Below are positions 1-64,000 of a stretch of DNA of 64,000 nt, piece after piece; position 1 is the stretch's first letter; every line of letters begins with the position of its first letter. The DNA is taken from the IMG/VR virus record IMGVR_UViG_3300021399_000117, positions 67,566 through 131,565 of that record; one strand, given 5' to 3'. This DNA is from a virus. Lineage: Duplodnaviria > Caudoviricetes. The position numbers were made by a program, and so were the translations under genes. The notes under the pieces were generated by a model. The model was not told the DNA's origin. It did not search any database and saw only the letters and a list, made by a program, of their open reading frames with translations.

Positions 1-690
1 TTGAAACCGATTCTCGAGAACCCGGATTCCCAACGTGTAATCGACGCACCACAGACGGTCGAGGTAAAAGACCTCAGACTTACTAAAGGTGGTTTTGTAG
101 GTCGCGCAGTGATCCCCAACATCAGTCGTTATTTGTCAGAAGATTACACCATCGAAGCATTCATCCCTGGATCACAGATTGTTCTCAACATTGAGGACGA
201 TTTCAACAAGTGGGTAGGCAAGACCGTGCGGGCGTTTGTCACAAACTATATCCCGAAACCAGGAAACATCAATCAGATGTCACTTATCTGTTCCGTCAAG
301 GAATACCTCAAGTTCATCGGTGAGCGCAATATGGTGGATCTGTATAGTAAGTGGTGTGATGATGGCAAAGAATGGGATGCACTATCTCATGAAGTTCTTT
401 CCGGACGCGTAACAGGCATCATCAACTCCTCAAAGAAATGTGGGGTATTCGTTGAAGTTCCTGCATTGAACATCACAGGCATGGTCAGTGTCAAAGCGGA
501 AGAGCTTGTCAACTACAAACCGGGGGATCGAGTAGGGGTACGCCTTGCGAACTTCGAAGAGAACGTGTACTACGATGACACCTGGAAACAGCTTCGTCAC
601 GAGGAACCTTATCACATCGAGAACGGTATTCTTGCCAGGTGTAACTTGAAGCCGGTGCTGGAGTTCGTCACAGATGCCGGAGGCGTATAA
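1..690 (+). CDS. S1-domain RNA-binding protein, ribosomal protein bS1-like (5' truncated by window edge)
   Basis: Two S1-like repeats: TKGGFVG...IEAFIPGSQI (cf. bS1 GG..AFLPGS) and SGRVTGI...GVFVEV...GMV...KPGDRVGVRL. Confidence 0.7.
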   Translation: MKPILENPDSQRVIDAPQTVEVKDLRLTKGGFVGRAVIPNISRYLSEDYTIEAFIPGSQIVLNIEDDFNKWVGKTVRAFVTNYIPKPGNINQMSLICSVKEYLKFIGERNMVDLYSKWCDDGKEWDALSHEVLSGRVTGIINSSKKCGVFVEVPALNITGMVSVKAEELVNYKPGDRVGVRLANFEENVYYDDTWKQLRHEEPYHIENGILARCNLKPVLEFVTDAGGV

Positions 691-709
691 CCAAAATCTA
701 AACAAAAAG

Positions 710-737
710 AAAAGGAGACTCAAATGTCTCCTTTTTT
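710..737. terminator. Bidirectional intrinsic terminator between convergent genes
   Basis: AAAAGGAGAC-tcaaat-GTCTCCTTTT hairpin flanked by A and T tracts. Confidence 0.75.
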
Positions 738-1362
738 ATTGCTCTTCTTCGAATGGTAGGAATTCGAAATCTATCTTGTTGTATTTGAAAGTCACGTCAA
801 AATCACCTGATTCACGACTGGTTTTGTCGTATGAGAAATCCAGACCATCTATACCCTCAATATGACAGTTTATGAATTTAATACGGCCAGTCACTTCTCC
901 GGTCTCATCGATTATTTCCATATACAGTATATCATCATTCGACGAATCTATATGTTTGACAAACCTACGAAGCACTGTTTCATATAACATATAGTAGTTA
1001 TATAGACCTTGATTCATTCTGAAGGTTACTTTGAACTCACGCTCAATCTTCTCCAGCGGGTTAGTAGCAGACTTGTAAGTCACGGTATGCTGTGGTTCTA
1101 CATTGATACGACCTAGACCAGCAGGTTTCTCACTCTCTCGTTTTACGGAATTGGACTCCCTTTGGGTCTGCTCCATAGTCAAACCAGATATACCTGGTAT
1201 ATGTATACTCTTGATAGACTCGTTGAGATAGTCGATAGGAGTAGTGATAACACCAGCATTTTTGGACAATACTTTGAAATATTTTTCATGTATCTCGGGA
1301 TCCAAAAAATCTTTAGGCAGATTGAATCGGAATAGATCAAATCTTGGATTTAGCGATAACAT
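736..1362 (-). CDS. Tail tube-like protein (T4 gp19/gp54 fold)
   Basis: Pattern IPGIS...FKVTFR...F.NC.IEGIDGLDFSY...FDVTFKYNKIDF is typical of tube-fold proteins; TTATTAT motif upstream (1390-1396, minus). Confidence 0.6.
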   Translation of the reverse strand: MLSLNPRFDLFRFNLPKDFLDPEIHEKYFKVLSKNAGVITTPIDYLNESIKSIHIPGISGLTMEQTQRESNSVKRESEKPAGLGRINVEPQHTVTYKSATNPLEKIEREFKVTFRMNQGLYNYYMLYETVLRRFVKHIDSSNDDILYMEIIDETGEVTGRIKFINCHIEGIDGLDFSYDKTSRESGDFDVTFKYNKIDFEFLPFEEEQ

Positions 1363-1414
1363 ATAGATTGATGTATTTTCTTATATATTATAATAAATCA
1401 GTATACAATGATTT

Positions 1415-2137
1415 ATGGAAATTTCAGTATATGATTACAATCTTCTAAAAGACAAGAAATACAATCTTGTACAAAACATTAAGTACTCAGAAGCAAAACC
1501 TGAAAAAATCAACGAATACAAGTCCCAGTTGAGTAAGATAGAAAAGGACATTCAAGAGGCAGAAAAACAAGATAACATCACCCATTATCTAGACTTATGT
1601 AAACGAAGGATTCGATTGCAGCAAACGATAGGCAGTTGGAAGTACTACAAAAAAGACGTCAGCAAGTTAGAGGAGACCCTGAAGTCTGTTCAACAAGAGA
1701 TAGAGACACTGGAGTCTGTGACATATCATAATGTGTCGCCTATATCTTCTGAGTCTCCTCAAACGCAGCAATCCAATACTGACATCGAGAAAAAACTGGA
1801 TGAAATCCTAAATAAGATACAAGCACCACAGTTAACTCAGGTATCAGAACCGACTTATTATATTATAAATCTTGCCTGGTCCAAGGGTCAGGGTAACGAG
1901 ATTATCAATGCTGTACGTGATTACCTGAATATGACCAACTATATCGAGTCATATAGTGAGATGTCAGATGAACGGGACGAACATGTCTTCTCATGGAAGT
2001 ACTCATATGATTCTTTCGAGGAGCAGGCAACGGCCAAAGCTATCCGGATGTGTGCAGGACATCTCTTGGATACTCTCAAGACTTGGAGATCAGGCATAAC
2101 TGATGCGGAGATTTTTCACAAAGTACAAAAATATTAG
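1415..2137 (+). CDS. Hypothetical protein with N-terminal coiled coil
   Basis: 240-aa ORF with a heptad-rich N-half; no recognised family. Confidence 0.7.
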   Translation: MEISVYDYNLLKDKKYNLVQNIKYSEAKPEKINEYKSQLSKIEKDIQEAEKQDNITHYLDLCKRRIRLQQTIGSWKYYKKDVSKLEETLKSVQQEIETLESVTYHNVSPISSESPQTQQSNTDIEKKLDEILNKIQAPQLTQVSEPTYYIINLAWSKGQGNEIINAVRDYLNMTNYIESYSEMSDERDEHVFSWKYSYDSFEEQATAKAIRMCAGHLLDTLKTWRSGITDAEIFHKVQKY

Positions 2138-2147
2138 TATACTATAA

Positions 2148-3668
2148 ATGAACCTAAGTAAGTACTTACAAAAGAACTGCTTCCAACCTATATCACGTGG
2201 TCCTATATACGAGAGTATTCGCAATAGAGACATTGAAAAAGCGCTGAACTCAGTGTCAGCTTTTTTGCGTAAGCGTGGTGTGTTCTTGATCCCGGCTGTC
2301 GAAGCTGTGGATATCGACGGCGCTACCAGTTTTGTCGTATACGGCTACAACAAAGATGGTATGGGGTGTGCATTCACATGGAAGCGTGGAGAGACGACCA
2401 GTCTATATTCTATTTGCTTCACTAAAGAGTTCGACCGCGCATACCTTGCACATACCTATGATGAGGCCTTCAAGTGGGATGTCGAACTCAAGCTCAAAGG
2501 AGCAAGCATCGTTCGTGCTATTCAGTTGGTCGCTGATGTGATGAATGGTCGCGTGAACATGGACAAGGCAGGTCTCAACCAAGCCGTTCGAGATGCTCAG
2601 ATCTGGGAATCTTTAGATGATGCTTGTGAAAACATCATCAAAGAGGATACATCCGATGCGGTCATCAAAAACCTGGAGCGTAAGAAAAATAATCTCTACC
2701 AACGAATCCACGACTGGAAATCCAAAGGTAAGGATACTTCCGATTTGGATAAAGAATACGAACTCGTCAAACAAGAACTGGCTGATGCTCGAGTATCTGT
2801 CCGCCAAGGAGTGGTGGTTGTGCCCATCAGTGATCCTGCAGTAGTAAAGATGGAACAAAGATTTGAGGAAGAAGAGAGGGCTACACCGGATGAGCGTTTC
2901 AGTGATATGGAGTCATACATCCTCAACGTGATTCTCGGTATTGACGTGTCAGCACTCATCTGTGGTGCACCAGGTGTTGGTAAGACATATCGTATCATGC
3001 AGATGATCAAGAAAGAAGGTAAAGTCCGTGGACGTGATTATGAAGTCATCAAAGGTAAGTGCACACCTATGGTGCTCTTCCAGATGCTTCATGACTACCA
3101 AAAGAAAGGTCAGTTGCTCGTTATCGATGACGCAGACGATATCATTACCGATGACGTATCTATCAACCTTATCAAAGCCGCCACAGACTCCAGTGACGAA
3201 CGTATCGTGTCCTACGGATCTAATGTCAAGATCTTCGTACCAGAAGAGAAGCAAGGTCTGTACACTGACTTCGAACAAGACTCACAAGGACGTTGGGTAT
3301 ATCCAAAGAACTTCGTTTATGAGGGAGGTATCATTATCATCACCAATATGAACGCGGGGCAGATTGATACAGCTATCCGTTCACGCGCAATGATTTGTGA
3401 TTTGAACTTCACTACTGGCGAGGTATTGGATTTGGTGGCACAACTATCTCCACACATAGCTCCGGAACTGTTGACACCAGCATCCAAAGAACGTGCACTC
3501 GACTATCTACGCAGATTAGCAGAGAGTGGGGCTCCGATGGAAATCTCTATCCGCTCCTTTATCTTGGTTTCCAAGTTGTATCTGAGTGATGCTCCTGCTG
3601 AAGCGATAGAGCGTCGTATTCGTGAGCAAATGAAATTGAAATTTTTGCGAGGGGGTAAGCGCTACTAA
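2148..3668 (+). CDS. AAA+ ATPase with N-terminal domain and leader variant (MNLSKYL...PIYES)
   Basis: Walker A GAPGVGKT, Walker B LVIDDAD, sensor IITN, arginine finger AIRSR. Confidence 0.85.
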   Translation: MNLSKYLQKNCFQPISRGPIYESIRNRDIEKALNSVSAFLRKRGVFLIPAVEAVDIDGATSFVVYGYNKDGMGCAFTWKRGETTSLYSICFTKEFDRAYLAHTYDEAFKWDVELKLKGASIVRAIQLVADVMNGRVNMDKAGLNQAVRDAQIWESLDDACENIIKEDTSDAVIKNLERKKNNLYQRIHDWKSKGKDTSDLDKEYELVKQELADARVSVRQGVVVVPISDPAVVKMEQRFEEEERATPDERFSDMESYILNVILGIDVSALICGAPGVGKTYRIMQMIKKEGKVRGRDYEVIKGKCTPMVLFQMLHDYQKKGQLLVIDDADDIITDDVSINLIKAATDSSDERIVSYGSNVKIFVPEEKQGLYTDFEQDSQGRWVYPKNFVYEGGIIIITNMNAGQIDTAIRSRAMICDLNFTTGEVLDLVAQLSPHIAPELLTPASKERALDYLRRLAESGAPMEISIRSFILVSKLYLSDAPAEAIERRIREQMKLKFLRGGKRY

Positions 3669-3689
3669 ATCAACTAGTTACAAATTTTT

Positions 3690-3717
3690 AAGAGGGTCTC
3701 AAAAAGATCCTCTTTTT
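3690..3717 (+). terminator. Intrinsic terminator
   Basis: AAGAGGGTCT-caaaa-AGATCCTCTT followed by a T run. Confidence 0.65.
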
Positions 3718-3773
3718 ATTTATAACTTCATTTGTTCTTTTTGTCATTTAATATATAAATCAAAATAAAATTT

Positions 3774-3813
3774 AGAGGAAATCACTAAAGATTTCCTCTT
3801 TTTTTATATATAT
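3774..3813 (+). promoter_or_regulatory. Class A promoter-hairpin cassette (short form)
   Basis: AGAGGAAATC-actaaa-GATTTCCTCT, T run, then TATATAT; motif recurs upstream of about 12 other non-structural genes. Confidence 0.7.
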
Positions 3814-3844
3814 CTATATGTAGAACATTATTTTGATCCTGCAT

Positions 3845-4480
3845 ATGGCAAATTATACTGACAAACAGAAAAACGAACTAACCAAGCAGTACGAACCACT
3901 AATCAACAAACTTACCGGCCAGTTTTATACAACCGTTCAGATGGATTGGGATAGCATCAAGTCCATGGCATACGAAGGATTTGCACTAGCACTCAACAAA
4001 TACGATGAGTCCAAGAGTAGCATGTCTTTTATGTCGTTCGCAGCGTTCGAGATGCGTAACAACATCATGACCAGACTCACGGAAGAGGCTCGCACAGTAA
4101 AACTACCTTTTGAGGAGCAGAAAAGGCGAAAGGAATCAGGAGAACCCTTATTCAACACCGTATCGATCGATCAGAGTGTTCGTGATGACGATGATATCAA
4201 ACCACGAGAGATCGTGATGGGTATGTACGAGACAGCCCGATTCGCTGACGGGGATGTCTTCAACTATCTTTACGAACGTCTAGAAGAAAAGTTTCCTCAA
4301 CGTGAATGCGACATGTTCTATATGTCATTCGGACTCAAAGGATTCGAAGAGACGCCGAATCAAGACATAGCAAAGAAATTCTGCGTCAGTGAAGGGTTGG
4401 TATCCCAAAAGAAACGTAAGATCCTCGATTGGATCAAAACCGATCAGGATCTGTGTGAGATGTTGTCTAACCTATCATAA
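3845..4480 (+). CDS. RNA polymerase sigma-70 family factor
   Basis: Region 2 (YEPLINKL...AYEGFALALNKYDESK..SFMSFAAFEMRNNI) and region 4 HTH (FGLKGFEETPNQDIAKKFCVSEGLVSQ); ATG at 3845. Confidence 0.85.
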   Translation: MANYTDKQKNELTKQYEPLINKLTGQFYTTVQMDWDSIKSMAYEGFALALNKYDESKSSMSFMSFAAFEMRNNIMTRLTEEARTVKLPFEEQKRRKESGEPLFNTVSIDQSVRDDDDIKPREIVMGMYETARFADGDVFNYLYERLEEKFPQRECDMFYMSFGLKGFEETPNQDIAKKFCVSEGLVSQKKRKILDWIKTDQDLCEMLSNLS

Positions 4481-4491
4481 ATCAATAAGTT

Positions 4492-4830
4492 ATGAAGTCA
4501 AATAAGAAACAAATCGAAAACGAACTTCGGGGCAAGATCGCTAAACAGTACACTGGAAAAATCCAATATCTGGAGGACAAGATCAAGCATCTACAAACCG
4601 AGAAGAACGACGCCTATCTGCGTGTTCAAAAGGCAGAGCATACTATGCTTGACATGAAGGACAAACTCCAACAATACGAGGACTGGAACAATCGCCTGAT
4701 GGAGTTTATGAATATGAGTGATCAGGATCGTCAGACATATCTCGAAAACATGAGACAGGAAGCCCAAATCAACTCTCGGATGAATGGACTTCTGGATTCA
4801 CCAATATTCCGAGTACTATCTATGTTATGA
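4492..4830 (+). CDS. Hypothetical coiled-coil protein
   Basis: 112-aa ORF directly after the sigma gene. Confidence 0.7.
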   Translation: MKSNKKQIENELRGKIAKQYTGKIQYLEDKIKHLQTEKNDAYLRVQKAEHTMLDMKDKLQQYEDWNNRLMEFMNMSDQDRQTYLENMRQEAQINSRMNGLLDSPIFRVLSML

Positions 4831-5012
4831 GCAGAAAACCACGGCACAATCCAAACAAGCCTGCCAACCGTAGGAGTCCTCACTGTCCCTGCTACGAAAT
4901 AATCAACGGCAAATGTTATTGCACAAGTAACGGCCCGACAAATCCTAAGTGCGAAGGCAACATTCATAACTGTGTCAAAGTTCAGTATCAACAATTAGCA
5001 ACAATAAAATGA
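4827..5012 (+). CDS. Small Cys-rich hypothetical protein
   Basis: ATGA overlaps with both neighbours; five Cys. Confidence 0.55.
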   Translation: MSRKPRHNPNKPANRRSPHCPCYEIINGKCYCTSNGPTNPKCEGNIHNCVKVQYQQLATIK

Positions 5013-5569
5013 GTATAACAGATTTGAAAAACTTCCCTTTCGAACACGACGGACAAGAGTTCTGGTATAGTCGTTCGATTGTATCCTGCGGATATGTGTT
5101 CTGTTACTGGTACAACACCTGGCATGTCCTAGCTGTCAAACGGGGCGCTACACAAACCCTACCCAAACAATGGAACGTGCCCGGAGGATTCCTGGATCAC
5201 AACGAGACGACACAGCATGCTGCCAAACGAGAGGTAGCTGAAGAAACAGGCCTCCCATTAGCTACGCGCGATTTTCATTTGTTCAGTGTCAATTCAACCC
5301 CAACAGGTAAGAAACAGCATGTGCTCTTCAACTACTACTGTAATATAGGTAAGGTAAAAGAGTTGCCGTATTTGGATCCATCCAATTGTGAACCTGGTGA
5401 AGTAGAACACGCTATGTGGATACCTGTAGAAGCCGTCAAAAAGTTCAAATGGATCAATGCACAGTGGGTGAATATTGAATATGTATTCAACACGTACATT
5501 CATCCTAGTCTTTGGCAACGCATTCGTAATCGCCTAAGTAATCAAATAGATATCGTGTGGGGTATATAA
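5009..5569 (+). CDS. NUDIX hydrolase
   Basis: Nudix box GGFLDHNETTQHAAKREVAEETGL. Confidence 0.9.
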   Translation: MSITDLKNFPFEHDGQEFWYSRSIVSCGYVFCYWYNTWHVLAVKRGATQTLPKQWNVPGGFLDHNETTQHAAKREVAEETGLPLATRDFHLFSVNSTPTGKKQHVLFNYYCNIGKVKELPYLDPSNCEPGEVEHAMWIPVEAVKKFKWINAQWVNIEYVFNTYIHPSLWQRIRNRLSNQIDIVWGI

Positions 5570-5593
5570 AACTCTGTACGATTTTTTATATAT
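5566..5593 (+). promoter_or_regulatory. Class A promoter (no hairpin) for queD-queE-dpdA
   Basis: ATAAAA-N15-17-TATATAT. Confidence 0.45.
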
Positions 5594-5616
5594 TTATATG
5601 ATAATCCATTATATAT

Positions 5617-6210
5617 ATGCAAATCAGAAAAGAGTTTAGAGTAGAAAGCGCACACATAGTGCGAAACTGCACCTCCGAACGTTGTTCTCATTCGATTCAC
5701 GGACACAGTGCTGTGATTGAAGTCATCTTCGAAGGTCGTCAATTGGACAACGCTCAAATGCTCGTAGACTTCGGTTTGATGAAAGGCAGCATCAAGCAGT
5801 TTATCGATTCTATGGATCACTGCTATCTGCTCTGTTCACATGACAAACCTGAGTTCCGTGAGTTTATCAAAAAGAATTGCGATCGATACATTGAGTTGCC
5901 GTTCAATCCGAGCGCAGAGATGTTGTCTATGTTCATCATGATCGGTGTACAACGTATCTTGGACATGACCGAGTTCAATAACGGTGAAGAAACACCTGTA
6001 CGAGTAGCAAGTGTTCGTTATCATGAGACCACCACGGGTTATGCACAGTGTGATCTAACAGATTGTGTGAACTACGAAAACACCATCGATTTCGATTTCG
6101 TTGAGTTCTCTGACGGTGTCAAGAAAGACTGGTCACCGGAACTTCGTGAGGCTCTGGAACTAGGTCATCCTATTGTCAATCCAATCGTTGAACGTCAAAT
6201 TGATCTGTAA
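5617..6210 (+). CDS. queD: 6-carboxy-5,6,7,8-tetrahydropterin synthase QueD
   Basis: F..ESAHIVRNC.SERC.HSIHGHS, LVDFG, DH, NPSAE, VRYHETTT motifs; adjacent to queE. Confidence 0.9.
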   Translation: MQIRKEFRVESAHIVRNCTSERCSHSIHGHSAVIEVIFEGRQLDNAQMLVDFGLMKGSIKQFIDSMDHCYLLCSHDKPEFREFIKKNCDRYIELPFNPSAEMLSMFIMIGVQRILDMTEFNNGEETPVRVASVRYHETTTGYAQCDLTDCVNYENTIDFDFVEFSDGVKKDWSPELREALELGHPIVNPIVERQIDL

Positions 6211-6211
6211 T

Positions 6212-7030
6212 ATGCTGCCAGTAGTAGAAATGTTCACTAGTATTCAGGGGGAAGGAAAGTACGCCGGAATACCGAGTCACTTCGTAAGAGTGAGTGGTTG
6301 TAATCTTCGCTGTGTCTTTAAGGACAGCGTGTGTGACACACCATATTCCTCATTCAAGCCAGAAAAGCCTATCGCCAAAGACCTAGAGGAACTGGTGCGT
6401 CTATTCAAAGAACTCCAAGAGAAGTCTCCAAAGGTTAAACACCTGGTCATTACCGGGGGAGAACCCCTGATGTACGCGAAAGACCTGGATATGTTCCTCC
6501 GCCATATCTATGATGACGAGATGGTCATTACCATCGAAACCAACGGAACCTATCCGGTCCTGAATCCGCTGAGCCCGTACTTCAAGATCGCGCTCTATAG
6601 TGTATCTCCGAAACTCGCCACCAGCGTTGGTAAACCGGGTATGTACGGCAAGAACGGCAATATCGAAGTCACCCAGCAAATGGTAGACCGTCACAATCAA
6701 TTGAGGATCGATCCGCAGAACCTGGTAGACATTGTGATGAACGCCAATGACTATCAGTTCAAGTTCGTGTATAGCGGGCCTGAGTGTGTTGATGAGATTA
6801 TGGACATCTATTCACGAATGGGTGCTATTGCTGAGAAGTACGACCCGTTTATGGTCAGCTTCTATTTGAAGAACCACCCCAACAAACACACTATGTTGAT
6901 GCCAGAGGGTATTACCAATGAGCAACTCGCAGCCAAACGTCAAGAGATTGCAAATATTTGTATTCAACGGGGATGGACATACACCGATCGTATCCACATC
7001 ATTATCTGGGGAGATAAGAGAGGGGTGTAA
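6212..7030 (+). CDS. queE: 7-carboxy-7-deazaguanine synthase QueE (radical SAM)
   Basis: EMFTSIQGEG, GCNLRC..CDT, ITGGEP, IETNG, SVSPKL, RIHIIIWG; ATG at 6212. Confidence 0.92.
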   Translation: MLPVVEMFTSIQGEGKYAGIPSHFVRVSGCNLRCVFKDSVCDTPYSSFKPEKPIAKDLEELVRLFKELQEKSPKVKHLVITGGEPLMYAKDLDMFLRHIYDDEMVITIETNGTYPVLNPLSPYFKIALYSVSPKLATSVGKPGMYGKNGNIEVTQQMVDRHNQLRIDPQNLVDIVMNANDYQFKFVYSGPECVDEIMDIYSRMGAIAEKYDPFMVSFYLKNHPNKHTMLMPEGITNEQLAAKRQEIANICIQRGWTYTDRIHIIIWGDKRGV

Positions 7031-7101
7031 TGAATAAGAAGTATATGGACAATAGATTTAACTGTCCAAAGTGCGGCCATCAAGAAGAAATCACTGACTA
7101 A
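7030..7101 (+). CDS. 23-aa micro-ORF (MNKKYMDNRFNCPKCGHQEEITD)
   Basis: Its ATG overlaps the queE stop (TAATG) and its stop lies 1 nt before the next ATG; CPKCG knuckle; absent from the ORF track. Confidence 0.45.
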   Translation: MNKKYMDNRFNCPKCGHQEEITD

Positions 7102-7102
7102 C

Positions 7103-7930
7103 ATGAAAACAAACTGTGAATTACCATTATGCATGATGGACAAGAATTTGGAATTGAATGATTTCGATTTCGTTTTGTTCCATCTATATCAGTCTAACAA
7201 GACCTATCGCGAGTACTATCAGAAGATGAGAGTAGAACATCCGGAACGACTCATGATCCTGGACAACTCTGCGTACGAGTTCTTCGTCAAAGGAGAAAAA
7301 CTGGATATGCTCCAATTCAAAAATACCATCAAGGAACTCAAGCCGGATTACTACATCTTGCCAGATGTACTCCAAGACAAAGAGAAGACACTGCATGGTG
7401 TTCGGGAGTTCTTGACGTGTTATGCGGATAAAGACATGGTGTCCAAACCACTAGCTGTAGCACAAGGTAACACCAGTATAGAATTGGTAGAGTGTTTCCA
7501 AGAGTATCTCGGACTGGGTATCGAATATGTAGGAGTGCCATTTCACTTGGAGTTCTACAAGCACATGCATATAGAAGATGACATCCTGTTCGAGTTTGGA
7601 ACGTCTTATGGAGAGACAAAATTCACAGACGGTGAAGACTATAAGTACGCGATAGGTCGTGTTCAGTGGGTGCGTGGACATGAGGAACTGTTGAAACGGT
7701 TCGACAAAGTGCATATGCTCGGATCACATTGTCCGTTGGAGAAAGTATTTTACCACGACTTCTATTCTATGGACACTGGGTATCCAGTCAAATTAGGATA
7801 CGAGAAGACATTATTAGGATTCGAAGATCACAAACCCGCATCTATCATAGATGATTTCATTGATGCGGAGTTGTCTCGCACTAAGAAACACTGCATTGAG
7901 TCCAATGTCAAAACATTCCGAGATCTCTGA
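7103..7930 (+). CDS. TGT-fold transglycosylase, DpdA-like (probable DNA guanine/preQ0 exchange)
   Basis: ILDNSAYE, ILPDV, AVAQG, VHMLG, SMDTG motifs match the TGT/DpdA pattern; lies in the queD-queE operon. Confidence 0.7.
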   Translation: MKTNCELPLCMMDKNLELNDFDFVLFHLYQSNKTYREYYQKMRVEHPERLMILDNSAYEFFVKGEKLDMLQFKNTIKELKPDYYILPDVLQDKEKTLHGVREFLTCYADKDMVSKPLAVAQGNTSIELVECFQEYLGLGIEYVGVPFHLEFYKHMHIEDDILFEFGTSYGETKFTDGEDYKYAIGRVQWVRGHEELLKRFDKVHMLGSHCPLEKVFYHDFYSMDTGYPVKLGYEKTLLGFEDHKPASIIDDFIDAELSRTKKHCIESNVKTFRDL

Positions 7931-7937
7931 TTATTAT
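7931..7937 (+). promoter_or_regulatory. Class B (late-type) promoter motif TTATTAT
   Basis: TTATTAT 23 nt before the ATG; same motif precedes capsid, sheath and protease genes. Confidence 0.55.
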
Positions 7938-7960
7938 TGTAAAAAAAATATACATATAAT

Positions 7961-9439
7961 ATGAAGTCATTAAAGGATACGATATTGGAACAATTTGATT
8001 CGAAACCGACCCTAACCCATACAGGATTTCAAATTTTGCACCCATTGACTGAATATCTGCTTAATGAAGACAAATATGTCGGCTCTTCTGATCAAGCTAT
8101 ATATGCTCGGTTGGGAATGCACAAATATAATCACTTGCCCAAAAATAAACAAGAAGAGGTTAAACGGCATTTTCCTGGAGCTCCAGGTAATAAATCTGCT
8201 TTGGCCCGATGGTTCAAATCTGTCAATGGCAAATTAGTACCTAACCAATACGAGTTTATTGGGAGATCTGATTGGAACATGTTAGACCAGATCGGAGAAA
8301 TCGAAAATTCTTTAATGGCTCCCCACAAATGGTCATATTTTGAACTGATTCGGAAAAATCCTAGACCGAAGAAGAACAAGATACTTACTGTTTTGGAATG
8401 TTCCAATTCTAAACCATATTGTCAGGATTCTGCAAAAAAGTGGTACTTTAAACGGTTCAGATCGTTTACCGATTTTGCTTGCGGCGCGTATGGTATAGTA
8501 CCGGAAGAATATTCACAATTGTATCCGGTACGTGAGGATGAATGGGCACATAGCGATGAGTCGGAATCTGTAGCATTCAAATACAATTTGATTTCCTGTA
8601 ACCGTGGGTATCAATATATCAAAGATATGGGTTACGAGAAGGTGATTGTATTCTTCCAAAATCCTGCGCCAGAGGAGTTCATGCGATGGATGAAAAATAT
8701 GCCCGGCATGGAGGATAAACTGATCTTCGTCATTACTCCGCAATTAGTGGACAAACTTAAAAAACATTACCCTCAATTAGGTAACGGTCTAATCATCACA
8801 CGAATGATGATGCTCTCAGAGGTTCATGAGGCATATATGAATGCTTTAAGCAAGTGTTTGTCCGGTGAGGATCGAGAAAGGTTTAACGAGATCAAAAAAC
8901 TGGTCAATGACGAGGATAAAACTGGTCAAAAGAAGTGGATTGAGGATACCAACCAAAAATTCGGAATCGAGGAATACCGGGTAGACAGACCAGGCTGGGA
9001 GGTAAAACTTGCTAAAGGTGATATAAATATACACAGTCGTACATCAGATGTAACACAGAAAAAAGTCGATGAGATTTCTAATTGGATTTCGTCCTGGGTT
9101 GAAAAACAAAACGAAAAAGACATCAAAAAAGACAAGATAGACTGGTACAAAGAACGTCTGATATTTACCCCGCTAGATCTTATCATCGATCATTACGAAC
9201 TGGGAGAGAAGAATCCAAAAAAATTGGATATCGACGAGGAGTATTGGAACGTGATGGCTGCGCTAGAAAAACACGCTCAAGAATGGGGTATAAAAAGGGT
9301 CAACCCTGATAAGTATCACAGATATGATTATTTGTGGTGTTTCGAAAGGGTGTGCAAAGAGGTTAAAAAAGATGATATGATCGAATATTGCGACAAAACT
9401 GGCTTGTCCCAATTTTATCAAAATGTATTAGACAGATAA
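7961..9439 (+). CDS. ArcS/DUF5591-like (archaeosine synthase domain) protein with capsid-type leader
   Basis: VLECSNSKPY...YGIVPEEYSQLYP resembles the DUF5591 pattern PCSxxKPY...GxVPxE.YP; N-terminus MKSLKDTILE. Confidence 0.65.
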   Translation: MKSLKDTILEQFDSKPTLTHTGFQILHPLTEYLLNEDKYVGSSDQAIYARLGMHKYNHLPKNKQEEVKRHFPGAPGNKSALARWFKSVNGKLVPNQYEFIGRSDWNMLDQIGEIENSLMAPHKWSYFELIRKNPRPKKNKILTVLECSNSKPYCQDSAKKWYFKRFRSFTDFACGAYGIVPEEYSQLYPVREDEWAHSDESESVAFKYNLISCNRGYQYIKDMGYEKVIVFFQNPAPEEFMRWMKNMPGMEDKLIFVITPQLVDKLKKHYPQLGNGLIITRMMMLSEVHEAYMNALSKCLSGEDRERFNEIKKLVNDEDKTGQKKWIEDTNQKFGIEEYRVDRPGWEVKLAKGDINIHSRTSDVTQKKVDEISNWISSWVEKQNEKDIKKDKIDWYKERLIFTPLDLIIDHYELGEKNPKKLDIDEEYWNVMAALEKHAQEWGIKRVNPDKYHRYDYLWCFERVCKEVKKDDMIEYCDKTGLSQFYQNVLDR

Positions 9440-9993
9440 TGAGAAACCTTTACGAAAGCATATTAGATGACGAATTGGATGTCATGGCTAAAGGTGATAA
9501 GGGTGGAGAGCGTTTGCTTCATGCATATGACATGATGAAGATGTTGGTAGATCATCTGGATATCGTTCGCAAGGAGGGTGCTGATGACCCAACACAAACA
9601 TCATACAAGTGCCCACTGTACTTCAAATTCAGAAATGGATTGAATGATCCGTTCGGAACGGTTCGTAAGCGCCTCGCGGACTTCAAGAACGATATGAAGA
9701 AGTATCCTGAGTTCAAGATAAACATTCATACTACCAGCAAGAAGGAATCCATGACTACACCAGGTCAGAGACGGGAGTATGGCGTGGGTCTGATGTATAA
9801 TCTCATTAAGAGATACAATATCGCGATCGAAGAAGGCAAAAAGATGTTCGGTACTATCGATATCACAATCGAACAGTACGACTTCAACAAAGAACTACAC
9901 GCCTCTAAGATGAACATATATGTTATGGCAAGTGGGTTCGATTACAGAGACCTATACCGGGTTATACTAGACCAAATGGATAGCAAAAAATGA
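9439..9993 (+). CDS. Hypothetical protein with leader (MRNLYESILD)
   Basis: TAATG coupling at 9439; ESILD leader subtype. Confidence 0.75.
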   Translation: MRNLYESILDDELDVMAKGDKGGERLLHAYDMMKMLVDHLDIVRKEGADDPTQTSYKCPLYFKFRNGLNDPFGTVRKRLADFKNDMKKYPEFKINIHTTSKKESMTTPGQRREYGVGLMYNLIKRYNIAIEEGKKMFGTIDITIEQYDFNKELHASKMNIYVMASGFDYRDLYRVILDQMDSKK

Positions 9994-10002
9994 TATATCA
10001 AT

Positions 10003-10323
10003 ATGAAAGGACTTTCAGAGACACTTAAGGAATCACTCGAAGTGAATGAAGCCAAGCAGGTGCTTGCAAATACGATTCAGTGGGAGGCAGATAAGGATGC
10101 AGCATACACCACTCTCGACGCAGCTGACGGCATCAAGAAGTTCAAGCATGCATTCCTTTCTTATAACCAATACGAAGGTGCCATCTTCGTAGTTGCGTTC
10201 AATTCAATCGAGGCTTACCAAGAGCTACTCGACACGGATGATGATGAGTACTCAGAACTCCTCAGTATGAAACCACAGGATACTAAGGTAATCAATAACG
10301 TATCCTATATCTGTCTAAAATAA
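10003..10323 (+). CDS. Hypothetical protein with leader; paralog of 32706..33008
   Basis: MKGLSETLKESLEVNEA; shares AAYTT.D, FLSY.QY, VAFN, LLDTDDD.YS.LL.MKPQ with the paralog. Confidence 0.75.
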   Translation: MKGLSETLKESLEVNEAKQVLANTIQWEADKDAAYTTLDAADGIKKFKHAFLSYNQYEGAIFVVAFNSIEAYQELLDTDDDEYSELLSMKPQDTKVINNVSYICLK

Positions 10324-10331
10324 GGAAGAAC

Positions 10332-10499
10332 ATGGCATACAAGATTACTGACAATTGCGTAGCCTGTGGAACCTGCGCAGAGAATTGCCCGATGGGTGCT
10401 ATCGAAGAGAAGGAAGCTGGCAAGTACGTCATCGACCCTGAGATGTGCACCGAGTGCAGAACCTGCCTAGACGGTTGCCCTGCAAACGCAATCAAATAA
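10332..10499 (+). CDS. 2[4Fe-4S] ferredoxin (55 aa)
   Basis: Manually translated MAYKITDNCVACGTCAENCPMGAI...CTECRTCLDGCPANAIK; two CxxCxxCxxxCP motifs; below the ORF-track length cutoff. Confidence 0.92.
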   Translation: MAYKITDNCVACGTCAENCPMGAIEEKEAGKYVIDPEMCTECRTCLDGCPANAIK

Positions 10500-10534
10500 G
10501 GAGTCAATAAAGATTGGCTCCTTTTCTTATATAT
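10500..10534 (+). promoter_or_regulatory. Class A promoter-hairpin (may also terminate the upstream operon)
   Basis: GGAGTCAAT-aaag-ATTGGCTCC, T run, then TATAT; ATAAA spans the loop. Confidence 0.55.
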
Positions 10535-10560
10535 TATGATATACACAAAACTAATTAGAC

Positions 10561-11517
10561 ATGAACAAAGACGTAAAAGTATTAGACCTTACAAGAGGTT
10601 ACGACGAGAACTTCGTACCTTCTCAACAGTACCTCGACTCTATGCCGGACCTGCAGAACGGTGAGTATAGTGATATTCCGATTGATTTCGTGGGTATTCA
10701 AAACTTCCATTTGCCACTCAAGGTAATCCAAAAGGATGGTAACATTCAAGAGGTCAAAGCAAGCATCACTGGTACGGTATCTCTCGAGGCCGAGAAACGA
10801 GGAATCAACATGTCTCGTATCATTCGCACGTTCTATAAGTCCAAAGACGATGTATTCAGCTGTGATCATCTGGAGAATGTCCTTCGCGCGTACAAGAAAG
10901 ACTTAGATACTTTCGATGCACACATCCTTATGAACTTTAGCTATTATCTCTGGCAAGACGCACTTCGTTCAGTCAAGGAGGACGGTACGCCTGAGGGAGG
11001 CTACCAGTACTACAACATCACGTTCGATGTCAATCTCGATAAGTCCGGTGAGTTCAAGAAGATCATGTGGGTGGATTTTGTTTACAGTTCAGCATGTCCT
11101 TGCTCTACAGAACTTTCTCAACATGCAGCACTGGAGCGCGGTGTCTATGGTATTCCTCACAGTCAGCGTTCGATAGCTCGTATCGGAATGGAGTACACCG
11201 GGGATCTATGGATCGAAGATGTCATTGATGCATGTCGAGCCGCACTTACCACAGAGACATTGGTATTCTGCAAGCGCCAGGACGAACAAGCATTCGCGGA
11301 GAAGAATGGTGCGCAGACTAAGTTCGTTGAGGACGCTATTCGTTATTTGAAACACGAACTGGATAAAAACCCAGTTATTCGAGATTACAAAATCATATGT
11401 TCTCATCAAGAAAGCTTACATAGTCACAACGCCGTCGCTGTTACCACCAAGGGGTTGAAAAATTCAATCTTCAACCATCACGTAACATTAGGTGAATGGA
11501 ACAGTATGATGGTATGA
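10561..11517 (+). CDS. folE2: GTP cyclohydrolase IB (FolE2)
   Basis: PDLQ, IDFVGI, RGINMSRI, YSSACPCS, PHSQRS, KRQDEQAFAE, FVEDAIR, ESLHSHNA. Confidence 0.92.
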   Translation: MNKDVKVLDLTRGYDENFVPSQQYLDSMPDLQNGEYSDIPIDFVGIQNFHLPLKVIQKDGNIQEVKASITGTVSLEAEKRGINMSRIIRTFYKSKDDVFSCDHLENVLRAYKKDLDTFDAHILMNFSYYLWQDALRSVKEDGTPEGGYQYYNITFDVNLDKSGEFKKIMWVDFVYSSACPCSTELSQHAALERGVYGIPHSQRSIARIGMEYTGDLWIEDVIDACRAALTTETLVFCKRQDEQAFAEKNGAQTKFVEDAIRYLKHELDKNPVIRDYKIICSHQESLHSHNAVAVTTKGLKNSIFNHHVTLGEWNSMMV

Positions 11518-11541
11518 TTATTGTATAAAAAAACACAATCT

Positions 11542-12150
11542 ATGAAAAATTTAAGCGACTGCATTAAAGAATCGATCAACGAAAGTTCTAATAAAATGAC
11601 AGCCATTTGGTCCCACGAAGATCCGGATACTATATATTTTATCAAAAATATGTCCAGAGACCAATACAAGCGCCTTCGGAATACAGATTGGAACTGGGAC
11701 GACATTGATGTAAAAGAGCCTATCGCATTCTGCGGACACAATGACGAATCAATTCGAATAACTGGCGTTGCTGCATCTAATTTGGTTGGTCTCAAAAAAT
11801 TGATCTCCAAAGACATCGCACAAAACATTCAGGAGATGATCGATGCTGGAGAAGTGTACGATGAAGTTATATTCTATTCACTGGACGAGGACGAATGGAG
11901 CCTCAAAGATTTTCGCGATGCTAAAGAGGTTGAAGATCTTAAGAAGATCAACCCAGATCGTGCTGCTGAAAAATGGTTGAAAGGCCTAGAAGACACCGAG
12001 GTGGACGGAGATAGTTCACGCGCATACTATTTTGTAGATCTCAGAAAAGGTGAACAGATCGCTGGTAGCGAACATATAAGTGTTGTGTTTGCTGACCTTG
12101 AAGAAGATGAAGATATACGTCATAGCATCCTTGGGTATGACGAAGACTAA
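11542..12150 (+). CDS. Acidic hypothetical protein with leader (MKNLSDCIKESINES)
   Basis: ATG at 11542; TTATTGT variant motif at 11518-11524. Confidence 0.75.
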   Translation: MKNLSDCIKESINESSNKMTAIWSHEDPDTIYFIKNMSRDQYKRLRNTDWNWDDIDVKEPIAFCGHNDESIRITGVAASNLVGLKKLISKDIAQNIQEMIDAGEVYDEVIFYSLDEDEWSLKDFRDAKEVEDLKKINPDRAAEKWLKGLEDTEVDGDSSRAYYFVDLRKGEQIAGSEHISVVFADLEEDEDIRHSILGYDED

Positions 12151-12252
12151 TAAAAGTGAAACAGCATGATGATGTAAAATTCTTTCATAACTTTTTTCCT
12201 TTCGCAAAGACATCGGTTCGTGAGAATAGGTGTCTTTTTTTTTATGTCGGTC

Positions 12253-12279
12253 CTAAAATTCAAGAGTCTACTATTATAT
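12253..12279 (+). promoter_or_regulatory. Class A promoter
   Basis: CTAAA-N17-TATAT. Confidence 0.5.
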
Positions 12280-12297
12280 TATATACACAACAGTTCA

Positions 12298-12362
12298 TCC
12301 TGCGATATCGGGGTACGGCCGGACCCCTTGAGTGTTATAACAGACACGAAGATACGCCAGGA
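12298..12362 (+). ncRNA. Candidate structured 5' leader RNA (three-way junction)
   Basis: TCCTG/CAGGA closing stem, GGGGT/ACCCC and GTGTT/GACAC hairpins; GC-rich island in an AT-rich spacer. Confidence 0.4.
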
Positions 12363-12387
12363 AAGTTAAAAATAAACAAATTGACTT

Positions 12388-13149
12388 ATGACAAATGAAA
12401 ACATGACGGCTATCGCTGTCAACAAATCACTCTTGAAAGAGTATTTTTCTAATGGTGTTCGTACTGTATTCATGGACGATTGCACCGAGTTTCAAATCAA
12501 GCTTTTCAATCCCCTTACTACCAGAGTATCAGCCCGAATCGAAATTGATGGTGAGTCTTTAGGCAACGAACTTATCCTGCGTCCTGGTGAGACTGTATGG
12601 TTGGAGCGTTATTTCGACAAACCCAACAAGTTTAGATTCGAGACGTACACTGTCGAATCAGGCTCGGTCGCAGTAGAACGTGCTATTCGTAATAATGGCG
12701 TGATCACCATATCCTTCCACAAGGAAAGACCGGGTCAACAGCCGATTCAGATCCCGACGTACAAAGGCATAGAGCCTATGTACAGTAAGTGTTTCAAAAG
12801 TGTTCCGATTGAGCTCAATACCTTGTCTAGTAGTTACAACGTCAGCCCAATAGAGGCAGACTATAGTGTCGCAACTATGGATAGTTGTACGATGAGTACT
12901 TCCACAAACACTCAGCCTATCACGAAAGAAACAGGACGGGTATCAGAGGGCTCGTATTCTTCACAACAGTTCCAAACGGTTAATATGGATACCGAGATTG
13001 TTCCATTCAACATAGAAACAATCAAGATCCTACCTCGTTCACAAAAACCTTATACCAAAAACGACCTGGAGAAGGTTTACTGTACCAACTGTGGACGTAA
13101 GATTAAGCCTAAATTCAAGTACTGTCCGTTCTGTGGTGCAAAGCAATAA
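12388..13149 (+). CDS. Hypothetical protein with C-terminal zinc ribbon
   Basis: C-terminal YCTNCG...KYCPFCG; beta-rich N-terminal domain. Confidence 0.8.
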   Translation: MTNENMTAIAVNKSLLKEYFSNGVRTVFMDDCTEFQIKLFNPLTTRVSARIEIDGESLGNELILRPGETVWLERYFDKPNKFRFETYTVESGSVAVERAIRNNGVITISFHKERPGQQPIQIPTYKGIEPMYSKCFKSVPIELNTLSSSYNVSPIEADYSVATMDSCTMSTSTNTQPITKETGRVSEGSYSSQQFQTVNMDTEIVPFNIETIKILPRSQKPYTKNDLEKVYCTNCGRKIKPKFKYCPFCGAKQ

Positions 13150-13156
13150 AAAAATC

Positions 13157-13230
13157 AGAGGAGATCACTAACGAAGTCTTGAAAAACATCGGGATTTCAT
13201 TAAAGATTTCCTCTTTTTTCTTATATATAT
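13157..13230 (+). promoter_or_regulatory. Class A promoter-hairpin cassette (long form with 29-nt dyad insert)
   Basis: AGAGGAGATCAC-TAA-[cgaagtcttgaaaaacatcgggatttcat]-TAA-AGATTTCCTCT, T run, then TATATAT. Confidence 0.7.
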
Positions 13231-13252
13231 CTATACAAACACATTTACAACT

Positions 13253-13444
13253 ATGACAAAATTAAGACCAATGACTGTAACAGAGCTCTATGAGTTCGCA
13301 AAAGAGCACGGTTTCGAAGATGCGCAGATCTGGTTCCCATCAGGTACCAACGTGTTTTCCAGTACGAGCGATGCACGATTTGAAGTTCGGGCACGTATGG
13401 ATGAGGATGACGAAACACCGAAACGAATCTACCTCTTGGGGTGA
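13253..13444 (+). CDS. Small hypothetical protein
   Basis: 63 aa, directly behind a class A cassette. Confidence 0.6.
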   Translation: MTKLRPMTVTELYEFAKEHGFEDAQIWFPSGTNVFSSTSDARFEVRARMDEDDETPKRIYLLG

Positions 13445-13583
13445 CGAAGAACAGAAACAGATGGAGGACTTAAACTTCATCAAGAAGCTGATTTATGAAA
13501 TCACTTCTATAAAAAAACACGACATGGATAAGGTCGGTCAGAGTTCCCGCGGATTGGGCCTGTTTCAAGTCTGACGTGCATAT

Positions 13584-14036
13584 ATGAAAGTTGTAAAACC
13601 ACCTATCAAAAAAGTGTCTAAGGACCCTCTATATGAAGTAGAGTGTCCTGTCACCGTAGTCCCAGTACTCCAAGGATGCGGCGCCGTGCTGCAGTTCCAT
13701 AAAAGTGAAATTCAACACATAAATGATCAGCGGGACGGAGATGCTGATTATATCGTTTGCCCATGCTGTGGTCGTACTATATGGGATTCACCTGCTAGTC
13801 GATTTCGTAAAGTAGAAGAATCGGAAGAAGCCCACGAAGAACCTGAAGTAGAACATCCGAACTTCTATAAAGGAGATCTAGTAAAGATAATCGGCTCCTT
13901 CATGTCTCAAGGTAAGATTGGTTACATCACCCATATCAGTATGTGTGAAAATACATACTTTTTCGAAATCGCAGACAAAGATGATACGTCTGTGGTATAT
14001 CGAGTCTGGGGAGATGATGCTATCACCAAAATATAA
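13584..14036 (+). CDS. Zinc-ribbon plus KOW/SH3-like hypothetical protein
   Basis: ECP..GCG...CPCCG and FYKGDLVKIIG motifs. Confidence 0.65.
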   Translation: MKVVKPPIKKVSKDPLYEVECPVTVVPVLQGCGAVLQFHKSEIQHINDQRDGDADYIVCPCCGRTIWDSPASRFRKVEESEEAHEEPEVEHPNFYKGDLVKIIGSFMSQGKIGYITHISMCENTYFFEIADKDDTSVVYRVWGDDAITKI

Positions 14037-14054
14037 ATCATAGCCACTTCCTGT

Positions 14055-14061
14055 TTATTAT
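14055..14061 (+). promoter_or_regulatory. Class B promoter motif TTATTAT
   Basis: 7 nt upstream of the ATG at 14069; heads a three-gene operon of leader-bearing genes. Confidence 0.55.
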
Positions 14062-14068
14062 TTATATC

Positions 14069-15136
14069 ATGAAACAATTATCCACATATCTAATGGAGCA
14101 CGTCGCACCTATCTTTGAGGGTGGTGCCGGAGGTCATATGCTCCATCCATATCTCCTCAACTGGGTGAAGTCTGGTAAGGACCTCATCAAGTTCTATGAG
14201 TCGGTTGCCAAGAATATGGAGAACTTGAACGCCAGCATGAAGATTGATGGTGTCAATGTATCTATCCGTATGGTAGACGGTGAGTTCGTTTTCGACCGCA
14301 TGTCTCCAAAGGACATCGAAGGTATTAAGAAAGACCAACTCGCTGATCGATTTGGTGCAGGACATGGTCTTGTTAAGATGGGTGGTCTCGTACTCGATAT
14401 ATTCAACTCATGTATTGATTCATGTAAGTCCGAACTCAAACAGTTAGGTCTGTTAGATGACGAGACTATATTATTCAATATAGAGTATGTCGACAAAAAC
14501 ACCAACCTCATCTCCTACAGTAACAGCTTCCTAGCCATTCATGGCTTGCTCAAGTTCGAAGTGAACGGCAAAAACCGCACCACTCACGAAGTAAACTATG
14601 ACCAGAAGACATTGGATAATCTCATCGAAAAGCTCAACAAAGCATCAGCTAAATACGGCTTCGATGTAGTAGGCTCAGTTGGTATCGAAATCAAGCGTAA
14701 ACCTGATCTCAATAAGGTGCTCAAGGAGTCACTCACTATCAACGCATTTGGTGAGCCTGGTAGCAAAACAATCGAAGAGTGGTTGAATGACATCAACGAG
14801 TTCGATGTGACCAAATATGCTACTACGTTCAGCCTCGGTCGCATCAGTGTCATCTCACATAAAGCATACGTTGCTTGCACCAACGTTGATGTACCTCTCA
14901 ACAGTGTATTCAAGAAGGAACAAGACATACCTAACATCATCAACAGCTTCATCATCTACGAAGCCAACAGACGTTTCGGTGACGAGATACTTAGTTGTAT
15001 AGACAGCAAGATTGGTGCAGGTAATGATAATGAAGGTATCGTTGTTCGTAACAAGTCAATCACCAAGACAGATGCTCCAGTCAAGATTACCGGTAGCTTC
15101 TCTATCAATATAGCAAATTCACGTTTCGCAAAATGA
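14069..15136 (+). CDS. ATP-dependent ligase-fold protein (DUF6267-like) with leader
   Basis: GGAGGHMLHP start, motif I KIDG, FNIEYV, motif IV EGIVV, motif V KITG; leader MKQLSTYLME...PIFE. Confidence 0.6.
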   Translation: MKQLSTYLMEHVAPIFEGGAGGHMLHPYLLNWVKSGKDLIKFYESVAKNMENLNASMKIDGVNVSIRMVDGEFVFDRMSPKDIEGIKKDQLADRFGAGHGLVKMGGLVLDIFNSCIDSCKSELKQLGLLDDETILFNIEYVDKNTNLISYSNSFLAIHGLLKFEVNGKNRTTHEVNYDQKTLDNLIEKLNKASAKYGFDVVGSVGIEIKRKPDLNKVLKESLTINAFGEPGSKTIEEWLNDINEFDVTKYATTFSLGRISVISHKAYVACTNVDVPLNSVFKKEQDIPNIINSFIIYEANRRFGDEILSCIDSKIGAGNDNEGIVVRNKSITKTDAPVKITGSFSINIANSRFAK

Positions 15137-15978
15137 AAAGTCTATATCAATTCATACTCGAAGGGGGTCATGCAGTAACAGCATCACCAATCCCAGCAGA
15201 GATGTCCATGCCTATCTATAAGGAGATCGAGGCAAAGCTCTTGGAGACAGCACATACACTCCAAGGTCACATTGCTGTTCTAGGTTCAGTAGGCAAAAAG
15301 AAGAAAGGTGATTACAATGGGGATATCGATGTTGCTATCGAGTTCAACCGTCACCAATTCGAGGAGATACTTAAGAAGACCTTCCCGGATGCTGAATACG
15401 CGAAGGCTTCTATGCCGAATATCGTTTCTATCAACTACCCATACGATTACAAAGGTCGCACATCATATGCTCAGGTAGACTTTATGATAGTGGATGACTT
15501 GGAGTGGGCACTATTCGTATATAACTCTCCAGACTTCACAATCGATGAGTCACACTACAAGGCCGCTATCCGCAACCATCTGTTGAGTATAATGATATCC
15601 GAGGTGCCTACAGGTGAGGCAGATCAGGTCAACGATAAGGGCGAGGTAGAGACCCGTTGGAAACACTCACTGAACTTCGCATTCGGTGTGACCAAGCAGT
15701 TCCTCGATTACAGAGGACGTAATGGTTTGCTCAAGAACCCGAAGAAAGTCAAGGAGTTCGAGCAGGTAGTAACCAAGAACAAAAAGGAGTTCATCGAACT
15801 GCTATTTGATGGTGGTAAGGATGAGGACTTCAAGAGTCTCGAGACCCTTTGGAAGGCACTTCATACCAAATACAAATACCAGGATCGTATAGGTACTATC
15901 GAAGACCGCTTCTACGTTGAAGTACTCGAACGTAACGGTCTCGATCGCGATGAGTTCCTAAAATATATCAATCAGTAA
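15133..15978 (+). CDS. Pol-beta superfamily nucleotidyltransferase with leader
   Basis: LGSVGKK...GDIDVAI...QVDFM catalytic pattern; leader MKSLYQFILEGG. Confidence 0.8.
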   Translation: MKSLYQFILEGGHAVTASPIPAEMSMPIYKEIEAKLLETAHTLQGHIAVLGSVGKKKKGDYNGDIDVAIEFNRHQFEEILKKTFPDAEYAKASMPNIVSINYPYDYKGRTSYAQVDFMIVDDLEWALFVYNSPDFTIDESHYKAAIRNHLLSIMISEVPTGEADQVNDKGEVETRWKHSLNFAFGVTKQFLDYRGRNGLLKNPKKVKEFEQVVTKNKKEFIELLFDGGKDEDFKSLETLWKALHTKYKYQDRIGTIEDRFYVEVLERNGLDRDEFLKYINQ

Positions 15979-17525
15979 TGCAAAGTCTATCAAACTACTT
16001 AATAGAAAATCTGCATCCTATATTCGAGCGCGGACGTAGCAATGCTTCCAAAGAGACCATGATTCAGGAGCTGATGACCTGCGTGTTCTTCGATGCATAC
16101 TTCAATCAGAATGAGAACTTCTCGAAGGTTGAGGATATCATCGAATACTACAACAAGGTCAAGGATTCTGTGATAACCAAACTCTGTGTGAGTGGTCTCA
16201 AGATTAAGGACTTCGATGAGTTCTTATTGGAGACAGAGCTAAAGGGTCGTGGTAATAATAAGGAAGAGCGCTATACCAAGAAGGCGTTGGATTGGCAAAA
16301 GTCATTCCTATATCAATGCGAATCCTTTGATAACTGGTTGAAGGACCACAAATCATTCCCAGCAAAGAACCTGGTATTCCTCCATCACGACACTTCACTA
16401 GGTGTACGTAATGGTCAAGTATCTTCGGGATGGTCACTAGCGGATCGTGTTGATAAGGGTGTGTCAAAGGCAGGTTATTCACGCAAAGACGATTACCAAA
16501 AGGCTGACATTTATGCACTCACTCAAAATGTTGCAGATAAACCTATGGATGATCTTGCTCAGGAATTGTTATACTGGCAACAGGCTATCGATGGTTCAAC
16601 AACTCCGTTTGTAGGCATATCACTAAAACAATTGATAAAGCCATTATCACATATCCACACCTATAATATGGATAAACTATCCATTTCGATAGACGAAAAA
16701 ACTATCAAATTATACCTTCCTGTATTTGATGGTGTGCAGTTTACGAAGATCGATCAACCACTCAAGACGGGTGGCACATCTGCCAAATTTTCATTTGACG
16801 CTACCCTGGGTGACGATACTATGAATTTTATATTGGATATTCGAACAGCATCATCCAGTGCAAGAAGTCGATTGTTCAATAGTGAAAAGAAAGATAACAA
16901 AAACGCTTACGACTGCTTCAATGTCACTGTTGGAACTCAGTTGAATTCAGCCAAAGTCGGTGGTCAATTAGGTCGAGCACAAGACTTGCTGCAAAAATGG
17001 GCGAAAGAAACACACACCGAATATACTGGGGCCGTCAAATACAATCGTACAGCCAAAGAAAGTGTGTGGGCTGACGCAATGACATTCAATAAGCGCTTGC
17101 AAGACATTACCGCGCCTATGATGAAGTACCACATCAATGGTGATGTACCTAAAATATCTGGTGGTGCAGCTGCGTTGATTGATTGGGTGGCAGTCAATGC
17201 TGATGTGATTTTCGATATGTTCACTGATTACAACAATGCTGAAGGTAAAACAAGTGCACGAGGTTGGAATGAGGTATTGATTCCATATGGGGAGAAATTA
17301 GGGTTTGATATAAACGAATCCAATTACGAAGAGATACTCATTAACATATTTGAAGCGGTCAAATGGAAATCTGCATCATGGAATATATTGTCCATATTGC
17401 GAGTGCTGTTTGCCAAGATGAAAAATGCTGATGCATCAACCGTATTAAGTCAGATAGCTATGTTTGCCAAAGGCATCAGTTTCGATTCTGACAAAGTCCA
17501 TCTACCTTATGTGATGATAGGATAA
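15978..17525 (+). CDS. PD-(D/E)XK-like nuclease-domain protein with leader
   Basis: IQE, KADIYA...FVGISLK pattern typical of restriction-endonuclease-like folds; leader MQSLSNYLIE...PIFE. Confidence 0.5.
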   Translation: MQSLSNYLIENLHPIFERGRSNASKETMIQELMTCVFFDAYFNQNENFSKVEDIIEYYNKVKDSVITKLCVSGLKIKDFDEFLLETELKGRGNNKEERYTKKALDWQKSFLYQCESFDNWLKDHKSFPAKNLVFLHHDTSLGVRNGQVSSGWSLADRVDKGVSKAGYSRKDDYQKADIYALTQNVADKPMDDLAQELLYWQQAIDGSTTPFVGISLKQLIKPLSHIHTYNMDKLSISIDEKTIKLYLPVFDGVQFTKIDQPLKTGGTSAKFSFDATLGDDTMNFILDIRTASSSARSRLFNSEKKDNKNAYDCFNVTVGTQLNSAKVGGQLGRAQDLLQKWAKETHTEYTGAVKYNRTAKESVWADAMTFNKRLQDITAPMMKYHINGDVPKISGGAAALIDWVAVNADVIFDMFTDYNNAEGKTSARGWNEVLIPYGEKLGFDINESNYEEILINIFEAVKWKSASWNILSILRVLFAKMKNADASTVLSQIAMFAKGISFDSDKVHLPYVMIG

Positions 17526-17595
17526 CATAGGTAAAGATAGAAACGGAAAAGTGGTGTGTTTCGATTGGTTCAATCCATATTACTTCTAAAAAATC

Positions 17596-17638
17596 AGAGG
17601 AAATCACTAAAAGATTTCCTCTTTTTTCTTATATATAT
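17596..17638 (+). promoter_or_regulatory. Class A promoter-hairpin cassette (short form)
   Basis: AGAGGAAATC-actaaaa-GATTTCCTCT, T run, then TATATAT. Confidence 0.7.
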
Positions 17639-17659
17639 ACAACACAGAAATTAAAGTAT

Positions 17660-18712
17660 ATGTCAATACTGGATTTAGACAACGAGCAAACATTAGACAT
17701 CAGTACACAACGATTAGGAATCAATGCTGATTCGAATGCACGCCAAGGTGAACTGTTTGACACATATACATGTACAGCACTCCGTAATAGTCCTGTGTCT
17801 TATCATCGCGAACATATTTCCGATTATTTATTGACAATAGATGAGAACGGGACTTTAACAACCATCGACACAATCCATATCAAAGATGACAAGCCTAGTT
17901 TGTATCCATTATTTGAAAACGGCGTCATCAATCGTATCCAAGCGCCATATTTTGAGGTTGAACATGTTACACACCTATCTAATAAACATGTAGGCAGTGG
18001 AGTTATCTGTGGGGAATTTTTAGGAATGGGCCTGGATACCGTATCTGGTGTACACATCGATATATATCACACGTTTGATGGCACGATGGTATATCATAAT
18101 GACCCAGTCAATAGGAAGAAAATATACAATGGTGTCACATTCCAATACGCGGATCGTTTGGGTGATAGCATAAAGTTCGAAGACACGGAAATAAATTTCG
18201 ATCCTATGGTGGAGTACGACAAACGATTCATTAGATTTTCGTGTCACAGTCAACAACCCAGTAGTCTGAAGGGTCTTCGTTCCAATTGCAAAAAGATTAT
18301 AATATATACACTGGATGATTTTCCTAGTGAACTCTGGAGTCTCTTTGAACCACATGATTGTCTGATATTGGATCAGGATAAAGGTCATTCAGTATCTATC
18401 CCTATCAAGACTATGAAGAAGGCTATCGCGATTGCTAATAATCCTAAACGATATTGCTTGCGCGAACATATTCTTAAATTGAAACCGGGTGCATGCCTGG
18501 CAGATATTCTACCCGTTGAGAACTTTCCCGAACTGGAATGGTTCATTGTCGAAAACAACAACGTGCGACTTACATTTGTGAACTCGGCATTCAAAGAAAA
18601 CTTCGAAGTCAACTGCGCACGTGTTCCTCCTGAGAAGTCAATGGGTCCCGCACGTTGGTGCTATCCTAAAACTGCAGATGGTTGGTACGTGGTTATGTCA
18701 AATAAATTATAA
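17660..18712 (+). CDS. Hypothetical protein (N-terminus MSILD)
   Basis: 350-aa ORF behind a class A cassette. Confidence 0.75.
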   Translation: MSILDLDNEQTLDISTQRLGINADSNARQGELFDTYTCTALRNSPVSYHREHISDYLLTIDENGTLTTIDTIHIKDDKPSLYPLFENGVINRIQAPYFEVEHVTHLSNKHVGSGVICGEFLGMGLDTVSGVHIDIYHTFDGTMVYHNDPVNRKKIYNGVTFQYADRLGDSIKFEDTEINFDPMVEYDKRFIRFSCHSQQPSSLKGLRSNCKKIIIYTLDDFPSELWSLFEPHDCLILDQDKGHSVSIPIKTMKKAIAIANNPKRYCLREHILKLKPGACLADILPVENFPELEWFIVENNNVRLTFVNSAFKENFEVNCARVPPEKSMGPARWCYPKTADGWYVVMSNKL

Positions 18713-18739
18713 ATCGATATAAAGCGCGATTATTTCGAG

Positions 18740-18804
18740 TATAATAAAAGATCTCCTGGATACCTTATAAAGTATTCAGGAGATGTTTTTGATGCGTTTA
18801 AATC
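18740..18804 (+). repeat. Family B intergenic palindromic element
   Basis: TATAA-N5-GATCT, hairpin ATCTCCTGGATAC/GTATTCAGGAGAT, then GCGTTTAAATC; related to 40702-40769 and 61104-61172. Confidence 0.5.
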
Positions 18805-18811
18805 AAAGATT

Positions 18812-19225
18812 TTAGGATACGTAGTGTTCGTATGCATCCACACATAGTTGCTCTGCTTCGGCATCTTTGCGATCCTCGCGGTAGAATCCTATGCGTAATT
18901 CGGGGTTGGCACCTACATCCTCGGATACTTCTATATACATACCCAGATTATTGAACATGAGTGTGAAGTATTCTTCAGAAGACAGATCCATGGTAACCTG
19001 CGAACGATTCTTTCGATGTATCGATTCAAATTCATTTTCGATATCGTAAAACAAGTCTTCAGAATAAACGTAGTTGACACAAACACCATCGTTACGACTT
19101 ACCTCTTTGACACGACTCTTCTTGACATACTCTTTGATGGTGTCAATAACCTTATAGAGCAAGTCTTTGTCGTTCATAGAAGCCTCGTTCAAGGATTCGT
19201 TTATGCATTCTGTAAGTGATTTCAT
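18812..19225 (-). CDS. Hypothetical protein with leader (MKSLTECINESLNEA)
   Basis: ORF plus leader. Confidence 0.75.
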   Translation of the reverse strand: MKSLTECINESLNEASMNDKDLLYKVIDTIKEYVKKSRVKEVSRNDGVCVNYVYSEDLFYDIENEFESIHRKNRSQVTMDLSSEEYFTLMFNNLGMYIEVSEDVGANPELRIGFYREDRKDAEAEQLCVDAYEHYVS

Positions 19226-19243
19226 GTTATGATATTTATTTAG

Positions 19244-19846
19244 TTATTTAGTAGGAACAGGCTTGAACTCAATTGGGTTAGCCATACGGCAGTAGTACGA
19301 TCCTAGCACATCAGGGAGGGCTCGAGTCTCAAATCCTACGAACAAGCAGTTCCAGATTTTGGCTACTCGGATCTTCCAAGCATCGGCATCAGCCTTACGT
19401 TGGTCAGAAACGAAATCTGTTCCTTTGCGACGACAGAAACAATTGTACACCGAACTCAAATAGAAATCCGGTTCAGGATTGTCTTCCAACGAAAGAGTGA
19501 TCTTGTGAACGTATGTATTGAAACCTGAATAATCAATGGTCTCTGTGTACGTACCCCAGCCAGATATAGTATAGGTGATGGTAGAGGTAATGCCACCAGC
19601 ACCGTTTTGTTTTTCAGTACGGACTTTGTTGCCCCAGATTAGCTTGAGTGATTCAGGGAAATTACCTGACCAGAATGCCTTGACAGCATCGCGTGCTTTT
19701 TCTTTGGTGATGCCTAGTTCGGCTTGACGTGCATCCAGGCGCTTGAGGAACTTCTTGGTCTCTTCGGTGCGCCAGTCATTACCTTGCACCTCAAAATCAG
19801 AGGATAGTTTTTCGGTTATTCGTTTTGCTTCGTTTATACTTTGCAT
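19244..19846 (-). CDS. Hypothetical protein with short leader (MQSINEA)
   Basis: 200-aa ORF in the minus-strand late operon. Confidence 0.75.
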   Translation of the reverse strand: MQSINEAKRITEKLSSDFEVQGNDWRTEETKKFLKRLDARQAELGITKEKARDAVKAFWSGNFPESLKLIWGNKVRTEKQNGAGGITSTITYTISGWGTYTETIDYSGFNTYVHKITLSLEDNPEPDFYLSSVYNCFCRRKGTDFVSDQRKADADAWKIRVAKIWNCLFVGFETRALPDVLGSYYCRMANPIEFKPVPTK

Positions 19847-19864
19847 ACACGGAGTTGGTTTTTT

Positions 19865-20404
19865 TTAGAGTAGGTCTTCGAAAGAAGCCATCAGCGCGCG
19901 GACATATGTCTTGTATGGACTCTTCAGATTACGGATTGCGTCCACAATCTTATCGTACTGTGGTGAATTCATGAGAGCGCGGAACTTCCTTTCCATCTCA
20001 TCATCCCACATATCTTGTGCTTCTGTCTCGGCGTTATCTGCTAGATCATCAGGATCGTCTCCGTTTTCTACTGCAATCTGGAATACCTTCCAAGGGTTCC
20101 AAGCATCATCAGGTAGTTTATCACAGAGCTTGCGAAGAACGTCCTCATCGTGTCCTTCGACAACCAGGCTTTCGTTCAAACATTCTTGTAATGATTTCAT
20201 AGTATGTCTTTCTATGTTTATTGATTCTTCAAAATGTTCCTTGAGACCTTTGGTTTTCGCAAAGTCCTCTAGTTGTTTGTCAGTCATATCGGAATTGACG
20301 ATTTTCATCACTTCATCATCTACCTCTGACTTGTTCATATCGCCTTTGCGTACGGCGAGTGCCATAGCGAACAAGGCGCGTTGTGCTTTTGATTTTGCTG
20401 GCAT
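19865..20404 (-). CDS. DUF3008-like domain fused to an internal leader and an acidic domain
   Basis: MPAKSKAQRA..AMALAVRKG...MTDKQLEDFAKTKGL resembles DUF3008; internal MKSLQECLNES at 20200. Confidence 0.65.
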   Translation of the reverse strand: MPAKSKAQRALFAMALAVRKGDMNKSEVDDEVMKIVNSDMTDKQLEDFAKTKGLKEHFEESINIERHTMKSLQECLNESLVVEGHDEDVLRKLCDKLPDDAWNPWKVFQIAVENGDDPDDLADNAETEAQDMWDDEMERKFRALMNSPQYDKIVDAIRNLKSPYKTYVRALMASFEDLL

Positions 20405-20420
20405 GATATAACTAATTGAT

Positions 20421-21218
20421 TTACAAGGTGTTCGGCTGGAAGAAGTAGTCACATGCACGATTCCGTTCCGCCCATTCTTTTATTTCATCAAAATCTTTAT
20501 CTGCTTGGTCCGATAGGTTGCTATAGTTAATAGTTACCCCACCTGGCAGTTTGAACTCGAACATACCGTAAATGGTGTTCAGTGCTCGTTTGACAAACAC
20601 CACTACTAATCTGAAGAAGTAGTAGTTGTTATACAAGTCCTGAATGCGACAGCGTACCATACAATCAATCAAGATATCTGACCAACCGAGGTCACCCATG
20701 ATGTTGAGTTTGCTGGAGTACATGTTAAAGCTGTACGTCAGTGGTGGGTTGAGCATCTGGTTGAAAGTATCCACTTCGTACATGCTGGCCATAACGTCCG
20801 TAAGGGTGTATCCCGCCATACCGGTAGTACCGTTGAATCCGCCTCCGACTGTACCGGTGCCTCCGAACATACTGTACGTAGAGAGCATCATACGTTCGAG
20901 AGAGAAGTCGCCCATGGCACCGTATTTCATGTGTTCTTGGATTTTGAAACAGCCATGCACCCCCATAATCTGGGGCGGGAGCTGGACCATCTTATTGAGT
21001 TTGTTACCGACACAGATATCAGAGTTCTTGATCACGTACATACGCTCTTCACAAGCCATGTCTACGTTCTCCCAGAACCACTGAGCCGCCTGAAGAATGT
21101 ACTCCGGTATGCGCTCTGCAGGCACAGCAAACGGGAGGGCACAGCTCTGTGTGACCTCTTTCTGTACTCTCAAGATGAACTGATGGTCTATATTATCTTC
21201 AAATTCTGGTGTCCACAT
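20421..21218 (-). CDS. Neck/head-completion protein (T4 gp13-like)
   Basis: C-terminal FKLPGGVTINY motif; N-terminal helical AQWFWE; ATG at 21218. Confidence 0.7.
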   Translation of the reverse strand: MWTPEFEDNIDHQFILRVQKEVTQSCALPFAVPAERIPEYILQAAQWFWENVDMACEERMYVIKNSDICVGNKLNKMVQLPPQIMGVHGCFKIQEHMKYGAMGDFSLERMMLSTYSMFGGTGTVGGGFNGTTGMAGYTLTDVMASMYEVDTFNQMLNPPLTYSFNMYSSKLNIMGDLGWSDILIDCMVRCRIQDLYNNYYFFRLVVVFVKRALNTIYGMFEFKLPGGVTINYSNLSDQADKDFDEIKEWAERNRACDYFFQPNTL

Positions 21219-21234
21219 ATACCTTGTCAACAGG

Positions 21235-21987
21235 TTAATTTTGTGTGATGAAAGAATATATATGATTATTTAGCTTGTTCCAATAATATTTAGCAAGTTT
21301 CTTCTGCTTGTTTGTCATTTTTGGATTATCATTTAACGCAGACATATATATGCTCTTATAAATTTTGTAATCATCGTAGTAACCTAATTTCTTATAGATA
21401 TCTTTTACATCATACCTACCTTTAAGGTTTCTAACATATCTTTGAATGTTGTTCAAAAAACCTTCAACTTCGTCCTTGTCCAAATAATAACTGTAAAATT
21501 CGTCCGAGTCTGATTGCTTATCTAGATTTTTTTTGAACTTTTGTAAATATGCATTTACTCCATTATTTTTGTACTTTTGCCAATCTTGATATGCATGCTG
21601 CAATTCGTGTTGCAATGTTTCGGCTATTTCATATTCGTCAAAAAAACCAGGCTCAATATAATCATAATTCAACACTATATCAATCCAGTTAAATGTTTTA
21701 TCTTCATCATTCCATTTACTGATTATATAATCATCATCATCTTTTGATCCAACATAATACATCCCTTTGTAATTAACCTTATCAGATACTATTATCGTTA
21801 TCTGTTTGAAAAATAATTGGGGAATACTATTAAACGGACTTTCATCTAAGTCGAGGTAATAGTCACCATCACTTACATCTATTTCATCTATATGTTTTTT
21901 TATTTCATCTACTAAAATATCGACTACTTTTTCAGCCTGCTTAAACATACCAGTAGATTCAATCAAAACTTCATATAATGTTTTCAT
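21235..21987 (-). CDS. Zincin-like metallopeptidase with leader
   Basis: HELQHAYQD (HExxH) plus downstream YYLDKDEVEGF; leader MKTLYEVLIES; visibly AT-rich. Confidence 0.7.
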   Translation of the reverse strand: MKTLYEVLIESTGMFKQAEKVVDILVDEIKKHIDEIDVSDGDYYLDLDESPFNSIPQLFFKQITIIVSDKVNYKGMYYVGSKDDDDYIISKWNDEDKTFNWIDIVLNYDYIEPGFFDEYEIAETLQHELQHAYQDWQKYKNNGVNAYLQKFKKNLDKQSDSDEFYSYYLDKDEVEGFLNNIQRYVRNLKGRYDVKDIYKKLGYYDDYKIYKSIYMSALNDNPKMTNKQKKLAKYYWNKLNNHIYSFITQN

Positions 21988-22001
21988 ATATTATATATTA
22001 C

Positions 22002-22367
22002 TTATATTTTGATGGGCCATTTAATTTTACCATATATGCCGTCAACGTACACTTCTTCACCGCTCTCGATAACTTGACCCTTCTCGTATATAAATTGTTT
22101 GGCAATCAATCTTTTGCGTTTGATTCCGTATATATAATAGCCTACTACAGGATATACTACATTACCGAAATTGAGAAAGATGTCACCAACATCCAATTTA
22201 TTACCAAATGCATCTACATCGCGTTTTGTGGTGCGTTCTTCCGCAGACTTTGGAGCAATTTGTTTCATAGTTCGGACCAGTTCAGCTATTGTTTTTATGG
22301 CGTCCGTTTCAGCACCATTCATGATGTCTTCTGGATTACCTAATATCGATTCCGTCAAGCTCTTCAT
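22002..22367 (-). CDS. Hypothetical protein with leader (MKSLTESILG)
   Basis: ORF plus leader; DAFGNKLDVGD SH3-like motif. Confidence 0.7.
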   Translation of the reverse strand: MKSLTESILGNPEDIMNGAETDAIKTIAELVRTMKQIAPKSAEERTTKRDVDAFGNKLDVGDIFLNFGNVVYPVVGYYIYGIKRKRLIAKQFIYEKGQVIESGEEVYVDGIYGKIKWPIKI

Positions 22368-22373
22368 AACTTA

Positions 22374-22685
22374 TTACCATTTATATCCAAGGTATGCTCC
22401 GACAGCAGTCAGTACCATGCGTGAAGTGAGTAATGAACCCAGTGTAGAACGGGTATCTATGCCTAAAGCCTTGCAAACAGCCTCCATGATAGACTTACCA
22501 GCAGTACCACCTATGACTCCGCCAACGATGCTAGACAACAGTCCCTCATCTATGAGTTCAGCAACTGGCTTGCCTTCTGCCTGAGCTTTTTGTGATACTT
22601 CAATAATATAGTCTTTAAGAGTATTGGTATGCTCTTTAATCATGTTCTGATATTGAACGTCTTGGATTTCTTGAATAGAGTTCAT
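22374..22685 (-). CDS. Glycine-zipper membrane protein
   Basis: LIDE-GLLSSIVGGVIGGTAG...LTAVGAYLG; TTATTAT at 22707-22713 (minus). Confidence 0.7.
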   Translation of the reverse strand: MNSIQEIQDVQYQNMIKEHTNTLKDYIIEVSQKAQAEGKPVAELIDEGLLSSIVGGVIGGTAGKSIMEAVCKALGIDTRSTLGSLLTSRMVLTAVGAYLGYKW

Positions 22686-22748
22686 ATATATATTCTATTT
22701 TTATATATAATAATATGTCTGAACTATATCATAGAACAAAAAGTCTGA

Positions 22749-23315
22749 TCAACGGAACACAAAAACAGCATTCCCTTTATCGTCGAACTCCGGCTTTCTG
22801 TTGAACTTGTTAGCCAAGCGCTTTGCCCATTGTGTGTCACTGGTGGCGCCTACTTGAATAATCCGTGGTTTAGTATCCAAAGGATCATATTTGAACTTCA
22901 TTATGGATGGAATTACAGCCGCGTTTTTAAGATCATCAGGTTTGGCGATCTCGCCATTCTTTTTGTAATATGTTCTCCAATAACCATAGACCTCCACAGA
23001 ATAGAATAGTCTATTTGCATGACGGTCAGACAAGGAACTGGTCACATACAGCTCGTATTTGATAGGAGCCTCTTCAACACATTTCTTACCAAGATATGTA
23101 TTGAACCATTTGACTATTTCTATCCACTCATCATCATGTGGTAACAAGTCGTGCTTTTTGATAGCGTCTTTTATATTACGTTTGACTCGAGGTGCGCTAT
23201 ATTCTTCACGCAGACCTTTTTTCAAAGGTCCCCATATCGATAAAAACATTTCTGCAGATTTATCGGCTTTGTCCATGATGTCACTATCTAATATGGATTC
23301 GTATAAGGTTTTCAT
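22749..23315 (-). CDS. Hypothetical protein with leader (MKTLYESILD)
   Basis: Own TTATTAT at 23322-23328 (minus). Confidence 0.75.
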   Translation of the reverse strand: MKTLYESILDSDIMDKADKSAEMFLSIWGPLKKGLREEYSAPRVKRNIKDAIKKHDLLPHDDEWIEIVKWFNTYLGKKCVEEAPIKYELYVTSSLSDRHANRLFYSVEVYGYWRTYYKKNGEIAKPDDLKNAAVIPSIMKFKYDPLDTKPRIIQVGATSDTQWAKRLANKFNRKPEFDDKGNAVFVFR

Positions 23316-23410
23316 GTATATATAATAATGTGATCAAACTCCGACATTAAAAAAGACCCAATCAAACGATCGAGTCTTTCGTATGGTATTTTGCTAGGTT
23401 ACTTATCGGG

Positions 23411-23845
23411 TTAATCTAATTGATAAGGATTTACATAGTAATAAATATAATTCTTAGTCGTTTTTCCTGGTTTTAATGATAGGGCATCTTCCAATTTCTT
23501 TATCCATTTTTCGTCGATATAATCTGATATAGGCACCGCCAATACATTTCCAGTCCGGTTTGTTTGAAAAATATAAACATCTGTGGTCCCTCCATTATCG
23601 ACACCTCCATCAACATCTTTTACATATTCATATCTCGCTTTATAACGCGAGTTAGCTAGTCTCCAATATGCGCCATTTATTGCAATACCCAATATATCCA
23701 TATATCGGTCCAACTTCTCTAAATTTTTCTCAGAACCACCTGCGAATAATATGTCAGATAGCTCCATTTTTATTCCAGCCTTGTCCTTTACTGAAATAGC
23801 TTCATTTGTCAGACTTTCTATAAGTACTTCACTTAAATTTTTCAT
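23411..23845 (-). CDS. Hypothetical protein with leader (MKNLSEVLIESLTNEA)
   Basis: ATG at 23845. Confidence 0.75.
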   Translation of the reverse strand: MKNLSEVLIESLTNEAISVKDKAGIKMELSDILFAGGSEKNLEKLDRYMDILGIAINGAYWRLANSRYKARYEYVKDVDGGVDNGGTTDVYIFQTNRTGNVLAVPISDYIDEKWIKKLEDALSLKPGKTTKNYIYYYVNPYQLD

Positions 23846-23861
23846 ATTTTGTTTTTTTTTT

Positions 23862-25118
23862 TCAATCTTCTGCTGTCTGCAAGTCTTGTGCCATTTGTGA
23901 AAGGATGGCAAGTTTGGTTGGGTCGTTTTTGAACTTCTCTGTCAAGTTTGCGATACGATCTCTGATACCTTGGAGTTTTGCCTCTTTGAGTTCGTTTGCG
24001 ATACGTTGTTTGTCTTCTTCAGATACTTGTTCGATAACTGCTTTCACTTGTTCGTTGAAGTTTTCTGATAGGCTTACTCGAGTGCTCTTCTTGATAGATT
24101 CCAAGACCTCTACTACGTTTGAACTGTATGTCCATAGACCTGAATGATTACTCTTGAGTAGGGTTGCAAACATGTTGGTACCTTCGTTTACTACGAGGAA
24201 CTTGTCACCGCGTGTTTCGTAGATACCAGTATTATCCATTTTGGCGATACGATCGAAGTTTTCGCAAGTCAATGCGATGGCCTCGAGTACCTGTGCCATC
24301 TGATTACGGAAACGTGGATTGGCAGTCATGAGCATGAGACGGTTATGATCGCGGAACTGCTCTACTGTCATCTCTTTCTCTTCCTGACCTGTTAGCTTAA
24401 CCAGTTTACCAGCTTCGTTGATCTGATATTCAGTCCCGTTATAGTGGATAGTGAGAGACTCACTGGTTGCGTCGAATGCACAGATGTCTGATTCGAGCAA
24501 TGATGATACAGTACGGAACGTGTTGGATACTTCGTTCCAGTTTCCTTCTGCGATAGTCTTGTCTGCTGTGATCTTGATAACACGACCAGCTGCTTCGAAG
24601 AGGTAGCCATCACCACAACTCTCTACCAATGAGATAGGACGTACTACTGTGTAATCAGCTGCAGCCTCTACCATAGGCATGTCATGGTATACTTGTTTTG
24701 CTACATTACGGAACTCAGTCACGTACATGACGTTCTTGAGCGCGCCGGCTTTGATATACTTGTTAACAGTCTCTTCATCATTCTCCAAAAGCTTCTCTAC
24801 CTGAGCGATAGCTGACTGACTGAGATAGTTGTAAGAAGTCTGTCCGTGTCGGAGATTCTCACATACGGATGCTAGAGCCCAGGATGTCTTGTTGCTCTGG
24901 ATGTAATCAGCTACTTTCTCGAGTACTGCATTGACGCCATTGTCGTAACGATACTGTTGACCTTCTGTTATGAATCGGTTCACCAAACCACAAGTCGACT
25001 CATTAGCCATGAGGTATGACTTGAACTTATTTAGGAACTCTGATCCGGTTTGTGTTTGAGCCATAGACTCACTAACGATGGAGTTGAACTCCAAATCTGC
25101 TAATAGTTTATTGACCAT
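23862..25118 (-). CDS. Probable prohead core/internal structural protein
   Basis: Many hydrophobic-x-E sites (VSES, ITEG, MVEA, LVES, LFEA, LLES, INEA, VNEG, VLES); TTATTAT at 25145-25151. Confidence 0.5.
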   Translation of the reverse strand: MVNKLLADLEFNSIVSESMAQTQTGSEFLNKFKSYLMANESTCGLVNRFITEGQQYRYDNGVNAVLEKVADYIQSNKTSWALASVCENLRHGQTSYNYLSQSAIAQVEKLLENDEETVNKYIKAGALKNVMYVTEFRNVAKQVYHDMPMVEAAADYTVVRPISLVESCGDGYLFEAAGRVIKITADKTIAEGNWNEVSNTFRTVSSLLESDICAFDATSESLTIHYNGTEYQINEAGKLVKLTGQEEKEMTVEQFRDHNRLMLMTANPRFRNQMAQVLEAIALTCENFDRIAKMDNTGIYETRGDKFLVVNEGTNMFATLLKSNHSGLWTYSSNVVEVLESIKKSTRVSLSENFNEQVKAVIEQVSEEDKQRIANELKEAKLQGIRDRIANLTEKFKNDPTKLAILSQMAQDLQTAED

Positions 25119-25191
25119 ATAGTATTTTTGGTATATTTAACTATATAATAAAAAACAGCCCCATTCGAATTGAATGAGGCTAGATTTTTTG

Positions 25192-27666
25192 TTATTTGTA
25201 CTTGATGATGAAGTTGATCGCGAGATACGGTGGCATGTTTGAGTGTGCTTTGTCTCCACCGGTAACAGTTTCAGTATCTGTTTCAGAACCATTATTGTAT
25301 GATGTTCTCCACGCTCTATCGCCCGATGAATCTGATCCTGCGCGCACTCCACCAACCCAAGGACCATCTGAGTTGGTATTTGAAAAAAGCATCTTATGTT
25401 TGTGTTTAGGCATAGTTTGCTCATTCAATTTAACCTCAGGATCACCACCTTGAGCACCCAATGTGGTATCTGCTAGGATTTGTTTACTAGGATCAGATGA
25501 ATCCCATCCATTTTTCAGTGATCCTGCTGCCGCACCCAATGGGAATTTTTGTCGAAGGTCCGGTAATTTCCAGTAATCGATCGAGAAAGCACCAGACCCC
25601 TCATTACCAAATCCCCATTTGCCTCTGATTACTTGTAAAAGTGGTAATAACTTATCATATTCGTCTTTAGTGAAATCTTTTCCGCCGATACGTATTGGAT
25701 CTGGGAATAGAGTTTCAATTAGTTCTTTAATTGCAGACGACGTATCTGGAGTTATTAACGAACGTAGCCATATTGGATTACAATTGGACGGATCTACATA
25801 TATCCGCGATCCATCACACAACAACCACCCATCCGGTATATTTGCTTCATCAGTCTCCATACTTCCTGCCCACATAACAACAGTTCCAATAGGACAACCT
25901 AAATAGACATTAGGAACACCATTCACTGTTGCAGTGGCTGTATTACCAACCTTCAAAGAATCTGTTACAGTAGCTATACCATTGATGGTTGCTGCACCAT
26001 TGATGGTTGTTGTACCTAATGATGTATCTCTCGTCACAGTTAACGTTCCTGCTATAGACACGGCTGAATCTGATCCTGCATTCTTACCAAATATATTCAG
26101 ATTTCTGCAAGATATGTCGATATCCTGATTTCGTGCAACAATATGATCAGTATTTATTTTGCCTACCTCGAGATATGACGTTCCAGGCATGTATACCATG
26201 GAGTTCGCACTGAAGCGAACCAATGAATTGGATCCAACTGAATCATTAAAAATATTGTTCGTACCAATACCTATTCTGACGCCATTTGCATGGTTATGGT
26301 GACCAGCAAAAATGACACTATCATAATCGAATACTAATGGTACCGGATTGTTTTGATCGGTGTATATATAGTCGTCATATACACTGAGTCTGCTTCCGTC
26401 TCTGACACCTATCTCTATCTCCTCCAACTTATTAGCAGCACCATCAATCCCGGCATACATGAGCATCGGCGACATATGAAGTTCTGAAAATATTGATTCA
26501 GAACCCCGTGCAGACGCGTGCCAGATGGCATGAACCGGAGCTTTGTTGTACGAACTGCCAGGTCTTGGAGGTACGATAGGTATGAAAAGACCTTTTAACG
26601 CTTTATTCGTACGGATACTAGCAAAAGTAGCTGCCAACCAATTAAGATTCAAATTGGTCTGGATTCTATTTTCATTTGTGCAAGATACCGAGAACGACCC
26701 ATCATCTCCCTTCACTATCTTTCCGAAATATGAGGTAGGAGTTTCGTCGTCGTTGATTTCAGTTGGTTCAAACGCAATACATTTAGCATCAGCGAAATCT
26801 GCAGGCGCTGGGTGCTCAGGCCCGAGCTCAGCCCAGCCACCATTAGAGTCCATGTATCTTGTCACCATTTTTCTCTCCGCTGTAGATGGTGCATCTGAAA
26901 TCGCATCACCCAGTTCGACAATATAGAATGTTGCGTTTTGGCCAGGATCACCTTTTGGGCCTTGTGCTATGAGACCTGTGTTCTGTCCACCTATTCTCCA
27001 ACAGAACGCCTGAAGATCCGTGTCAAAATACAAGGTAGGCGCATTCTGAATGACTACGAATTTTTTGGTTGGTGTTTTGACCCCGGTATCCGGATCCACT
27101 TTCTCATATGCCTGGAGATGTACCATACACGAACAATCATATAACGAGCTATAAATCTCATCATAATTGTCCATTTCGATCACAAATCTACGATCCTTGA
27201 ACACATAGTCATTGGTAGCCCCAATAGTATACTGATTGCTAGGATTTATAGGGTCGTACACATATATTTCGTTGAACAGGTCGCTAGGTACGATACTGTC
27301 GATCAGACTGATGTTGTTGACGGATTTTAGTGCGTCAATCGTATCTAACCAGGCCTTTACAGTCTCTATATTCTGGTGCTCATCGTCATCAGCATCGTAT
27401 ACATACTGTTGGTCGGTTATCTCTTTGATGATAACATTCAATACATCGATACCTTCTTTGGTGAAGTATGTTCTATTGTCATTGGAGTATGTGATATGTA
27501 CTTCGTTGTGTCCGATGCTCCAACCCTGATCACCTTTGACAAAGTCTTGATTACCAAGTATTTTGAAATTGGCATCGATCTGTTCAAACACGTTTTTGAT
27601 ACCTGCGCCATAACCGGTCTGACTTAACTCCGGTGCTTTTATGTCGTTAATCAAACTGTTTCCCAT
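25192..27666 (-). CDS. Tail fibre protein with tail-collar domain
   Basis: PIGTVVMWAG..PDGWLLCDG, LPDLRQKFPLG, HKH, NMPPYLAINFIIK; short collagen-like GPKGDPG; ATG at 27666. Confidence 0.8.
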   Translation of the reverse strand: MGNSLINDIKAPELSQTGYGAGIKNVFEQIDANFKILGNQDFVKGDQGWSIGHNEVHITYSNDNRTYFTKEGIDVLNVIIKEITDQQYVYDADDDEHQNIETVKAWLDTIDALKSVNNISLIDSIVPSDLFNEIYVYDPINPSNQYTIGATNDYVFKDRRFVIEMDNYDEIYSSLYDCSCMVHLQAYEKVDPDTGVKTPTKKFVVIQNAPTLYFDTDLQAFCWRIGGQNTGLIAQGPKGDPGQNATFYIVELGDAISDAPSTAERKMVTRYMDSNGGWAELGPEHPAPADFADAKCIAFEPTEINDDETPTSYFGKIVKGDDGSFSVSCTNENRIQTNLNLNWLAATFASIRTNKALKGLFIPIVPPRPGSSYNKAPVHAIWHASARGSESIFSELHMSPMLMYAGIDGAANKLEEIEIGVRDGSRLSVYDDYIYTDQNNPVPLVFDYDSVIFAGHHNHANGVRIGIGTNNIFNDSVGSNSLVRFSANSMVYMPGTSYLEVGKINTDHIVARNQDIDISCRNLNIFGKNAGSDSAVSIAGTLTVTRDTSLGTTTINGAATINGIATVTDSLKVGNTATATVNGVPNVYLGCPIGTVVMWAGSMETDEANIPDGWLLCDGSRIYVDPSNCNPIWLRSLITPDTSSAIKELIETLFPDPIRIGGKDFTKDEYDKLLPLLQVIRGKWGFGNEGSGAFSIDYWKLPDLRQKFPLGAAAGSLKNGWDSSDPSKQILADTTLGAQGGDPEVKLNEQTMPKHKHKMLFSNTNSDGPWVGGVRAGSDSSGDRAWRTSYNNGSETDTETVTGGDKAHSNMPPYLAINFIIKYK

Positions 27667-27668
27667 AA

Positions 27669-29948
27669 TTATTTGAGTTTCATTTTTATCGTATATACGT
27701 ACGTGTGTATATCTTGTGGTTTTGCATACTCCCAATTGGATTTCCAATCGTACAGTTTATATATATAATTTGCCTGTGACTCATCTGTTCCGTACAGGCC
27801 CCGGATATATCCCAATATATTCTCTTCAACGCTTTCAGTGTCGGAAAGAGTCAGTGTGAAATTGAGTTCTGGTACGAGCATGTACAAATTACTAGTTGTG
27901 TACCAGTGATACTCGTACGGCAACTGATCTTCATTCAAGACAGGCATCACATCTCTGGTATTTTCAGTCTGTGGATGTTGTAAATTATGAACCTCCCAAG
28001 GATAGTATCCTAAACTTGGATATTTCGGAGGATATCCAGTCTTGTGGTATTTCGGAAAGTCTGAAGTGTTGTATCCTACTTTAGTGTGTTTTATTTTGGT
28101 ATACACATTATTGTCTTCTATATCTACAAAAGAAGGACGTATGTATCCACCCATTCGAATTATCTTAGTGCTTTCAGAGGTGCCGTAGTGCTCCAACTCA
28201 CCGCCACTCGGGCCTTGTGCAACCCCACTCGGACCTTGTGCAAACATGAAGCCTAGTTTCTTATCCAGAGTTATCATAGTAGGGGGTACTACTGACGTCA
28301 TCCACTTGTACATTGGCCCTACCCAATCCGGTTTGTCACCTGATTTATTATTAAGAATTTTAATGAGTTTGGTCAATCCGCCAAATGATAGGATATCTCT
28401 TGTTTCACTCGGGTTTTCACTACAGAAAAGACATAATACACGAGCATCAGATCCGAACCATCTTGCATAAAGACAATATTGACCTTTCACATCACCTTTT
28501 TCATCACACACAAAATAACTGCCATCCCCAGCATTGGTTCTTATATCATTTTCTACAGTAGGCCACACCCTTTCTGTACAAGGCATCAATAAGATGAATA
28601 AATCGCCGTTCGGTTCATCTGGTTGGTAGTTGTACTTGACATGTTTAATCCATGAGTCTTTTATGTCGGTAGCCATCTCTTTTAGTTCATTCACACTTAC
28701 ATCCAACTTAAAATACTGATCAATAGTCGTTATGGGGCAGTCATTTGCCCAACCATTGGTATTAGAGTTTTCAGAATATTTTTCCAACCATATGTTCGGT
28801 GTGTTCTGATAAAGCTGTCCTATTTTGTGTGCCTCACCGCCGGATATATAAAATCCTCCAAACTCAGGATATACATTAAATATATAGTCATCATCTCCTA
28901 CTATGGACCAATGACAAATGCGTTGTACTACCTTGTTTTTGTCAATCAAATCAATATTTTTATTGTCTTTTAAACTCTCAAATATATTGATGTCAACATT
29001 TTCTGAGGTCTCATGAACACATATACTCGGAATGTAGTCGTAATTAGTGTAGAAGTCTTTGATTTCCAACTCTTCATCATCAACTTTTACCCGAACATCC
29101 AGTATAACTTGATTGCCACTTATCATGTTCATAATAACCGGTGGGAAAAAATCCTCCATGTTGAACAGAAAGTTGAAATTAAACAACTGTTTGGCAATCA
29201 TTCGATTATTTGCGTACTGTTCGATAATCATACTATCCGCGTCCATGAGTAGACGTTCTTTGTCAGTCAGATCCTGTGCCAACTTATCGATGTTTATGGT
29301 TTTAGATAGACCTGAGGAAGCATCGATACCTGTGATAGAGGCAGTATTGTCATCCAAGTCTATATGAATCATATGGTCATCCAAGTCTATATCTTTTATA
29401 TATTGATATAGGTAGTCCGCAAACTTATTATGAAAATCATGGTTTGTTTCAGAAGAGATCTTCAAAGTCTTTGAACACAGAACCATTCCATTGCTGTTTT
29501 TAATATCGAATACGAACGATAGAAATTTCCGTCCACCACCGGAAGTCATATCTTCCAACCATACTGGGCAGAATATCTCGACCTCTTTTCCATATACTGA
29601 ATATCGCGCGCGTTTGGCCCCCATATCAAACGTATCGTCATGTAGATCCATGAGGTCCGCTCTGTCCGTCTCATCGGATATGTACGGTTGGTTGGATGTC
29701 AACAATGGATTCGCATACGAAAGATAGAAGGAGCTTTCTATCCGTTTGTAATACGATCTGATATTCTCCAAATGACTGTAATTCAATAAGTTATCTTGTA
29801 CATACCTATTGAATGGCACTCTTTCACTGATAGGAACTATATGAAAATCACTTACAAACAGACCATTAGGACCATTATCCACAGATATGTTCCATTTGAG
29901 CTGACCACTAAGGGCTACGTTCGTTCTATACAGTTGGTAGTTATTCAT
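27669..29948 (-). CDS. Large hypothetical structural protein (baseplate/fibre module)
   Basis: 759 aa, coupled to the fibre gene; TTATTAT at 29958-29964 (minus). Confidence 0.6.
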   Translation of the reverse strand: MNNYQLYRTNVALSGQLKWNISVDNGPNGLFVSDFHIVPISERVPFNRYVQDNLLNYSHLENIRSYYKRIESSFYLSYANPLLTSNQPYISDETDRADLMDLHDDTFDMGAKRARYSVYGKEVEIFCPVWLEDMTSGGGRKFLSFVFDIKNSNGMVLCSKTLKISSETNHDFHNKFADYLYQYIKDIDLDDHMIHIDLDDNTASITGIDASSGLSKTINIDKLAQDLTDKERLLMDADSMIIEQYANNRMIAKQLFNFNFLFNMEDFFPPVIMNMISGNQVILDVRVKVDDEELEIKDFYTNYDYIPSICVHETSENVDINIFESLKDNKNIDLIDKNKVVQRICHWSIVGDDDYIFNVYPEFGGFYISGGEAHKIGQLYQNTPNIWLEKYSENSNTNGWANDCPITTIDQYFKLDVSVNELKEMATDIKDSWIKHVKYNYQPDEPNGDLFILLMPCTERVWPTVENDIRTNAGDGSYFVCDEKGDVKGQYCLYARWFGSDARVLCLFCSENPSETRDILSFGGLTKLIKILNNKSGDKPDWVGPMYKWMTSVVPPTMITLDKKLGFMFAQGPSGVAQGPSGGELEHYGTSESTKIIRMGGYIRPSFVDIEDNNVYTKIKHTKVGYNTSDFPKYHKTGYPPKYPSLGYYPWEVHNLQHPQTENTRDVMPVLNEDQLPYEYHWYTTSNLYMLVPELNFTLTLSDTESVEENILGYIRGLYGTDESQANYIYKLYDWKSNWEYAKPQDIHTYVYTIKMKLK

Positions 29949-29978
29949 ACTGATTAAATAATAATTTATATGTAGGTG

Positions 29979-30042
29979 TCACTAACGCAGTCATAAATTT
30001 CTGCGGGATTTCATTAAATTTTTTCTATTTTTTCATATATAT
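29979..30042 (+). promoter_or_regulatory. Class A promoter with 29-nt dyad insert
   Basis: TCAC-TAA-[cgcagtcataaatttctgcgggatttcat]-TAAA-N17-TATAT. Confidence 0.65.
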
Positions 30043-30067
30043 AATCAACAACAAAACATTAGTACAT

Positions 30068-30379
30068 ATGAAGTTCACCAAACAAACACTCAGAGCATTC
30101 GAAAAGATGATAATCCAGTTCATGAACGATAACGGTTGGGTTCGATTCAGCTTCGAACCCGGCAGTGTATTTTATTCTCTGTTAGGACTGGCAGAGGTGC
30201 GTCCGGTCATGATTAACGAAGACAAGTTGGAAGACCAGTTGCAACTGCAATTCATCAGACGAGGCGAAGAGTACTCTTCTATCAAACATGCGGTTCTCGC
30301 GCAGGAGCTCCTCTCTTCTATCCATGATTACAATCGCCTCTGGGACGAAATGATGGAGCGCGCCAAACTTCAATATTGA
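30068..30379 (+). CDS. Hypothetical protein
   Basis: 103-aa ORF behind a class A promoter. Confidence 0.7.
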   Translation: MKFTKQTLRAFEKMIIQFMNDNGWVRFSFEPGSVFYSLLGLAEVRPVMINEDKLEDQLQLQFIRRGEEYSSIKHAVLAQELLSSIHDYNRLWDEMMERAKLQY

Positions 30380-30405
30380 CACCGCAGTGTGTTATTATTG
30401 AAAAT

Positions 30406-30960
30406 ATGAAACGAGTTAACCTAATGATCGGTCGATTCCAACCATTTACGACCGGACACTATAAATGTGTAGAAGAGGCCATGAAGAAGAAAGGTCTACC
30501 CACTGTAGTAGCCATGATCAACACTACTATGGATAAGGTAGATGAAAAACACCCTTTTCCATCTTCATTGACACTTCCACTATACAACGACCTATTCAAA
30601 AAGGACAAGAACCTGGAGAAGTTCATTCTGGTCAGCAGTGCAGATATCGTTAAAAACAGTGAAGCCTTCGCTAAAGAGGGATACCAGATCGCCAGTTGGA
30701 CTTGCGGCACCGATCGTATCGATGCCTATACTCGTATGTCGGAGAAGTACCATGATCAGGCTAACTTGGCTGACGACTTTGAGATGATCGAAATTTTCCG
30801 TACCGGAGATGACGTCAGCGCGACCAAGGTACGCAAAGCTCTCATCGATGGAGACAAAAAAGCATTCTATTCTATGGTGCCCATGGTACATCTATCTGCT
30901 CGTCTGAAAAATGACTACTACGAGATACTCAAAGAACAAATTGACAAAGTAGTTAAATGA
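30406..30960 (+). CDS. Cytidylyltransferase-like (HxGH-class) nucleotidyltransferase
   Basis: GRFQPFTTGH, CGTDR, VSATKVR motifs; ATG at 30406; TTATTAT at 30392-30398. Confidence 0.85.
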   Translation: MKRVNLMIGRFQPFTTGHYKCVEEAMKKKGLPTVVAMINTTMDKVDEKHPFPSSLTLPLYNDLFKKDKNLEKFILVSSADIVKNSEAFAKEGYQIASWTCGTDRIDAYTRMSEKYHDQANLADDFEMIEIFRTGDDVSATKVRKALIDGDKKAFYSMVPMVHLSARLKNDYYEILKEQIDKVVK

Positions 30961-31532
30961 AAAGTCTATCCTCATATCTAAAACTACATGGTAACTTTAC
31001 TGTGGCTGGAACCAAGTCGGAGAAACTTCTTATCTTCGACGTGGACGATACTCTTATCCACACCAGCGCTAAGATATGGGTGATGAAGGACGATGAACAT
31101 ATCAAGACTCTGACCAATGCAGAATATAATGACTACAAGAAGAAACCGGGCGAATGGTTCGACTACCGGGAGTTCAACGACCCGAAAATCCTCTCTCGGG
31201 AAACTTTCACACGATATTGGGGCACTCTCAAACGCGAGTACCACAAAGGAACCCACATAAGCATTATCACGGCTCGTAACGACGCCAAGATGATTCGCCG
31301 CTTTTTCCTCAAGAATGGTATCGATATCAAAGACGAACTCGTGTTCGCCGTTGGTGATCCCCGTCTGGGTCTGGCAGGGTCTGTTCAGGAAAAGAAAGCA
31401 GCCATCATCCGTGAACTGGTAGCGCTCGGTTACCATACTCTCGTTTTCTTTGATGACAACGAAGGTAACCTGGAGGCTGCTAAAGCACTTGAAAACGAAT
31501 TAGGTATAAAAATACATACAGTAAAGGCATGA
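30957..31532 (+). CDS. HAD-superfamily phosphatase with leader
   Basis: FDVDDTL, ITAR, K, FFDDNEGN HAD motifs (polynucleotide 3'-phosphatase-like); leader MKSLSSYL. Confidence 0.85.
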   Translation: MKSLSSYLKLHGNFTVAGTKSEKLLIFDVDDTLIHTSAKIWVMKDDEHIKTLTNAEYNDYKKKPGEWFDYREFNDPKILSRETFTRYWGTLKREYHKGTHISIITARNDAKMIRRFFLKNGIDIKDELVFAVGDPRLGLAGSVQEKKAAIIRELVALGYHTLVFFDDNEGNLEAAKALENELGIKIHTVKA

Positions 31533-31738
31533 AAAGTTTATCACAGCAAATAACCGAAGGGATGGTTAATGAAGCGAGCGAGTTTAATCCATCATTAAGC
31601 TCTCATAAAAACGTATGGAATAATTTTATAAAATGGTATGATAAGTCATTAAAATATATGGATAAATACGAATTGCTAGATTTACTAAAATCAGCAACCA
31701 TAGATATTGAGAATGATGACTTAACAGAATATAAATAA
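31529..31738 (+). CDS. Small hypothetical protein with leader (MKSLSQQITEGMVNEA)
   Basis: ATGA overlap with the HAD gene; leader. Confidence 0.65.
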   Translation: MKSLSQQITEGMVNEASEFNPSLSSHKNVWNNFIKWYDKSLKYMDKYELLDLLKSATIDIENDDLTEYK

Positions 31739-31750
31739 AAAAGAAGAGGT

Positions 31751-32302
31751 ATGAAGAGCCTGTTTGAGTATGTAAATGAAGCCATGTCGGATAACTTAAA
31801 AAGCGCAGTGAACTTTTTGAGTGGTTTTGAATTTGAACCATCTAATATAAGAGGCTGGGAGTTTAATAAATCATCATACAAAGCCTCCAAAAAACCAAAG
31901 AATGAGTTCAAAATAAGCATAAAAGATGCACACAAATTCACAAGCGGAAACTCCGACCGTTATGGATTTTACATTTACAATGTGTACGTATTCATAAAAC
32001 CATTTGAATTTGAAGGCGAAACATATCTGTCTGTTGTATTTAGATTAACAGATGAAGGTGATTGGAGTCTTGGAGAAGATTTCTGCGTGCTTAACAGCAC
32101 CGATGGCATAGATCCATTCATCAGATGGTGCTTCAAGCCACACAAATACACATCTAAATCTGATATCGGACCGGATGGTGAATTAAGAGTGTGGTACGAA
32201 AAAATGCCAAAATCTTACACACCAGATATAAAACCTTACGTGTGCGACAAAAAACTCATTGAAAAAATGGGTGACATCGTAAAGATCAATTGCACAAAAT
32301 AA
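31751..32302 (+). CDS. Hypothetical protein with leader (MKSLFEYVNEA)
   Basis: ORF plus leader. Confidence 0.75.
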   Translation: MKSLFEYVNEAMSDNLKSAVNFLSGFEFEPSNIRGWEFNKSSYKASKKPKNEFKISIKDAHKFTSGNSDRYGFYIYNVYVFIKPFEFEGETYLSVVFRLTDEGDWSLGEDFCVLNSTDGIDPFIRWCFKPHKYTSKSDIGPDGELRVWYEKMPKSYTPDIKPYVCDKKLIEKMGDIVKINCTK

Positions 32303-32311
32303 AGACGATAT

Positions 32312-32692
32312 ATGAAAAGTCTATACGAATTGGTTCTAGAGAAGAATATGGAGTTCACCAAGAAGATTGAGTTGGACTTCACTATCAATAAGTCCTTGCA
32401 TGCCACCGAACGTCAGTCTCGTCATGGTACGGATAAGGACAACTTCATCAGTGACGACGAGATACTCGAAGAGGTAAAACGAGCTTCCGAGACCATCATT
32501 GAGGACATTCTCCAGAATAACATACGTCTCGGATGGAGATTCATCGTTCGAAACCCTAATACCGATCTCAATGTAGTGTGTTCATTACATAAGGGAGAAT
32601 CCAAGGATCATTTCCGAGTAGACATCATTACCGTCATGAGATCGGACGAGTTCCACAACCAGAAAAATACGTGGATTATTACCAACAAATAA
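32312..32692 (+). CDS. Putative RelE/RegB (BECR-fold) ribonuclease-like protein with leader
   Basis: SLHATERQSRH...IS..EI...C-terminal DIITVM pattern, as in DUF4258/RegB-like RNases; leader MKSLYELVLE. Confidence 0.5.
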   Translation: MKSLYELVLEKNMEFTKKIELDFTINKSLHATERQSRHGTDKDNFISDDEILEEVKRASETIIEDILQNNIRLGWRFIVRNPNTDLNVVCSLHKGESKDHFRVDIITVMRSDEFHNQKNTWIITNK

Positions 32693-32705
32693 AAATCATA
32701 TCGAT

Positions 32706-33008
32706 ATGAAAACACTAACAGAATCAATCGGAAGTGGATTAAGGAAGACGTTCAGTATTGCTCAAGCAGACTCTAATAGAGAAGCCGCATATACTACGGT
32801 AGATGTAGTAGATCCTAAACGTAGCTACAAGTACGGTTTTCTTTCTTATTCACAATATGACGAATCCATCTTTTTGGTAGCATTCAATAAGGTGGAAGAT
32901 CTGCAGGACTTACTTGATACAGATGATGATAATTACAGCAGTCTCCTTAACATGAAACCACAAGAGTACAAAACAATTCGTGGAGAGTTGTTTGTTAAGC
33001 TCTGGTAA
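32706..33008 (+). CDS. Hypothetical protein with leader; paralog of 10003..10323
   Basis: MKTLTES; shared motifs listed for 10003. Confidence 0.75.
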   Translation: MKTLTESIGSGLRKTFSIAQADSNREAAYTTVDVVDPKRSYKYGFLSYSQYDESIFLVAFNKVEDLQDLLDTDDDNYSSLLNMKPQEYKTIRGELFVKLW

Positions 33009-33028
33009 TCAGATATTTCAAACATTAT

Positions 33029-33066
33029 AATCCAGTTCTCTTAATCAGGGAGCTGGATTTTATTAT
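33029..33066 (+). terminator. Terminator hairpin whose T tract overlaps a class B promoter (TTATTAT 33060-33066)
   Basis: AATCCAGTTCTC/GGGAGCTGGATT hairpin, then TTTATTAT. Confidence 0.55.
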
Positions 33067-33090
33067 TTTATACATATATAAACGAAATAT

Positions 33091-33627
33091 ATGAGATCAC
33101 TTTCACAATACCTACTCGAGGCACTACAACAGACCAAGATAGACTCCGAACAACTGTATCAGTTGTACTCAGATCAAATCGACGTCAAAGCATTTGCCTT
33201 GAATAACAAACTGACAGAAAAAGAAGCCCAGCAAGTATACGACGTGCTTCATTCTGGGAATATGGTCATTGTTTCCGAGGAACAAATGAAACTCAAGTAC
33301 GACAAAGACGAGGTCAAGGAGATGATTGATCATATCGATGACTTAGTCGCTGCTGGTGTTCGTTACGGTAATCAACTCGATCTATCTCCTGAAGAGAAGA
33401 AACAACGCGAAGAAGCGGAAAAAGCACTTGCTGATAAGACTGGCGAAAAACCGAAAAAATCCAAAGTAGATGACCTAGACTTTGTCAACCAATGTAATAC
33501 AGACTTTGTAGGTGTGGTGCCCGAATCCATATCAGAGTTCTTTTGGAAGAAAAGCGGAGATTCAGGTTATCTATACTTTATTATTAACTCAACTCCTGAC
33601 GTTGAAGAATTACTCAAACAAATATAA
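33091..33627 (+). CDS. Hypothetical protein with leader (MRSLSQYLLEA)
   Basis: ORF plus leader. Confidence 0.75.
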   Translation: MRSLSQYLLEALQQTKIDSEQLYQLYSDQIDVKAFALNNKLTEKEAQQVYDVLHSGNMVIVSEEQMKLKYDKDEVKEMIDHIDDLVAAGVRYGNQLDLSPEEKKQREEAEKALADKTGEKPKKSKVDDLDFVNQCNTDFVGVVPESISEFFWKKSGDSGYLYFIINSTPDVEELLKQI

Positions 33628-33634
33628 TTGACAT

Positions 33635-35245
33635 ATGTTAGCAACTTTAATAGCAGTTGGTATGTGCGCGTGGTTCTGTGCTCAAGCTCTTCCTGATGGT
33701 GCAAAAGGTGGTGGAGCGGGCATTGGAGCCGGCATTGGTGGTTTGCTTGCAACCTGCATAATGGGACTCCTTCCTGAAAACCGTCGTAAGAAAGAGGAAG
33801 ACAAAGTAAAGCATGAAATTGAAATGGCCAAGCTCCGTAAGGAGTTGGAAAATACCAAAAACGGTAAGGTGGATGACAAGGAAAAAGAAGAGTTGAAAAA
33901 ATCTGATGAGGAAAACAAGGTTATTCTTAATGAAGGTATGAGTAACCCAAAGGTATTCGCTGGTATAGCGAAGTCTTGTGAGGCCATCAAAGATCCTGTT
34001 GAGAAGGAAAAGATGACGCAGCAACTTAATATGATTCGTTGTGCTCAATATGATAAAGATGGTAATCCTCGTACACAAGAAGAAAGTCAAAAATGGATGA
34101 CAGAGAACATTCCGGCTGAGGACCTCCGGTCGATCGTCGAATCAGCCAATAAACAAATAGGTAACACTGAATTGACTCCTGAGCTGGCTAAAGAATTAAA
34201 AGACAGCGTTCCTGAAGTAACTGACGAAGACGTACAAGCAGAAAAAGAAAAGGCTACCAAAATATCTGCGGAGATGGGTACACAGCTCGAAGCTGATGCG
34301 ACCAAACGTAAAGAGATGAAGGCTGAAATCGAGCGCCTAGAGCAAGAAAAAGAAGCTAAACAAGCTGAGCTGGACAAAGCTATTGCAGATGCAGGTGCGG
34401 ATGAAGAAGCTATCAAAAAGGCCAAATTGGCTAAGGCCGAATTCAACAAAAACATCACCACACAGATATACGACAAGAAAAAGGAAGCAGCAGAGTTTGA
34501 ATCCAAATGTCAGACTGCCAAGTTCCTGGACAGCACCAATCCTACACGAAAAGACCGGGTAGAAGCAGCTATCAAAAAGGTAGATGAGGAACGCAAAACT
34601 GCTATTGATGCGATAGACAAAGAGATTGCTGATGCGGGAGGTAAAGTCGAACCCAAAAAGGACGAACCTAAAAAGGACGAGGATACCAAGACTGAAGAAA
34701 TCCCTGGATACGATGCTGATGGTGATCCTGATGGTACAAAATGGGTGAAGACCACTCCTAAAGATGGAGGGGAACCTACTGTTGAATTGCTCAATAAAGA
34801 TGGTGAAGTGGTCGACAAAGGTACGCTTGATGATTTTGAAAAAGCTAAAAAAGATCACGAGGAAAACGCTAAAAGTGATGACGTATCCAACGGAGATGAT
34901 GAAAAAGGCGATGCCGTAGATACTGATGCTAATGATGCTGACGGCGAAGAGGTAGATGATAAAAAAGGTGGTAAGAAAAAGGTTTTGAAAAACCCAGCAC
35001 AGACTTGGCATAAAAAGAAAAACAAGGCTACCGGAAAGACTACCAAATCCTACTACAACAAAAAAGGCGAATCCATATCTCAAAAGGAGTTCCAGGAGAA
35101 ACTGAAGAAATACCAAGCAACAAAAGCTAAAATGAAACCTGAAAGTGTCAGCTTCTCACAATTTATGTCGAATCATTACTTGACTGAATCTGGTAAACAA
35201 TACACATCATTACGTGACTCAATCCTTAAAAATATACATGACTAA
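33635..35245 (+). CDS. Membrane-anchored long coiled-coil protein (candidate ejection/pilot protein)
   Basis: N-terminal hydrophobic helix and GAGIGAGIGG zipper, long coiled coil, acidic then basic tail, leader-like C-terminus. Confidence 0.6.
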   Translation: MLATLIAVGMCAWFCAQALPDGAKGGGAGIGAGIGGLLATCIMGLLPENRRKKEEDKVKHEIEMAKLRKELENTKNGKVDDKEKEELKKSDEENKVILNEGMSNPKVFAGIAKSCEAIKDPVEKEKMTQQLNMIRCAQYDKDGNPRTQEESQKWMTENIPAEDLRSIVESANKQIGNTELTPELAKELKDSVPEVTDEDVQAEKEKATKISAEMGTQLEADATKRKEMKAEIERLEQEKEAKQAELDKAIADAGADEEAIKKAKLAKAEFNKNITTQIYDKKKEAAEFESKCQTAKFLDSTNPTRKDRVEAAIKKVDEERKTAIDAIDKEIADAGGKVEPKKDEPKKDEDTKTEEIPGYDADGDPDGTKWVKTTPKDGGEPTVELLNKDGEVVDKGTLDDFEKAKKDHEENAKSDDVSNGDDEKGDAVDTDANDADGEEVDDKKGGKKKVLKNPAQTWHKKKNKATGKTTKSYYNKKGESISQKEFQEKLKKYQATKAKMKPESVSFSQFMSNHYLTESGKQYTSLRDSILKNIHD

Positions 35246-35265
35246 TCGCAACTACCGACAAAAGG

Positions 35266-35295
35266 AATCCGATCCTCAACCGGGTCGGATTTTTT
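35266..35295 (+). terminator. Intrinsic terminator
   Basis: AATCCGATCC/GGGTCGGATT followed by a T run. Confidence 0.7.
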
Positions 35296-35356
35296 AATTC
35301 ATAGGATTCATGTTTTTATTATTAGTTAAATCAAAAACAAAAAACTATTACGTAAT

Positions 35357-36784
35357 ATGGCAAAAAATTGTTTGGTATACGAAACACTTCAACCGATTAA
35401 CGAAATGAAGCGTACCGTCACTGAAGACGGATTGATGCACTTGAAAGGTACATTCGGTGTATGTGGTGTCAAGAATAACAACCAACGTATCTACGAAGCC
35501 GGCAACTACGGTAAGATGGTAGCAGAGATGAAGAAACGTCTTGAGCATAGTCCTATTCTTGGTGAGCTCGAGCACCCTTCAACAATGAACATCACCCTCG
35601 AAAACGTATCACACAAGATCACTGATATCAATATCGATGAGAATGGTGTTGTTTCTGGTGAAGTCGTTCTTTTGAACACTCCAAAAGGTAAGGTAGCACA
35701 GGCTATCGTTGAGGGCGGCGCACCACTTTATATATCTTCACGTGCACAAGGTATGGTAGATCCACGTACAAGTGTTGTTACATTGGAAAACCTAGCAACT
35801 TATGATTTGGTTGGATCACCAGGCTTCTCTCAAGCAGAGCTCCATCTTAATGAAGGTCAGGTTGCTGAATCAATCTGTGAGTCTTGTGGTGTAGTGTACA
35901 TCAACGAAGGTCAAGATCCTAATTCAAACAAAACAAATGTAAATCAAGATATGGAAAAAGAAATACTTGAAAAGATCACTGCGCTCGAATCCAAAGTAGC
36001 CGCTTTGGAGGCCGATAACGCAAATCTTAAAGAGCAGCTCGAAAATACCGACAAGTTCAACAAGAAAGCACTCTGTGATGGTATTCAAAAATGGGTTCTC
36101 GAAGAGTTCGCACCAGAAGTACAGAAGTGGGTTGTTGAGCAGTACTCACCAGAAGTACAGAAATGGGTTGTTGAGTCCTTCGCACCAGAAGTACAGAAGT
36201 GGGTTGTTGAGCAGTACTCACCAGAAATCCAAAAATGGATCCTCGAACAGTACTCACCAGAAGTACAACGTTGGACACAAACCGAGTTCGCAACCGGTAT
36301 CCAAAACTGGTTCGTAGACGAATGTGCACCAGATTTCGAGAAGTGGGTAACCGAGAACTTCGGTTCACAAGTAACAAACCAGATCACCGAAGCCGTCGAG
36401 AAGAGCAAGAAGAACAGCTTGTCCAACATCGAAAGCACACTCAGCCTATTGGAAGGTATTCAACCAACCAAACCTACTTATCCTGGACAAACACCGAAGT
36501 CGCCGATTGTTACAGAAGGTGCGCCTAAGTACATCTCCGAGATGCCTGCCGACGTGCGTGTTAAGTACGATTTGGCAAGCCAGGATATCAAAGAGGCTAT
36601 CGAGCGCCGCGCTAAATTGTTCGATTTCAACAAGCACTCAGTTAACGAGTTCTGGGCAGGTGTTAACTTCGACACTATCAAACCTGTAACAACCATCGTA
36701 GAGAGTGCAACAGTAATCACTAACGAACGCGAACGCGCTATCCGCGCACAGTTGGCTTCATGGCACAGCAAACGTTTCGGTTAA
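35357..36784 (+). CDS. Prohead protease (T4 gp21-like) fused to a scaffold-like C-terminal region
   Basis: NNNQRIY, LGELEHP, VSHKI, NTPKG, ISSRAQG, YDLVGSPGF; TTATTAT at 35316-35322. Confidence 0.88.
   Translation: MAKNCLVYETLQPINEMKRTVTEDGLMHLKGTFGVCGVKNNNQRIYEAGNYGKMVAEMKKRLEHSPILGELEHPSTMNITLENVSHKITDINIDENGVVSGEVVLLNTPKGKVAQAIVEGGAPLYISSRAQGMVDPRTSVVTLENLATYDLVGSPGFSQAELHLNEGQVAESICESCGVVYINEGQDPNSNKTNVNQDMEKEILEKITALESKVAALEADNANLKEQLENTDKFNKKALCDGIQKWVLEEFAPEVQKWVVEQYSPEVQKWVVESFAPEVQKWVVEQYSPEIQKWILEQYSPEVQRWTQTEFATGIQNWFVDECAPDFEKWVTENFGSQVTNQITEAVEKSKKNSLSNIESTLSLLEGIQPTKPTYPGQTPKSPIVTEGAPKYISEMPADVRVKYDLASQDIKEAIERRAKLFDFNKHSVNEFWAGVNFDTIKPVTTIVESATVITNERERAIRAQLASWHSKRFG
36085..36363 (+). 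repeat. In-frame 36-bp (12-aa) tandem repeat, about 8 units, consensus QKWVVEQYSPEV
   Basis: Repeated CACCAGAAGTACAGAAGTGGGTTGTTGAG within the protease/scaffold CDS. Confidence 0.9.
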
Positions 36785-36803
36785 TTCCGACACACATTAT
36801 TTC

Positions 36804-36838
36804 AGACCTCAATTTCATATGAAGTTGGGGTCTTTTTT
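36804..36838 (+). terminator. Intrinsic terminator
   Basis: AGACCTCAA/TTGGGGTCT followed by a T run. Confidence 0.7.
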
Positions 36839-36867
36839 ATTGTATCTCTTGTTATTATATAGTATAT

Positions 36868-37311
36868 ATGGATTATCGAGTTCTTGAGAATAAACGTAAT
36901 ATCACAAACGAGCGAAGTGGTGAGGATATAAAGGATCTTTTGACCCTTACTTTTATTATGCCTGAACAAGCTGGATTCACTATGTTCAAGGTGACACACG
37001 AATATGTAGCTCGCCCTGATCTCATATGTCTGGCTCATTACGGAACAGACGACCCTGTTGATATCGTATGTAAGATCAATGGCATCAGCAACCCTTATGA
37101 ATTGAACGAAGGCACCATTCTTGCTCTACCTGATGCTGCTGACTTATGGAAATATATTTACGACGGAGACACCATTCAACAAGACTCAGAATCTGGCAAG
37201 GCCGTCAATCCCGCACCTAAGACACGTATCGAAAAACGCAAACCGAACGAAGCTGTTATTGGTGACAAGCGATTTAAGATCGACAAAGAGCACCGAGCAG
37301 TCATATACTAA
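36868..37311 (+). CDS. Baseplate wedge protein (T4 gp53/LysM-like)
   Basis: RPDLI...YG...I...NGISNPYEL.EG.IL.LP motif; TTATTAT at 36852-36858. Confidence 0.7.
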   Translation: MDYRVLENKRNITNERSGEDIKDLLTLTFIMPEQAGFTMFKVTHEYVARPDLICLAHYGTDDPVDIVCKINGISNPYELNEGTILALPDAADLWKYIYDGDTIQQDSESGKAVNPAPKTRIEKRKPNEAVIGDKRFKIDKEHRAVIY

Positions 37312-37314
37312 TCT

Positions 37315-38757
37315 ATGGCACAAATCGAAGTTAAATTTGATCATCAGCTCAAGCAGACTCCTATTGTGATTCCTCTCGTCACTCCTGACGGAAGTGAGGA
37401 ACAAGGCGTCAACGAGATGACCGGATCTAATGTACCCATCAAGCAGACGGCTATGTATGGTATCCGTGTCCCACTTATCAAGATAAAAGATATAGTTGTG
37501 GACATGAATAACATTGTGCGCATGGAGTTAGATGGACGAGGCCCTTTACCAAGGTTAAATCTCTCCGTCATCGACCGCGATAATAAAATACGTGGATTAC
37601 AGAATCCTGGATCCGATAACGAAATCCGCATTCAGATTCTTCCACGATTCGAGAACGCTTACAAGAAGATAGACCTTACCTTTTATGCTGAAAACTATCG
37701 TGCTCAGGGGTCTGTTCTATCCTTTAACTGCGTGTACAAACTACCATCACTTTATGATAGTCGGATCAAATGCTTTGGAGAAGTATCCACTTACGACATG
37801 TTCGAGCAGATAGCTCAGGAATGCCAACTGGGATTTGCGTCTAATGTAGAAGCCAGTGATGATATAAGATATCTGTACTGCGCCAATACATCCTACAACG
37901 ACCTGATGGAAAGTGCTATATCCACTTCTGGCGCATCGGGTGAAGATATCTCTTCACAAATCCTATACGACTACTGGGTAGACTTCTGGAACAATCTCAA
38001 TTTTGTAGATGTGTATGAACGATACAATACAGTCGAGCCAGATGAGAACATTCAGGTATGGATAGGTCCATCCGAGATAGCAGTAGGACAAGATGAGGAC
38101 GACGAACACACATATTCGAAAGAAACGGCCATCATATCTAACAACCCGTTAACCAACGGTACAGAACTGTTTATCGATCATTACAACACCATCAACAACT
38201 CGACTCAGGTTCAAGGAGGATCTGATAGGGTGCTGTCTATATATAATATGAATGCTGGCGAATCACTGGACTATCTCTTATCCGATGGTGATCAGCAGAA
38301 AGATGTGTTCACCAAATATGAATACGTAGGGGAGTGCTACGGTGACTTCAATTATTTGTTAGCCAGTCGATGTCGTAATATGATGAAGAATAAGATGGGA
38401 CAGCAGATCATCGAAGTGACACTTGGTTCGCCTATGTTATCTTTGACAAGAGGTGGTAAAGTCAACCTAGCTTGGTACGATATGGGTTCCAATCTCACTG
38501 ATATAAAAGCTGAATTGGGAGACGTTGTCCAACCTACCTCCTCTAATATACCTCTCCCTGATGATAAAGAGGATATCGAAAAGACTGGGCCTATGTTTCG
38601 TTTGAACAGAACGATAACTGGACAGTATTATATACTTAACAGTGTGATCAGATTTGAAAACGGTCGATGGACCAATACTTTACAACTGGTTCGTCCACGA
38701 GACAAAGTGATGAGTCCTGTAGACATGACCGAAGCATATGAAAATATTGAACGATAA
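37315..38757 (+). CDS. Baseplate hub-like protein
   Basis: Position after the gp53-like gene; WVDFWNNLNF and C-terminal TGQYYI...LQLVR pattern. Confidence 0.5.
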   Translation: MAQIEVKFDHQLKQTPIVIPLVTPDGSEEQGVNEMTGSNVPIKQTAMYGIRVPLIKIKDIVVDMNNIVRMELDGRGPLPRLNLSVIDRDNKIRGLQNPGSDNEIRIQILPRFENAYKKIDLTFYAENYRAQGSVLSFNCVYKLPSLYDSRIKCFGEVSTYDMFEQIAQECQLGFASNVEASDDIRYLYCANTSYNDLMESAISTSGASGEDISSQILYDYWVDFWNNLNFVDVYERYNTVEPDENIQVWIGPSEIAVGQDEDDEHTYSKETAIISNNPLTNGTELFIDHYNTINNSTQVQGGSDRVLSIYNMNAGESLDYLLSDGDQQKDVFTKYEYVGECYGDFNYLLASRCRNMMKNKMGQQIIEVTLGSPMLSLTRGGKVNLAWYDMGSNLTDIKAELGDVVQPTSSNIPLPDDKEDIEKTGPMFRLNRTITGQYYILNSVIRFENGRWTNTLQLVRPRDKVMSPVDMTEAYENIER

Positions 38758-40274
38758 TGAGCTCAATCGATAGAAAACTAGAACGTGGTGCTGATTTGAA
38801 AACCATGTACGAGGTGGATCCTCTTTCATACAAGGTTATCAAAAACATTATATACGATTGGCGTCGTAGTGGTACCAGATCATCAGAATTCAATCGTTTT
38901 GATGTGCCTGGTCATCTATTCTTTAAGGTCGTGTTTCACTTCTGGAACGGCGACGCCTACAGCGTAGATGAGAGTTATGCCAATCATAACGGCCTACTAA
39001 CACCAGCGTGGTTGTACATGAGTGAGGCTGACAGCCAGTCCATGAGGAGTAAGATGGGCGACAAGCAAGAACAATTAGAAAAAGATCAGATGGGTGATCA
39101 CTACGATCCACACCAGTACCTGGAACAAGCCTTGAGACAGAACTGCGCTTATAACTTCCTCATTCGCAATGACGAACTAGAACGTGCTGACTTGCTTAAA
39201 CAGTTCATTACTCTGTTATCAAATATCAGTACATACAGCCCATGGTATTTCGCTGAAGTATCTGGACTGGATACAGTCATGGAACGTCCTTTCAAATCCA
39301 ATGACGAATACAAGGTAGAGGACCCAAAACAGATTACCATCAAATGTATGCCAGACGCGCAAGACAATCGCGTGGCTACCCTGTTGGACTTGTATCGCTC
39401 AGTAGCTTATTCGTACGTATGGCACAAAGAGATTCTTCCAGCTAACCTACGTAAGTTCGATATGAGCATATACATATTCAGCTCACCAATTGCCAATCTC
39501 CATTCCAAAAAAGGTGCTTATGGTGCCACCATGGGTATGGAAGATAGTGGTTTTCGCAAGTTACAATCTGAAGACTTCTGGTTCTCGTCATACAAATGCA
39601 TCGAACTCCATGATTGTGAAATCGACTACAACGCACTCAAATCCGGATACGGGACTCTAGCTAATGCAGAGGGATTTACCCAAGAGTTCTCTATACCTAT
39701 TACAGTAGGAGATGCTTTCGAACAACGTTACAACCCATATATCGATCGTCTGATAGGGGATGCTATTGCTATCGATGTGGTCCGCAATACGTATTCACAA
39801 ACGGGTGCTATCAATTATATATTCACAGACGAAGAACAGAAAGACAATACAACGGTACTGGATGCTTTCAAACGTCGACTATATAAGTATGACTCCAGTG
39901 TATCCGGAATAGAGATTGATGCCCTCGGATTGATAGATGACGCAACAGGCAACGTGGCTTCGAACTTCGTCCAGAGTCAATTGCTCGGTAACATCTTCAA
40001 AGCATCCATCGGAGACCTGACCCGAGACTTCCGACGTCTATCTCAATCTGTTCAGGCAGGTAATCTAGGAGGAGTCATAGAAGGTGGCAAGGCCTTCCAA
40101 CAGCTGGGAAATGGATGGGTTTATAAAGCACCTCCAAAAACAAACATTTATAATCGTTCAACAAATGGTGTAAATTATGAGAACCCTAATAATTTCGATA
40201 AATCCAATATAATAGGTGAATCAAATTACAAAAACCGAGATAAATTTGTTCAAACTAATATATTCAATCGATGA
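38757..40274 (+). CDS. Tail tube-initiator/baseplate-like protein
   Basis: FAEVSGLD, ITIKC, ILPANLRKFDMSIYI, ELHDCEID tube-like pattern; coupled to the hub gene. Confidence 0.5.
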   Translation: MSSIDRKLERGADLKTMYEVDPLSYKVIKNIIYDWRRSGTRSSEFNRFDVPGHLFFKVVFHFWNGDAYSVDESYANHNGLLTPAWLYMSEADSQSMRSKMGDKQEQLEKDQMGDHYDPHQYLEQALRQNCAYNFLIRNDELERADLLKQFITLLSNISTYSPWYFAEVSGLDTVMERPFKSNDEYKVEDPKQITIKCMPDAQDNRVATLLDLYRSVAYSYVWHKEILPANLRKFDMSIYIFSSPIANLHSKKGAYGATMGMEDSGFRKLQSEDFWFSSYKCIELHDCEIDYNALKSGYGTLANAEGFTQEFSIPITVGDAFEQRYNPYIDRLIGDAIAIDVVRNTYSQTGAINYIFTDEEQKDNTTVLDAFKRRLYKYDSSVSGIEIDALGLIDDATGNVASNFVQSQLLGNIFKASIGDLTRDFRRLSQSVQAGNLGGVIEGGKAFQQLGNGWVYKAPPKTNIYNRSTNGVNYENPNNFDKSNIIGESNYKNRDKFVQTNIFNR

Positions 40275-40699
40275 TGAAACAACTGTCTGCTTATTTATTG
40301 GAGAACACCAAAGATCCTGCACGCATATTTGTGATTGTGAAGCCAGGATTCTACAAGTACATTCATGAGATTCTCGAACGTTTCGAAAAGGATGATTGGA
40401 AATTGGAGAAAATCACCACCAAACAACTCCTACTCAAGGAAGCGAAACGACTCTATGCTATCCACAAGGATGAAGAATGGTACAAGGATCTGTGTGAGTA
40501 CATGTCCAGCGAACCTACCACAGCCATGATTCTCAAAAACGAAAACATGGTAATGAGTCCTGAGATATTCGACAAGGTCGGTGTCATCAAAGACGAGCTT
40601 CGCAAGAAGTACGGAGAAGATGAAATGCGCAATGTGATTCATTCCAGTGATTCTATAATCCACATGAACAATGAAAAATCTGTTTATTTCGCGGTTTAA
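40271..40699 (+). CDS. ndk: Nucleoside diphosphate kinase with leader
   Basis: IVKPG, YAIHKDEEWY...YMSSEP, LRKKYG..MRNVIHSSDS (catalytic His); leader MKQLSAYLLE. Confidence 0.88.
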   Translation: MMKQLSAYLLENTKDPARIFVIVKPGFYKYIHEILERFEKDDWKLEKITTKQLLLKEAKRLYAIHKDEEWYKDLCEYMSSEPTTAMILKNENMVMSPEIFDKVGVIKDELRKKYGEDEMRNVIHSSDSIIHMNNEKSVYFAV

Positions 40700-40701
40700 T
40701 G

Positions 40702-40769
40702 CGATCTAACGCGAGATCTTTTAAGAATAACATAAGTACTCAGTTCGAACAAGATCGTCGATTATAATG
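40702..40769 (-). repeat. Family B intergenic element (inverted)
   Basis: Reverse complement reads CATTATAA-N5-GATCTTGT...AGATCTCGCGTTAGATCG, matching 61104-61172. Confidence 0.6.
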
Positions 40770-40832
40770 AAATCCCAAAGGCTCTCAGGACTTTGTTAAC
40801 GAAGTACCAAAGGCACATCGTGACTTTGTTAC
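40769..40832 (-). repeat. Two tandem inverted copies of the dyad insert
   Basis: Reverse complements TAACAAAGTCCTGAGAGCCTTTGGGATTTC and TAACAAAGTCACGATGTGCCTTTGGTACTTC. Confidence 0.6.
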
Positions 40833-40843
40833 TCAAAATAATT

Positions 40844-40886
40844 AACCTATCTGATCCACTAAAGATTGGGTAGGTTTTTTATATAT
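40844..40886 (+). promoter_or_regulatory. Class A promoter-hairpin with divergent stem
   Basis: AACCTATCTGATC-cactaaa-GATTGGGTAGGTT, T run, then TATAT. Confidence 0.65.
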
Positions 40887-40910
40887 TTATACATCAAAAA
40901 CAAAAATAAT

Positions 40911-41129
40911 ATGGCAGTAATCGAAAACAACTCATTGAGCATCAAGATGCACAACTACTTTACCACGGTAAGTTGGGAATACGAATTTCGTGATGCGAAC
41001 TTGGAAATTATTATGGATGGAGTTTGTACTTGCTTGACAGGACTAGGCTGGCATCGCGATTCTATTCTTCAAGCAATGTCTGAGTATGCCGATGATCGCT
41101 TGCCAAAAAATGACAACAACGATCAATGA
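40911..41129 (+). CDS. Small hypothetical protein
   Basis: ATG at 40911; ATGA overlap with the gp46-like gene. Confidence 0.65.
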   Translation: MAVIENNSLSIKMHNYFTTVSWEYEFRDANLEIIMDGVCTCLTGLGWHRDSILQAMSEYADDRLPKNDNNDQ

Positions 41130-42769
41130 AAGTACAGCGAATTAAAATCTCTCGATTCAAATCCATATACGACACCCTCGAAATAAACTTCGAGGATGTC
41201 CGTGGTTTTTGGGAGATAGGCGGTGCAGTAGGTACTGGTAAGACTACTATAGGAGAAGCCATCATATTCGGTCTATTCGGAACTGTTGGTGGTAAGAATA
41301 ATGGAGATCTCATATCTTGGGGACAGAAACATGCCTTGGTAGAACTGTGGTGTCAATCTAACGGACACAACATCTATATCAAGCGAGAAATCAATAAATA
41401 CGGACAGTCCCCTATCTATGCAGAAGTGGATGGAGAGGAATTGGTGTTCAGCAATAAAAGAGACGCCCAGTCGCAGTTGGAGTCTGAGTACTATGACGTA
41501 ACCCGTACTACCTTGGAGCTACTGTGTATTATATCTTTTAATAACTTCAAGTCACTGGCCACCCTCAACGCTAGTGACACCAAGAAGTTCCTGGATCAAG
41601 TGCTAGGATTCTATACACTATCTCAGTATTCTGAGGTCTGCAAAGAACTCCGCAGACAGACTATATCTGAAGGTACCAAATTGGATAACCAGATAAATAG
41701 CAATACAGACCAAATCAACAAGATAATGGAGTTGGCCAGTCTATCTCGCATCGAAGGGGATATGCAGGAGACCATGTCGGATATCAAAAAGCTTGAAAAA
41801 GAGCGCGATGAGTACGACAGTCAGATGGCAGAAAAGCTAATGGGTATGCGTAAAGAGTGGGCTGGTTATCAAGCAGAGATCAGCAAGATCAAAACTCTAG
41901 GTTCCAACAAGAAGAAAGAGATTGACTTCATCAAGAAGGGTACCTGCCCTACCTGCGGTGCACCTATCGATCAGTCATCACTTCCTATCAAAGAACAAGA
42001 ACGCCAAGTGCTTTTGGACCAGTACAACGTAGTCACAGAGAAGGCTAACAAGCTCCAAATGGATATTGGTCACGTCGAAATAGGGGTCAAAATAAAAGAT
42101 GGGCAGTTCAGGGACGACCTAGTTGAATTGCGCAATCTATTGACTCAATTGAAAGAGCAAGAGAAGCGTTCTGCTATCAATATGGGAGCAGTCGAACAGC
42201 TGAAGAAAGAGAATAAAAAACTTTCCAAAGATCGGGATAACATTTCCGTTGAAGAGGCTGAATGGGATGAACTGTATAACATACTCAACGAAGGTGTGCG
42301 TTCCAGGATACTTGCATCTTTCATACCTACTCTCAATAAGAACATCCTCAAGTACACCCAGCAGTTATATCAACCGTACATAATCGAATTCGATCCGTCA
42401 TTCAAATGTCGCATCAAAATATGTGGTATGGATGATGAAATATCACTGAGTTCTTTGTCCACAGGGCAACTTAAGACGGTGGATATGTGTGTCATTATGG
42501 GAGTGCTTGGTACTATCATGTCCAACATATCATTCAATATCACATTCTTGGATGAGTTATTTAGTAACATGGACGCAGAATTACGTTCTACTATGTGTCA
42601 GGTGCTACGTCAAAATCAAAAACCAGGACAAACCCTGTTTATTATTTCGCACGTGGAGCTGGACAATAAGTACTTCGATGGGCAAATCAATGCCAAGCTG
42701 GAGTATATTGACGAAGTGCATAAGAAATCAGTATATACCATGACCAAAAATATTATTGAAGGACAATGA
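41126..42769 (+). CDS. Rad50/SbcC (T4 gp46-like) recombination ATPase
   Basis: Walker A GAVGTGKTT, zinc hook CPTCG, signature LSTGQ, Walker B FLDE, ISH. Confidence 0.92.
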   Translation: MKVQRIKISRFKSIYDTLEINFEDVRGFWEIGGAVGTGKTTIGEAIIFGLFGTVGGKNNGDLISWGQKHALVELWCQSNGHNIYIKREINKYGQSPIYAEVDGEELVFSNKRDAQSQLESEYYDVTRTTLELLCIISFNNFKSLATLNASDTKKFLDQVLGFYTLSQYSEVCKELRRQTISEGTKLDNQINSNTDQINKIMELASLSRIEGDMQETMSDIKKLEKERDEYDSQMAEKLMGMRKEWAGYQAEISKIKTLGSNKKKEIDFIKKGTCPTCGAPIDQSSLPIKEQERQVLLDQYNVVTEKANKLQMDIGHVEIGVKIKDGQFRDDLVELRNLLTQLKEQEKRSAINMGAVEQLKKENKKLSKDRDNISVEEAEWDELYNILNEGVRSRILASFIPTLNKNILKYTQQLYQPYIIEFDPSFKCRIKICGMDDEISLSSLSTGQLKTVDMCVIMGVLGTIMSNISFNITFLDELFSNMDAELRSTMCQVLRQNQKPGQTLFIISHVELDNKYFDGQINAKLEYIDEVHKKSVYTMTKNIIEGQ

Positions 42770-42770
42770 T

Positions 42771-42802
42771 TCACTAAAAATCGGTAGGTTTTCCTTATAT
42801 AT
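42771..42802 (+). promoter_or_regulatory. Class A promoter
   Basis: TCACTAAA-N17-TATAT. Confidence 0.6.
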
Positions 42803-42827
42803 TATTTAACACAAACATATTAGTAAC

Positions 42828-43118
42828 ATGACATTAGCAGAAGAATTACGCTCCAAACTGAACGAGGGCATGGTAAGCTTTAGCTACCGAAAAGTAAACG
42901 GCGAATGGCGCGAGGCACGCGGTACTCGTAATCCAGAAGGTATTGAAGTCCTTCATGGTGAGACACCAAAAGGTATCGGAAAAGAGATCGAAGGCATCAT
43001 CGCGTACTGGGATATGGATGTCAATGGGTGGCGCTCCTGCCGCGAAGACTCTATCATTGCAGTGAATGGCTCCTACACAGTAGAAGAGTGGAAACAGAAT
43101 CATCCGGAGGAGGCGTAA
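42828..43118 (+). CDS. WYL-like/SH3 beta-barrel protein (DUF2693-like)
   Basis: V.FSYRKVNGEWREARGTR...YWD.D..GWRS motif. Confidence 0.75.
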   Translation: MTLAEELRSKLNEGMVSFSYRKVNGEWREARGTRNPEGIEVLHGETPKGIGKEIEGIIAYWDMDVNGWRSCREDSIIAVNGSYTVEEWKQNHPEEA

Positions 43119-43150
43119 GCTTCCTCCTGTTTTTTAAACGAATAACACAC

Positions 43151-43510
43151 ATGGAAGTAACAGGAACAGTAATTTTTACCGAGACCCAATCCGGTACCTC
43201 CAAGGCAGGACGCCCTTGGCAAAAGAAAGTGTTCGCCATTGAGTTCATGGAAGGCACGTACACCAAGCATCTCGCATTCGAACTCTTTGGCGAGGAACGT
43301 ATCAATAATAACCAGTTCAGAAAGGGTCAGACAGTCACGGTTTCGTACGATGTAGAGTCTGAAGAGTACAACGGGCGTTGGTACACAAGATGTACGGCAT
43401 GGCGCGTCGCTAAATTCGATCCATCGGCTCCGAACACACAACAACCAACGCAGCCGGTATCGTTGAGTGCAGCAGCAAAACCAGCAGACGCAACGGACCT
43501 CCCGTTCTAA
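43151..43510 (+). CDS. DUF3127-like OB-fold single-stranded DNA-binding protein
   Basis: SGTSKAG.PWQKK, FELFG, V.YDVES.EYNGRWYT...AW, DLPF tail; ATG at 43151. Confidence 0.8.
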   Translation: MEVTGTVIFTETQSGTSKAGRPWQKKVFAIEFMEGTYTKHLAFELFGEERINNNQFRKGQTVTVSYDVESEEYNGRWYTRCTAWRVAKFDPSAPNTQQPTQPVSLSAAAKPADATDLPF

Positions 43511-43541
43511 AGAACATACAAACATCCAATATATTATACAT

Positions 43542-44528
43542 ATGGAAAATAAGAAATGTGTTATCTCGATGTCGGGAGGACTTGACTCCACATCACTTGC
43601 GCTATACATGCTCTCGCAAGGCTATGAAATCCGAGCTTATGGGTTTAACTACGGACAGAAACATGACGTAGAGCTCAGCCTGGTAAAGAAAAACATCGCC
43701 TATCTACAATCGAAAGGTTATCCTATCACGCATCAGACGATTGACTTGAGAGATGCCTTTTCAGATTCCAGTTCATCATTGCATAAGGGTGGAGACGCTA
43801 TTCCCGAAGGAGACTATCGGGACGAGACCATGAAGAGTACCGTGGTAGAAAACCGCAATATCATCTTCAGCTCTATCATCTATGGCAAGGCACTGGCTTG
43901 GGCTAACAAGACACAATCGAACGTGGTGATTACACTCGGACTGCATGCTGGGGACCATACGATCTATCCTGACTGCCGCCCGGAGTCACAAGAGATGGCT
44001 CGTGAGCTGTTCCGCATCTCAAACTGGGGATCAGAGCGAGTAGACTACGTTGCACCGTTTATCAAGATTGACAAAGGCACGGTACTCAAGAAAGGTATCG
44101 AATCGTGCGAGAAACTGGGACTTGATTGGAAGATCATCTATTCGAACACAATCTCCTGCTACAATCCAGACGAACTAGGCCGGTCCTGTGGTAAGTGTGG
44201 TACGTGTGTAGAGCGTCTTGAAGCTTTTGAGAAGTTAGGCTTGAAAGATCCTATCGCTTATCAGGATACTCCCCTCACGGAACACAAGTTCCTATTGCAG
44301 ATGTGCACCAAGGACGGCAAAGAAATAGGCGTGACTTCGATAAAGGTCAAGAGTCCTAATTCAGACAAAGAAGTAGTGTTTGACAACCTCCCGTACGACG
44401 AAGGATTTATTCGAAACGCCGAAGCACGACTGCAGTATTCACACTCAATCAACCCTGAGATTGTGTCGGCTTGTGTAACCGGTTTGAAAGAAGATGATTA
44501 TGAAAGTGTGACTGTTGCACATATCTGA
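43542..44528 (+). CDS. queC: 7-cyano-7-deazaguanine synthase QueC with C-terminal extension
   Basis: SGGLDST, NYGQKH, VENRN, YPDCR, SCY...CGKCGTC..R; CTAAA...TATAT upstream (43507-43534). Confidence 0.93.
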   Translation: MENKKCVISMSGGLDSTSLALYMLSQGYEIRAYGFNYGQKHDVELSLVKKNIAYLQSKGYPITHQTIDLRDAFSDSSSSLHKGGDAIPEGDYRDETMKSTVVENRNIIFSSIIYGKALAWANKTQSNVVITLGLHAGDHTIYPDCRPESQEMARELFRISNWGSERVDYVAPFIKIDKGTVLKKGIESCEKLGLDWKIIYSNTISCYNPDELGRSCGKCGTCVERLEAFEKLGLKDPIAYQDTPLTEHKFLLQMCTKDGKEIGVTSIKVKSPNSDKEVVFDNLPYDEGFIRNAEARLQYSHSINPEIVSACVTGLKEDDYESVTVAHI

Positions 44529-44542
44529 TCCTAGGCACACAC

Positions 44543-44573
44543 AAAAAAAAAGGAACTCGAAAGAGTTCCTTTT
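44543..44573. terminator. Bidirectional terminator
   Basis: A8-AGGAACTC-gaaa-GAGTTCCT-TTT. Confidence 0.8.
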
Positions 44574-44668
44574 GTTGTATATAAGCGTATCACTATACTC
44601 CCGAGTTGGGGATACCAGGATTTCGCTGGCCGCCCACGAAACCTAAGCGCTACTTAACCTGATATCGA
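44545..44668 (-). ncRNA. Candidate late small structured RNA
   Basis: Orphan TTATTAT (44673-44679, minus), about 90 nt with stems GAUAUCAGG/CCUGGUAUC, UUAAG/CUUAG and GUUUCG/CGAAAU, no ATG, then a terminator. Confidence 0.45.
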
Positions 44669-44683
44669 ATATATAATAATCCT

Positions 44684-47600
44684 TTATCTGGTCTTTTTGA
44701 AATAAGGAACACGTCCTACAAATGAAATTCTTAGGTCGTCATCCGTCTCTATTCTGAGGCCATCAGGTATAACTCTGTATAAGTACCCTATTGATCCAGG
44801 ACGATCGAATAGTGCTACTTCTAGATATGGTTTATATTTGCGGTTTGCTGCACTGCCTCTCAATTTTGTCTTATTGAACAGTTTCCATAAGTTTGTCCAA
44901 TCCACGAAATGATCAGTTGTATGCACTCTATATCGATTCCTATCGTGTTTAAGATCGCGACGCCATACGTACTTGGTACCCTTTGCTCCAGTCAGTTCAC
45001 TAGGGCTTTTTCCGGTTATATCTTGCCACCGTTCAGAAGGTTGGGATGTGCGGGTAGGCCATTTGATCCATACAACAGGAGCTACTTTTGTACCATCTTT
45101 ATCAGTATACATAGGATATACCACCTCCCATCCTCGATTAGCATTTTGACTGATGGCACGAGAACACAAGTTAATCAGAGTTTTGACCGCCTCTGGATGA
45201 TGTCTTCCTTTGATATACTCATTGATGTTCCGTATCTCGCTTAATGACCCGAGTTTATTCGGATCGTGTGATATATCTCCGTTGCCAAAATCGTTACCAA
45301 GACATGTTAGATTATGACGAGCAACAGTTACGGCGGACTTTTTGGGCTCGAATATCCATTTCAGGGAGGTATTATCATCGCATACTGTATCGTAATCGTA
45401 TGAAGCATAAACAATGCCATTACCAACATAACTTTGTCCGGTCAGATTACAATACTCATCAAAAGTAATATATAGGTGGATAGCAGCCATTCGTTTATGA
45501 CTGTCGTACTTCGTCTTCATCCTCGCATATGTATTAGCATCCACGGTATGTGTGACGTCAGGAGTCCATTCTATATATCCGGACGTACAGATGTCTCTTG
45601 TACAACTACCTGAACGGATGATATATTGATATGCTTGTGCACCACCAAATACTCCTACAGGAATCAATTTGAACGTTACATTATTACCTGAATATTCTTC
45701 AGATACTGTGTAAGGTATCTCCACCCACAATTTATTACCTTGGCTATGGTACACTACATTATCCCAGCATGCATAGTTACGTTGGAACGATGAGAATTGC
45801 GGATCTCCATGAACTGTCTTATTGATTCGGTAACTGATAGTGGATCCGTCAGACAAGGTTACCAATATATCTGTGTATGTGCTGGTTTCCGTAGGAACCA
45901 TGCTTGTAATCTGCGCACCTTTGATATTACCTTGTTTACGACCGACACGGCAGGTCTTATATGATGCTCCGACGGATATTCTAAACGTCTCATCAGTCAT
46001 CACATACAAATCATATTGTTTGACCTGGTCGTTAGGGAAGCCTGTATATATCACCAAATCTCCGGATTTGCATTTCTGGCTCCGATCATCGATGAATCCT
46101 ACTTGATTATTGTTCAGATAACAAACATCTCTGCACATTGTGTTGTTACCATCCGCACCATTGGTACCGTTGACACCAGCTGGACCTGTTTCACCACGAT
46201 TGCCTTTTATTGTGAAATCAGGTACACGAACCCATTTCGCAACAGTATTAACGGATTGATATTCATATACATCGCCGGTTGATTCGTTGATATAAAGATC
46301 TCCCACTCGTTGTGCTACACCATAATGCTCAAAATTGTGCAAATCCGGATTGGGATCTGCTCCAGGAAAATTCAACTCAGTACCATGATACCACCAGTTA
46401 CCAGCCATTCCTGCACTACCTGGTGCACCCGGTGTACCAGGCGTACCGTGTAGAGATTCTATCCATTCAGCTTCAGTACCTGTGTATCCTTGTTCGACAG
46501 CTATCTCATATGCTGATTTGCCATCACCCCCAGCACGTACTCCGGTATTGCGTCCATTGACAAACCAATAAGGAACGTTGTTTATCAGAATGACATATGG
46601 CACATTAACCCGATAATTTCTAAAGTTTGCCAAATGATCCTTGATGTCTGATGATTCTTTCACAATTTCTTCCAATATGTCATCCATCTTGGATTGGGAT
46701 TTTGCCATGGCGTCCATAGCACGAGAGAACCCAGCATACTGGTCTGCTACATCTAATTCTATATTATTGATAGTAGTAGCATTAGCGGTGACTGTATATC
46801 TTGTGCACAAACGAAGCCCGTAGGAGGTTCCTGCACCATAGGCATCATCGCTGCGACTGTATTTAAGTACTTTGTTAGTGACTGAACCATCTGTATTGAT
46901 AAGTCCCGTCAAGAACATAGCCATAGGCACATTCTTATATGCGGTGGTGATGTTAGCATCTGCGTCTTTTACCATCACATCATATAAGACGATAATAGTG
47001 TTGAACTCGAATGAATCCTTGGTCTGTTCACCATCCATAATAGGAATTGCATGGTACTCAGCATTCTTTACTTGATGTGTAAATATAGAATAGAATGGAT
47101 TCTCGTAATAGTAGTCAGGGTTATTGATATCTGGAGTCAGTGCACCAGTAACCGACTTCAAATCATCATCATATCCTTCGATATATGATTTTAGATCGGT
47201 ATAGTGGCTATCATTATCACCAGGAGTCACTTCATATTGTGTTCCTTCTGCTGCATTAGGTATATAACAGTATACTTCACTGTAACCTACACCATCACGT
47301 GATTCGTATGAGTGAATGTCTATATCGCCTACATACTTAACCTGGGGAATGATATGAATGTTTTTCCCTTCTACAGTTATGGTAGAGTATTCAATCAGTT
47401 TTGACTGGAGTAAAGCATTCCAGAATAGGTTAGTAGAAACAGCAGGACTCCATTTGGTCGGTTCCCAGTCTTCACCTATTTTGGTACCTCTCATCCAAGC
47501 ACAACCATTCTCAAAATAATTCTGCAGGTATGTAGGAATGTCTGTATTAGGATTGGCGGGACTCGATGGTACAAACCCTTCTGGTGCTTTGAACGTACTA

Positions 47601-47752
47601 TAGTCGATATTCAATGCTACAAAACGTGAAGGTATTACATCATAGTTATCGTGTTGCACATAGCACTGTGTAAGGTCCTCACTGTATTGTGAGAACATCA
47701 TAACATTGCCTGTTTTCTTGGATAATGATCTGAAAAGATTACAAATAGCCAT
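44684..47752 (-). CDS. Large tail fibre/baseplate-associated protein with collagen-like segments
   Basis: DGKSAYEIAV..GYTGTEAEW motif, GTPGTPGAPG and GNRGETGPAG repeats; TTATTAT at 47778-47784. Confidence 0.7.
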   Translation of the reverse strand: MAICNLFRSLSKKTGNVMMFSQYSEDLTQCYVQHDNYDVIPSRFVALNIDYSTFKAPEGFVPSSPANPNTDIPTYLQNYFENGCAWMRGTKIGEDWEPTKWSPAVSTNLFWNALLQSKLIEYSTITVEGKNIHIIPQVKYVGDIDIHSYESRDGVGYSEVYCYIPNAAEGTQYEVTPGDNDSHYTDLKSYIEGYDDDLKSVTGALTPDINNPDYYYENPFYSIFTHQVKNAEYHAIPIMDGEQTKDSFEFNTIIVLYDVMVKDADANITTAYKNVPMAMFLTGLINTDGSVTNKVLKYSRSDDAYGAGTSYGLRLCTRYTVTANATTINNIELDVADQYAGFSRAMDAMAKSQSKMDDILEEIVKESSDIKDHLANFRNYRVNVPYVILINNVPYWFVNGRNTGVRAGGDGKSAYEIAVEQGYTGTEAEWIESLHGTPGTPGAPGSAGMAGNWWYHGTELNFPGADPNPDLHNFEHYGVAQRVGDLYINESTGDVYEYQSVNTVAKWVRVPDFTIKGNRGETGPAGVNGTNGADGNNTMCRDVCYLNNNQVGFIDDRSQKCKSGDLVIYTGFPNDQVKQYDLYVMTDETFRISVGASYKTCRVGRKQGNIKGAQITSMVPTETSTYTDILVTLSDGSTISYRINKTVHGDPQFSSFQRNYACWDNVVYHSQGNKLWVEIPYTVSEEYSGNNVTFKLIPVGVFGGAQAYQYIIRSGSCTRDICTSGYIEWTPDVTHTVDANTYARMKTKYDSHKRMAAIHLYITFDEYCNLTGQSYVGNGIVYASYDYDTVCDDNTSLKWIFEPKKSAVTVARHNLTCLGNDFGNGDISHDPNKLGSLSEIRNINEYIKGRHHPEAVKTLINLCSRAISQNANRGWEVVYPMYTDKDGTKVAPVVWIKWPTRTSQPSERWQDITGKSPSELTGAKGTKYVWRRDLKHDRNRYRVHTTDHFVDWTNLWKLFNKTKLRGSAANRKYKPYLEVALFDRPGSIGYLYRVIPDGLRIETDDDLRISFVGRVPYFKKTR

Positions 47753-47854
47753 AGTTTACGTCAATTTCTTATAAAATATAATAAGATGTCTTCCAAACCT
47801 TCTTGACTAAATCACGTGGTTCATTCCATTTATTATTGTATCAAAGTTATAACT

Positions 47855-49462
47855 ATGACAGAATATCAATTACAAATACTTCGTAATGCTGCTGTGATGG
47901 CCAATTATGACACTGCTATGGCTGTTCTGAACTCATATCAGTATCATCATGTCGGTCAACCATTGGCTGTGCGCTACTATGATTCCAATCAAAAGGTGGC
48001 TGTTCTTTTTGCGATAGGTAAGAAAGATTGTGAAGATGTCATTCCAGGTGAACCTAATTGTGGTCCAGACTTCTATGATATAATCAATCGCAATTCTAGC
48101 GCTGTCACCGCAGTCATGAAATGGCGTATCTTAGGAGGTTCTATCGATCAAGATGTTACTCACGCTTTGTACACAGGTCCACATAGTGATCTTACTGATA
48201 CAGACGCTGCGGATTTTGGGTTGGGTACTCTGGTATACTGTACTGATGGCATCATCGCTCGAGTAAAGAAACTGAAAGAATCAGAAACAGAAACCATCGA
48301 CGATTGGTACGATTTTTATGGTAGCGTAGGTGGTGAAACAACAGATGCTCATTGGGACCCTATTGCCGAAGGAGAGACTCAAGACATATCTTTCAAAGAA
48401 GGTACACAAAACGAATACGAAGGAGTCAACCATGATATCGGCGCGCTATACGTAACCAAAGAAGAGGACCGAGTAGATCGTCTATATAAAGGAGATAACC
48501 TACTGGGGGACGCCTATGTGTCATCAGAATCCGGTAGTGCTGTAGTATCTACTGATGTCGGTGGTATCAAATCAGGCACCACCCTGGATTCTATTATGAG
48601 TTCTACACAAGGTTCTGTAAGTAAAGTATTGGATATGATACTGTTCCCAGCTTATGCACCACGTTATGCCGGGCCTACTTGTACTATACTTAGACCAGCA
48701 TCTGCCAACATATTCATATACGATCTGTTACCGAGTATAGCAAGTAGTACAACATTTGCATATACGTATACATCATCTTCTTCAAGAGTTTACGGGGGTT
48801 CGAATACTGTGCAGAATACAAGAACTTATCCTGACGGAACTACTGATAATGCTGGGACTGAAGTCGTAGCTAATTCTGTAGGAAAGTACACTTATTCAGC
48901 AGTAGCGGATTTCTCACCAGGAACGGAATTGATCAAGGACACTAAAGGTAATCCCGCTCGTGGATGGGCTGATAACGATACTACTCTGGCATCGGCTACA
49001 CTTCATACAGAATATCTATCTGCTTCTGGGAATGGATATGTGGTAGGTGGAAGAAGAATCAACGCCACTGATAAGACCCTTACTGCTATTTATCCCATCT
49101 GGGTTGGTGCCAAAGGCCAATCTGAACCCACCAAGTTGAGTATTGGACAATCCTATGCTGCCCAAAATGGTGGAACAGAATATGTATTGAGCGAGGCTAC
49201 GGGAATGTCATCTGGTAATCCTAATCCAGACAACAGTTGGTATATAGATATTCCAACAGGTAAAAGACTAACCGTCATCTTACGTGCACTGGACGGTACG
49301 TACCCAGCTACTAATGCACAGCAGCTTTTGAAAATATCTACTAACGTGCCTAGTCGTTCATGGACAAGTTCAGCGCTGAATGATGTGCACATTATGATTG
49401 ACAGATATGTATATAACGGTCCTTCTTATTCAGGAGGTACACATAAAATAATTGTTTCGTAA
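47855..49462 (+). CDS. Hypothetical virion structural protein (S/T/G-rich)
   Basis: ATG at 47855; TTATTAT at 47830-47836; VGGIKSGT..LDMILFP motif. Confidence 0.6.
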   Translation: MTEYQLQILRNAAVMANYDTAMAVLNSYQYHHVGQPLAVRYYDSNQKVAVLFAIGKKDCEDVIPGEPNCGPDFYDIINRNSSAVTAVMKWRILGGSIDQDVTHALYTGPHSDLTDTDAADFGLGTLVYCTDGIIARVKKLKESETETIDDWYDFYGSVGGETTDAHWDPIAEGETQDISFKEGTQNEYEGVNHDIGALYVTKEEDRVDRLYKGDNLLGDAYVSSESGSAVVSTDVGGIKSGTTLDSIMSSTQGSVSKVLDMILFPAYAPRYAGPTCTILRPASANIFIYDLLPSIASSTTFAYTYTSSSSRVYGGSNTVQNTRTYPDGTTDNAGTEVVANSVGKYTYSAVADFSPGTELIKDTKGNPARGWADNDTTLASATLHTEYLSASGNGYVVGGRRINATDKTLTAIYPIWVGAKGQSEPTKLSIGQSYAAQNGGTEYVLSEATGMSSGNPNPDNSWYIDIPTGKRLTVILRALDGTYPATNAQQLLKISTNVPSRSWTSSALNDVHIMIDRYVYNGPSYSGGTHKIIVS

Positions 49463-49464
49463 TT

Positions 49465-50229
49465 ATGGCAGTAGCATCAAGTGATATGCCTATCAAACAA
49501 CTGATGGGTTCTACCTATTCCGCGGGTTTCGATCTTACTGCTCGAACACCAATCGATGGACGTTTAGGTGTTAAGACATTGGCTGATCTCACAGACGAAA
49601 GCGCTTGGAGGTCCAGATCACAGAAAGACGATCAGCATCCTGAATACTGGTTGTTCAACGGCATGTTTACATCAGTAGCCGAGACTGGCAAGATATATAT
49701 ATTAGTAGGAATCGATGAATCTAAACCAGCTACCTACTGGCCTAGTCCTGCTGGACCTGGAGAGATGACTACAGGACCCCGTTGGATGGAACTGGGAGGT
49801 GCGGATAACTTCTTACAAGAAGCGTCTATCGTTCTGGCAAAATACGGATATATCCCTGGTACAGACGCGCCTGGTTACTACGAAGAAGGTGATCCTGATT
49901 TTGATCACGTGTACTCGGATCCAGAATGTACTATTGAAGTATCTGCTTCCAAATATCTCAAGCTGGTAGTCAAAGAATCAGACGAGGTATCGGGATCTGT
50001 AAAGAAAATCCTATACTGCGATGTTTCTGATCTGGTCGGTAATGTTCAAACACTCACTATCCTAGCCAACGGGCAACTGGTTATGGAGTTCGATGGCAAT
50101 CGTGCCAAGACAATCAACTTCGTAGGTGCAGATAACGTCAATATTACCTCAATTTCTCCCAACTCAGGCACAGCAAATGTCAACCTAGTCTGGTTAGGAC
50201 TTGAACCTGCTCCTCATCCAGATAAATAA
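49465..50229 (+). CDS. Hypothetical virion structural protein
   Basis: PIDGR...GM..SV.E.GKIY motif typical of fibre-like domains; coupled to the previous gene. Confidence 0.55.
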   Translation: MAVASSDMPIKQLMGSTYSAGFDLTARTPIDGRLGVKTLADLTDESAWRSRSQKDDQHPEYWLFNGMFTSVAETGKIYILVGIDESKPATYWPSPAGPGEMTTGPRWMELGGADNFLQEASIVLAKYGYIPGTDAPGYYEEGDPDFDHVYSDPECTIEVSASKYLKLVVKESDEVSGSVKKILYCDVSDLVGNVQTLTILANGQLVMEFDGNRAKTINFVGADNVNITSISPNSGTANVNLVWLGLEPAPHPDK

Positions 50230-50243
50230 TGAAAACATAAAAC

Positions 50244-50270
50244 GAAAGAGGTGTGCACACCTCTTTCTTT
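50244..50270 (+). terminator. Intrinsic terminator
   Basis: GAAAGAGGTG-tgca-CACCTCTTTC-TTT. Confidence 0.7.
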
Positions 50271-50364
50271 GTCTTTTATACCCATAGCATCTCATTTTAT
50301 TTTGGGGTGCGGGGTACTTATTATAATTTATAAGAAAACTGAAATATAAATAAACGTATACAAA

Positions 50365-53151
50365 ATGAGTTTACCTAATTATTTAGCCAAGATAAAATCG
50401 TCTGGTATTTACCGCTTTGTATGGGACAAATCTCAAGTCACTGCTACCGAAGCAGAGACCTTGCGTCTTGTTGTAGGTTACTCTGAAAAGGGTCCTTTCA
50501 ATACTCCGGTATATATTGATAATCCAGGTGATTTTAAGACTACATTTGGTGACGTAAACAAGAAGTTGGAGAAACGTGGTGTGTTCTTCCATCGCATGGC
50601 TCTTCAGGCGCTTGCGGGAGGTCCTATACTCGCACTCAATATTAAAAAGTTCGGTAACGAACAGGTTGAGTATGTTGGTGGTAATGCTAGTGCCGCGTTC
50701 GACAATCCTGCAAAAGCCGCAGTAGAAAAGGTGTTCAACACCTCTCGCTTCTGGACGTTGGATCCTGATAGTCTACCAAGCAACCTTGGAACAGAGTACG
50801 GTAAGTATATCACTATCACATCCACCGACTCAAAAGATTCTTCAAATACCATATTCATGCGTGGTTACACTCCTTCTGGTTACGATGTAACTATCAAAAC
50901 CTGGTACTCAAGTAACACCAATGAAGAGATGCCAGCATACATGGAAGGATACGAAGATATGCTTTTGAGTGATTTCTTCGCTGAAATCTTTGTGTTCAAA
51001 GGCAAATTCACTCCTGCACTCGCTAAAACCGAGGAGCTCAAGAAATACTTTGACGTGATTGATGGTAAGGTAACATTAAAACCTTATCTGGTTAACGCTT
51101 TCGGTGAGAAAGTGGATACCCTTACCGCTCTTTCTGAAAATGAATGCAGCAACTTCGTTCAACGCTATCAAGGTATATTGATCCCTTACTTCAAAAACAT
51201 CAATGGGGCATACATTTCATTGGATCTATTGTTCAATGCAGACAATGATCTCCATAAAATGATGATGAAGCTCAACAGCGACTTCTTGGATGATGGAGGT
51301 TACTATGCAAGTGCTGCAGCTACTGACTTGACCCCATTCACCATGAAAGATATCACTACTCGCGGTTATGATAAGTTGACCGTGGATGATATTGCTAACG
51401 CAATCAAAGTGGCTGCTGGTGAGACTACCGAATACGCGTCACGTATCGACTTCATGAGCAACACCGCTATCATTCCTCACGTAGTAGTAGGTTCATACGG
51501 TACTGCTTGGTCATTCGTAGGTGACGACTATGTTACCACTCCAGACTTATACGTATACAATGCCAAGACTGCTGTGACAGCTGAAGGTGGTGTGTTCACA
51601 CTTGGTGTGGAGTTCAAAGATGCTGGACTAGCAGAGGGCGATCGTATCCTGGTTAAGGTGCCTGTTGATGAGAACAATTTCGCAGTCAAACTCGTTACCA
51701 TATCAGAAGTAATCGACGGTGCCGATAATGTCAAGATCGCTACAACCGACGAGAACGCTGAGCCTATCGTGATCACTTCACAGGTCGTTCCTCATGCAGA
51801 TGGTAAAGTATGTATCGCTGTCGACTGTGGAGATGTCAGTGAAGCCGTTGCAAATGCACTTGTATTGGATGGTGTTGCTGGTACTGCTGCTGGTGATTAT
51901 CGTTACTGGCTGGTGGAGCCTGCAGACGAAGTAACCATCACTGGTGATGCAGAATACCAAGCTACCATATCAGCGAATACAGATCATGCTATCAAGTATA
52001 CCGACAAAACAGATACCGATCTGCCTGTTATTGAACAAGACACAACAGTCATCGTTAAGGCTACACATATCCTAACCGAGGACATTGCTACGATGAGTCC
52101 ATTGTATCTCGAAGGTTATACCAAGGAGAACGAGAAACCTGCTAACAGTACCGTTGAGGCTAAGTTGAAATGGCAGAAGGAACACATCCTCGCAGCTATC
52201 AACACAGACAGCTCAATCGGCTACCCAGGATTGGTAGAGGCGTTGACAAACCGCAAAGATATCGATTACCGCTACATCGTGGATACATTCGAGTCATTCA
52301 TTGACGCTGAATTGAAGGCATCTCTTGCATTGCTCGCTAAGAAGAAAGACAACGCGGTACTGTTGACTAACTTCCCAGCTATCCAAACCTTTGTTAAGTC
52401 TACAGCATGTAAGTTCACAGATAAGAACGGTGCGTTCCAAATGAAGTATGTGAAAGAGGGTGGTAACCGTCAAAAAGGTGCAGCATTCTTCAGCCTGCCA
52501 TCCACCGACAACGGTGCATCCTGGTGTTCATTCAATACTCCGGTAGTATTCTCAGATGGTGTAGTAAAGACAACAGTTCCTGCTGCTGCGCTCGTTTCCA
52601 ACGACTTCATGGCAAAATACAGTGGACGCAAACCATACTATATTGTAGCTGGACCTAACTACGGACGTTTGTCATATCCAGGATTGGTTGGACCTGATTA
52701 CAACTTCAGCCTCGCTGATTTGAATATTCTCGAGCCAATGGGTGTGAACGCAACAGTATTCGTTCTACGTAAGGGTACGTTCATCAACAGCAACCAGACT
52801 GCTAAACAAACACCTGTTTCAGCATTGTCTAAACTTAATGTTCGAGAGTTGGTTATCTACTTGCAAGACCAAATCGAAGACTTGTTGCAGAATTACCAAT
52901 GGGAACTCAATACACAACCTCTCCGTGATCTTGTTAAGGCTAAAGCCGATACGATATGCCAGAACGTCAAAGCGAACGGTGGTATCTACGACTTTAACAA
53001 CCAGTGCGATGACAAGAACAATAACGAAGACGTCATCAACAACGAAATGTTCGTATTGAGCACAAGCATCGAACCTGGTATGGGTAGTGGAAAGATGGTT
53101 CAAGAGTTGACTATCTACAAGAAAGGTGGAATGCGTGCTGTTATCTATTAA
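50365..53151 (+). CDS. Contractile tail sheath protein
   Basis: SGIYRF..DKS, VGYSEKGPFNTPV, VPAAA..VAG, LNVREL, CDDKNN..VI; TTATTAT at 50318-50324. Confidence 0.9.
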   Translation: MSLPNYLAKIKSSGIYRFVWDKSQVTATEAETLRLVVGYSEKGPFNTPVYIDNPGDFKTTFGDVNKKLEKRGVFFHRMALQALAGGPILALNIKKFGNEQVEYVGGNASAAFDNPAKAAVEKVFNTSRFWTLDPDSLPSNLGTEYGKYITITSTDSKDSSNTIFMRGYTPSGYDVTIKTWYSSNTNEEMPAYMEGYEDMLLSDFFAEIFVFKGKFTPALAKTEELKKYFDVIDGKVTLKPYLVNAFGEKVDTLTALSENECSNFVQRYQGILIPYFKNINGAYISLDLLFNADNDLHKMMMKLNSDFLDDGGYYASAAATDLTPFTMKDITTRGYDKLTVDDIANAIKVAAGETTEYASRIDFMSNTAIIPHVVVGSYGTAWSFVGDDYVTTPDLYVYNAKTAVTAEGGVFTLGVEFKDAGLAEGDRILVKVPVDENNFAVKLVTISEVIDGADNVKIATTDENAEPIVITSQVVPHADGKVCIAVDCGDVSEAVANALVLDGVAGTAAGDYRYWLVEPADEVTITGDAEYQATISANTDHAIKYTDKTDTDLPVIEQDTTVIVKATHILTEDIATMSPLYLEGYTKENEKPANSTVEAKLKWQKEHILAAINTDSSIGYPGLVEALTNRKDIDYRYIVDTFESFIDAELKASLALLAKKKDNAVLLTNFPAIQTFVKSTACKFTDKNGAFQMKYVKEGGNRQKGAAFFSLPSTDNGASWCSFNTPVVFSDGVVKTTVPAAALVSNDFMAKYSGRKPYYIVAGPNYGRLSYPGLVGPDYNFSLADLNILEPMGVNATVFVLRKGTFINSNQTAKQTPVSALSKLNVRELVIYLQDQIEDLLQNYQWELNTQPLRDLVKAKADTICQNVKANGGIYDFNNQCDDKNNNEDVINNEMFVLSTSIEPGMGSGKMVQELTIYKKGGMRAVIY

Positions 53152-53174
53152 CGCATACATCCAAAATATAAAGG

Positions 53175-53244
53175 AAGAGGAAATCACTAACGAAGTCTTG
53201 AAAGCCTTGAGATTTCATTAAAGATTTCCTCTTTTTTTATATAT
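53175..53244 (+). promoter_or_regulatory. Class A promoter-hairpin cassette (long form with 28-nt dyad insert)
   Basis: AAGAGGAAATCAC-TAA-[cgaagtcttgaaagccttgagatttcat]-TAA-AGATTTCCTCTT, T run, then TATAT. Confidence 0.7.
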
Positions 53245-53272
53245 TTATATATAACTAATACTATATATCTAT

Positions 53273-53866
53273 ATGGAGATAAGAAAAGCAGCTGTGTTCT
53301 ACATTGAAGAGATTTCATCCAAACATAAAGCAGCACTGCGACAGCTACGTAAACTAGAAAATCGTTATGTTTTCTCATCTAATAGATGGAAGGCTGTGCA
53401 AATGGAGACTGAAGGTGAGTCATTCGGATCGGAAGAGAATAAAGCGCTTCGTACTAAGGTGTACGATGAGTTCGCTGCAGCTAAGTCCGCTTATCTGAAT
53501 CTCAAAAATCAGATAGAACAATACGAACTCTGGCTAGGTAACCACATCTATATGAATCGTCACGGATACACAGACATGCATCCTTATGAGGTGATACGTA
53601 TCGATACTCCGAAAAAGATGATTATTCGAGAAATGCTTGCGACAGAAACAGAAGAATCCAAGAAAAGACGTAAGGAAACTTTTGTGCCCACAGGATTTCT
53701 CGGAATCTCGGACAACGATGTTCAGGAATGGGATATTCGTTCACAAGACATATCCGATTTCGACTTCGCAGTACGCTTGCACGGTGACGGTTTCTGGTAC
53801 GATGCCAATGGTAATCGGTATACCATGTCCGACAAACCTATTAAGTTTTACGATTTTAATTTTTAA
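53273..53866 (+). CDS. Hypothetical protein
   Basis: 197 aa; YTDMHPYEVI...YDFNF pattern. Confidence 0.7.
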   Translation: MEIRKAAVFYIEEISSKHKAALRQLRKLENRYVFSSNRWKAVQMETEGESFGSEENKALRTKVYDEFAAAKSAYLNLKNQIEQYELWLGNHIYMNRHGYTDMHPYEVIRIDTPKKMIIREMLATETEESKKRRKETFVPTGFLGISDNDVQEWDIRSQDISDFDFAVRLHGDGFWYDANGNRYTMSDKPIKFYDFNF

Positions 53867-53870
53867 TCCT

Positions 53871-54416
53871 ATGCATCCAGTAACCATTTTAGACAAACAG
53901 TTCGAGCAATTCATTACACAGGATCAGATCACCACTGAGATACTCCGAATAACCACAGAGCTTCAGCACAAGTATCTTGTTGAGAAAGTGCCAGTATTCA
54001 TTGTGGTGACCAATGGTGCCATGCGATTTGCGTCAGACATACTTGGGCATTACAATGGCGTCTGTGAGGTGCGTTGTATCCGATTGTCCTCATACAATGG
54101 CGGTACAGAATCATCAGGTACCGTAAAAACAGTCTTCGGACTGGATGACAGTCTAAAAGAACGAGACGTGATAATCGTTGAAGACATCATCGACTCCGGC
54201 AAGACCATTCATGAACTGCGAGAGCAGCTGATAGAACTGGGTGTAGGAAGTATAGAAGTATGCACTGCATTATTTAAACCGGATGCCTGTGAGTACGATG
54301 ACGCCTATCCTGATTATTGGGGATTCGTTGTTGACAACCTCTTTGTAGTAGGATATGGGATGGACTACAAAGAACGAGGACGCAATCTAAATGGTATTTG
54401 GAAACTGAAAGCATAA
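53871..54416 (+). CDS. hpt: Hypoxanthine-guanine phosphoribosyltransferase
   Basis: SSYNG.T.SSG, IIVEDIIDSGKT, FVVGYGMDY..RGRNL; ATG at 53871. Confidence 0.92.
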   Translation: MHPVTILDKQFEQFITQDQITTEILRITTELQHKYLVEKVPVFIVVTNGAMRFASDILGHYNGVCEVRCIRLSSYNGGTESSGTVKTVFGLDDSLKERDVIIVEDIIDSGKTIHELREQLIELGVGSIEVCTALFKPDACEYDDAYPDYWGFVVDNLFVVGYGMDYKERGRNLNGIWKLKA

Positions 54417-54444
54417 AAAAAGGAACCCTCACGGTTCCTTTTTT
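54415..54444. terminator. Bidirectional terminator
   Basis: A7-GGAACC-ctcac-GGTTCC-T6 between convergent genes. Confidence 0.8.
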
Positions 54445-54450
54445 CGTTTA

Positions 54451-55470
54451 TTACCATTCCATCGTCTCATATAGGAACGTTGCCCATTCATTTAGTGCAG
54501 AAGCGATATACTTGGTATGACCTTTGATAGGGTCTCCTCCAGTCATACTGTTGTAGATCAGTTCTAGCGCATTGGACAATCGTTTGAGTCGTTCAATATT
54601 ACGCATTTGCGCTTGGTACTGGTCGTTGATACATCCACAATCTACAAAGTCACTTTGCCAAGCGGATGCAATCAGACTTAGGTTCATATGAACGATGTTA
54701 TCGATATACAACTTGAACTCCTGAATAAAATCACATTCGAATTGTGTCCAGAAATCGATCTCAGAGAATACTTCTACCATCTTGAGATAAATGTTCTTAC
54801 GATATATCCATAGTGGATTGCAGTTCGCCAAACCCTGAGCATACAGATTAGACAGATTTTGATTGCCTGCACATCCACACTGTGATGATCCCAAAGTCGT
54901 CGCTACTACTGATTGAGTAACACCAGCAGAAGAACCGGCACACCCACAGCCCGGTGTGTTGACTGTCGTCAAGGATAATGTCGTACTTCCAAACGTAGTC
55001 AGCGCAGCTACCACATCATTGTACATGCCACCAGCATAGTAGTCCAACATATGAGTGGTATCGTGGTCTAGTACTATATTAAATGACAGTATAGTCTGAG
55101 CTAGCCAGGTTCTGAACTTCTTTATCTGACTCCAAGTCAGTTCTTTAGACGGGCTAAAACTATTGAACGTGATATACTTATCTATGTCGTTAGCCACGTC
55201 AGTTAATACTGGATCGATAAACTCATCGATGTATTCATAAGGTAGAGTGGGATATGGGTCCAGTATACCAGATAGTCCCTTCTGAAGATCTTGACTGGCA
55301 CGGACAGCTTGAACAGCTGTCATGACTTCTAATGGAACACAATGAGTCCAGTTCAAACAATGTACATATCGACCTTTGAATTGCTCATTAAACAGTTCGC
55401 ATTGACCTTCTGACATCTCAGGTGCCATGGAAGGATCGATAATCTTATCCTGTAATTTAATTATATTCAT
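54451..55470 (-). CDS. Hypothetical Cys-motif protein (GCGC/CGC)
   Basis: 339-aa ORF in a late minus-strand pair. Confidence 0.75.
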   Translation of the reverse strand: MNIIKLQDKIIDPSMAPEMSEGQCELFNEQFKGRYVHCLNWTHCVPLEVMTAVQAVRASQDLQKGLSGILDPYPTLPYEYIDEFIDPVLTDVANDIDKYITFNSFSPSKELTWSQIKKFRTWLAQTILSFNIVLDHDTTHMLDYYAGGMYNDVVAALTTFGSTTLSLTTVNTPGCGCAGSSAGVTQSVVATTLGSSQCGCAGNQNLSNLYAQGLANCNPLWIYRKNIYLKMVEVFSEIDFWTQFECDFIQEFKLYIDNIVHMNLSLIASAWQSDFVDCGCINDQYQAQMRNIERLKRLSNALELIYNSMTGGDPIKGHTKYIASALNEWATFLYETMEW

Positions 55471-55484
55471 ATTCTTATATTATA

Positions 55485-56159
55485 TTATGCCTTGGCTATT
55501 GCCTGTTGATTTTTAGCTTTTTGTTCCTTCTGTTTTTTCTGGCGCTCTGCAATCTGATCTGCCTTGGCTTTAGCTTTCGCCTCGAGTTTGGCTTGCAGTT
55601 TCTTGGCTTCTTGTTCGGCTTTTTTCTTTGCTTTATCAGCTAATTTGTTCAATCCGGCAGTGACCTTGTCCAGGGTCTTTTGAACGAATCCGAATATCTT
55701 TTCGAGCACCCAGTTGATCTTATCTTCTATCCATTGAATAGAGTGGTGAGCAGCATCGGATACTATCTTCTGTCCTTCGTCAATATATGTTTGGACCTTT
55801 ATCATAGCATTATCCAAGGTCTTTTTGATCGTTTCGACTTTGGCCTTGTAGGTAGACGCTCTTTCTATCTCTTTCTGAAGTTTGGCTACAGTACCAGGCA
55901 TGGCTATTCTGGCGGTTACCAACGCTGTGCTGGCTGTGTTCAAAGTAGTATCATACGTCTGATACATGGTATCAATCACACTATATGTAGCAGAAAGAGG
56001 TGCAGTGATAACACTGATGGCAGTCGAAGCGGAATTGATCAACTGATCTGTAATGTCTTTGATGGTACCTGTGAACATAGATGCGTCCACCTTCGGTACT
56101 GTTATCGAAGGTATACTCGTCGCAAGACTAGGTGAGCTATTTATTGTTGGTGTGTCCAT
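55485..56159 (-). CDS. Hypothetical helical/coiled-coil protein with basic tail
   Basis: TTATTAT at 56167-56173 (minus). Confidence 0.75.
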   Translation of the reverse strand: MDTPTINSSPSLATSIPSITVPKVDASMFTGTIKDITDQLINSASTAISVITAPLSATYSVIDTMYQTYDTTLNTASTALVTARIAMPGTVAKLQKEIERASTYKAKVETIKKTLDNAMIKVQTYIDEGQKIVSDAAHHSIQWIEDKINWVLEKIFGFVQKTLDKVTAGLNKLADKAKKKAEQEAKKLQAKLEAKAKAKADQIAERQKKQKEQKAKNQQAIAKA

Positions 56160-56218
56160 TTTCTATATAATAACAGTTGCTGATATCTGTTTTTATTATA
56201 GAATAAAAAGACAACCCT

Positions 56219-56461
56219 ATGGTAATAGAAGGCAACATCACGAACAACGAACGCTTATATCGCAACTTCATGGCGATGGTTCAAGTATATAAAAAGGATG
56301 TCGACGATAAGAGTATTAAAGTGGCTAAAACATCTAAAGGCAACTGGAAGGTATTCGATTCCAACGGTCGAAAAATCTGCTTGGTCTCCAAGAATATCCT
56401 CACCGATGCTATGGTTGCAGAGTACAAACTCACAGAAATTGAGGACCCAGCTAATAAGTAA
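56219..56461 (+). CDS. Small hypothetical protein upstream of the capsid gene
   Basis: TTATTAT at 56193-56199. Confidence 0.65.
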   Translation: MVIEGNITNNERLYRNFMAMVQVYKKDVDDKSIKVAKTSKGNWKVFDSNGRKICLVSKNILTDAMVAEYKLTEIEDPANK

Positions 56462-56500
56462 CTCGTTGTATATCAACTCATTAACTTTGAAAAACTGATT

Positions 56501-56510
56501 TTATTATTAT
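56501..56510 (+). promoter_or_regulatory. Class B promoter motif of the major capsid gene
   Basis: TTATTATTAT upstream of the ATG at 56556. Confidence 0.6.
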
Positions 56511-56555
56511 AGAATCAGAAAGTTTAACCAACGAAAATAAATAAATATCAATAAA

Positions 56556-58277
56556 ATGATTCTAACAGAAAACGCACAAAAATGGTCTAGCATCATTAGT
56601 GAGTCTCTTCACATAGAGAATAAGTCAAAATTGGCTTGGATGTCTCAATATGCTGCTAACCACGAGATGTTCGAGGCTGTTCAAGCAGGCGACCCTGCAG
56701 CTGGTATCTACAGCACTCCTCTTAACACGCTCGGTATGGGCAACCCACAAATGCCGGAACCTGCCAACGGTTTCCAAAAAGGTTCAGGTATCGGCATCGG
56801 CGCAACTGATTTCCATAATCAGAAAGTAGGTTCAGGTGATATTCCTATGTCAACTTTGACAATGTCTCTTGAAATCGCTGCTATGACAATCGGTTTGGAA
56901 CTCGTCCCAGTTATTCCTGCAAGTGGTCCTTGGGCAATGCTATCATATATGGACTTCCCATATGCCGGTGGTAAGCTCGGTAAACTCAACGAGACTTCTC
57001 TCGACGGTAAGGGTAAAGATGACGCTAACAAACCTATCTACATCCGTATCATTACAGATCGCGCTGTTCAGAGAAACGCTAAGTCTCTTGCAGAAGGTGC
57101 AGCAGTTGTTGTAACCGGTGCAGACAGCAAGACATTGAACGCAACTTACATCGGAAGCTCACGTCTTGACAACTCTATCATCGTTAAGGTGGTTGACTGC
57201 GGAGACGAAAACACTTCTATCGCAGACGTATTTGAGCAGACAGGTTTGACTATCAAGTTGGGTACCGGCGACGCAACCAGCGTAACAGCAGCTCGTCCAG
57301 AGTTCGTAAGCGGTGCAGCTGACCACGTTCAAGGTTTCGCTAACTTCGCTACCGGATCTAAGGATCCTATGAGCCGTGCAGAGAACGAAACCGGTGTTGG
57401 TAACACAATCGGCGCTCGTATGTTCACCCGTCTCGTACAAATGGGTGCTTACGAAGTAACTGGTTCCGTAACTCGTCAACAGCTACAGGATATGCCACTC
57501 TACGGAGTAGACGTTATCGGTAAGGTTCTCGAGGCAATGCAGAACGAGATCTCACAACACATTAACAACCGTATCTTGGACCGCGTATTCAAACTTGGTG
57601 TTGAGAACGCAAAGACCCAATACGATTACCAGGGTGTTGACTTGAACCTCTTCTTCGGTGCAACCAACACAGCAACTAAGAACTTGAGCGACTTCACTGC
57701 AGCTAAGTATCTTGTTGACTTGAATGGCGTATCTGCAGCTGATGCAACAGGTTGGGCAAATGGTTGGGTTGTTAAGAACGCAACTTTGAACACTGCAGCT
57801 GAGAACACTCATACTCATCAACGTCGTATCATGAGCCGCGCTCTTGCCGCTGCTAACTTGATCGCAAACGTATCTCGTTTCGGACGTGGCCAATGGTTGG
57901 TAACCAACACTCAAGTCCTCTCAGCTCTTCAAGACTGCGCCGGCTTCGTTGTTGCTCCTATGACCAACACCTTGACACAAGATGGATCTAACAGCTTGTA
58001 CTTCGCAGGTACTCTTGCAGGTCTTCAAGTATACGTTGATCCTTACATGACTTGGGATGACTGCCGTATCTGCGTAGGACGTAAGTCAGATGGTAACACT
58101 CCTGGTGTAATCTTCATGCCGTACATCCTTGCCGACACCGTTCAAACCGTTGTTGAAGGTACAATGGCTCCTAAGTTGCTTGTAAACAGCCGATTCCAAA
58201 TTGTTGACGCCGGTTTCCACCCAGACCAGAACTATTTCACATTCGCAGTAGATGCCGACGGTGCATACTTCCTCTAA
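56556..58277 (+). CDS. Major capsid protein (T4 gp23-like)
   Basis: IGLELVPVIP..GP, QQLQD..YGVD, EISQHIN..I, RFGRGQWLV, FAGTL...VYVDPY, IFMPYI; strongly biased codon usage. Confidence 0.9.
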   Translation: MILTENAQKWSSIISESLHIENKSKLAWMSQYAANHEMFEAVQAGDPAAGIYSTPLNTLGMGNPQMPEPANGFQKGSGIGIGATDFHNQKVGSGDIPMSTLTMSLEIAAMTIGLELVPVIPASGPWAMLSYMDFPYAGGKLGKLNETSLDGKGKDDANKPIYIRIITDRAVQRNAKSLAEGAAVVVTGADSKTLNATYIGSSRLDNSIIVKVVDCGDENTSIADVFEQTGLTIKLGTGDATSVTAARPEFVSGAADHVQGFANFATGSKDPMSRAENETGVGNTIGARMFTRLVQMGAYEVTGSVTRQQLQDMPLYGVDVIGKVLEAMQNEISQHINNRILDRVFKLGVENAKTQYDYQGVDLNLFFGATNTATKNLSDFTAAKYLVDLNGVSAADATGWANGWVVKNATLNTAAENTHTHQRRIMSRALAAANLIANVSRFGRGQWLVTNTQVLSALQDCAGFVVAPMTNTLTQDGSNSLYFAGTLAGLQVYVDPYMTWDDCRICVGRKSDGNTPGVIFMPYILADTVQTVVEGTMAPKLLVNSRFQIVDAGFHPDQNYFTFAVDADGAYFL

Positions 58278-58313
58278 TCATTAGTATCTTACTCAGATAT
58301 AATGTTTAACAGG

Positions 58314-58349
58314 GCACCCTGACTTGTGAGAGTCGGGGTGTTTTTTTTT
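58314..58349 (+). terminator. Intrinsic terminator after the capsid gene
   Basis: GCACCCTGACT/AGTCGGGGTGT followed by a long T run. Confidence 0.85.
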
Positions 58350-58357
58350 ATGGATTT

Positions 58358-58391
58358 TCACTAAAGATTTAGAAAAGTTTCAGATATATAT
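58358..58391 (+). promoter_or_regulatory. Class A promoter
   Basis: TCACTAAAGATTT-N-GATATATAT. Confidence 0.55.
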
Positions 58392-58423
58392 ACATAACAC
58401 AATCAAAGGAAAGGAAAACAACT

Positions 58424-58663
58424 ATGACAATGACAACGACAGTAACAGGAGTAGGAATCTTAGTAATCTTAGTGTTAATCACGCTGTTTTTAATCGAAGG
58501 GATCGTAATGTTCGTTGGATCTCTTGTAGGATGGGATAGCAACTATGTCTACGACAGGATCTTGAGTTACTTCCTTTGGGTCACAATGGGACTCTCCCTT
58601 ATCGGATGTGTAGTCCTCTTGTTCCTCTTAATCATTAGTATAATCATTGGATACGTTATCTAA
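58424..58663 (+). CDS. Small two-TM membrane protein
   Basis: Two long hydrophobic segments. Confidence 0.7.
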   Translation: MTMTTTVTGVGILVILVLITLFLIEGIVMFVGSLVGWDSNYVYDRILSYFLWVTMGLSLIGCVVLLFLLIISIIIGYVI

Positions 58664-58664
58664 T

Positions 58665-58946
58665 ATGAAACCCGTACGAGCTACACTGACAACGAAGCAA
58701 AAGAACTTCCTGTTTCAATACTTCCCTAAAGACAATATGTTCACTTCGCAAAAGGAGATGGATAAGATTGCAGAAGTATTGAAGCTGGACAACGACAAGT
58801 CCGAAGAGTGGTATCGTAAATTGCGCAATGCTGTAGTAGAGTATTACCACCCAAGGATCAACAGAATCTTCAAGTACATGTACAGCATGCAGAGCGTTAC
58901 TGCTGTAATTGATTACTATAAAGTAAAGAAAGGATACTCAGTATGA
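58665..58946 (+). CDS. Hypothetical protein
   Basis: ATG at 58665; ATGA overlap with the next gene. Confidence 0.65.
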   Translation: MKPVRATLTTKQKNFLFQYFPKDNMFTSQKEMDKIAEVLKLDNDKSEEWYRKLRNAVVEYYHPRINRIFKYMYSMQSVTAVIDYYKVKKGYSV

Positions 58947-59212
58947 CATATCCACAAGATATCAACATCAATGTGATTACAAAAGTAATCTTGACCGCAC
59001 ACGGTGCGTCTGTCATTAACCAATACAACAAAGGATATCATATATCCGGTGATGAAGACCTGGATGAAAAGATATTCCCTACTAATTACAAAGAAGGCGA
59101 CACTATCGAACGTGCCCTTTGGGAGTTGATGATAATATTCGGACCGCACATGTCTCAGGGTGGTCCGATCGTATTCATGTCTAACAATATAACATTAGTC
59201 AGCGCTTTATGA
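58943..59212 (+). CDS. Hypothetical protein
   Basis: INLN..V.LT..G...LWELM.IFG pattern seen in small phage proteins; coupled to neighbours. Confidence 0.65.
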   Translation: MTYPQDININVITKVILTAHGASVINQYNKGYHISGDEDLDEKIFPTNYKEGDTIERALWELMIIFGPHMSQGGPIVFMSNNITLVSAL

Positions 59213-59853
59213 TGCCAGATGAAGAATACGAATACAGAACCAAGAATCACAAGACACGTCTAGCTCGAGTGACTCTGTATTTGGAAGTACCCACTCAAAA
59301 CGCCATAGGTAGAGTCATCGGAGAAGGTGATACCCTATCTAATATGGAAAACATACTGTTCAGCAATGGATACGTACCTACATCGGGAGGTGAGATTAAC
59401 CTATCACCAATCTTTGACGACAACGTATTCTTATACAAGCATCCTGTGGGATATTTGACACCAGATGGTAAGTTCTACGTCATTGAAGAAGAAGAGAACG
59501 GTCTAGCCCATCTAGAAGTGTCTGGGGTTGTATATAATAAATATGCGCGAACACAGTATATTCAGTTGAATCGTCTGGGGGTAAGTCTTGAGGACACACT
59601 GGAAAAGAACGGATTTATCAAAGTTCACGTTCAGGATATCAGATACTTCGCACACATGTATATTGGCAGAAATACTGTTACCGGCGAAAAGATCTACACA
59701 CCGGATCCTACACAAGCTCAGATCCGTGCCTTGATTGAGTACTGCAGACATTTCAATCTGGAAGGTGAAAACTTTATCAACGAAAAAAGATTTGACATAC
59801 GGATCCTAAAAAACGGTGACCCATTGTCCATCAGAAAATTATTTGAAATATGA
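59209..59853 (+). CDS. Hypothetical protein
   Basis: GYLTPDGKF...H...LEKNGFIKV...T.AQ motif; coupled to neighbours. Confidence 0.7.
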   Translation: MMPDEEYEYRTKNHKTRLARVTLYLEVPTQNAIGRVIGEGDTLSNMENILFSNGYVPTSGGEINLSPIFDDNVFLYKHPVGYLTPDGKFYVIEEEENGLAHLEVSGVVYNKYARTQYIQLNRLGVSLEDTLEKNGFIKVHVQDIRYFAHMYIGRNTVTGEKIYTPDPTQAQIRALIEYCRHFNLEGENFINEKRFDIRILKNGDPLSIRKLFEI

Positions 59854-60137
59854 GCGTATATGATCCAAACTGTATACACTGTGGGGACGATGATACCTGT
59901 AGGTGTATGTGTAACGAATGTAGTGAGGACTGTCCGTTCTACGATACATTGCTCTCTCCTGAGTTTGAGGAGACTCTATTTGAGGAACAAGATTACCAGG
60001 AAAGTGAGTTCGCTGCTGGTGTAGAACATCAAAAGAAACGCGCTATCGAAGCAGCAAAAATCATCATCAACCGTTTTTATGAATCAAGATTTGATCCATC
60101 AATCGACTATTTGAAACTGTTTATAGAAAACTTATAA
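59850..60137 (+). CDS. Cys-rich hypothetical protein
   Basis: CIHC...CRCMCNEC..DCPF. Confidence 0.65.
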   Translation: MSVYDPNCIHCGDDDTCRCMCNECSEDCPFYDTLLSPEFEETLFEEQDYQESEFAAGVEHQKKRAIEAAKIIINRFYESRFDPSIDYLKLFIENL

Positions 60138-60140
60138 GTT

Positions 60141-60599
60141 ATGGGTAATATGATTAACGACAGACTGGACACACTCATTATGTCCTACATGAAAGAGCAC
60201 GACGAGGTGCGCGTTCGAACTCTCCGTGCTATGAAAGCCAAGTTCACCGAGTGGAGAACTGCCAAACAAAACATCGGTAAAGAATTTACTGAAGAGGTCG
60301 AGTTGCAGATCATCAACAAGATGGTCAAAGAGCGCACCGAGTCAGCTGACCTATACGAACAGGCACATCGCCCGGATCTTGCCGAAGCAGAAAAGGCAGA
60401 GATCAGCATTCTGAATAAGTTTCTCCCAACACCTGCTACCGAAGAGGACATCAACAAGGCGTTCGATGAGGTGATCGTAGTGGACGAAATATCTCCGGAG
60501 AAAAAGAATATGGGTACCATTATCAAGGCTATCAAATCCAAACTTCCTGGCGCGGATGGTAAACTGGTATCACAAGTGGTAATGAAACGCCTCGGTTAA
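60141..60599 (+). CDS. GatB/YqeY domain protein
   Basis: MK..D..R...LR, KMVKERTESA..Y....R.DLAE.E..EI.IL..FLP, MG.II...ADGK.VS..V. Confidence 0.9.
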   Translation: MGNMINDRLDTLIMSYMKEHDEVRVRTLRAMKAKFTEWRTAKQNIGKEFTEEVELQIINKMVKERTESADLYEQAHRPDLAEAEKAEISILNKFLPTPATEEDINKAFDEVIVVDEISPEKKNMGTIIKAIKSKLPGADGKLVSQVVMKRLG

Positions 60600-60618
60600 T
60601 ACGAGATGCAAAAAAATA

Positions 60619-60662
60619 AGGGGATTTCTTTCTAAAGATTTCCTCTTTTTTCATATATATAT
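60619..60662 (+). promoter_or_regulatory. Class A promoter (degenerate hairpin)
   Basis: CTAAA-GATTTCCTCTTTTTTCA-TATAT (17-nt spacer). Confidence 0.65.
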
Positions 60663-60683
60663 ATTCATATTAGAAAATAGACT

Positions 60684-61097
60684 ATGAACATAAGATTTAC
60701 TAAAGAAGACAGGGCAACATTCCCGTATTGGTTCGCACATTGGTGCGCCTATAACATGACAGCACTTAACTTAGGCGCCTGGAAATTCCGTTATCTGTTT
60801 CACGACATCGAAAAGCCATTCCTGCGTCTTTTTCTCCCGTACGAGAAAGTACAGTACATCCACAGACGCATTCATCCTCATCATGGAGAGTTCTTCCTTA
60901 AGCACGGCTGGCTCTTTTGGGACGACTTGGTAATCGATTGGGAGTGCTCCCATTACACCAAACAACAGTCTCCTCTTTTAGCACGCGAAGTGCTCTCGAA
61001 AGAGGTTAACAAACTGATGCATCTGGGCGCTACAGCAGAACAGGCAAGTACATACGCAACCAAAGCAATGGAAGCTATGGATCGCATAGGATTGTAA
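60684..61097 (+). CDS. HD-like metal-dependent hydrolase
   Basis: H...HDIEK...HRRIHPHH...IDWEC pattern. Confidence 0.6.
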   Translation: MNIRFTKEDRATFPYWFAHWCAYNMTALNLGAWKFRYLFHDIEKPFLRLFLPYEKVQYIHRRIHPHHGEFFLKHGWLFWDDLVIDWECSHYTKQQSPLLAREVLSKEVNKLMHLGATAEQASTYATKAMEAMDRIGL

Positions 61098-61103
61098 ATT
61101 TTG

Positions 61104-61172
61104 CATTATAACAAGAGATCTTGTATTGAGTTAATAAGTTATAAGGCTCAATATAGATATCGCGTTAAATCG
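61104..61172 (+). repeat. Family B intergenic element
   Basis: CATTATAA-N5-GATCTTGT, TATTGAG/CTCAATA hairpin, AGATATCGCGTTAAATCG. Confidence 0.6.
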
Positions 61173-61192
61173 AAGAAAATCGCGCAAAAAAC

Positions 61193-61218
61193 AAGGGTTA
61201 CTCATTGAGCAACCCTTT
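61193..61218. terminator. Terminator hairpin between convergent genes
   Basis: AAGGGTTACTCA/TGAGCAACCCTT. Confidence 0.6.
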
Positions 61219-61237
61219 AAATTTTGAATCATGATTA

Positions 61238-61939
61238 TTAGAACGCTGTCCAAATACCTTTTTCAGGATCCCACCACTGGTTGTTGTCATTGGAATAAAT
61301 GAAATGAACTTCATCGTCTCCCGCAGCCTTACAAGTCTTTGAAATGAAGTTAGCCGCAGTCACCTTGTATCCGTTTCCAAGGAGTGCGTGAACAGCCTTG
61401 TCGACATACTTCTTATCGAAGTCTTTGTTGTGTTTGAGAATGTCTTCGACGAGTGTTTCCAGTTCGGTATCTGATAGTGTGTCAAGATCCAAACGTTCAT
61501 CTGGAGTTTTCTCTAATGCCTCATACAAGAACTCAGTCAAGCTCTTCATATGGAAACTCTCCTTGACTTTGGTAAGCTCGCGGAGTTTGTACATACAAGA
61601 ATCGATAAGACTTACCACGTCATCCAGGTCGCTTTCGAGTTCAGGGACTTCATTCAGTAGTTTACGACCAGAGTCACAAACAGAGTGGAGCTCTTCCAGA
61701 TACTTCAATGCATCGTATTCGTCAGCATCGAGTACGTTCTTATAGTCGCCGACCTTCTGTTTGTTATGTCCCATGAAGTCTTCAATGAGCTTGTCGACCT
61801 TCTCAGGCATCTCTTTGTAGAACTCATCCAGGATGACATGAACGTCATGATTATCGGCTTTGAGGTGTTTACGCCATTCGGCTACCACACTCTGTTGAAG
61901 AGTTCCGAATAGTTCTTCTATTGATTTTATTGCTGCCAT
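61238..61939 (-). CDS. Ferritin/Dps-like (DUF5856-like) domain fused via an internal leader to a second domain
   Basis: WRKHL...HVILDEFY..M...D.LIE.FMG...YKL; internal MKSLTEFLYEA at 61549. Confidence 0.65.
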   Translation of the reverse strand: MAAIKSIEELFGTLQQSVVAEWRKHLKADNHDVHVILDEFYKEMPEKVDKLIEDFMGHNKQKVGDYKNVLDADEYDALKYLEELHSVCDSGRKLLNEVPELESDLDDVVSLIDSCMYKLRELTKVKESFHMKSLTEFLYEALEKTPDERLDLDTLSDTELETLVEDILKHNKDFDKKYVDKAVHALLGNGYKVTAANFISKTCKAAGDDEVHFIYSNDNNQWWDPEKGIWTAF

Positions 61940-61955
61940 GTTGTATTAGCGTTTA

Positions 61956-62609
61956 TTAAAGGATATATGTCTTGTTATCAAAGAATCCAATGATATGGGT
62001 TCCGTCACTTAGGTTAGCTACGCACCAGTTATTACCATAGATGTTAACGGATTCATTCATTGCCTTAGCCATGGCAAAAGGATTGTCGTTAGCGCAAGCA
62101 GCCACTTCCATGTAATCACCATGACGGGAAAGGAAACGACCGTTTTGTGGAATGGTGCTTTCACTGGTTATAAAAGAGGCTGTGGATACAGCGCTGCAGC
62201 AGTCGGGACATGCATTTATACATGCACCTTCTTTGCCTTCTTCTGGACCTTTGCGTTCCTCGATAGGCTTGAGTATATAAACATTATCTCCGTTCAGTAC
62301 ATCATAGGTACCTACCAGATTATACCGGATCATGAAGTCACCAAAACTCCAATACCCTGAATGTCTGAAGTTGACCCCACCGTACATAGACGAATAGATG
62401 AACTGGTCAAACTTGTGGGGATCAGAGATGATATGTCCAGTGACAACGATACGTCCGTCATCGAGATGAGACATATGAGTGTCTGTCGCTGCACCGAAGG
62501 TATTGTTGTATGCACGGCATATAGGGCATTGTTCCGGTATTGCTCGAGCAATTGGTGTATAATGGAATGCTGCAACGCCTTTGGCAATAAGTTGACTAAA
62601 TTTGTCCAT
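61956..62609 (-). CDS. Hypothetical protein
   Basis: 217-aa ORF in the minus-strand operon. Confidence 0.7.
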   Translation of the reverse strand: MDKFSQLIAKGVAAFHYTPIARAIPEQCPICRAYNNTFGAATDTHMSHLDDGRIVVTGHIISDPHKFDQFIYSSMYGGVNFRHSGYWSFGDFMIRYNLVGTYDVLNGDNVYILKPIEERKGPEEGKEGACINACPDCCSAVSTASFITSESTIPQNGRFLSRHGDYMEVAACANDNPFAMAKAMNESVNIYGNNWCVANLSDGTHIIGFFDNKTYIL

Positions 62610-62626
62610 GTGTTACAATCGTTTAA

Positions 62627-62929
62627 TTATGCGCCGAATGACTTGTTGAGCATACCAACGAGCTCACCCCATTCACCAGCTTCTACAAGATCCTTGTTGT
62701 CGTTAAGAAGACCATCGATAGTATCTTTCATCTTCTTTTCGTCGAGTTCGTCACCGAACACCTCTTTGAACTTGTTTTCAGCGTAATCGCGGAAAGTCTT
62801 TTCGTCTTTGATAGATTCAGTGGCTTTATCATCTTTTTCAGCCTCATTGATCTTATCCTCGAGCTCTTTAAGTTTTGCCTCATCAGCCTCATTCAAGTTC
62901 TCGTATAAGAAATCTGTAATGTTTTGCAT
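62627..62929 (-). CDS. Acidic hypothetical protein with leader (MQNITDFLYENLNEA)
   Basis: Leader variant. Confidence 0.7.
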   Translation of the reverse strand: MQNITDFLYENLNEADEAKLKELEDKINEAEKDDKATESIKDEKTFRDYAENKFKEVFGDELDEKKMKDTIDGLLNDNKDLVEAGEWGELVGMLNKSFGA

Positions 62930-62946
62930 ATTGATTTTTGTTTATT

Positions 62947-64000
62947 TTACCATTCTATATTTAACATTTTAGTAGCGGAGATGAGCTCCTCCATATATTC
63001 AGCCAAGTCAGCATCTTTCTTGCGACTCATGTTTTCTGTAGGATATACCTCACCAAGGAAGAATACGATCATGCGTCGATTCTTACGAAGTCCGGCATTG
63101 AAGACATCTATACCTTTAGTCAAACAATCCAATATGAACTTGGCGTCAGCAACATCTAACTTGTCACATGCACTCAGCACCGCGCGTTCTAGTGCGCGCT
63201 TGTCGTTCCAACGAGTGATACTTTCCAGCATCATGTATACGTTGTCATCATACAGTGCCTCCTTGATAGCACCTTTACCACATAGTGCGTGTTCCAATGC
63301 AACAGACTCAGTGTACGCATCTTTGATAGCACCAGTGATGCTAGCTGCTTTTGGATTGGTACGCAAGAACTTAAGAATCTTGCTGATGATGCTATTTTGG
63401 ATATTACCATCGGACATGCCATATTCTTTGGCAATGTCTTTGACTTTTTGTCTCTTACCATAATAAGGACCAAGACCAAAATAACGATAGAAGATATCTA
63501 CATCACGAGCGGAGAACTTGTCTTCGATCATCTTATACACCTCTTTCCATCTCTTCTCTTCTCCTTCATAATCATGTGCACTGTCAGCAGCCCCAAGAGC
63601 TTTCAAGTGGTCCTGATCAAAGTCATCATCGTTATCTCCTAGGAACCCATCCAAGGAAACTGCATCCAGCATAGCTGATCCGAAAGTCTCTTCTGCATAC
63701 CAGTTGGTTCCTGATAATGTATGACCAACTGCATTGATCTCATCTAGAATAGCGTGTTGAATAGTGTAGGATGCAAATGTACGGAATGAACCCCCCTTCT
63801 TCCTATCCCAGGTATTCATAGCATTGACCAGACCCTCGGTGCCTGCATCGATCAGGGATGGACGATCTAGACGACTCTTACCTACATATTGATCTGCGAT
63901 CTTATAAACGATTGGCATGTACATCTTTACAGCAGCGTTACGACCAGCCGGTGTCTCCAAGTCAATGGTCATATCGCTGAGAGATGCCTGCCCTGCCAAT
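62947..64000 (-). CDS. Second sigma-70 family factor with C-terminal extension (5' end beyond window)
   Basis: Region 2 YMPIVYKIA..Y...LIDAGTEGLVNAMNTWD..KGGSFRTFASYTI..AI; region 4 YFGL...KDIAKEYGMS; about 120 extra C-terminal aa. Confidence 0.85.
   Translation of the reverse strand, partial: LAGQASLSDMTIDLETPAGRNAAVKMYMPIVYKIADQYVGKSRLDRPSLIDAGTEGLVNAMNTWDRKKGGSFRTFASYTIQHAILDEINAVGHTLSGTNWYAEETFGSAMLDAVSLDGFLGDNDDDFDQDHLKALGAADSAHDYEGEEKRWKEVYKMIEDKFSARDVDIFYRYFGLGPYYGKRQKVKDIAKEYGMSDGNIQNSIISKILKFLRTNPKAASITGAIKDAYTESVALEHALCGKGAIKEALYDDNVYMMLESITRWNDKRALERAVLSACDKLDVADAKFILDCLTKGIDVFNAGLRKNRRMIVFFLGEVYPTENMSRKKDADLAEYMEELISATKMLNIEW

Follow-up and report, generated by a model that had tools for sequence, protein, structure and literature searches.

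A recurrent N-terminal leader on unrelated late proteins of a tailed phage, with likeness to the T4 capsid-targeting sequence

Genes that carry the leader

In a 64,000-nt stretch of DNA from a large, uncultured tailed phage related to T4 (the window), part of a contig of 131,565 bp, many genes begin with codons for a tag of about ten residues, M-[K/R/Q]-[S/T/N/G/Q]-L-x-[E/D/Q]-x-[I/L/V]-x-[E/D]. They are listed here together with one gene previously grouped with them; G001 is a complete related genome.

2148..3668 (+): phrog_1250 protein, non-member, earlier listed as a 'variant'
7961..9439 (+): class 2 leader protein of 492 aa, with TTATTAT 30 nt upstream; DUF5591 (ArcS-like) matched, under the Pfam cut-off
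9439..9993 (+): leader protein, 184 aa, class 1, Asp at position 10; start overlaps previous stop (TAATG)
10003..10323 (+): leader protein, 106 aa; second site V-N-E-A; paralogue of 32706
11542..12150 (+): leader protein, 202 aa; second site I-N-E-S; TTATTGT upstream
14069..15136 (+): leader protein, 355 aa; second site P-I-F-E-G; TTATTAT 14 nt upstream
15133..15978 (+): leader protein, 281 aa; NTP_transf_2 at E = 0.011, below cut-off; translationally coupled (ATGA)
15978..17525 (+): leader protein, 515 aa; second site P-I-F-E-R
18812..19225 (-): leader protein, 137 aa; second site L-N-E-A; top matrix score
19244..19846 (-): short form M-Q-S-I-N-E-A, N-terminus being the second site (I-N-E-A) only; membership uncertain
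19865..20404 (-): N-terminal DUF3008 domain, then in-frame internal full leader from 20200
21235..21987 (-): leader protein, 250 aa
22002..22367 (-): leader protein, 121 aa, class-1-like (E-S-I-L-G), position 10 non-acidic
22749..23315 (-): leader protein, 188 aa, class 1; TTATTAT 13 nt upstream
23411..23845 (-): leader protein, 144 aa; second site T-N-E-A; 98% identity in G001
30957..31532 (+): HAD / polynucleotide-kinase-phosphatase-like protein, 191 aa, partial leader (first 8 residues)
31529..31738 (+): leader protein, 69 aa; second site V-N-E-A; not in G001, cassette replaced
31751..32302 (+): leader protein, 183 aa; not in G001, cassette replaced
32312..32692 (+): leader protein, 126 aa; 96% identity in G001
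32706..33008 (+): leader protein, 100 aa, no Glu at position 10; paralogue of 10003
33091..33627 (+): leader protein, 178 aa, adjoining the head module; TTATTAT 31 nt upstream
40271..40699 (+): nucleoside diphosphate kinase (NDK) with N-terminal leader, last gene of the head operon; active-site His region conserved
61238..61939 (-): DUF5856 domain, in-frame internal full leader from 61549, and 103-aa C-terminal module
62627..62929 (-): leader protein, 100 aa, M-Q-N-I variant; second site L-N-E-A

A preliminary description had credited about 22 unrelated proteins with this leader, and all 22 of its coordinates are ATG starts with the N-termini that it quoted. Of these, 21 were accepted as carrying the leader. 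The core M-[KRQ]-[STNGQ]-[LI]-x-[EDQ..]-x-[ILV] is present at 20 of them; 19846 can be kept as a short form, and 2148, with an N-terminus (M-N-L-S-K-Y...) that is off the motif, was rejected as a member. Three starts (30957, 32706 and 22367) have no acidic residue at position 10, and a subclass (class 1) has Asp there (E-S-I-L-D-D-E). A second site of the type [I/L/V]-N-E-[A/S] or I-F-E-G frequently follows the leader. The earlier list lacked two internal in-frame copies, 20200(-) within 19865-20404 and 61549(-) within 61238-61939, both conserved in G001. Seven further copies lie outside the window, upstream of it (G000 18894+, 26086-, 36439+, 53921-, 64431-, 65483- and 66030-), and the contig as a whole has 29 full-leader starts, or about 30 tagged, otherwise unrelated late proteins per genome.

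Chance similarity, or simple paralogy of one gene family, is a scarcely credible account of these starts. A strict regular expression gave 22 ATG matches in the 131,565-bp contig against 0-1 per shuffle (20 shuffles), and a position matrix applied to the whole contig placed 29 starts above 12 bits and none at 4-12 bits, a separation that is partly circular because the same 29 starts served as its training set; on these counts the motif held up genome-wide. Paralogy does apply to the products of 10003 and 32706, and class 1 members have about 15 further, loosely similar residues in common, but this pair was the only one related by BLASTP among 28 proteins deprived of their first 20 residues. 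Past the leader, 26 of the 28 have no detectable similarity, and the attached Pfam families differ (NDK, DUF3008, DUF5856 and Amidohydro_2 above the cut-off; HAD, DUF5591 and NTP_transf_2 below it).

Might the start be conserved instead as a feature of DNA or mRNA, such as a recombination linker, or an initiation context in a host that does without Shine-Dalgarno pairing? The A/T-rich upstream regions with few Shine-Dalgarno-like sequences, the frequency of AAA as second codon, and cassette junctions that fall, in comparison with the relative L002, within the leader's first 12-15 nt would all suit such an idea, which we nevertheless regard as very unlikely. Ser3 is encoded by AGT/AGC as well as TCA/TCT, and Leu4 by TTA/TTG/CTN; these codon families are unrelated, and it is therefore the peptide that is conserved. 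Residues 6, 8 and 10 are likewise conserved while synonymous choice is free, the leader is missing from the late genes with the highest expression (capsid, sheath), and initiation context would be irrelevant to the two in-frame internal copies unless they are internal starts.

As a peptide, the leader has the character of an amphipathic add-on. Its helical hydrophobic moment is 0.41, compared with 0.29 for other N-termini (p = 1.6e-4); length changes between relatives fall directly after it; and the NDK domain begins behind it, at residue 19. No more than two two-module fusions, those with the internal copies, were found.

The preliminary description also held that many of the tagged proteins are enzymes, and this holds only weakly. 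NDK is the one firmly identified enzyme among the cargos as judged from sequence, and the HAD/polynucleotide-kinase-phosphatase-like protein and an amidohydrolase are assigned with moderate confidence. DUF5591 and NTP_transf_2 were matched below cut-off. Family searches assigned no family to most cargos and found no match for the 515-aa product of 15978, while the nearest ESM Atlas clusters to the product of 14069 are viral DUF6267. The median pI of the cargos is 6.0, no different from that of other proteins.

Late-type promoters and the head genes

A large share of the tagged genes form clusters, in coupled operons, beside head genes. The relevant head genes and two examples of the upstream motif are:

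22707..22713 (-): TTATTAT, late-type example, heading the unit 22685 to 18812 with five to six leader genes
33635..35245 (+): K/E-rich head-module protein, Gly-rich hydrophobic N-end
35316..35322 (+): TTATTAT, 41 nt upstream of the protease gene
35357..36784 (+): prohead protease, gp21 / Peptidase_S77, with His and Ser motifs
36089..36267 (+): 36-bp x5 tandem repeat, encoding the 12-aa repeats of the protease extension
56556..58277 (+): major capsid protein, gp23-type

No upstream 7-mer is more enriched than TTATTAT (26 genes, 2.3 expected), which stands before the genes for the protease, the capsid protein, the sheath (50318) and the fibre (47784-), as well as 36868 and 33635. Units headed by TTATTAT or TTATTGT hold 18 leader genes and class A units none among 45 genes (Fisher p = 2.7e-4), where promoter classes and operons were assigned by our own crude motif rules; four of the five leader genes without a unit assignment could be traced back to TTATTAT by direct reading. 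This agrees with the earlier statement that the leader occurs in TTATTAT-type units and, in its full form, never directly behind a class A promoter.

The gp21-like protease reported at 35357 is borne out by its membership of the S77 family, with catalytic His and Ser motifs (Peptidase_S77, 34.3 bits against a Pfam cut-off of 27; phrog_207, 2.5e-37). It shares 28% identity with T4 gp21 across 109 aa, an alignment in which the L-G-E-L-x-H-P and S-S-R motifs coincide. A C-terminal extension of about 280 aa consists of a coiled coil and 12-aa repeats, each with a hydrophobic-x-E site. We propose the product as the enzyme that processes the leader, and possibly it is also the scaffold. The capsid protein (phrog_138, 2.4e-19; tblastn matches annotated 'precursor of major head subunit') has a conserved [M/V/I]-[F/Y/H]-E-[A/G] near residue 40, a candidate maturation site, followed by a variable linker. 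In the relatives L004 and L010, homologues of the 33635 product have the leader placed ahead of the Gly-rich hydrophobic segment.

In bacterial microcompartments, too, amphipathic N-terminal helices act as encapsulation peptides, and two of the cargos, NDK and the phosphatase-like protein, are enzymes of metabolism. One may ask whether the tag docks to a partner other than the capsid (a RiPP-like modifying enzyme, a chaperone, a late multi-enzyme complex, another shell, or export). This seems rather improbable: no microcompartment shell protein was found in G000, G001 or G004, the sole radical-SAM gene is QueE, in a deazaguanine cluster, and the leader has no signal-peptide-like hydrophobicity. 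Moreover, the tag closes with the site pattern of the head protease that the phage itself encodes, T4 head propeptides match it, and leader genes adjoin head genes and have the same promoter motif.

Cassette exchange and a proposed role in head loading

By the matrix, G001 has 30 starts above 12 bits (maximum in 10 shuffles, 10.7 bits; 5.3 or less in the other nine), and about 13 leader starts, from an overlapping regular-expression set, are on proteins without a homologue in the present genome. Conversely, 9 of 19 leader genes have no G001 homologue, compared with 17 of 141 other genes (Fisher p = 6e-4), at a protease identity of 95%. Insertion and replacement junctions lie inside or just before the leader codons. 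Matches to a leader DNA pattern numbered 27 in G001, 35 in G004 and 14 in G006, with none in the reversed controls. The tag is thus conserved while the tagged gene set varies strongly among close relatives, and these phages gain, lose and replace tagged genes through recombination inside the opening codons of the leader. PTm1, PAU and pT24, the relatives in culture, are distant and have few such leaders, which counts against the reading given next.

We nevertheless favour the view, at a probability of about 0.65, that the leader serves as a capsid-targeting sequence and propeptide of the T4 type, greatly expanded. In its favour are the S77 protease, the gp23-type capsid protein, the promoter motif common to leader and structural genes, the T4-like residue pattern, and a tagged gene set that varies beside a conserved tag. 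On this scheme, the amphipathic N-terminal peptide of about ten residues on some 30 late-expressed, otherwise unrelated proteins would dock them onto the prohead's scaffolding core during assembly. The gp21-family protease would then cut after [I/L/V]-x-Glu at position 10, and often a second time at a nearby [I/L/V]-N-E-[A/S] or I-F-E-G site, and the mature proteins would stay inside the head alongside the DNA, to be ejected into the host. Asp-10 leaders would be targeted but left uncut at that position, because in T4 Asp at 10 blocks processing. The tagged genes behave as exchangeable cassettes, recombined within the first leader codons.

An unlikely alternative is that the leader takes proteins to the prohead core for assembly only, after which they are degraded or expelled like T4 gp22, gp67 and gp68; they would be core or scaffold accessories, or serve in size determination or DNA-modification steps, and the next host would receive no effectors from them. 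The N-terminus of T4 gp67 is similar, and gp67 is a core protein that ends up degraded; a number of leader proteins are small and acidic, without assigned function; and the protease extension and the K/E-rich 33635 protein point to a complex core. However, conservation is the rule for assembly factors, whereas half of the leader genes differ at 95% protease identity, and NDK and the HAD-like protein are unlike scaffold parts. Past residue 25, hydrophobic-N-E-small sites are no denser in leader proteins (0.42 per 1000 aa) than in others (0.48), so that the former are not built for chopping up.

Comparison with known systems

Microcompartment encapsulation peptides and encapsulin cargo-loading peptides are short and amphipathic and send unrelated enzymes into a protein shell. 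The leader is similar in being a short amphipathic peptide on unrelated enzymes, but the only shell encoded here is the phage capsid, and those peptides lack the protease site with which the tag ends.

In phiKZ-like giant phages (phiKZ, 201phi2-1, SPN3US), 19 or more head-internal proteins are processed C-terminal to Glu, and the propeptides of inner-body and ejection proteins, which have multiple redundant sites and are inferred to target the protein into the prohead, are cut by gp175/gp245 (Peptidase_S80), a relative of gp21 (PMC9026906; PMC5694885). Those propeptides are mostly longer than 100 residues and have no single short common motif, whereas the tag here has ten; cleavage there is at S/A-x-E, and the tag here has a hydrophobic residue at P3; and the present protease scores higher as S77 (34.3 bits) than as S80 (28.9 bits).

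The likeness to the T4 capsid-targeting sequence that had been noted earlier is upheld by the residue pattern. T4 records give M-K-T-Y-Q-E-F-I-A-E then A for ipII/ipIII, M-A-K-I-N-E-L-L-R-E then S for gp24, and M-E-G-L-I-E-A-I for gp67; all have, like the leader, hydrophobic residues at 4 and 8 with Glu at 6, and in ipII/ipIII and gp24 there is in addition a Glu at 10 ahead of a small residue. When this phage's matrix was run on T4, ipIII and ipII ranked second and third of 587 ATG-ORF starts (72 kb); the lone higher score was an unannotated ORF antisense to alt, so that ipII/ipIII led the true T4 gene starts, although the score was modest (8 bits), which counts against a T4-type reading.

So do several differences: Leu here at position 4, where T4 internal proteins have Tyr or Phe; the distinct Asp-10 subclass (class 1), given that Asp at 10 blocks processing in T4; the three members without an acidic residue at 10; the two internal leaders behind other domains, which are without T4 precedent; and cargos that are not basic, unlike T4 IPII/IPIII. 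We know of no rationale for a packaged NDK, which also weighs against it. The presence of NDK and other enzyme-like proteins among the cargos, the frequent second site [I/L/V]-N-E-[A/S] and the clustering of tagged genes in coupled operons beside head genes are further departures from T4.

In T4, no more than the first 10 residues is needed for packaging; positions 4 and 7 play a part in targeting, positions 8 and 10 in processing, and gp21 cleaves after L/I-x-E (PMC9026906); T-even internal proteins are diverse, and this sequence alone is conserved (PMC3012670). Both phages, then, have an N-terminal peptide of about ten residues on unrelated proteins (PMC9026906; PMC3012670; PMC5694885), with an M-K-[S/T] start, Glu at 6, often an aromatic residue at 7, Ile/Leu at 8, Glu at 10 and a small residue at 11, together with an S77-family protease and a gp23-type capsid protein. 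T4 has a handful of tagged proteins, against about 30 predicted per genome here, but in both the cargo sets are diverse and fast-changing and the tag is conserved.

The leader and the phage that carries it

The N-terminal peptide of about 10 residues (the leader) common to some 30 unrelated proteins of this phage is a real and strongly non-random feature. All 22 starts listed in the preliminary description (genes are named here by their window start coordinates) are ATG codons followed by the N-termini quoted there. Start 2148, offered as a variant, does not match the leader pattern, the full leader is reduced to a short M-Q-S-I-N-E-A form at 19846, and 30957, 32706 and 22367 keep their place in the list but have no acidic residue at position 10. 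Seven further leader genes lie upstream of the window, beyond the view of that description. The strict expression M-[KRQI]-[STNGQ]-[LI]-x-[EDQSN]-x-[ILVM]-x-[ED] has 22 ATG matches in the contig, against 0-1 across 20 shuffles. A position matrix finds 29 contig starts above 12 bits and none at 4-12 bits, a result that is partly circular since those 29 starts were its training set; scored with the same matrix, the complete genome of a close relative (G001) has 30 starts over that threshold, and its shuffles gave a maximum of 10.7 bits once and otherwise of 5.3 or less.

Could so short a similarity reflect common descent of the whole proteins, or a constraint on the DNA? Paralogy is excluded, as BLASTP after removal of residues 1-20 left only one related pair (10003 and 32706) among 28 proteins. 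Two things contradict the idea of a DNA- or translation-level feature. The most highly expressed late genes lack the leader, and the codons used vary: Ser3 is encoded by AGT/AGC as well as TCA/TCT, Leu4 by TTA, TTG or CTN, and positions 6, 8 and 10 are conserved despite free synonymous choice, so that selection acts on the leader peptide and not on the DNA.

Two classes of leader can be recognised, differing at position 10. The majority (class 2) end in [I/L/V]-x-E-[S/A/N/G], often with a second site, [I/L/V]-N-E-[A/S] or I-F-E-[G/R], 4-8 residues later; the first 25 residues of 24 leader proteins contain 8 such N-E sites in all, those of 127 other proteins 4. Class 1, with six members in the source genome, reads M-K-x-L-[Y/F]-E-S-I-L-D-[D/N/S]-E, with invariant Asp10. 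The ending L/I-x-Glu plus a small residue is found in the class 2 majority, and is absent from class 1 and from 30957, 32706 and 22367. Outside the source contig, the exact back-translated class 1 pattern was matched in just two IMG/VR contigs, which makes this form clade-restricted. When residues 1-40 of a class 1 protein were compared with 5.8 billion proteins by a word-based method, for which the tag is too short, only two near-identical proteins came back.

Two full leaders are internal and in frame, at 20200 (minus strand) behind a DUF3008 domain and at 61549 (minus strand) behind a DUF5856 domain, and both fusions are kept in G001. Apart from these there is no polyprotein architecture, since internal [I/L/V]-N-E-[A/S] joints are not enriched in leader proteins. 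Within 20 nt upstream of the internal Met at 61549 lies AAGGAG, at a spacing like that of a Shine-Dalgarno sequence and kept in G001; such sequences are rare genome-wide, and an internal start yielding the tagged C-terminal module alone is possible.

The source phage is a contractile-tailed member of the T4 superfamily, and the window is the final 64 kb of its 131,565-bp IMG/VR virus contig (completeness estimate 62%; contig coordinate = window coordinate + 67,565).

Landmarks of the window
35357-36784, head protease (Peptidase_S77, phrog_207)
36089-36267, 36-bp tandem repeat in five copies, encoding the 12-residue repeats of the protease extension
50365-53151, sheath of the contractile tail
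56556-58277, major capsid protein, gp23-type (phrog_138 at 2.4e-19; tblastn)

G001 is 197.5 kb long; its protease is 95% identical to that of the source phage, and in the head region the two DNAs are about 85-90% identical. A megablast comparison of the head region with 50,697 phage records gave no match. The nearest cultured relatives, all distant, are Tenacibaculum phages PTm1, PTm5 and pT24, Sphingomonas phage PAU, Chryseobacterium phage MA9V-1 and the Prevotella Lak phages; these relationships, together with the near absence of Shine-Dalgarno sequences from the genome, suggest a host among the Bacteroidota.

Upstream motifs and the turnover of leader genes

No 7-mer is more enriched than TTATTAT in the 70 nt that precede genes (26 genes, compared with 2.3 expected). 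It stands 13-57 nt ahead of the genes for protease, sheath, fibre and capsid, of 36868, 33635 and other structural genes, and of several leader genes; to judge from the kinds of gene that it precedes, it would be a late promoter. The leader had been thought to go with promoter class, and this association stands: with genes assigned to units by the nearest upstream motif, 18 leader genes fall in TTATTAT or TTATTGT units and none among the 45 genes of units headed by a second recurring motif, a T-run with TATATAT-type sequence after it, named class A in the preliminary description (Fisher p = 2.7e-4). Four of the five unassigned leader genes lead back to TTATTAT when two genes missed by the caller are added (the retraced blocks run from 22685 down to 18812 in the window and from 66030 to 63988 in the contig).

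One TTATTAT unit is headed by a gene without a leader (30406-30960, cytidylyltransferase/NMNAT-like; PF01467, 25.7 bits) and runs into six leader genes. The second motif, more fully a T-run followed by a C/T-ATATAT-type stretch and ATAC, is found contig-wide ahead of about 15 non-structural genes, in many cases together with (A/C)ACTAAA some 50-60 nt ahead of the start, and is probably the early or middle promoter class meant by class A.

Examples of the second upstream motif
5570-5616
10510-10560
17600-17659
60630-60683

The set of leader genes changes quickly between relatives. No tblastn match in the complete G001 genome was found for 9 of 19 leader genes, compared with 17 of 141 other called genes (p = 6e-4), and about 13 of the tagged proteins of G001 have no homologue in the source genome (an estimate made with an overlapping set of regular expressions). 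Upstream of its head module, G001 has first an extra leader gene of 120 aa, then two leader genes swapped for two different ones, and then another extra leader gene, of 171 aa. On either side of the 120-aa insertion is ATGAAAAG(T/C)CTA, which is the first four leader codons; on the left, the replacement joins directly behind leader codon five, and on the right a few nucleotides ahead of the next leader ATG; and the third event does not break in a leader. Such leader-to-leader cassette junctions suggest how repertoires of tagged proteins diversify. If leader proteins go to the head, they might act in prohead assembly only and never be delivered to the host, an explanation with which so quick a turnover of the tagged gene set is hard to square.

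The leader itself extends to further relatives, in which pattern matches and those of a reversed control numbered 35 and 0 in G004, 14 and 0 in G006, and 10 and 1 in G005, with fewer matches in G002 and G003. In these more distant relatives the consensus is slightly shifted (e.g. E-S-L-F-D in G004). Cultured PTm1, PAU and pT24 have only 2-4 pattern matches each, on unannotated small proteins.

Tagged proteins, the head protease and the capsid protein

Only one of the tagged proteins (cargos), for each of which there were two to four homologues, is firmly identified, as a nucleoside diphosphate kinase (PF00334 at 8e-21). The kinase domain begins at residue 19, the region around the active-site His is kept, and length changes among relatives fall directly after the leader. 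Moderate identifications are a HAD/polynucleotide-kinase-phosphatase-like protein (phrog_415 at 4.7e-11), an amidohydrolase encoded outside the window and the DUF3008 and DUF5856 fusions, and there are weak matches to DUF5591 (24.8 bits, where the cut-off is 26) and, for 15133, to NTP_transf_2 (E = 0.011). The DUF5591-like gene, 7961, has its own TTATTAT and lies downstream of a 7-deazaguanine DNA-modification cluster to which a QueD-like and a QueE-like gene belong (5617-7030; the QueE-like one is radical SAM, PF04055, 47.5 bits). For the remaining cargos no family was found (most have no PHROGs match), and PDB sequence searches with 37315, 38757, 14069, 15133 and 15978 gave nothing usable. 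In the ESM Atlas, viral DUF6267 clusters are similar to the 14069 protein (14069-15136), whose own entry there begins at residue 9, taken as Met. Public automatic gene calls may therefore clip leaders, which would conceal such tag families from protein-level surveys. The cargos show no bias in pI. One copy each of the 24 leader proteins counted (those of at least 60 aa) adds up to about 590 kDa; at a few tens of copies per protein, the total would be comparable in magnitude with published figures for the internal protein mass of T4 and SPN3US (PMC5694885).

A gp21-like protease had been assigned to 35357, rightly: the protein belongs to the Peptidase_S77 family (PF03420, 34.3 bits, compared with a Pfam cut-off of 27; phrog_207 at 2.5e-37), with a lower S80 score (28.9 bits). 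BLASTP aligns it with T4 gp21 at E = 3e-5 (28% identity over 109 residues), and the catalytic His motif L-G-E-L-x-H-P and Ser motif S-S-R align with those of gp21. Its C-terminal 280 or so residues are an extension missing in gp21, made up of a coiled-coil stretch and 12-residue repeats of the type Q-K-W-V-V-E-Q-Y-S-P-E-V, of which relatives have 7-11 copies, each with a hydrophobic-x-E site. In more distant relatives the capsid protein gene directly follows the protease gene, from which one might speculate that the extension is a scaffold. With this layout the protein has the look of a fused protease and scaffold, as in herpesvirus UL26; docking or self-cleavage may take place at the repeats.

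Some tblastn matches of the capsid protein are annotated 'precursor of major head subunit'. Near residue 40, directly before a linker of variable length, is a conserved [M/V/I]-[F/Y/H]-E-[A/G], a candidate maturation cleavage site. Just after this putative site, the capsid N-arm has a conserved T-P-L-N-T-L-G-M-G-N-P, which is closely resembled by T-P-G-N-T-P-G-M-G-N-P in a 62-aa leader protein encoded outside the window (contig 53733-53921, minus strand); from this likeness, the small protein may be a mimic or fragment of the N-arm.

We draw attention also to two large late proteins encoded outside the window (contig 49561-51195 and 7030-8649, both minus strand), which may be cut by the protease too: they have TTATTAT upstream and hydrophobic-N-E-A in the first 25 residues but no full leader, and one of them matches an ATP-grasp/RimK-like family (phrog_2599 at 1.9e-8). 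A hydrophobic, Gly-rich segment of the G-A-G-I-G-G-L-L type is common to the late proteins of 33635-35245 (536 aa, otherwise extremely K/E/D-rich, encoded directly upstream of the protease) and 22374-22685 (minus strand), which could be internal head proteins or membrane-active ejection proteins. The first of these is conserved, and its K/E-rich homologues in relatives L004 and L010 carry a leader ahead of the hydrophobic segment.

Comparison with T4 and other systems

The N-termini of T4 ipII and ipIII (M-K-T-Y-Q-E-F-I-A-E-A), gp24 (M-A-K-I-N-E-L-L-R-E-S) and gp67 (M-E-G-L-I-E-A-I), as given in the T4 record, share with the leader a hydrophobic residue at position 4, Glu6 and a hydrophobic residue at position 8, and the first three also Glu10 with a small residue next; gp22 (M-L-K-E-Q-L-I-A-E-A) is the exception. 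Overall, the T4 capsid-targeting sequence (CTS) and the leader agree at residues 1, 2, 3, 6, 8 and 10. A matrix built from the source phage only, applied to 72 kb of the T4 genome, ranked ipIII and ipII second and third (8.0 bits) of 587 ATG-ORF starts. The only higher score was that of an unannotated ORF antisense to alt; next below came an internal ATG of nudE (5.7 bits), and gp67 was the next true start.

In T4, every internal head protein binds the core via its CTS (PMC5694885), which is the sole conserved part of the diverse internal proteins of T-even phages (PMC3012670). The first 10 residues of IPIII are enough for packaging, residues 4 and 7 serving targeting and residues 8 and 10 processing; gp21 cleaves after L/I-x-E, and Asp10 blocks processing without affecting targeting (PMC9026906). 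In the T4 record gp23 has L-T-E|A at residues 63-66, in agreement with its propeptide of 65 residues (PMC9026906).

The best explanation of the leader, to which we give a probability of about two in three, is that some 30 proteins per genome carry a capsid-targeting propeptide of the T4 type. Leader proteins would then be targeted to the head, where those of class 2 would be cut by the gp21-type protease after [I/L/V]-x-Glu; by the T4 Asp10 rule, those of class 1 would be targeted but left uncut at position 10. More tentatively, and with the odds somewhat against the picture in its entirety, one may imagine that these uncultured large relatives of T4, whose hosts would probably be Bacteroidota, are a clade with a plug-and-play library of capsid cargo: about one gene in eight would encode a protein that a 10-residue tag sends to the head, the opening codons of the tag would double as joints for exchange of cargo genes between phages, cleavable Glu-10 and (by the T4 rule) uncleavable Asp-10 would mark two fates in the head, and the NDK, HAD/PNK-phosphatase-like and nucleotidyltransferase-like cargos would supply nucleotide- and RNA-handling enzymes ready-made for the next host.

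Were the tag meant for another shell, or for an enzyme that modifies it, a partner should be encoded, and none was seen in the genomes searched. For the encapsulation peptides of bacterial microcompartments, there was no PF00936 match to a shell gene in the source contig, G001 or G004 (controls were positive), and for a RiPP-like or radical-SAM recognition leader, the only PF04055 match was the QueE-like gene (6293-6556) of the deazaguanine cluster. Propeptides of the phiKZ type (Peptidase_S80) are individual, long (often more than 100 aa) and cut at S/A-x-Glu, whereas the leader is shared, 10 aa long and hydrophobic at P3, and the protease scores lower for S80 than for S77. In the literature searched we found no description of expanded tag families of this kind.

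If a capsid-targeting role is correct, the tag could serve to find, from sequence and nothing else, injected proteins for host takeover and anti-defence in metagenomic phages, the majority of them without annotation, and the leader would be a second natural CTS for the engineering of protein-loaded phage heads. Textbooks illustrate the delivery of proteins by a phage head with the CTS of T4, for which few natural cargos are known; some 30 tagged proteins per genome, in rapid turnover, would show the mechanism to be old, widespread in the T4 superfamily and larger in scale.

Follow-up and report, generated by a model that had tools for sequence, protein, structure and literature searches.

The gene at 7961..9439 (+ strand; P0001, 492 aa) encodes a divergent DUF5591/ArcS-core protein and most likely specifies an ArcS2-type enzyme, one which would convert preQ0 inserted into DNA by a DpdA3-type transglycosylase to an amidine, which could be dG+ or an adduct of the lysine type. 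For the joint proposal, in which this enzyme acts on DpdA3-inserted preQ0, its gene is transcribed in two ways and part of the enzyme pool is packaged, we estimate a probability of about 55%. The window, i.e. the whole stretch of 64,000 nt analysed here, belongs to a 131.5-kb record that represents ~62% of the genome of an uncultured phage of ~210 kb from animal gut, known only from gut metagenomes; the target protein was also found, without any difference, on a contig of 207,057 bp. Alone among the pathway genes, the target gene carries both a structural-gene-type promoter motif and the N-terminal leader shared by many proteins of this phage.

The stop codon TGA of the upstream dpdA3 gene (275 aa) occupies 7928-7930 and the ORF begins 30 nt downstream of it. 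A promoter-like TTATTAT motif (7931..7937, +) lies directly 3' of this stop codon and 23 nt ahead of the ATG at 7961. An earlier note had placed the gene directly behind a DpdA-like gene and had reported a promoter element, a leader and the core motifs CSNSKPY and GIVPEEYSQLYP; overall these observations were borne out, since ORF, element and leader are present in the sequence and the two motifs are found at aa 147-153 and aa 178-189. The stop codon of the target gene overlaps the start (TAATG) of a leader-tagged ORF at 9439..9993 (+, MRNLYESILDDE...), which is probably co-transcribed with it and gave no family matches in Pfam and PHROG searches. A further leader-tagged ORF at 10003..10323 (+, MKGLSETLKE...) is the last gene ahead of the terminator.

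The earlier note had also anticipated the relation to ArcS and the genomic link to genes for preQ0 synthesis and a DpdA, now identified as DpdA3, and it had proposed a comparison with the DUF5591 profile. In this comparison the protein scored 24.8 bits against Pfam PF17884 (hmmscan), below the gathering score of 26 bits, and a six-frame search of the genome gave 26.8 bits. PF17884 was annotated (precomputed) in 14 of 22 close homologs, and a profile of the target family reached 117 clusters, including proteins that score 60-71 bits for DUF5591. The AF2 model had a mean pLDDT of 83.7. Its best fold match was AF0587 (2q07), with a VIA Z of 11.9 and an rmsd of 3.0 over 152 aa, the next match being at Z 5.4, and AF0587 was also the top match in Foldseek with a probability of 1.0. 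What settles the assignment is the fold match, together with the links by profile to proteins that score strongly for DUF5591: the protein is a divergent DUF5591/ArcS-core protein with a borderline Pfam score.

Alignment located the C-x3-KPY signature (C147, K151, P152, Y153) at 8399..8419 (+) and the GIVPEEYSQLYP block (G178, P181, Y188, P189), 83-98% conserved across the superfamily, at 8492..8527 (+). The pattern C-x3-[KR]PY occurs in 117 of 137 related sequences. In the alignment of the query with these 117 pattern-selected relatives (118 sequences), K151 is 97% conserved, and W105, G112, C147, K151, P152, Y153, D171, G178, P181, Y188, P189, W195 and Y225 are 83-100% conserved and all kept in the target. 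The canonical ArcS signature, PC-X3-KPY-X2-S-X2-H (Phillips 2010, in the form quoted in PMC10516641), is incomplete in the target, which reads E-C-SNS-KPY-CQ-D-SA-K; C, K, P and Y are kept and P, S and H are replaced. The full signature is present in archaeal RaSEA fusions reached by the family profile.

The Pfam profiles TGT, TGT_C2 and PUA did not match it, and TGT matched nowhere in the genome; PHROGs and NCBIfam gave no match for the protein. Neither a megablast search with 5000-13000 nor a tblastn search with the protein found a match among 50,697 phage records, collections in which the record of the window may itself be missing; phmmer and the family profile retrieved nothing useful from PDB sequences, and an IMG/VR search found no relative. 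A metagenome scan yielded two further loci, one of them a duplicate of L004. The C-terminal sub-domain (aa ~365-465; 9053..9355, +) showed weak winged-helix-like fold matches, with VIA Z values of 5.0-6.0, below the reliable range, to the winged helices of Stn1, SelB, GntR, Z-alpha and Rpa2. Since the domain folded alone likewise reached Z values of at most 6.0 to winged-helix domains, a role in DNA binding is only hinted at. The enzyme would comprise a stand-alone DUF5591 core extended by helices on the N-terminal side and by a C-terminal domain, maybe a winged helix.

The genes for preQ0 synthesis are all inside the 64-kb window, and the pathway is complete including QueC. They comprise queD (6-carboxytetrahydropterin synthase; 5617..6210, +; Pfam PTPS 79 bits, PHROG QueD-like, TIGR03367), queE (radical SAM CDG synthase; 6173..7030, +; Pfam Radical_SAM, PHROG QueE-like E 4e-54), which is the sole PF04055 match in a profile search of the 131.5-kb record, folE2 (GTP cyclohydrolase IB; 10561..11517, +; NF010200 261.9 bits, Pfam GCHY-1 224.6 bits) and queC (43543..44528, +; Pfam QueC 154.9 bits at aa 30-257 of a long ORF). 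The true start of queC is likely the ATG at 43543 (MENKKCVISMSGGLDS), and the gene encodes ~95 additional C-terminal residues. The DpdA3-type DNA guanine transglycosylase (7103..7930, +; PHROG 19058 E 2.5e-15) was identified by tblastn, which matched 18 records, all of them Campylobacter CP220-type or Flavobacterium immuto ('DNA guanine transglycosylase') phages, at 26-28% identity over 84% and E 1e-14 to 2e-16. It gave no Pfam TGT match, as is also reported for DpdA3 in PMC10516641. The order queD-queE-dpdA3-DUF5591...folE2 was seen again in L004/L005/L016 and in L012, and dpdA3-DUF5591 adjacency also in L017, with DpdA3 identities of 48-55% across these loci; the adjacency is kept in four lineages. 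The family is not always accompanied by deazaguanine genes, none being found within 8-10 kb in L008, L009 and L018.

We propose that FolE2, QueD, QueE and QueC provide preQ0 and that DpdA3 puts it in the place of guanine once the DNA has been replicated. An amine would then be added to the preQ0 nitrile by the DUF5591 enzyme, probably via the invariant Cys147 of the C-x3-KPY pocket. The amidine formed may be dG+, the product described for nt-1 ArcS2 with DpdA2 (PMC10516641), or a lysine adduct as with the ArcS of Thermococcus kodakarensis, which moves lysine onto preQ0 nucleosides and nucleotides (PMC11298593). No gene for RaSEA or QueF was found in the 131.5-kb record, a result that is provisional since the genome is ~62% complete; because no RaSEA partner was found, a lysine adduct would be expected to persist.

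It is also conceivable, if unlikely, that no amidine is formed on DNA, either because the nitrile is hydrated or hydrolysed to give dADG or dCDG or because the enzyme acts on free preQ0 nucleotides before insertion by DpdA3. The Sulfolobus virus STSV2 has DpdA and ArcS2 yet contains dCDG, and in none of the DpdA3 phages characterised to date is the inserted base preQ0 (PMC10516641). Hutinet et al. considered that phage ArcS might act as an amidohydrolase (PMC6884629). Also in favour of this reading are the replacement of S and H of the canonical motif by D and K, the capacity of T. kodakarensis ArcS to take preQ0 nucleosides and nucleotides (PMC11298593) and a phosphoribosyltransferase gene at 53637-54416. 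However, the only phage ArcS2 tested produced dG+ (PMC10516641), the archaeal relatives found are RaSEA-ArcS fusions beside ArcTGT, i.e. from an amidine pathway, and the present phage encodes the whole route to preQ0. Amidine formation on DpdA3-inserted preQ0 is the reading we retain.

TTATTAT is a real, oriented upstream motif. Within 67 nt upstream of starts we counted 24 sense copies, against 3.0 +/- 1.8 (maximum 11) in 500 first-order Markov simulations, and just 6 antisense copies; genome-wide, 30 of 59 copies are intergenic as compared to 4.5 expected under uniform placement. It is found ahead of capsid, protease, sheath, fibre and baseplate genes and is kept upstream of the target orthologs in L004, L006/L007 and L009, with a variant in L012; its distance to the ATG is 23 nt here, 19 nt in L004, 16 nt in L009 and 22 nt in L006/L007. 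As had been noted before, queD and folE2 are located behind another element, consisting of a terminator-like hairpin, a T-run and TATATAT, and queC is downstream of such elements. This class A architecture also precedes the sigma gene and orf13290. Its copy upstream of queD (5552..5616, +) is likely the start of a transcription unit that includes the target gene, and an intrinsic-terminator-like hairpin (10498..10523, +), followed by the class A element of folE2, closes that unit. A terminator scan detected only two + strand terminators in the region, at 5552-5582 and 10498-10523, and none between queD-queE-dpdA3 and the target gene, which makes earlier read-through expression likely. The structural-gene-type motif of the gene would suit its earlier description as late-promoted, but 'late only' does not follow for a gene uninsulated from the upstream unit. 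The gene would probably be transcribed from two places, namely from the queD promoter through read-through and, jointly with the two leader-tagged ORFs, from its own TTATTAT. A sigma-70-type promoter (TATAAT at 7954-7959) was considered and rejected, as the generic scan gave 27 sites versus 26.2 expected from shuffles. Metatranscriptome contigs X2, X3, X5 and X7 span this region with 99-100% identity and low depth; they carry no information on strand, transcript ends, expression level or timing and may reflect DNA carry-over.

The N-terminal decapeptide MKSLKDTILE (aa 1-10; 7961..7990, +) fits a genome-wide pattern, M-[KR]-x-L-x-x-x-[ILV]-x-[ED], that heads 24 ORFs (~14% of all ORFs). These ORFs have no mutual similarity past residue 20. 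Positions left free by the search pattern are also biased, with S3 in 12 of 24 and E6 in 15 of 24, and the use of five different codons for L4 and eight for position 8 indicates conservation at the peptide level. Genes bearing the tag are associated with the structural-gene motif; of 14 genes placed immediately downstream of a class A promoter, not one bears it. For the target, pLDDT values below 50 for aa 1-25 predict a disordered N-terminus. The leader reported in the earlier note is real, although it turned out to be double: residues 26-36, (L)HPLTEYLLNE (8036..8068, +), are a second leader remnant with which the leaders of the homologs align (alignment A1), MKSLKDTILE being an extra upstream copy. 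In this alignment the TTG at 8036 lines up with the ATG of 20 homologs and the E36-D37 junction with a family-conserved [IL]-x-E-D.

Translation could instead begin at this TTG, leaving MKSLKDTILE...FQI as an untranslated 5' region and MHPLTEYLLNE as a single leader. All homologs but one begin at the aligned position, an AGGA lies 9 nt upstream of the TTG, and in P0017, the other 'extended' homolog, the extension is not of the leader type and may have arisen from faulty ORF calling. We nevertheless consider a TTG start doubtful: the decapeptide at ATG 7961 fits the consensus of the genome at all conserved positions, the 23 nt between TTATTAT and this ATG are comparable to the 16-22 nt in L004, L009 and L006/L007, and Shine-Dalgarno sequences are generally absent from the genes of this genome.

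The leader resembles the capsid-targeting sequence (CTS) of phage T4, MKTYQEFIAE, in which the positions matching the invariant position 4 of the leader, as well as 8 and 10, matter (PMC9026906) and after which cleavage occurs following L/I-x-E (PMC8442874, PMC9026906). A prohead protease of the T4 gp21/phiKZ gp175 type is encoded at 35357..36784 (+; Peptidase_S77 34.3 bits, cut-off 27; S80 28.9; PHROG head maturation protease E 2.5e-37), with TTATTAT upstream, and the presence of this gp21-family protease makes a function as capsid cargo reasonable. With its own structural-gene-type promoter and a T4-like capsid-targeting-type tag, the target enzyme may be loaded into the virion; by analogy, we regard its packaging as plausible. 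The leader M-K-x-L-x-x-x-I-x-E, the general tag of this phage, would probably direct some of the enzyme into the prohead; trimming there is predicted after E10 and/or E36, in analogy to gp21 cleavage of the T4 CTS after [L/I]-x-E, and the trimmed enzyme would be ejected together with the DNA.

A similar leader occurs on many distant family members (e.g. P0027, P0036, P0050 and P0069) and in related phages. It is absent from P0021, P0022 and most short distant clusters, as might be expected if the protein were an ordinary cytoplasmic ArcS2 that is never packaged, its leader being some other N-terminal module such as a propeptide with a regulatory role, a tag for interactions or a cassette for recombination. 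Read-through from the upstream operon could express such an enzyme, and 24 tagged proteins far exceed the internal-protein set of T4. Yet giant phages such as SPN3US carry more than 50 packaged gene products, according to the account in PMC10052503. The agreement with T4 at positions 4, 8 and 10, the gp21-family protease and the association of tagged genes with the structural-gene motif rather than with class A promoters also argue against an exclusively cytoplasmic enzyme, which we hold to be possible, though somewhat unlikely.

The earlier note had suggested that the last modification step takes place in the filled head or after injection, on preQ0-DNA, protein lysines or host tRNA, and not during replication. 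A late-type promoter and a leader on the same gene would suit such a scheme, ArcS-type lysine addition is described with no cofactor named besides lysine (PMC11298593), and upon co-expression of the nt-1 genes dPreQ0 went down to 0-11 per 10^6 nt, from 926-1607, yet dG+ reached just 4-7, so that most of the nt-1 product lay outside the nucleosides measured (PMC10516641). Against this, the lack of a terminator between dpdA3 and the target gene makes it likely that the gene is already co-expressed with the pathway at earlier times. DNA in a filled head is tightly condensed, and an enzyme would have poor access to it. As to host tRNA, bacterial tRNA bears Q and not preQ0. Moreover, DpdA-type modification is post-replicative and cytoplasmic (PMC10516641), and packaged phage enzymes such as T4 Alt hit host targets after ejection (PMC9026906). 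Modification inside a filled head is unlikely, and the proposal of in-head or post-injection chemistry appears improbable as a whole.

By modifying their DNA with 7-deazaguanines, phages defeat restriction systems, and how such bases are made is actively studied. DpdA3 is the transglycosylase subfamily linked to complete guanine replacement, and its pairing with an ArcS core predicts gut jumbo phages whose DNA is fully modified with dG+ or a new amidine adduct. What stand-alone ArcS2 enzymes make is a question raised by the archaeal RaSEA-ArcS fusions and the nt-1 data. As the leader on the target enzyme is kept across many divergent lineages, it may offer a concrete case of a DNA-modification enzyme as ejected payload. 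In a more far-reaching and tentative version, to which we give rather little credence, the DUF5591 family would be the first DNA-hypermodification enzyme known as virion cargo, and its product, formed by an enzyme working without a RaSEA partner, would be a stable amino-acid (lysine-type) amidine rather than dG+; such an adduct would constitute a new kind of DNA base.

Among known systems, the phages CP220, Cellulophaga phiST and Flavobacterium immuto share with the present phage a DpdA3 with FolE, QueD and QueE; in those phages QueC*, DpdL or QueF plus DpdN lead to dADG, dDG and fdPreQ1, respectively (PMC10516641), and the main text of that study mentions no pairing of DpdA3 with DUF5591. A close parallel is given by the ArcS2 proteins of nt-1 and STSV2, which are likewise stand-alone DUF5591 cores without TGT or PUA in viruses with DpdA and preQ0 genes (PMC10516641). 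The ArcS2 of Vibrio phage nt-1 (VPFG_00169; L014:1369-2049) has 226 aa, the target with 492 aa being twice as long owing to an additional conserved N-terminal region and a C-terminal domain of ~200 aa. Pairwise similarity between the two was undetectable by tblastn, and hhalign of the target family with nt-1 ArcS2 gave a weak match (E 0.088), used for motif register only. The C-x3-[KR]PY and G-[IV]-[IV]-P...YP blocks are in register, LCTTTRPY of nt-1 lining up with C-x3-KPY of the target and GVIPQQFWHSYP with GIVPEEYSQLYP, and the motif of the active nt-1 enzyme is degenerate too (LCTTTRPYENSRKW). The partner is DpdA3 here and DpdA2 in nt-1, and the CTS-like leader and own structural-type promoter motif set the target gene apart.

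With the alpha subunit of archaeal ArcS, which works with RaSEA (PMC11298593), the target shares the DUF5591 catalytic core and presumably the chemistry, amine addition to the preQ0 nitrile; the family profile reaches archaeal RaSEA-DUF5591 fusions adjoining ArcTGT. Unlike archaeal ArcS, the target has no TGT-like N-terminal domain, C2 or PUA, the 131.5-kb record has no RaSEA gene, P, S and H of the motif are replaced, and the presumed substrate is DNA instead of tRNA G15. The only strong structural match (model aa 124-353, rmsd 3.0 Å), at 14% sequence identity, is Archaeoglobus fulgidus AF0587, whose PDB entry 2q07 lists its function as unknown. Finally, the internal proteins and Alt of T4 provide the model for the leader. 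The target phage does not belong among the relatives of T4, the nearest counterparts of its capsid protein being those of Tenacibaculum pT24/PTm1, Sphingomonas PAU and Lak jumbo phages, and T4 cargo as reviewed comprises no DNA-modification enzyme (PMC9026906). Both phages nevertheless place an N-terminal tag of ~10 residues ending in [I/L]-x-E on unrelated proteins, MKTYQEFIAE in T4 as compared to the consensus M-K-S-L-x-E-x-I-L-E here, and both combine it with late-type promoters, putative ones in the present phage, and a gp21-family protease.

The gene at 7961-9439 (+ strand, 492 aa), hereafter the target, encodes an ArcS/DUF5591-like, yet divergent, protein. Pfam DUF5591 scored 24.8 bits on the protein (cut-off 26) and 26.8 bits in a six-frame search, and the ArcS similarity proposed in an earlier note on this DNA is borne out by profile links, a fold match and conserved residues. 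Metagenomes contained 22 close homologs (46-67% identity), 14 of them with PF17884 in precomputed annotation; their profile led to 117 clusters (50% identity clustering), and its distant matches include proteins with DUF5591 scores of 60-71 bits. The AlphaFold model of the target (pLDDT 83.7) matched AF0587 (PDB 2q07) with a Z of 11.9 and an rmsd of 3.0 Å over 152 residues, the next match reaching 5.4, and Foldseek concurred. In an alignment of the query with 117 related sequences, chosen for carrying C-x3-[KR]PY, residues W105, G112, C147, K151, P152, Y153, D171, G178, P181, Y188, P189, W195 and Y225 are 83-100% conserved, and the target keeps all 13. The published ArcS signature PC-X3-KPY-X2-S-X2-H is kept in part, as E-C-SNS-KPY-CQ-D-SA-K. 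As no TGT or PUA domain was found on the protein, it is a stand-alone core of the ArcS2 type rather than a canonical ArcS. The core is extended at the N terminus by a conserved region and at the C terminus by a domain of about 200 aa, whose fold matches were all winged-helix but weak (Z ≤ 6.0).

Four distant matches (P0109, P0114, P0123 and P0130) are RaSEA-like radical SAM proteins (TIGR01210, 100-115 bits) fused to DUF5591, with the full canonical motif PC-x3-KPY-x2-S-x2-H in the latter domain. In an archaeal assembly, P0114 (L019:2822-4165) divergently adjoins ArcTGT (TGT, TGT_C2 and PUA domains), an arrangement that links the superfamily to true archaeosine synthesis; the fusion is apparently an archaeosine synthase in a single polypeptide. 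ArcS of T. kodakarensis carries out no more than the transfer of lysine to preQ0, and G+ is completed by RaSEA (PMC11298593). In the reconstitution of the Vibrio phage nt-1 system, co-expression of DpdA2 with ArcS2 brought dPreQ0 from 926-1607 to 0-11 per 10^6 nt, with dG+ at only 4-7 per 10^6 nt (PMC10516641, Table 3). We infer that most of the nt-1 ArcS2 product may have gone unmeasured, its main product being a species not monitored. Stand-alone ArcS2 enzymes, the target included, may make a lysine-type amidine adduct.

The source is an uncultured jumbo-type gut phage, because the closest matches of its major capsid protein (31-38% identity) are an uncultured 462-kb phage, Tenacibaculum phages pT24 and PTm1, Sphingomonas phage PAU and Lak phages, a 207-kb contig encodes a protein identical to the target, and the phage DNA occurs in animal gut metagenomes. 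The window covers the last 64 kb (3' end) of a 131,565-bp viral contig from IMG/VR, whose completeness is estimated at 62%. The target starts 30 nt downstream of a 275-aa gene whose tblastn matches were exclusively DpdA3 transglycosylases of Campylobacter CP220-type and Flavobacterium immuto phages (E down to 2e-16), in agreement with the DpdA-like neighbour noticed earlier. Directly upstream of this dpdA3 gene are queD and queE; folE2 lies 1.1 kb downstream of the target and queC at 43.5 kb. Neither RaSEA nor QueF was found in the phage record, which lacks about 38% of the genome, and its one radical SAM gene is QueE. The long queC ORF (43028-44528) probably starts at ATG 43543 (MENKKCVISMSGGLDS), has about 95 additional residues at the C terminus that faintly resemble QatC, and directly follows a DUF3127 gene. 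A phosphoribosyltransferase-domain protein (53637-54416; Pfam Pribosyltran, 52.9 bits) might make a nucleotide from a deazapurine base. Family members at three loci (L008, L009 and L018) have no neighbouring deazaguanine genes. L018, a 31-kb contig of a smaller phage with portal and VapE-like primase genes, encodes at 4878-6200 a 440-aa member (P0147/P0022 lineage, 214 member sequences) that carries no N-terminal leader and is translationally coupled to a RuvC-like gene; the 4.9 kb upstream (to the contig end) and the 10 kb downstream contain neither dpdA3 nor a que gene.

The motif TTATTAT, which the earlier note had assigned to the target, is present at 7931-7937, abutting the dpdA3 stop codon, and is enriched before genes: the 67 nt upstream of the 171 called ORFs hold 24 sense copies versus 3.0 ± 1.8 simulated (6 antisense), and 30 of 59 copies genome-wide are intergenic. 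As it precedes the genes for the prohead protease, major capsid protein, tail sheath, a tail fibre and a baseplate protein, 'structural-gene-type' is a fair label by association, and the motif is probably a late promoter motif on the same grounds. Orthologs in the related loci L004, L006/L007 and L009 keep it 16-22 nt before the start codon; L012 has a variant. In several genes (22749-23315, 14069-15136, 36868-37311, 55485-56159 and others) it ends 6-9 nt before the ATG, which would give leaderless or nearly leaderless mRNAs if it acts as a -10-like element. Not TTATTAT but a hairpin, T-run and TATATAT element stands before queD, folE2, the sigma-factor gene and others, as had been described for queD and folE2 (class A promoters). 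The sigma-70/ECF-type factor with region 4 (3833-4480), itself behind such an element, is a candidate recogniser of one of the two promoter classes. Because + strand terminators occur in the region at just two places, 5552-5582 and 10498-10523, the genes queD-queE-dpdA3-DUF5591-orf9439-orf10003 seem to make up a single unit that has a TTATTAT promoter inside it, and the enzyme would likely also be made by read-through with the rest of the pathway. A late-type promoter for the target is probable by the association of TTATTAT with structural genes; exclusively late expression does not follow, given the likely read-through across the terminator-free interval.

The N-terminal decapeptide of the target, MKSLKDTILE, fits M-[KR]-x-L-x-x-x-[ILV]-x-[ED], a leader that heads 24 ORFs in the genome, as expected from the tag reported earlier. 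The 24 proteins have no BLAST similarity to one another past residue 20 and are biased at positions left free by the pattern (S3 in 12, E6 in 15); L4 is encoded by five codons and position 8 by eight, so that it is the peptide that is conserved, not the nucleotide sequence. Tags are absent from all 14 genes that immediately follow class A promoters and present on 5 of the 23 that immediately follow TTATTAT, the remaining tagged genes lying inside operons; among deazaguanine pathway proteins only the target is tagged. The pattern runs parallel to the T4 capsid-targeting sequence MKTYQEFIAE (PMC8442874), in which residues 4 and 7 govern targeting and 8 and 10 processing, gp21 cutting after L/I-x-E (PMC9026906). 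A gp21-family protease is encoded by the phage (Peptidase_S77, 34.3 bits). Related phages have the same leaders, e.g. MKTLYESLLDDE, as do many distant family members (among them P0027 MKTLQDFILE, P0036 MKSLYTFITE, P0050 MKSLSEYICE and P0069 MKNLSSLISE); the P0021/P0022 lineage lacks one, and so do the members that are shortest and most distant. That the tag has been kept on this enzyme in different lineages speaks for its being functional. A tagged ORF (11542-12150, MKNLSDCIKE) directly follows folE2, and the variant motif GATTATTGTATAAAAAAA before it (11511-11541) closely resembles GATTATTATTGTAAAAAAAA upstream of the target, a resemblance that suggests a mobile promoter-plus-leader cassette.

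Two leaders are present in the target (7961-8068): MKSLKDTILE at aa 1-10 and, 15 residues on, LHPLTEYLLNE at aa 26-36. The second lines up with the only leader that 20 homologs have, their ATG falling on TTG 8036, and translation could possibly start there; MKSLKDTILE would then lie outside the protein, but it fits the leader consensus and its ATG is 23 nt after TTATTAT, so that ATG 7961 is favoured as the start. MKSLKDTILE is an extra copy 25 codons upstream of TTG 8036, and the tandem looks like a newly acquired promoter-proximal leader or a recombinational leader swap.

The best-supported reading makes the target an amidine-forming enzyme of the ArcS2 type, with preQ0 in DNA as its substrate. 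DpdA3 would insert the preQ0 and the target would turn it into an amidine; the enzyme would be expressed twice, with the pathway and again from the structural-type promoter, and the tag, by analogy with T4, would probably bring some of the enzyme into the prohead. Chemistry in the filled head or after injection, which the earlier note had put forward as a possibility, is disfavoured by the operon structure and by the packaged DNA, which is generally inaccessible. Phage ArcS2 and DpdA3 are already published, and ArcS2 of Vibrio phage nt-1, shown by experiment to be active, has a likewise degenerate signature, LCTTTRPYENSRKW; new in comparison are the DpdA3-ArcS2 pairing, the enlarged architecture, the family size and the conserved capsid-type leader.
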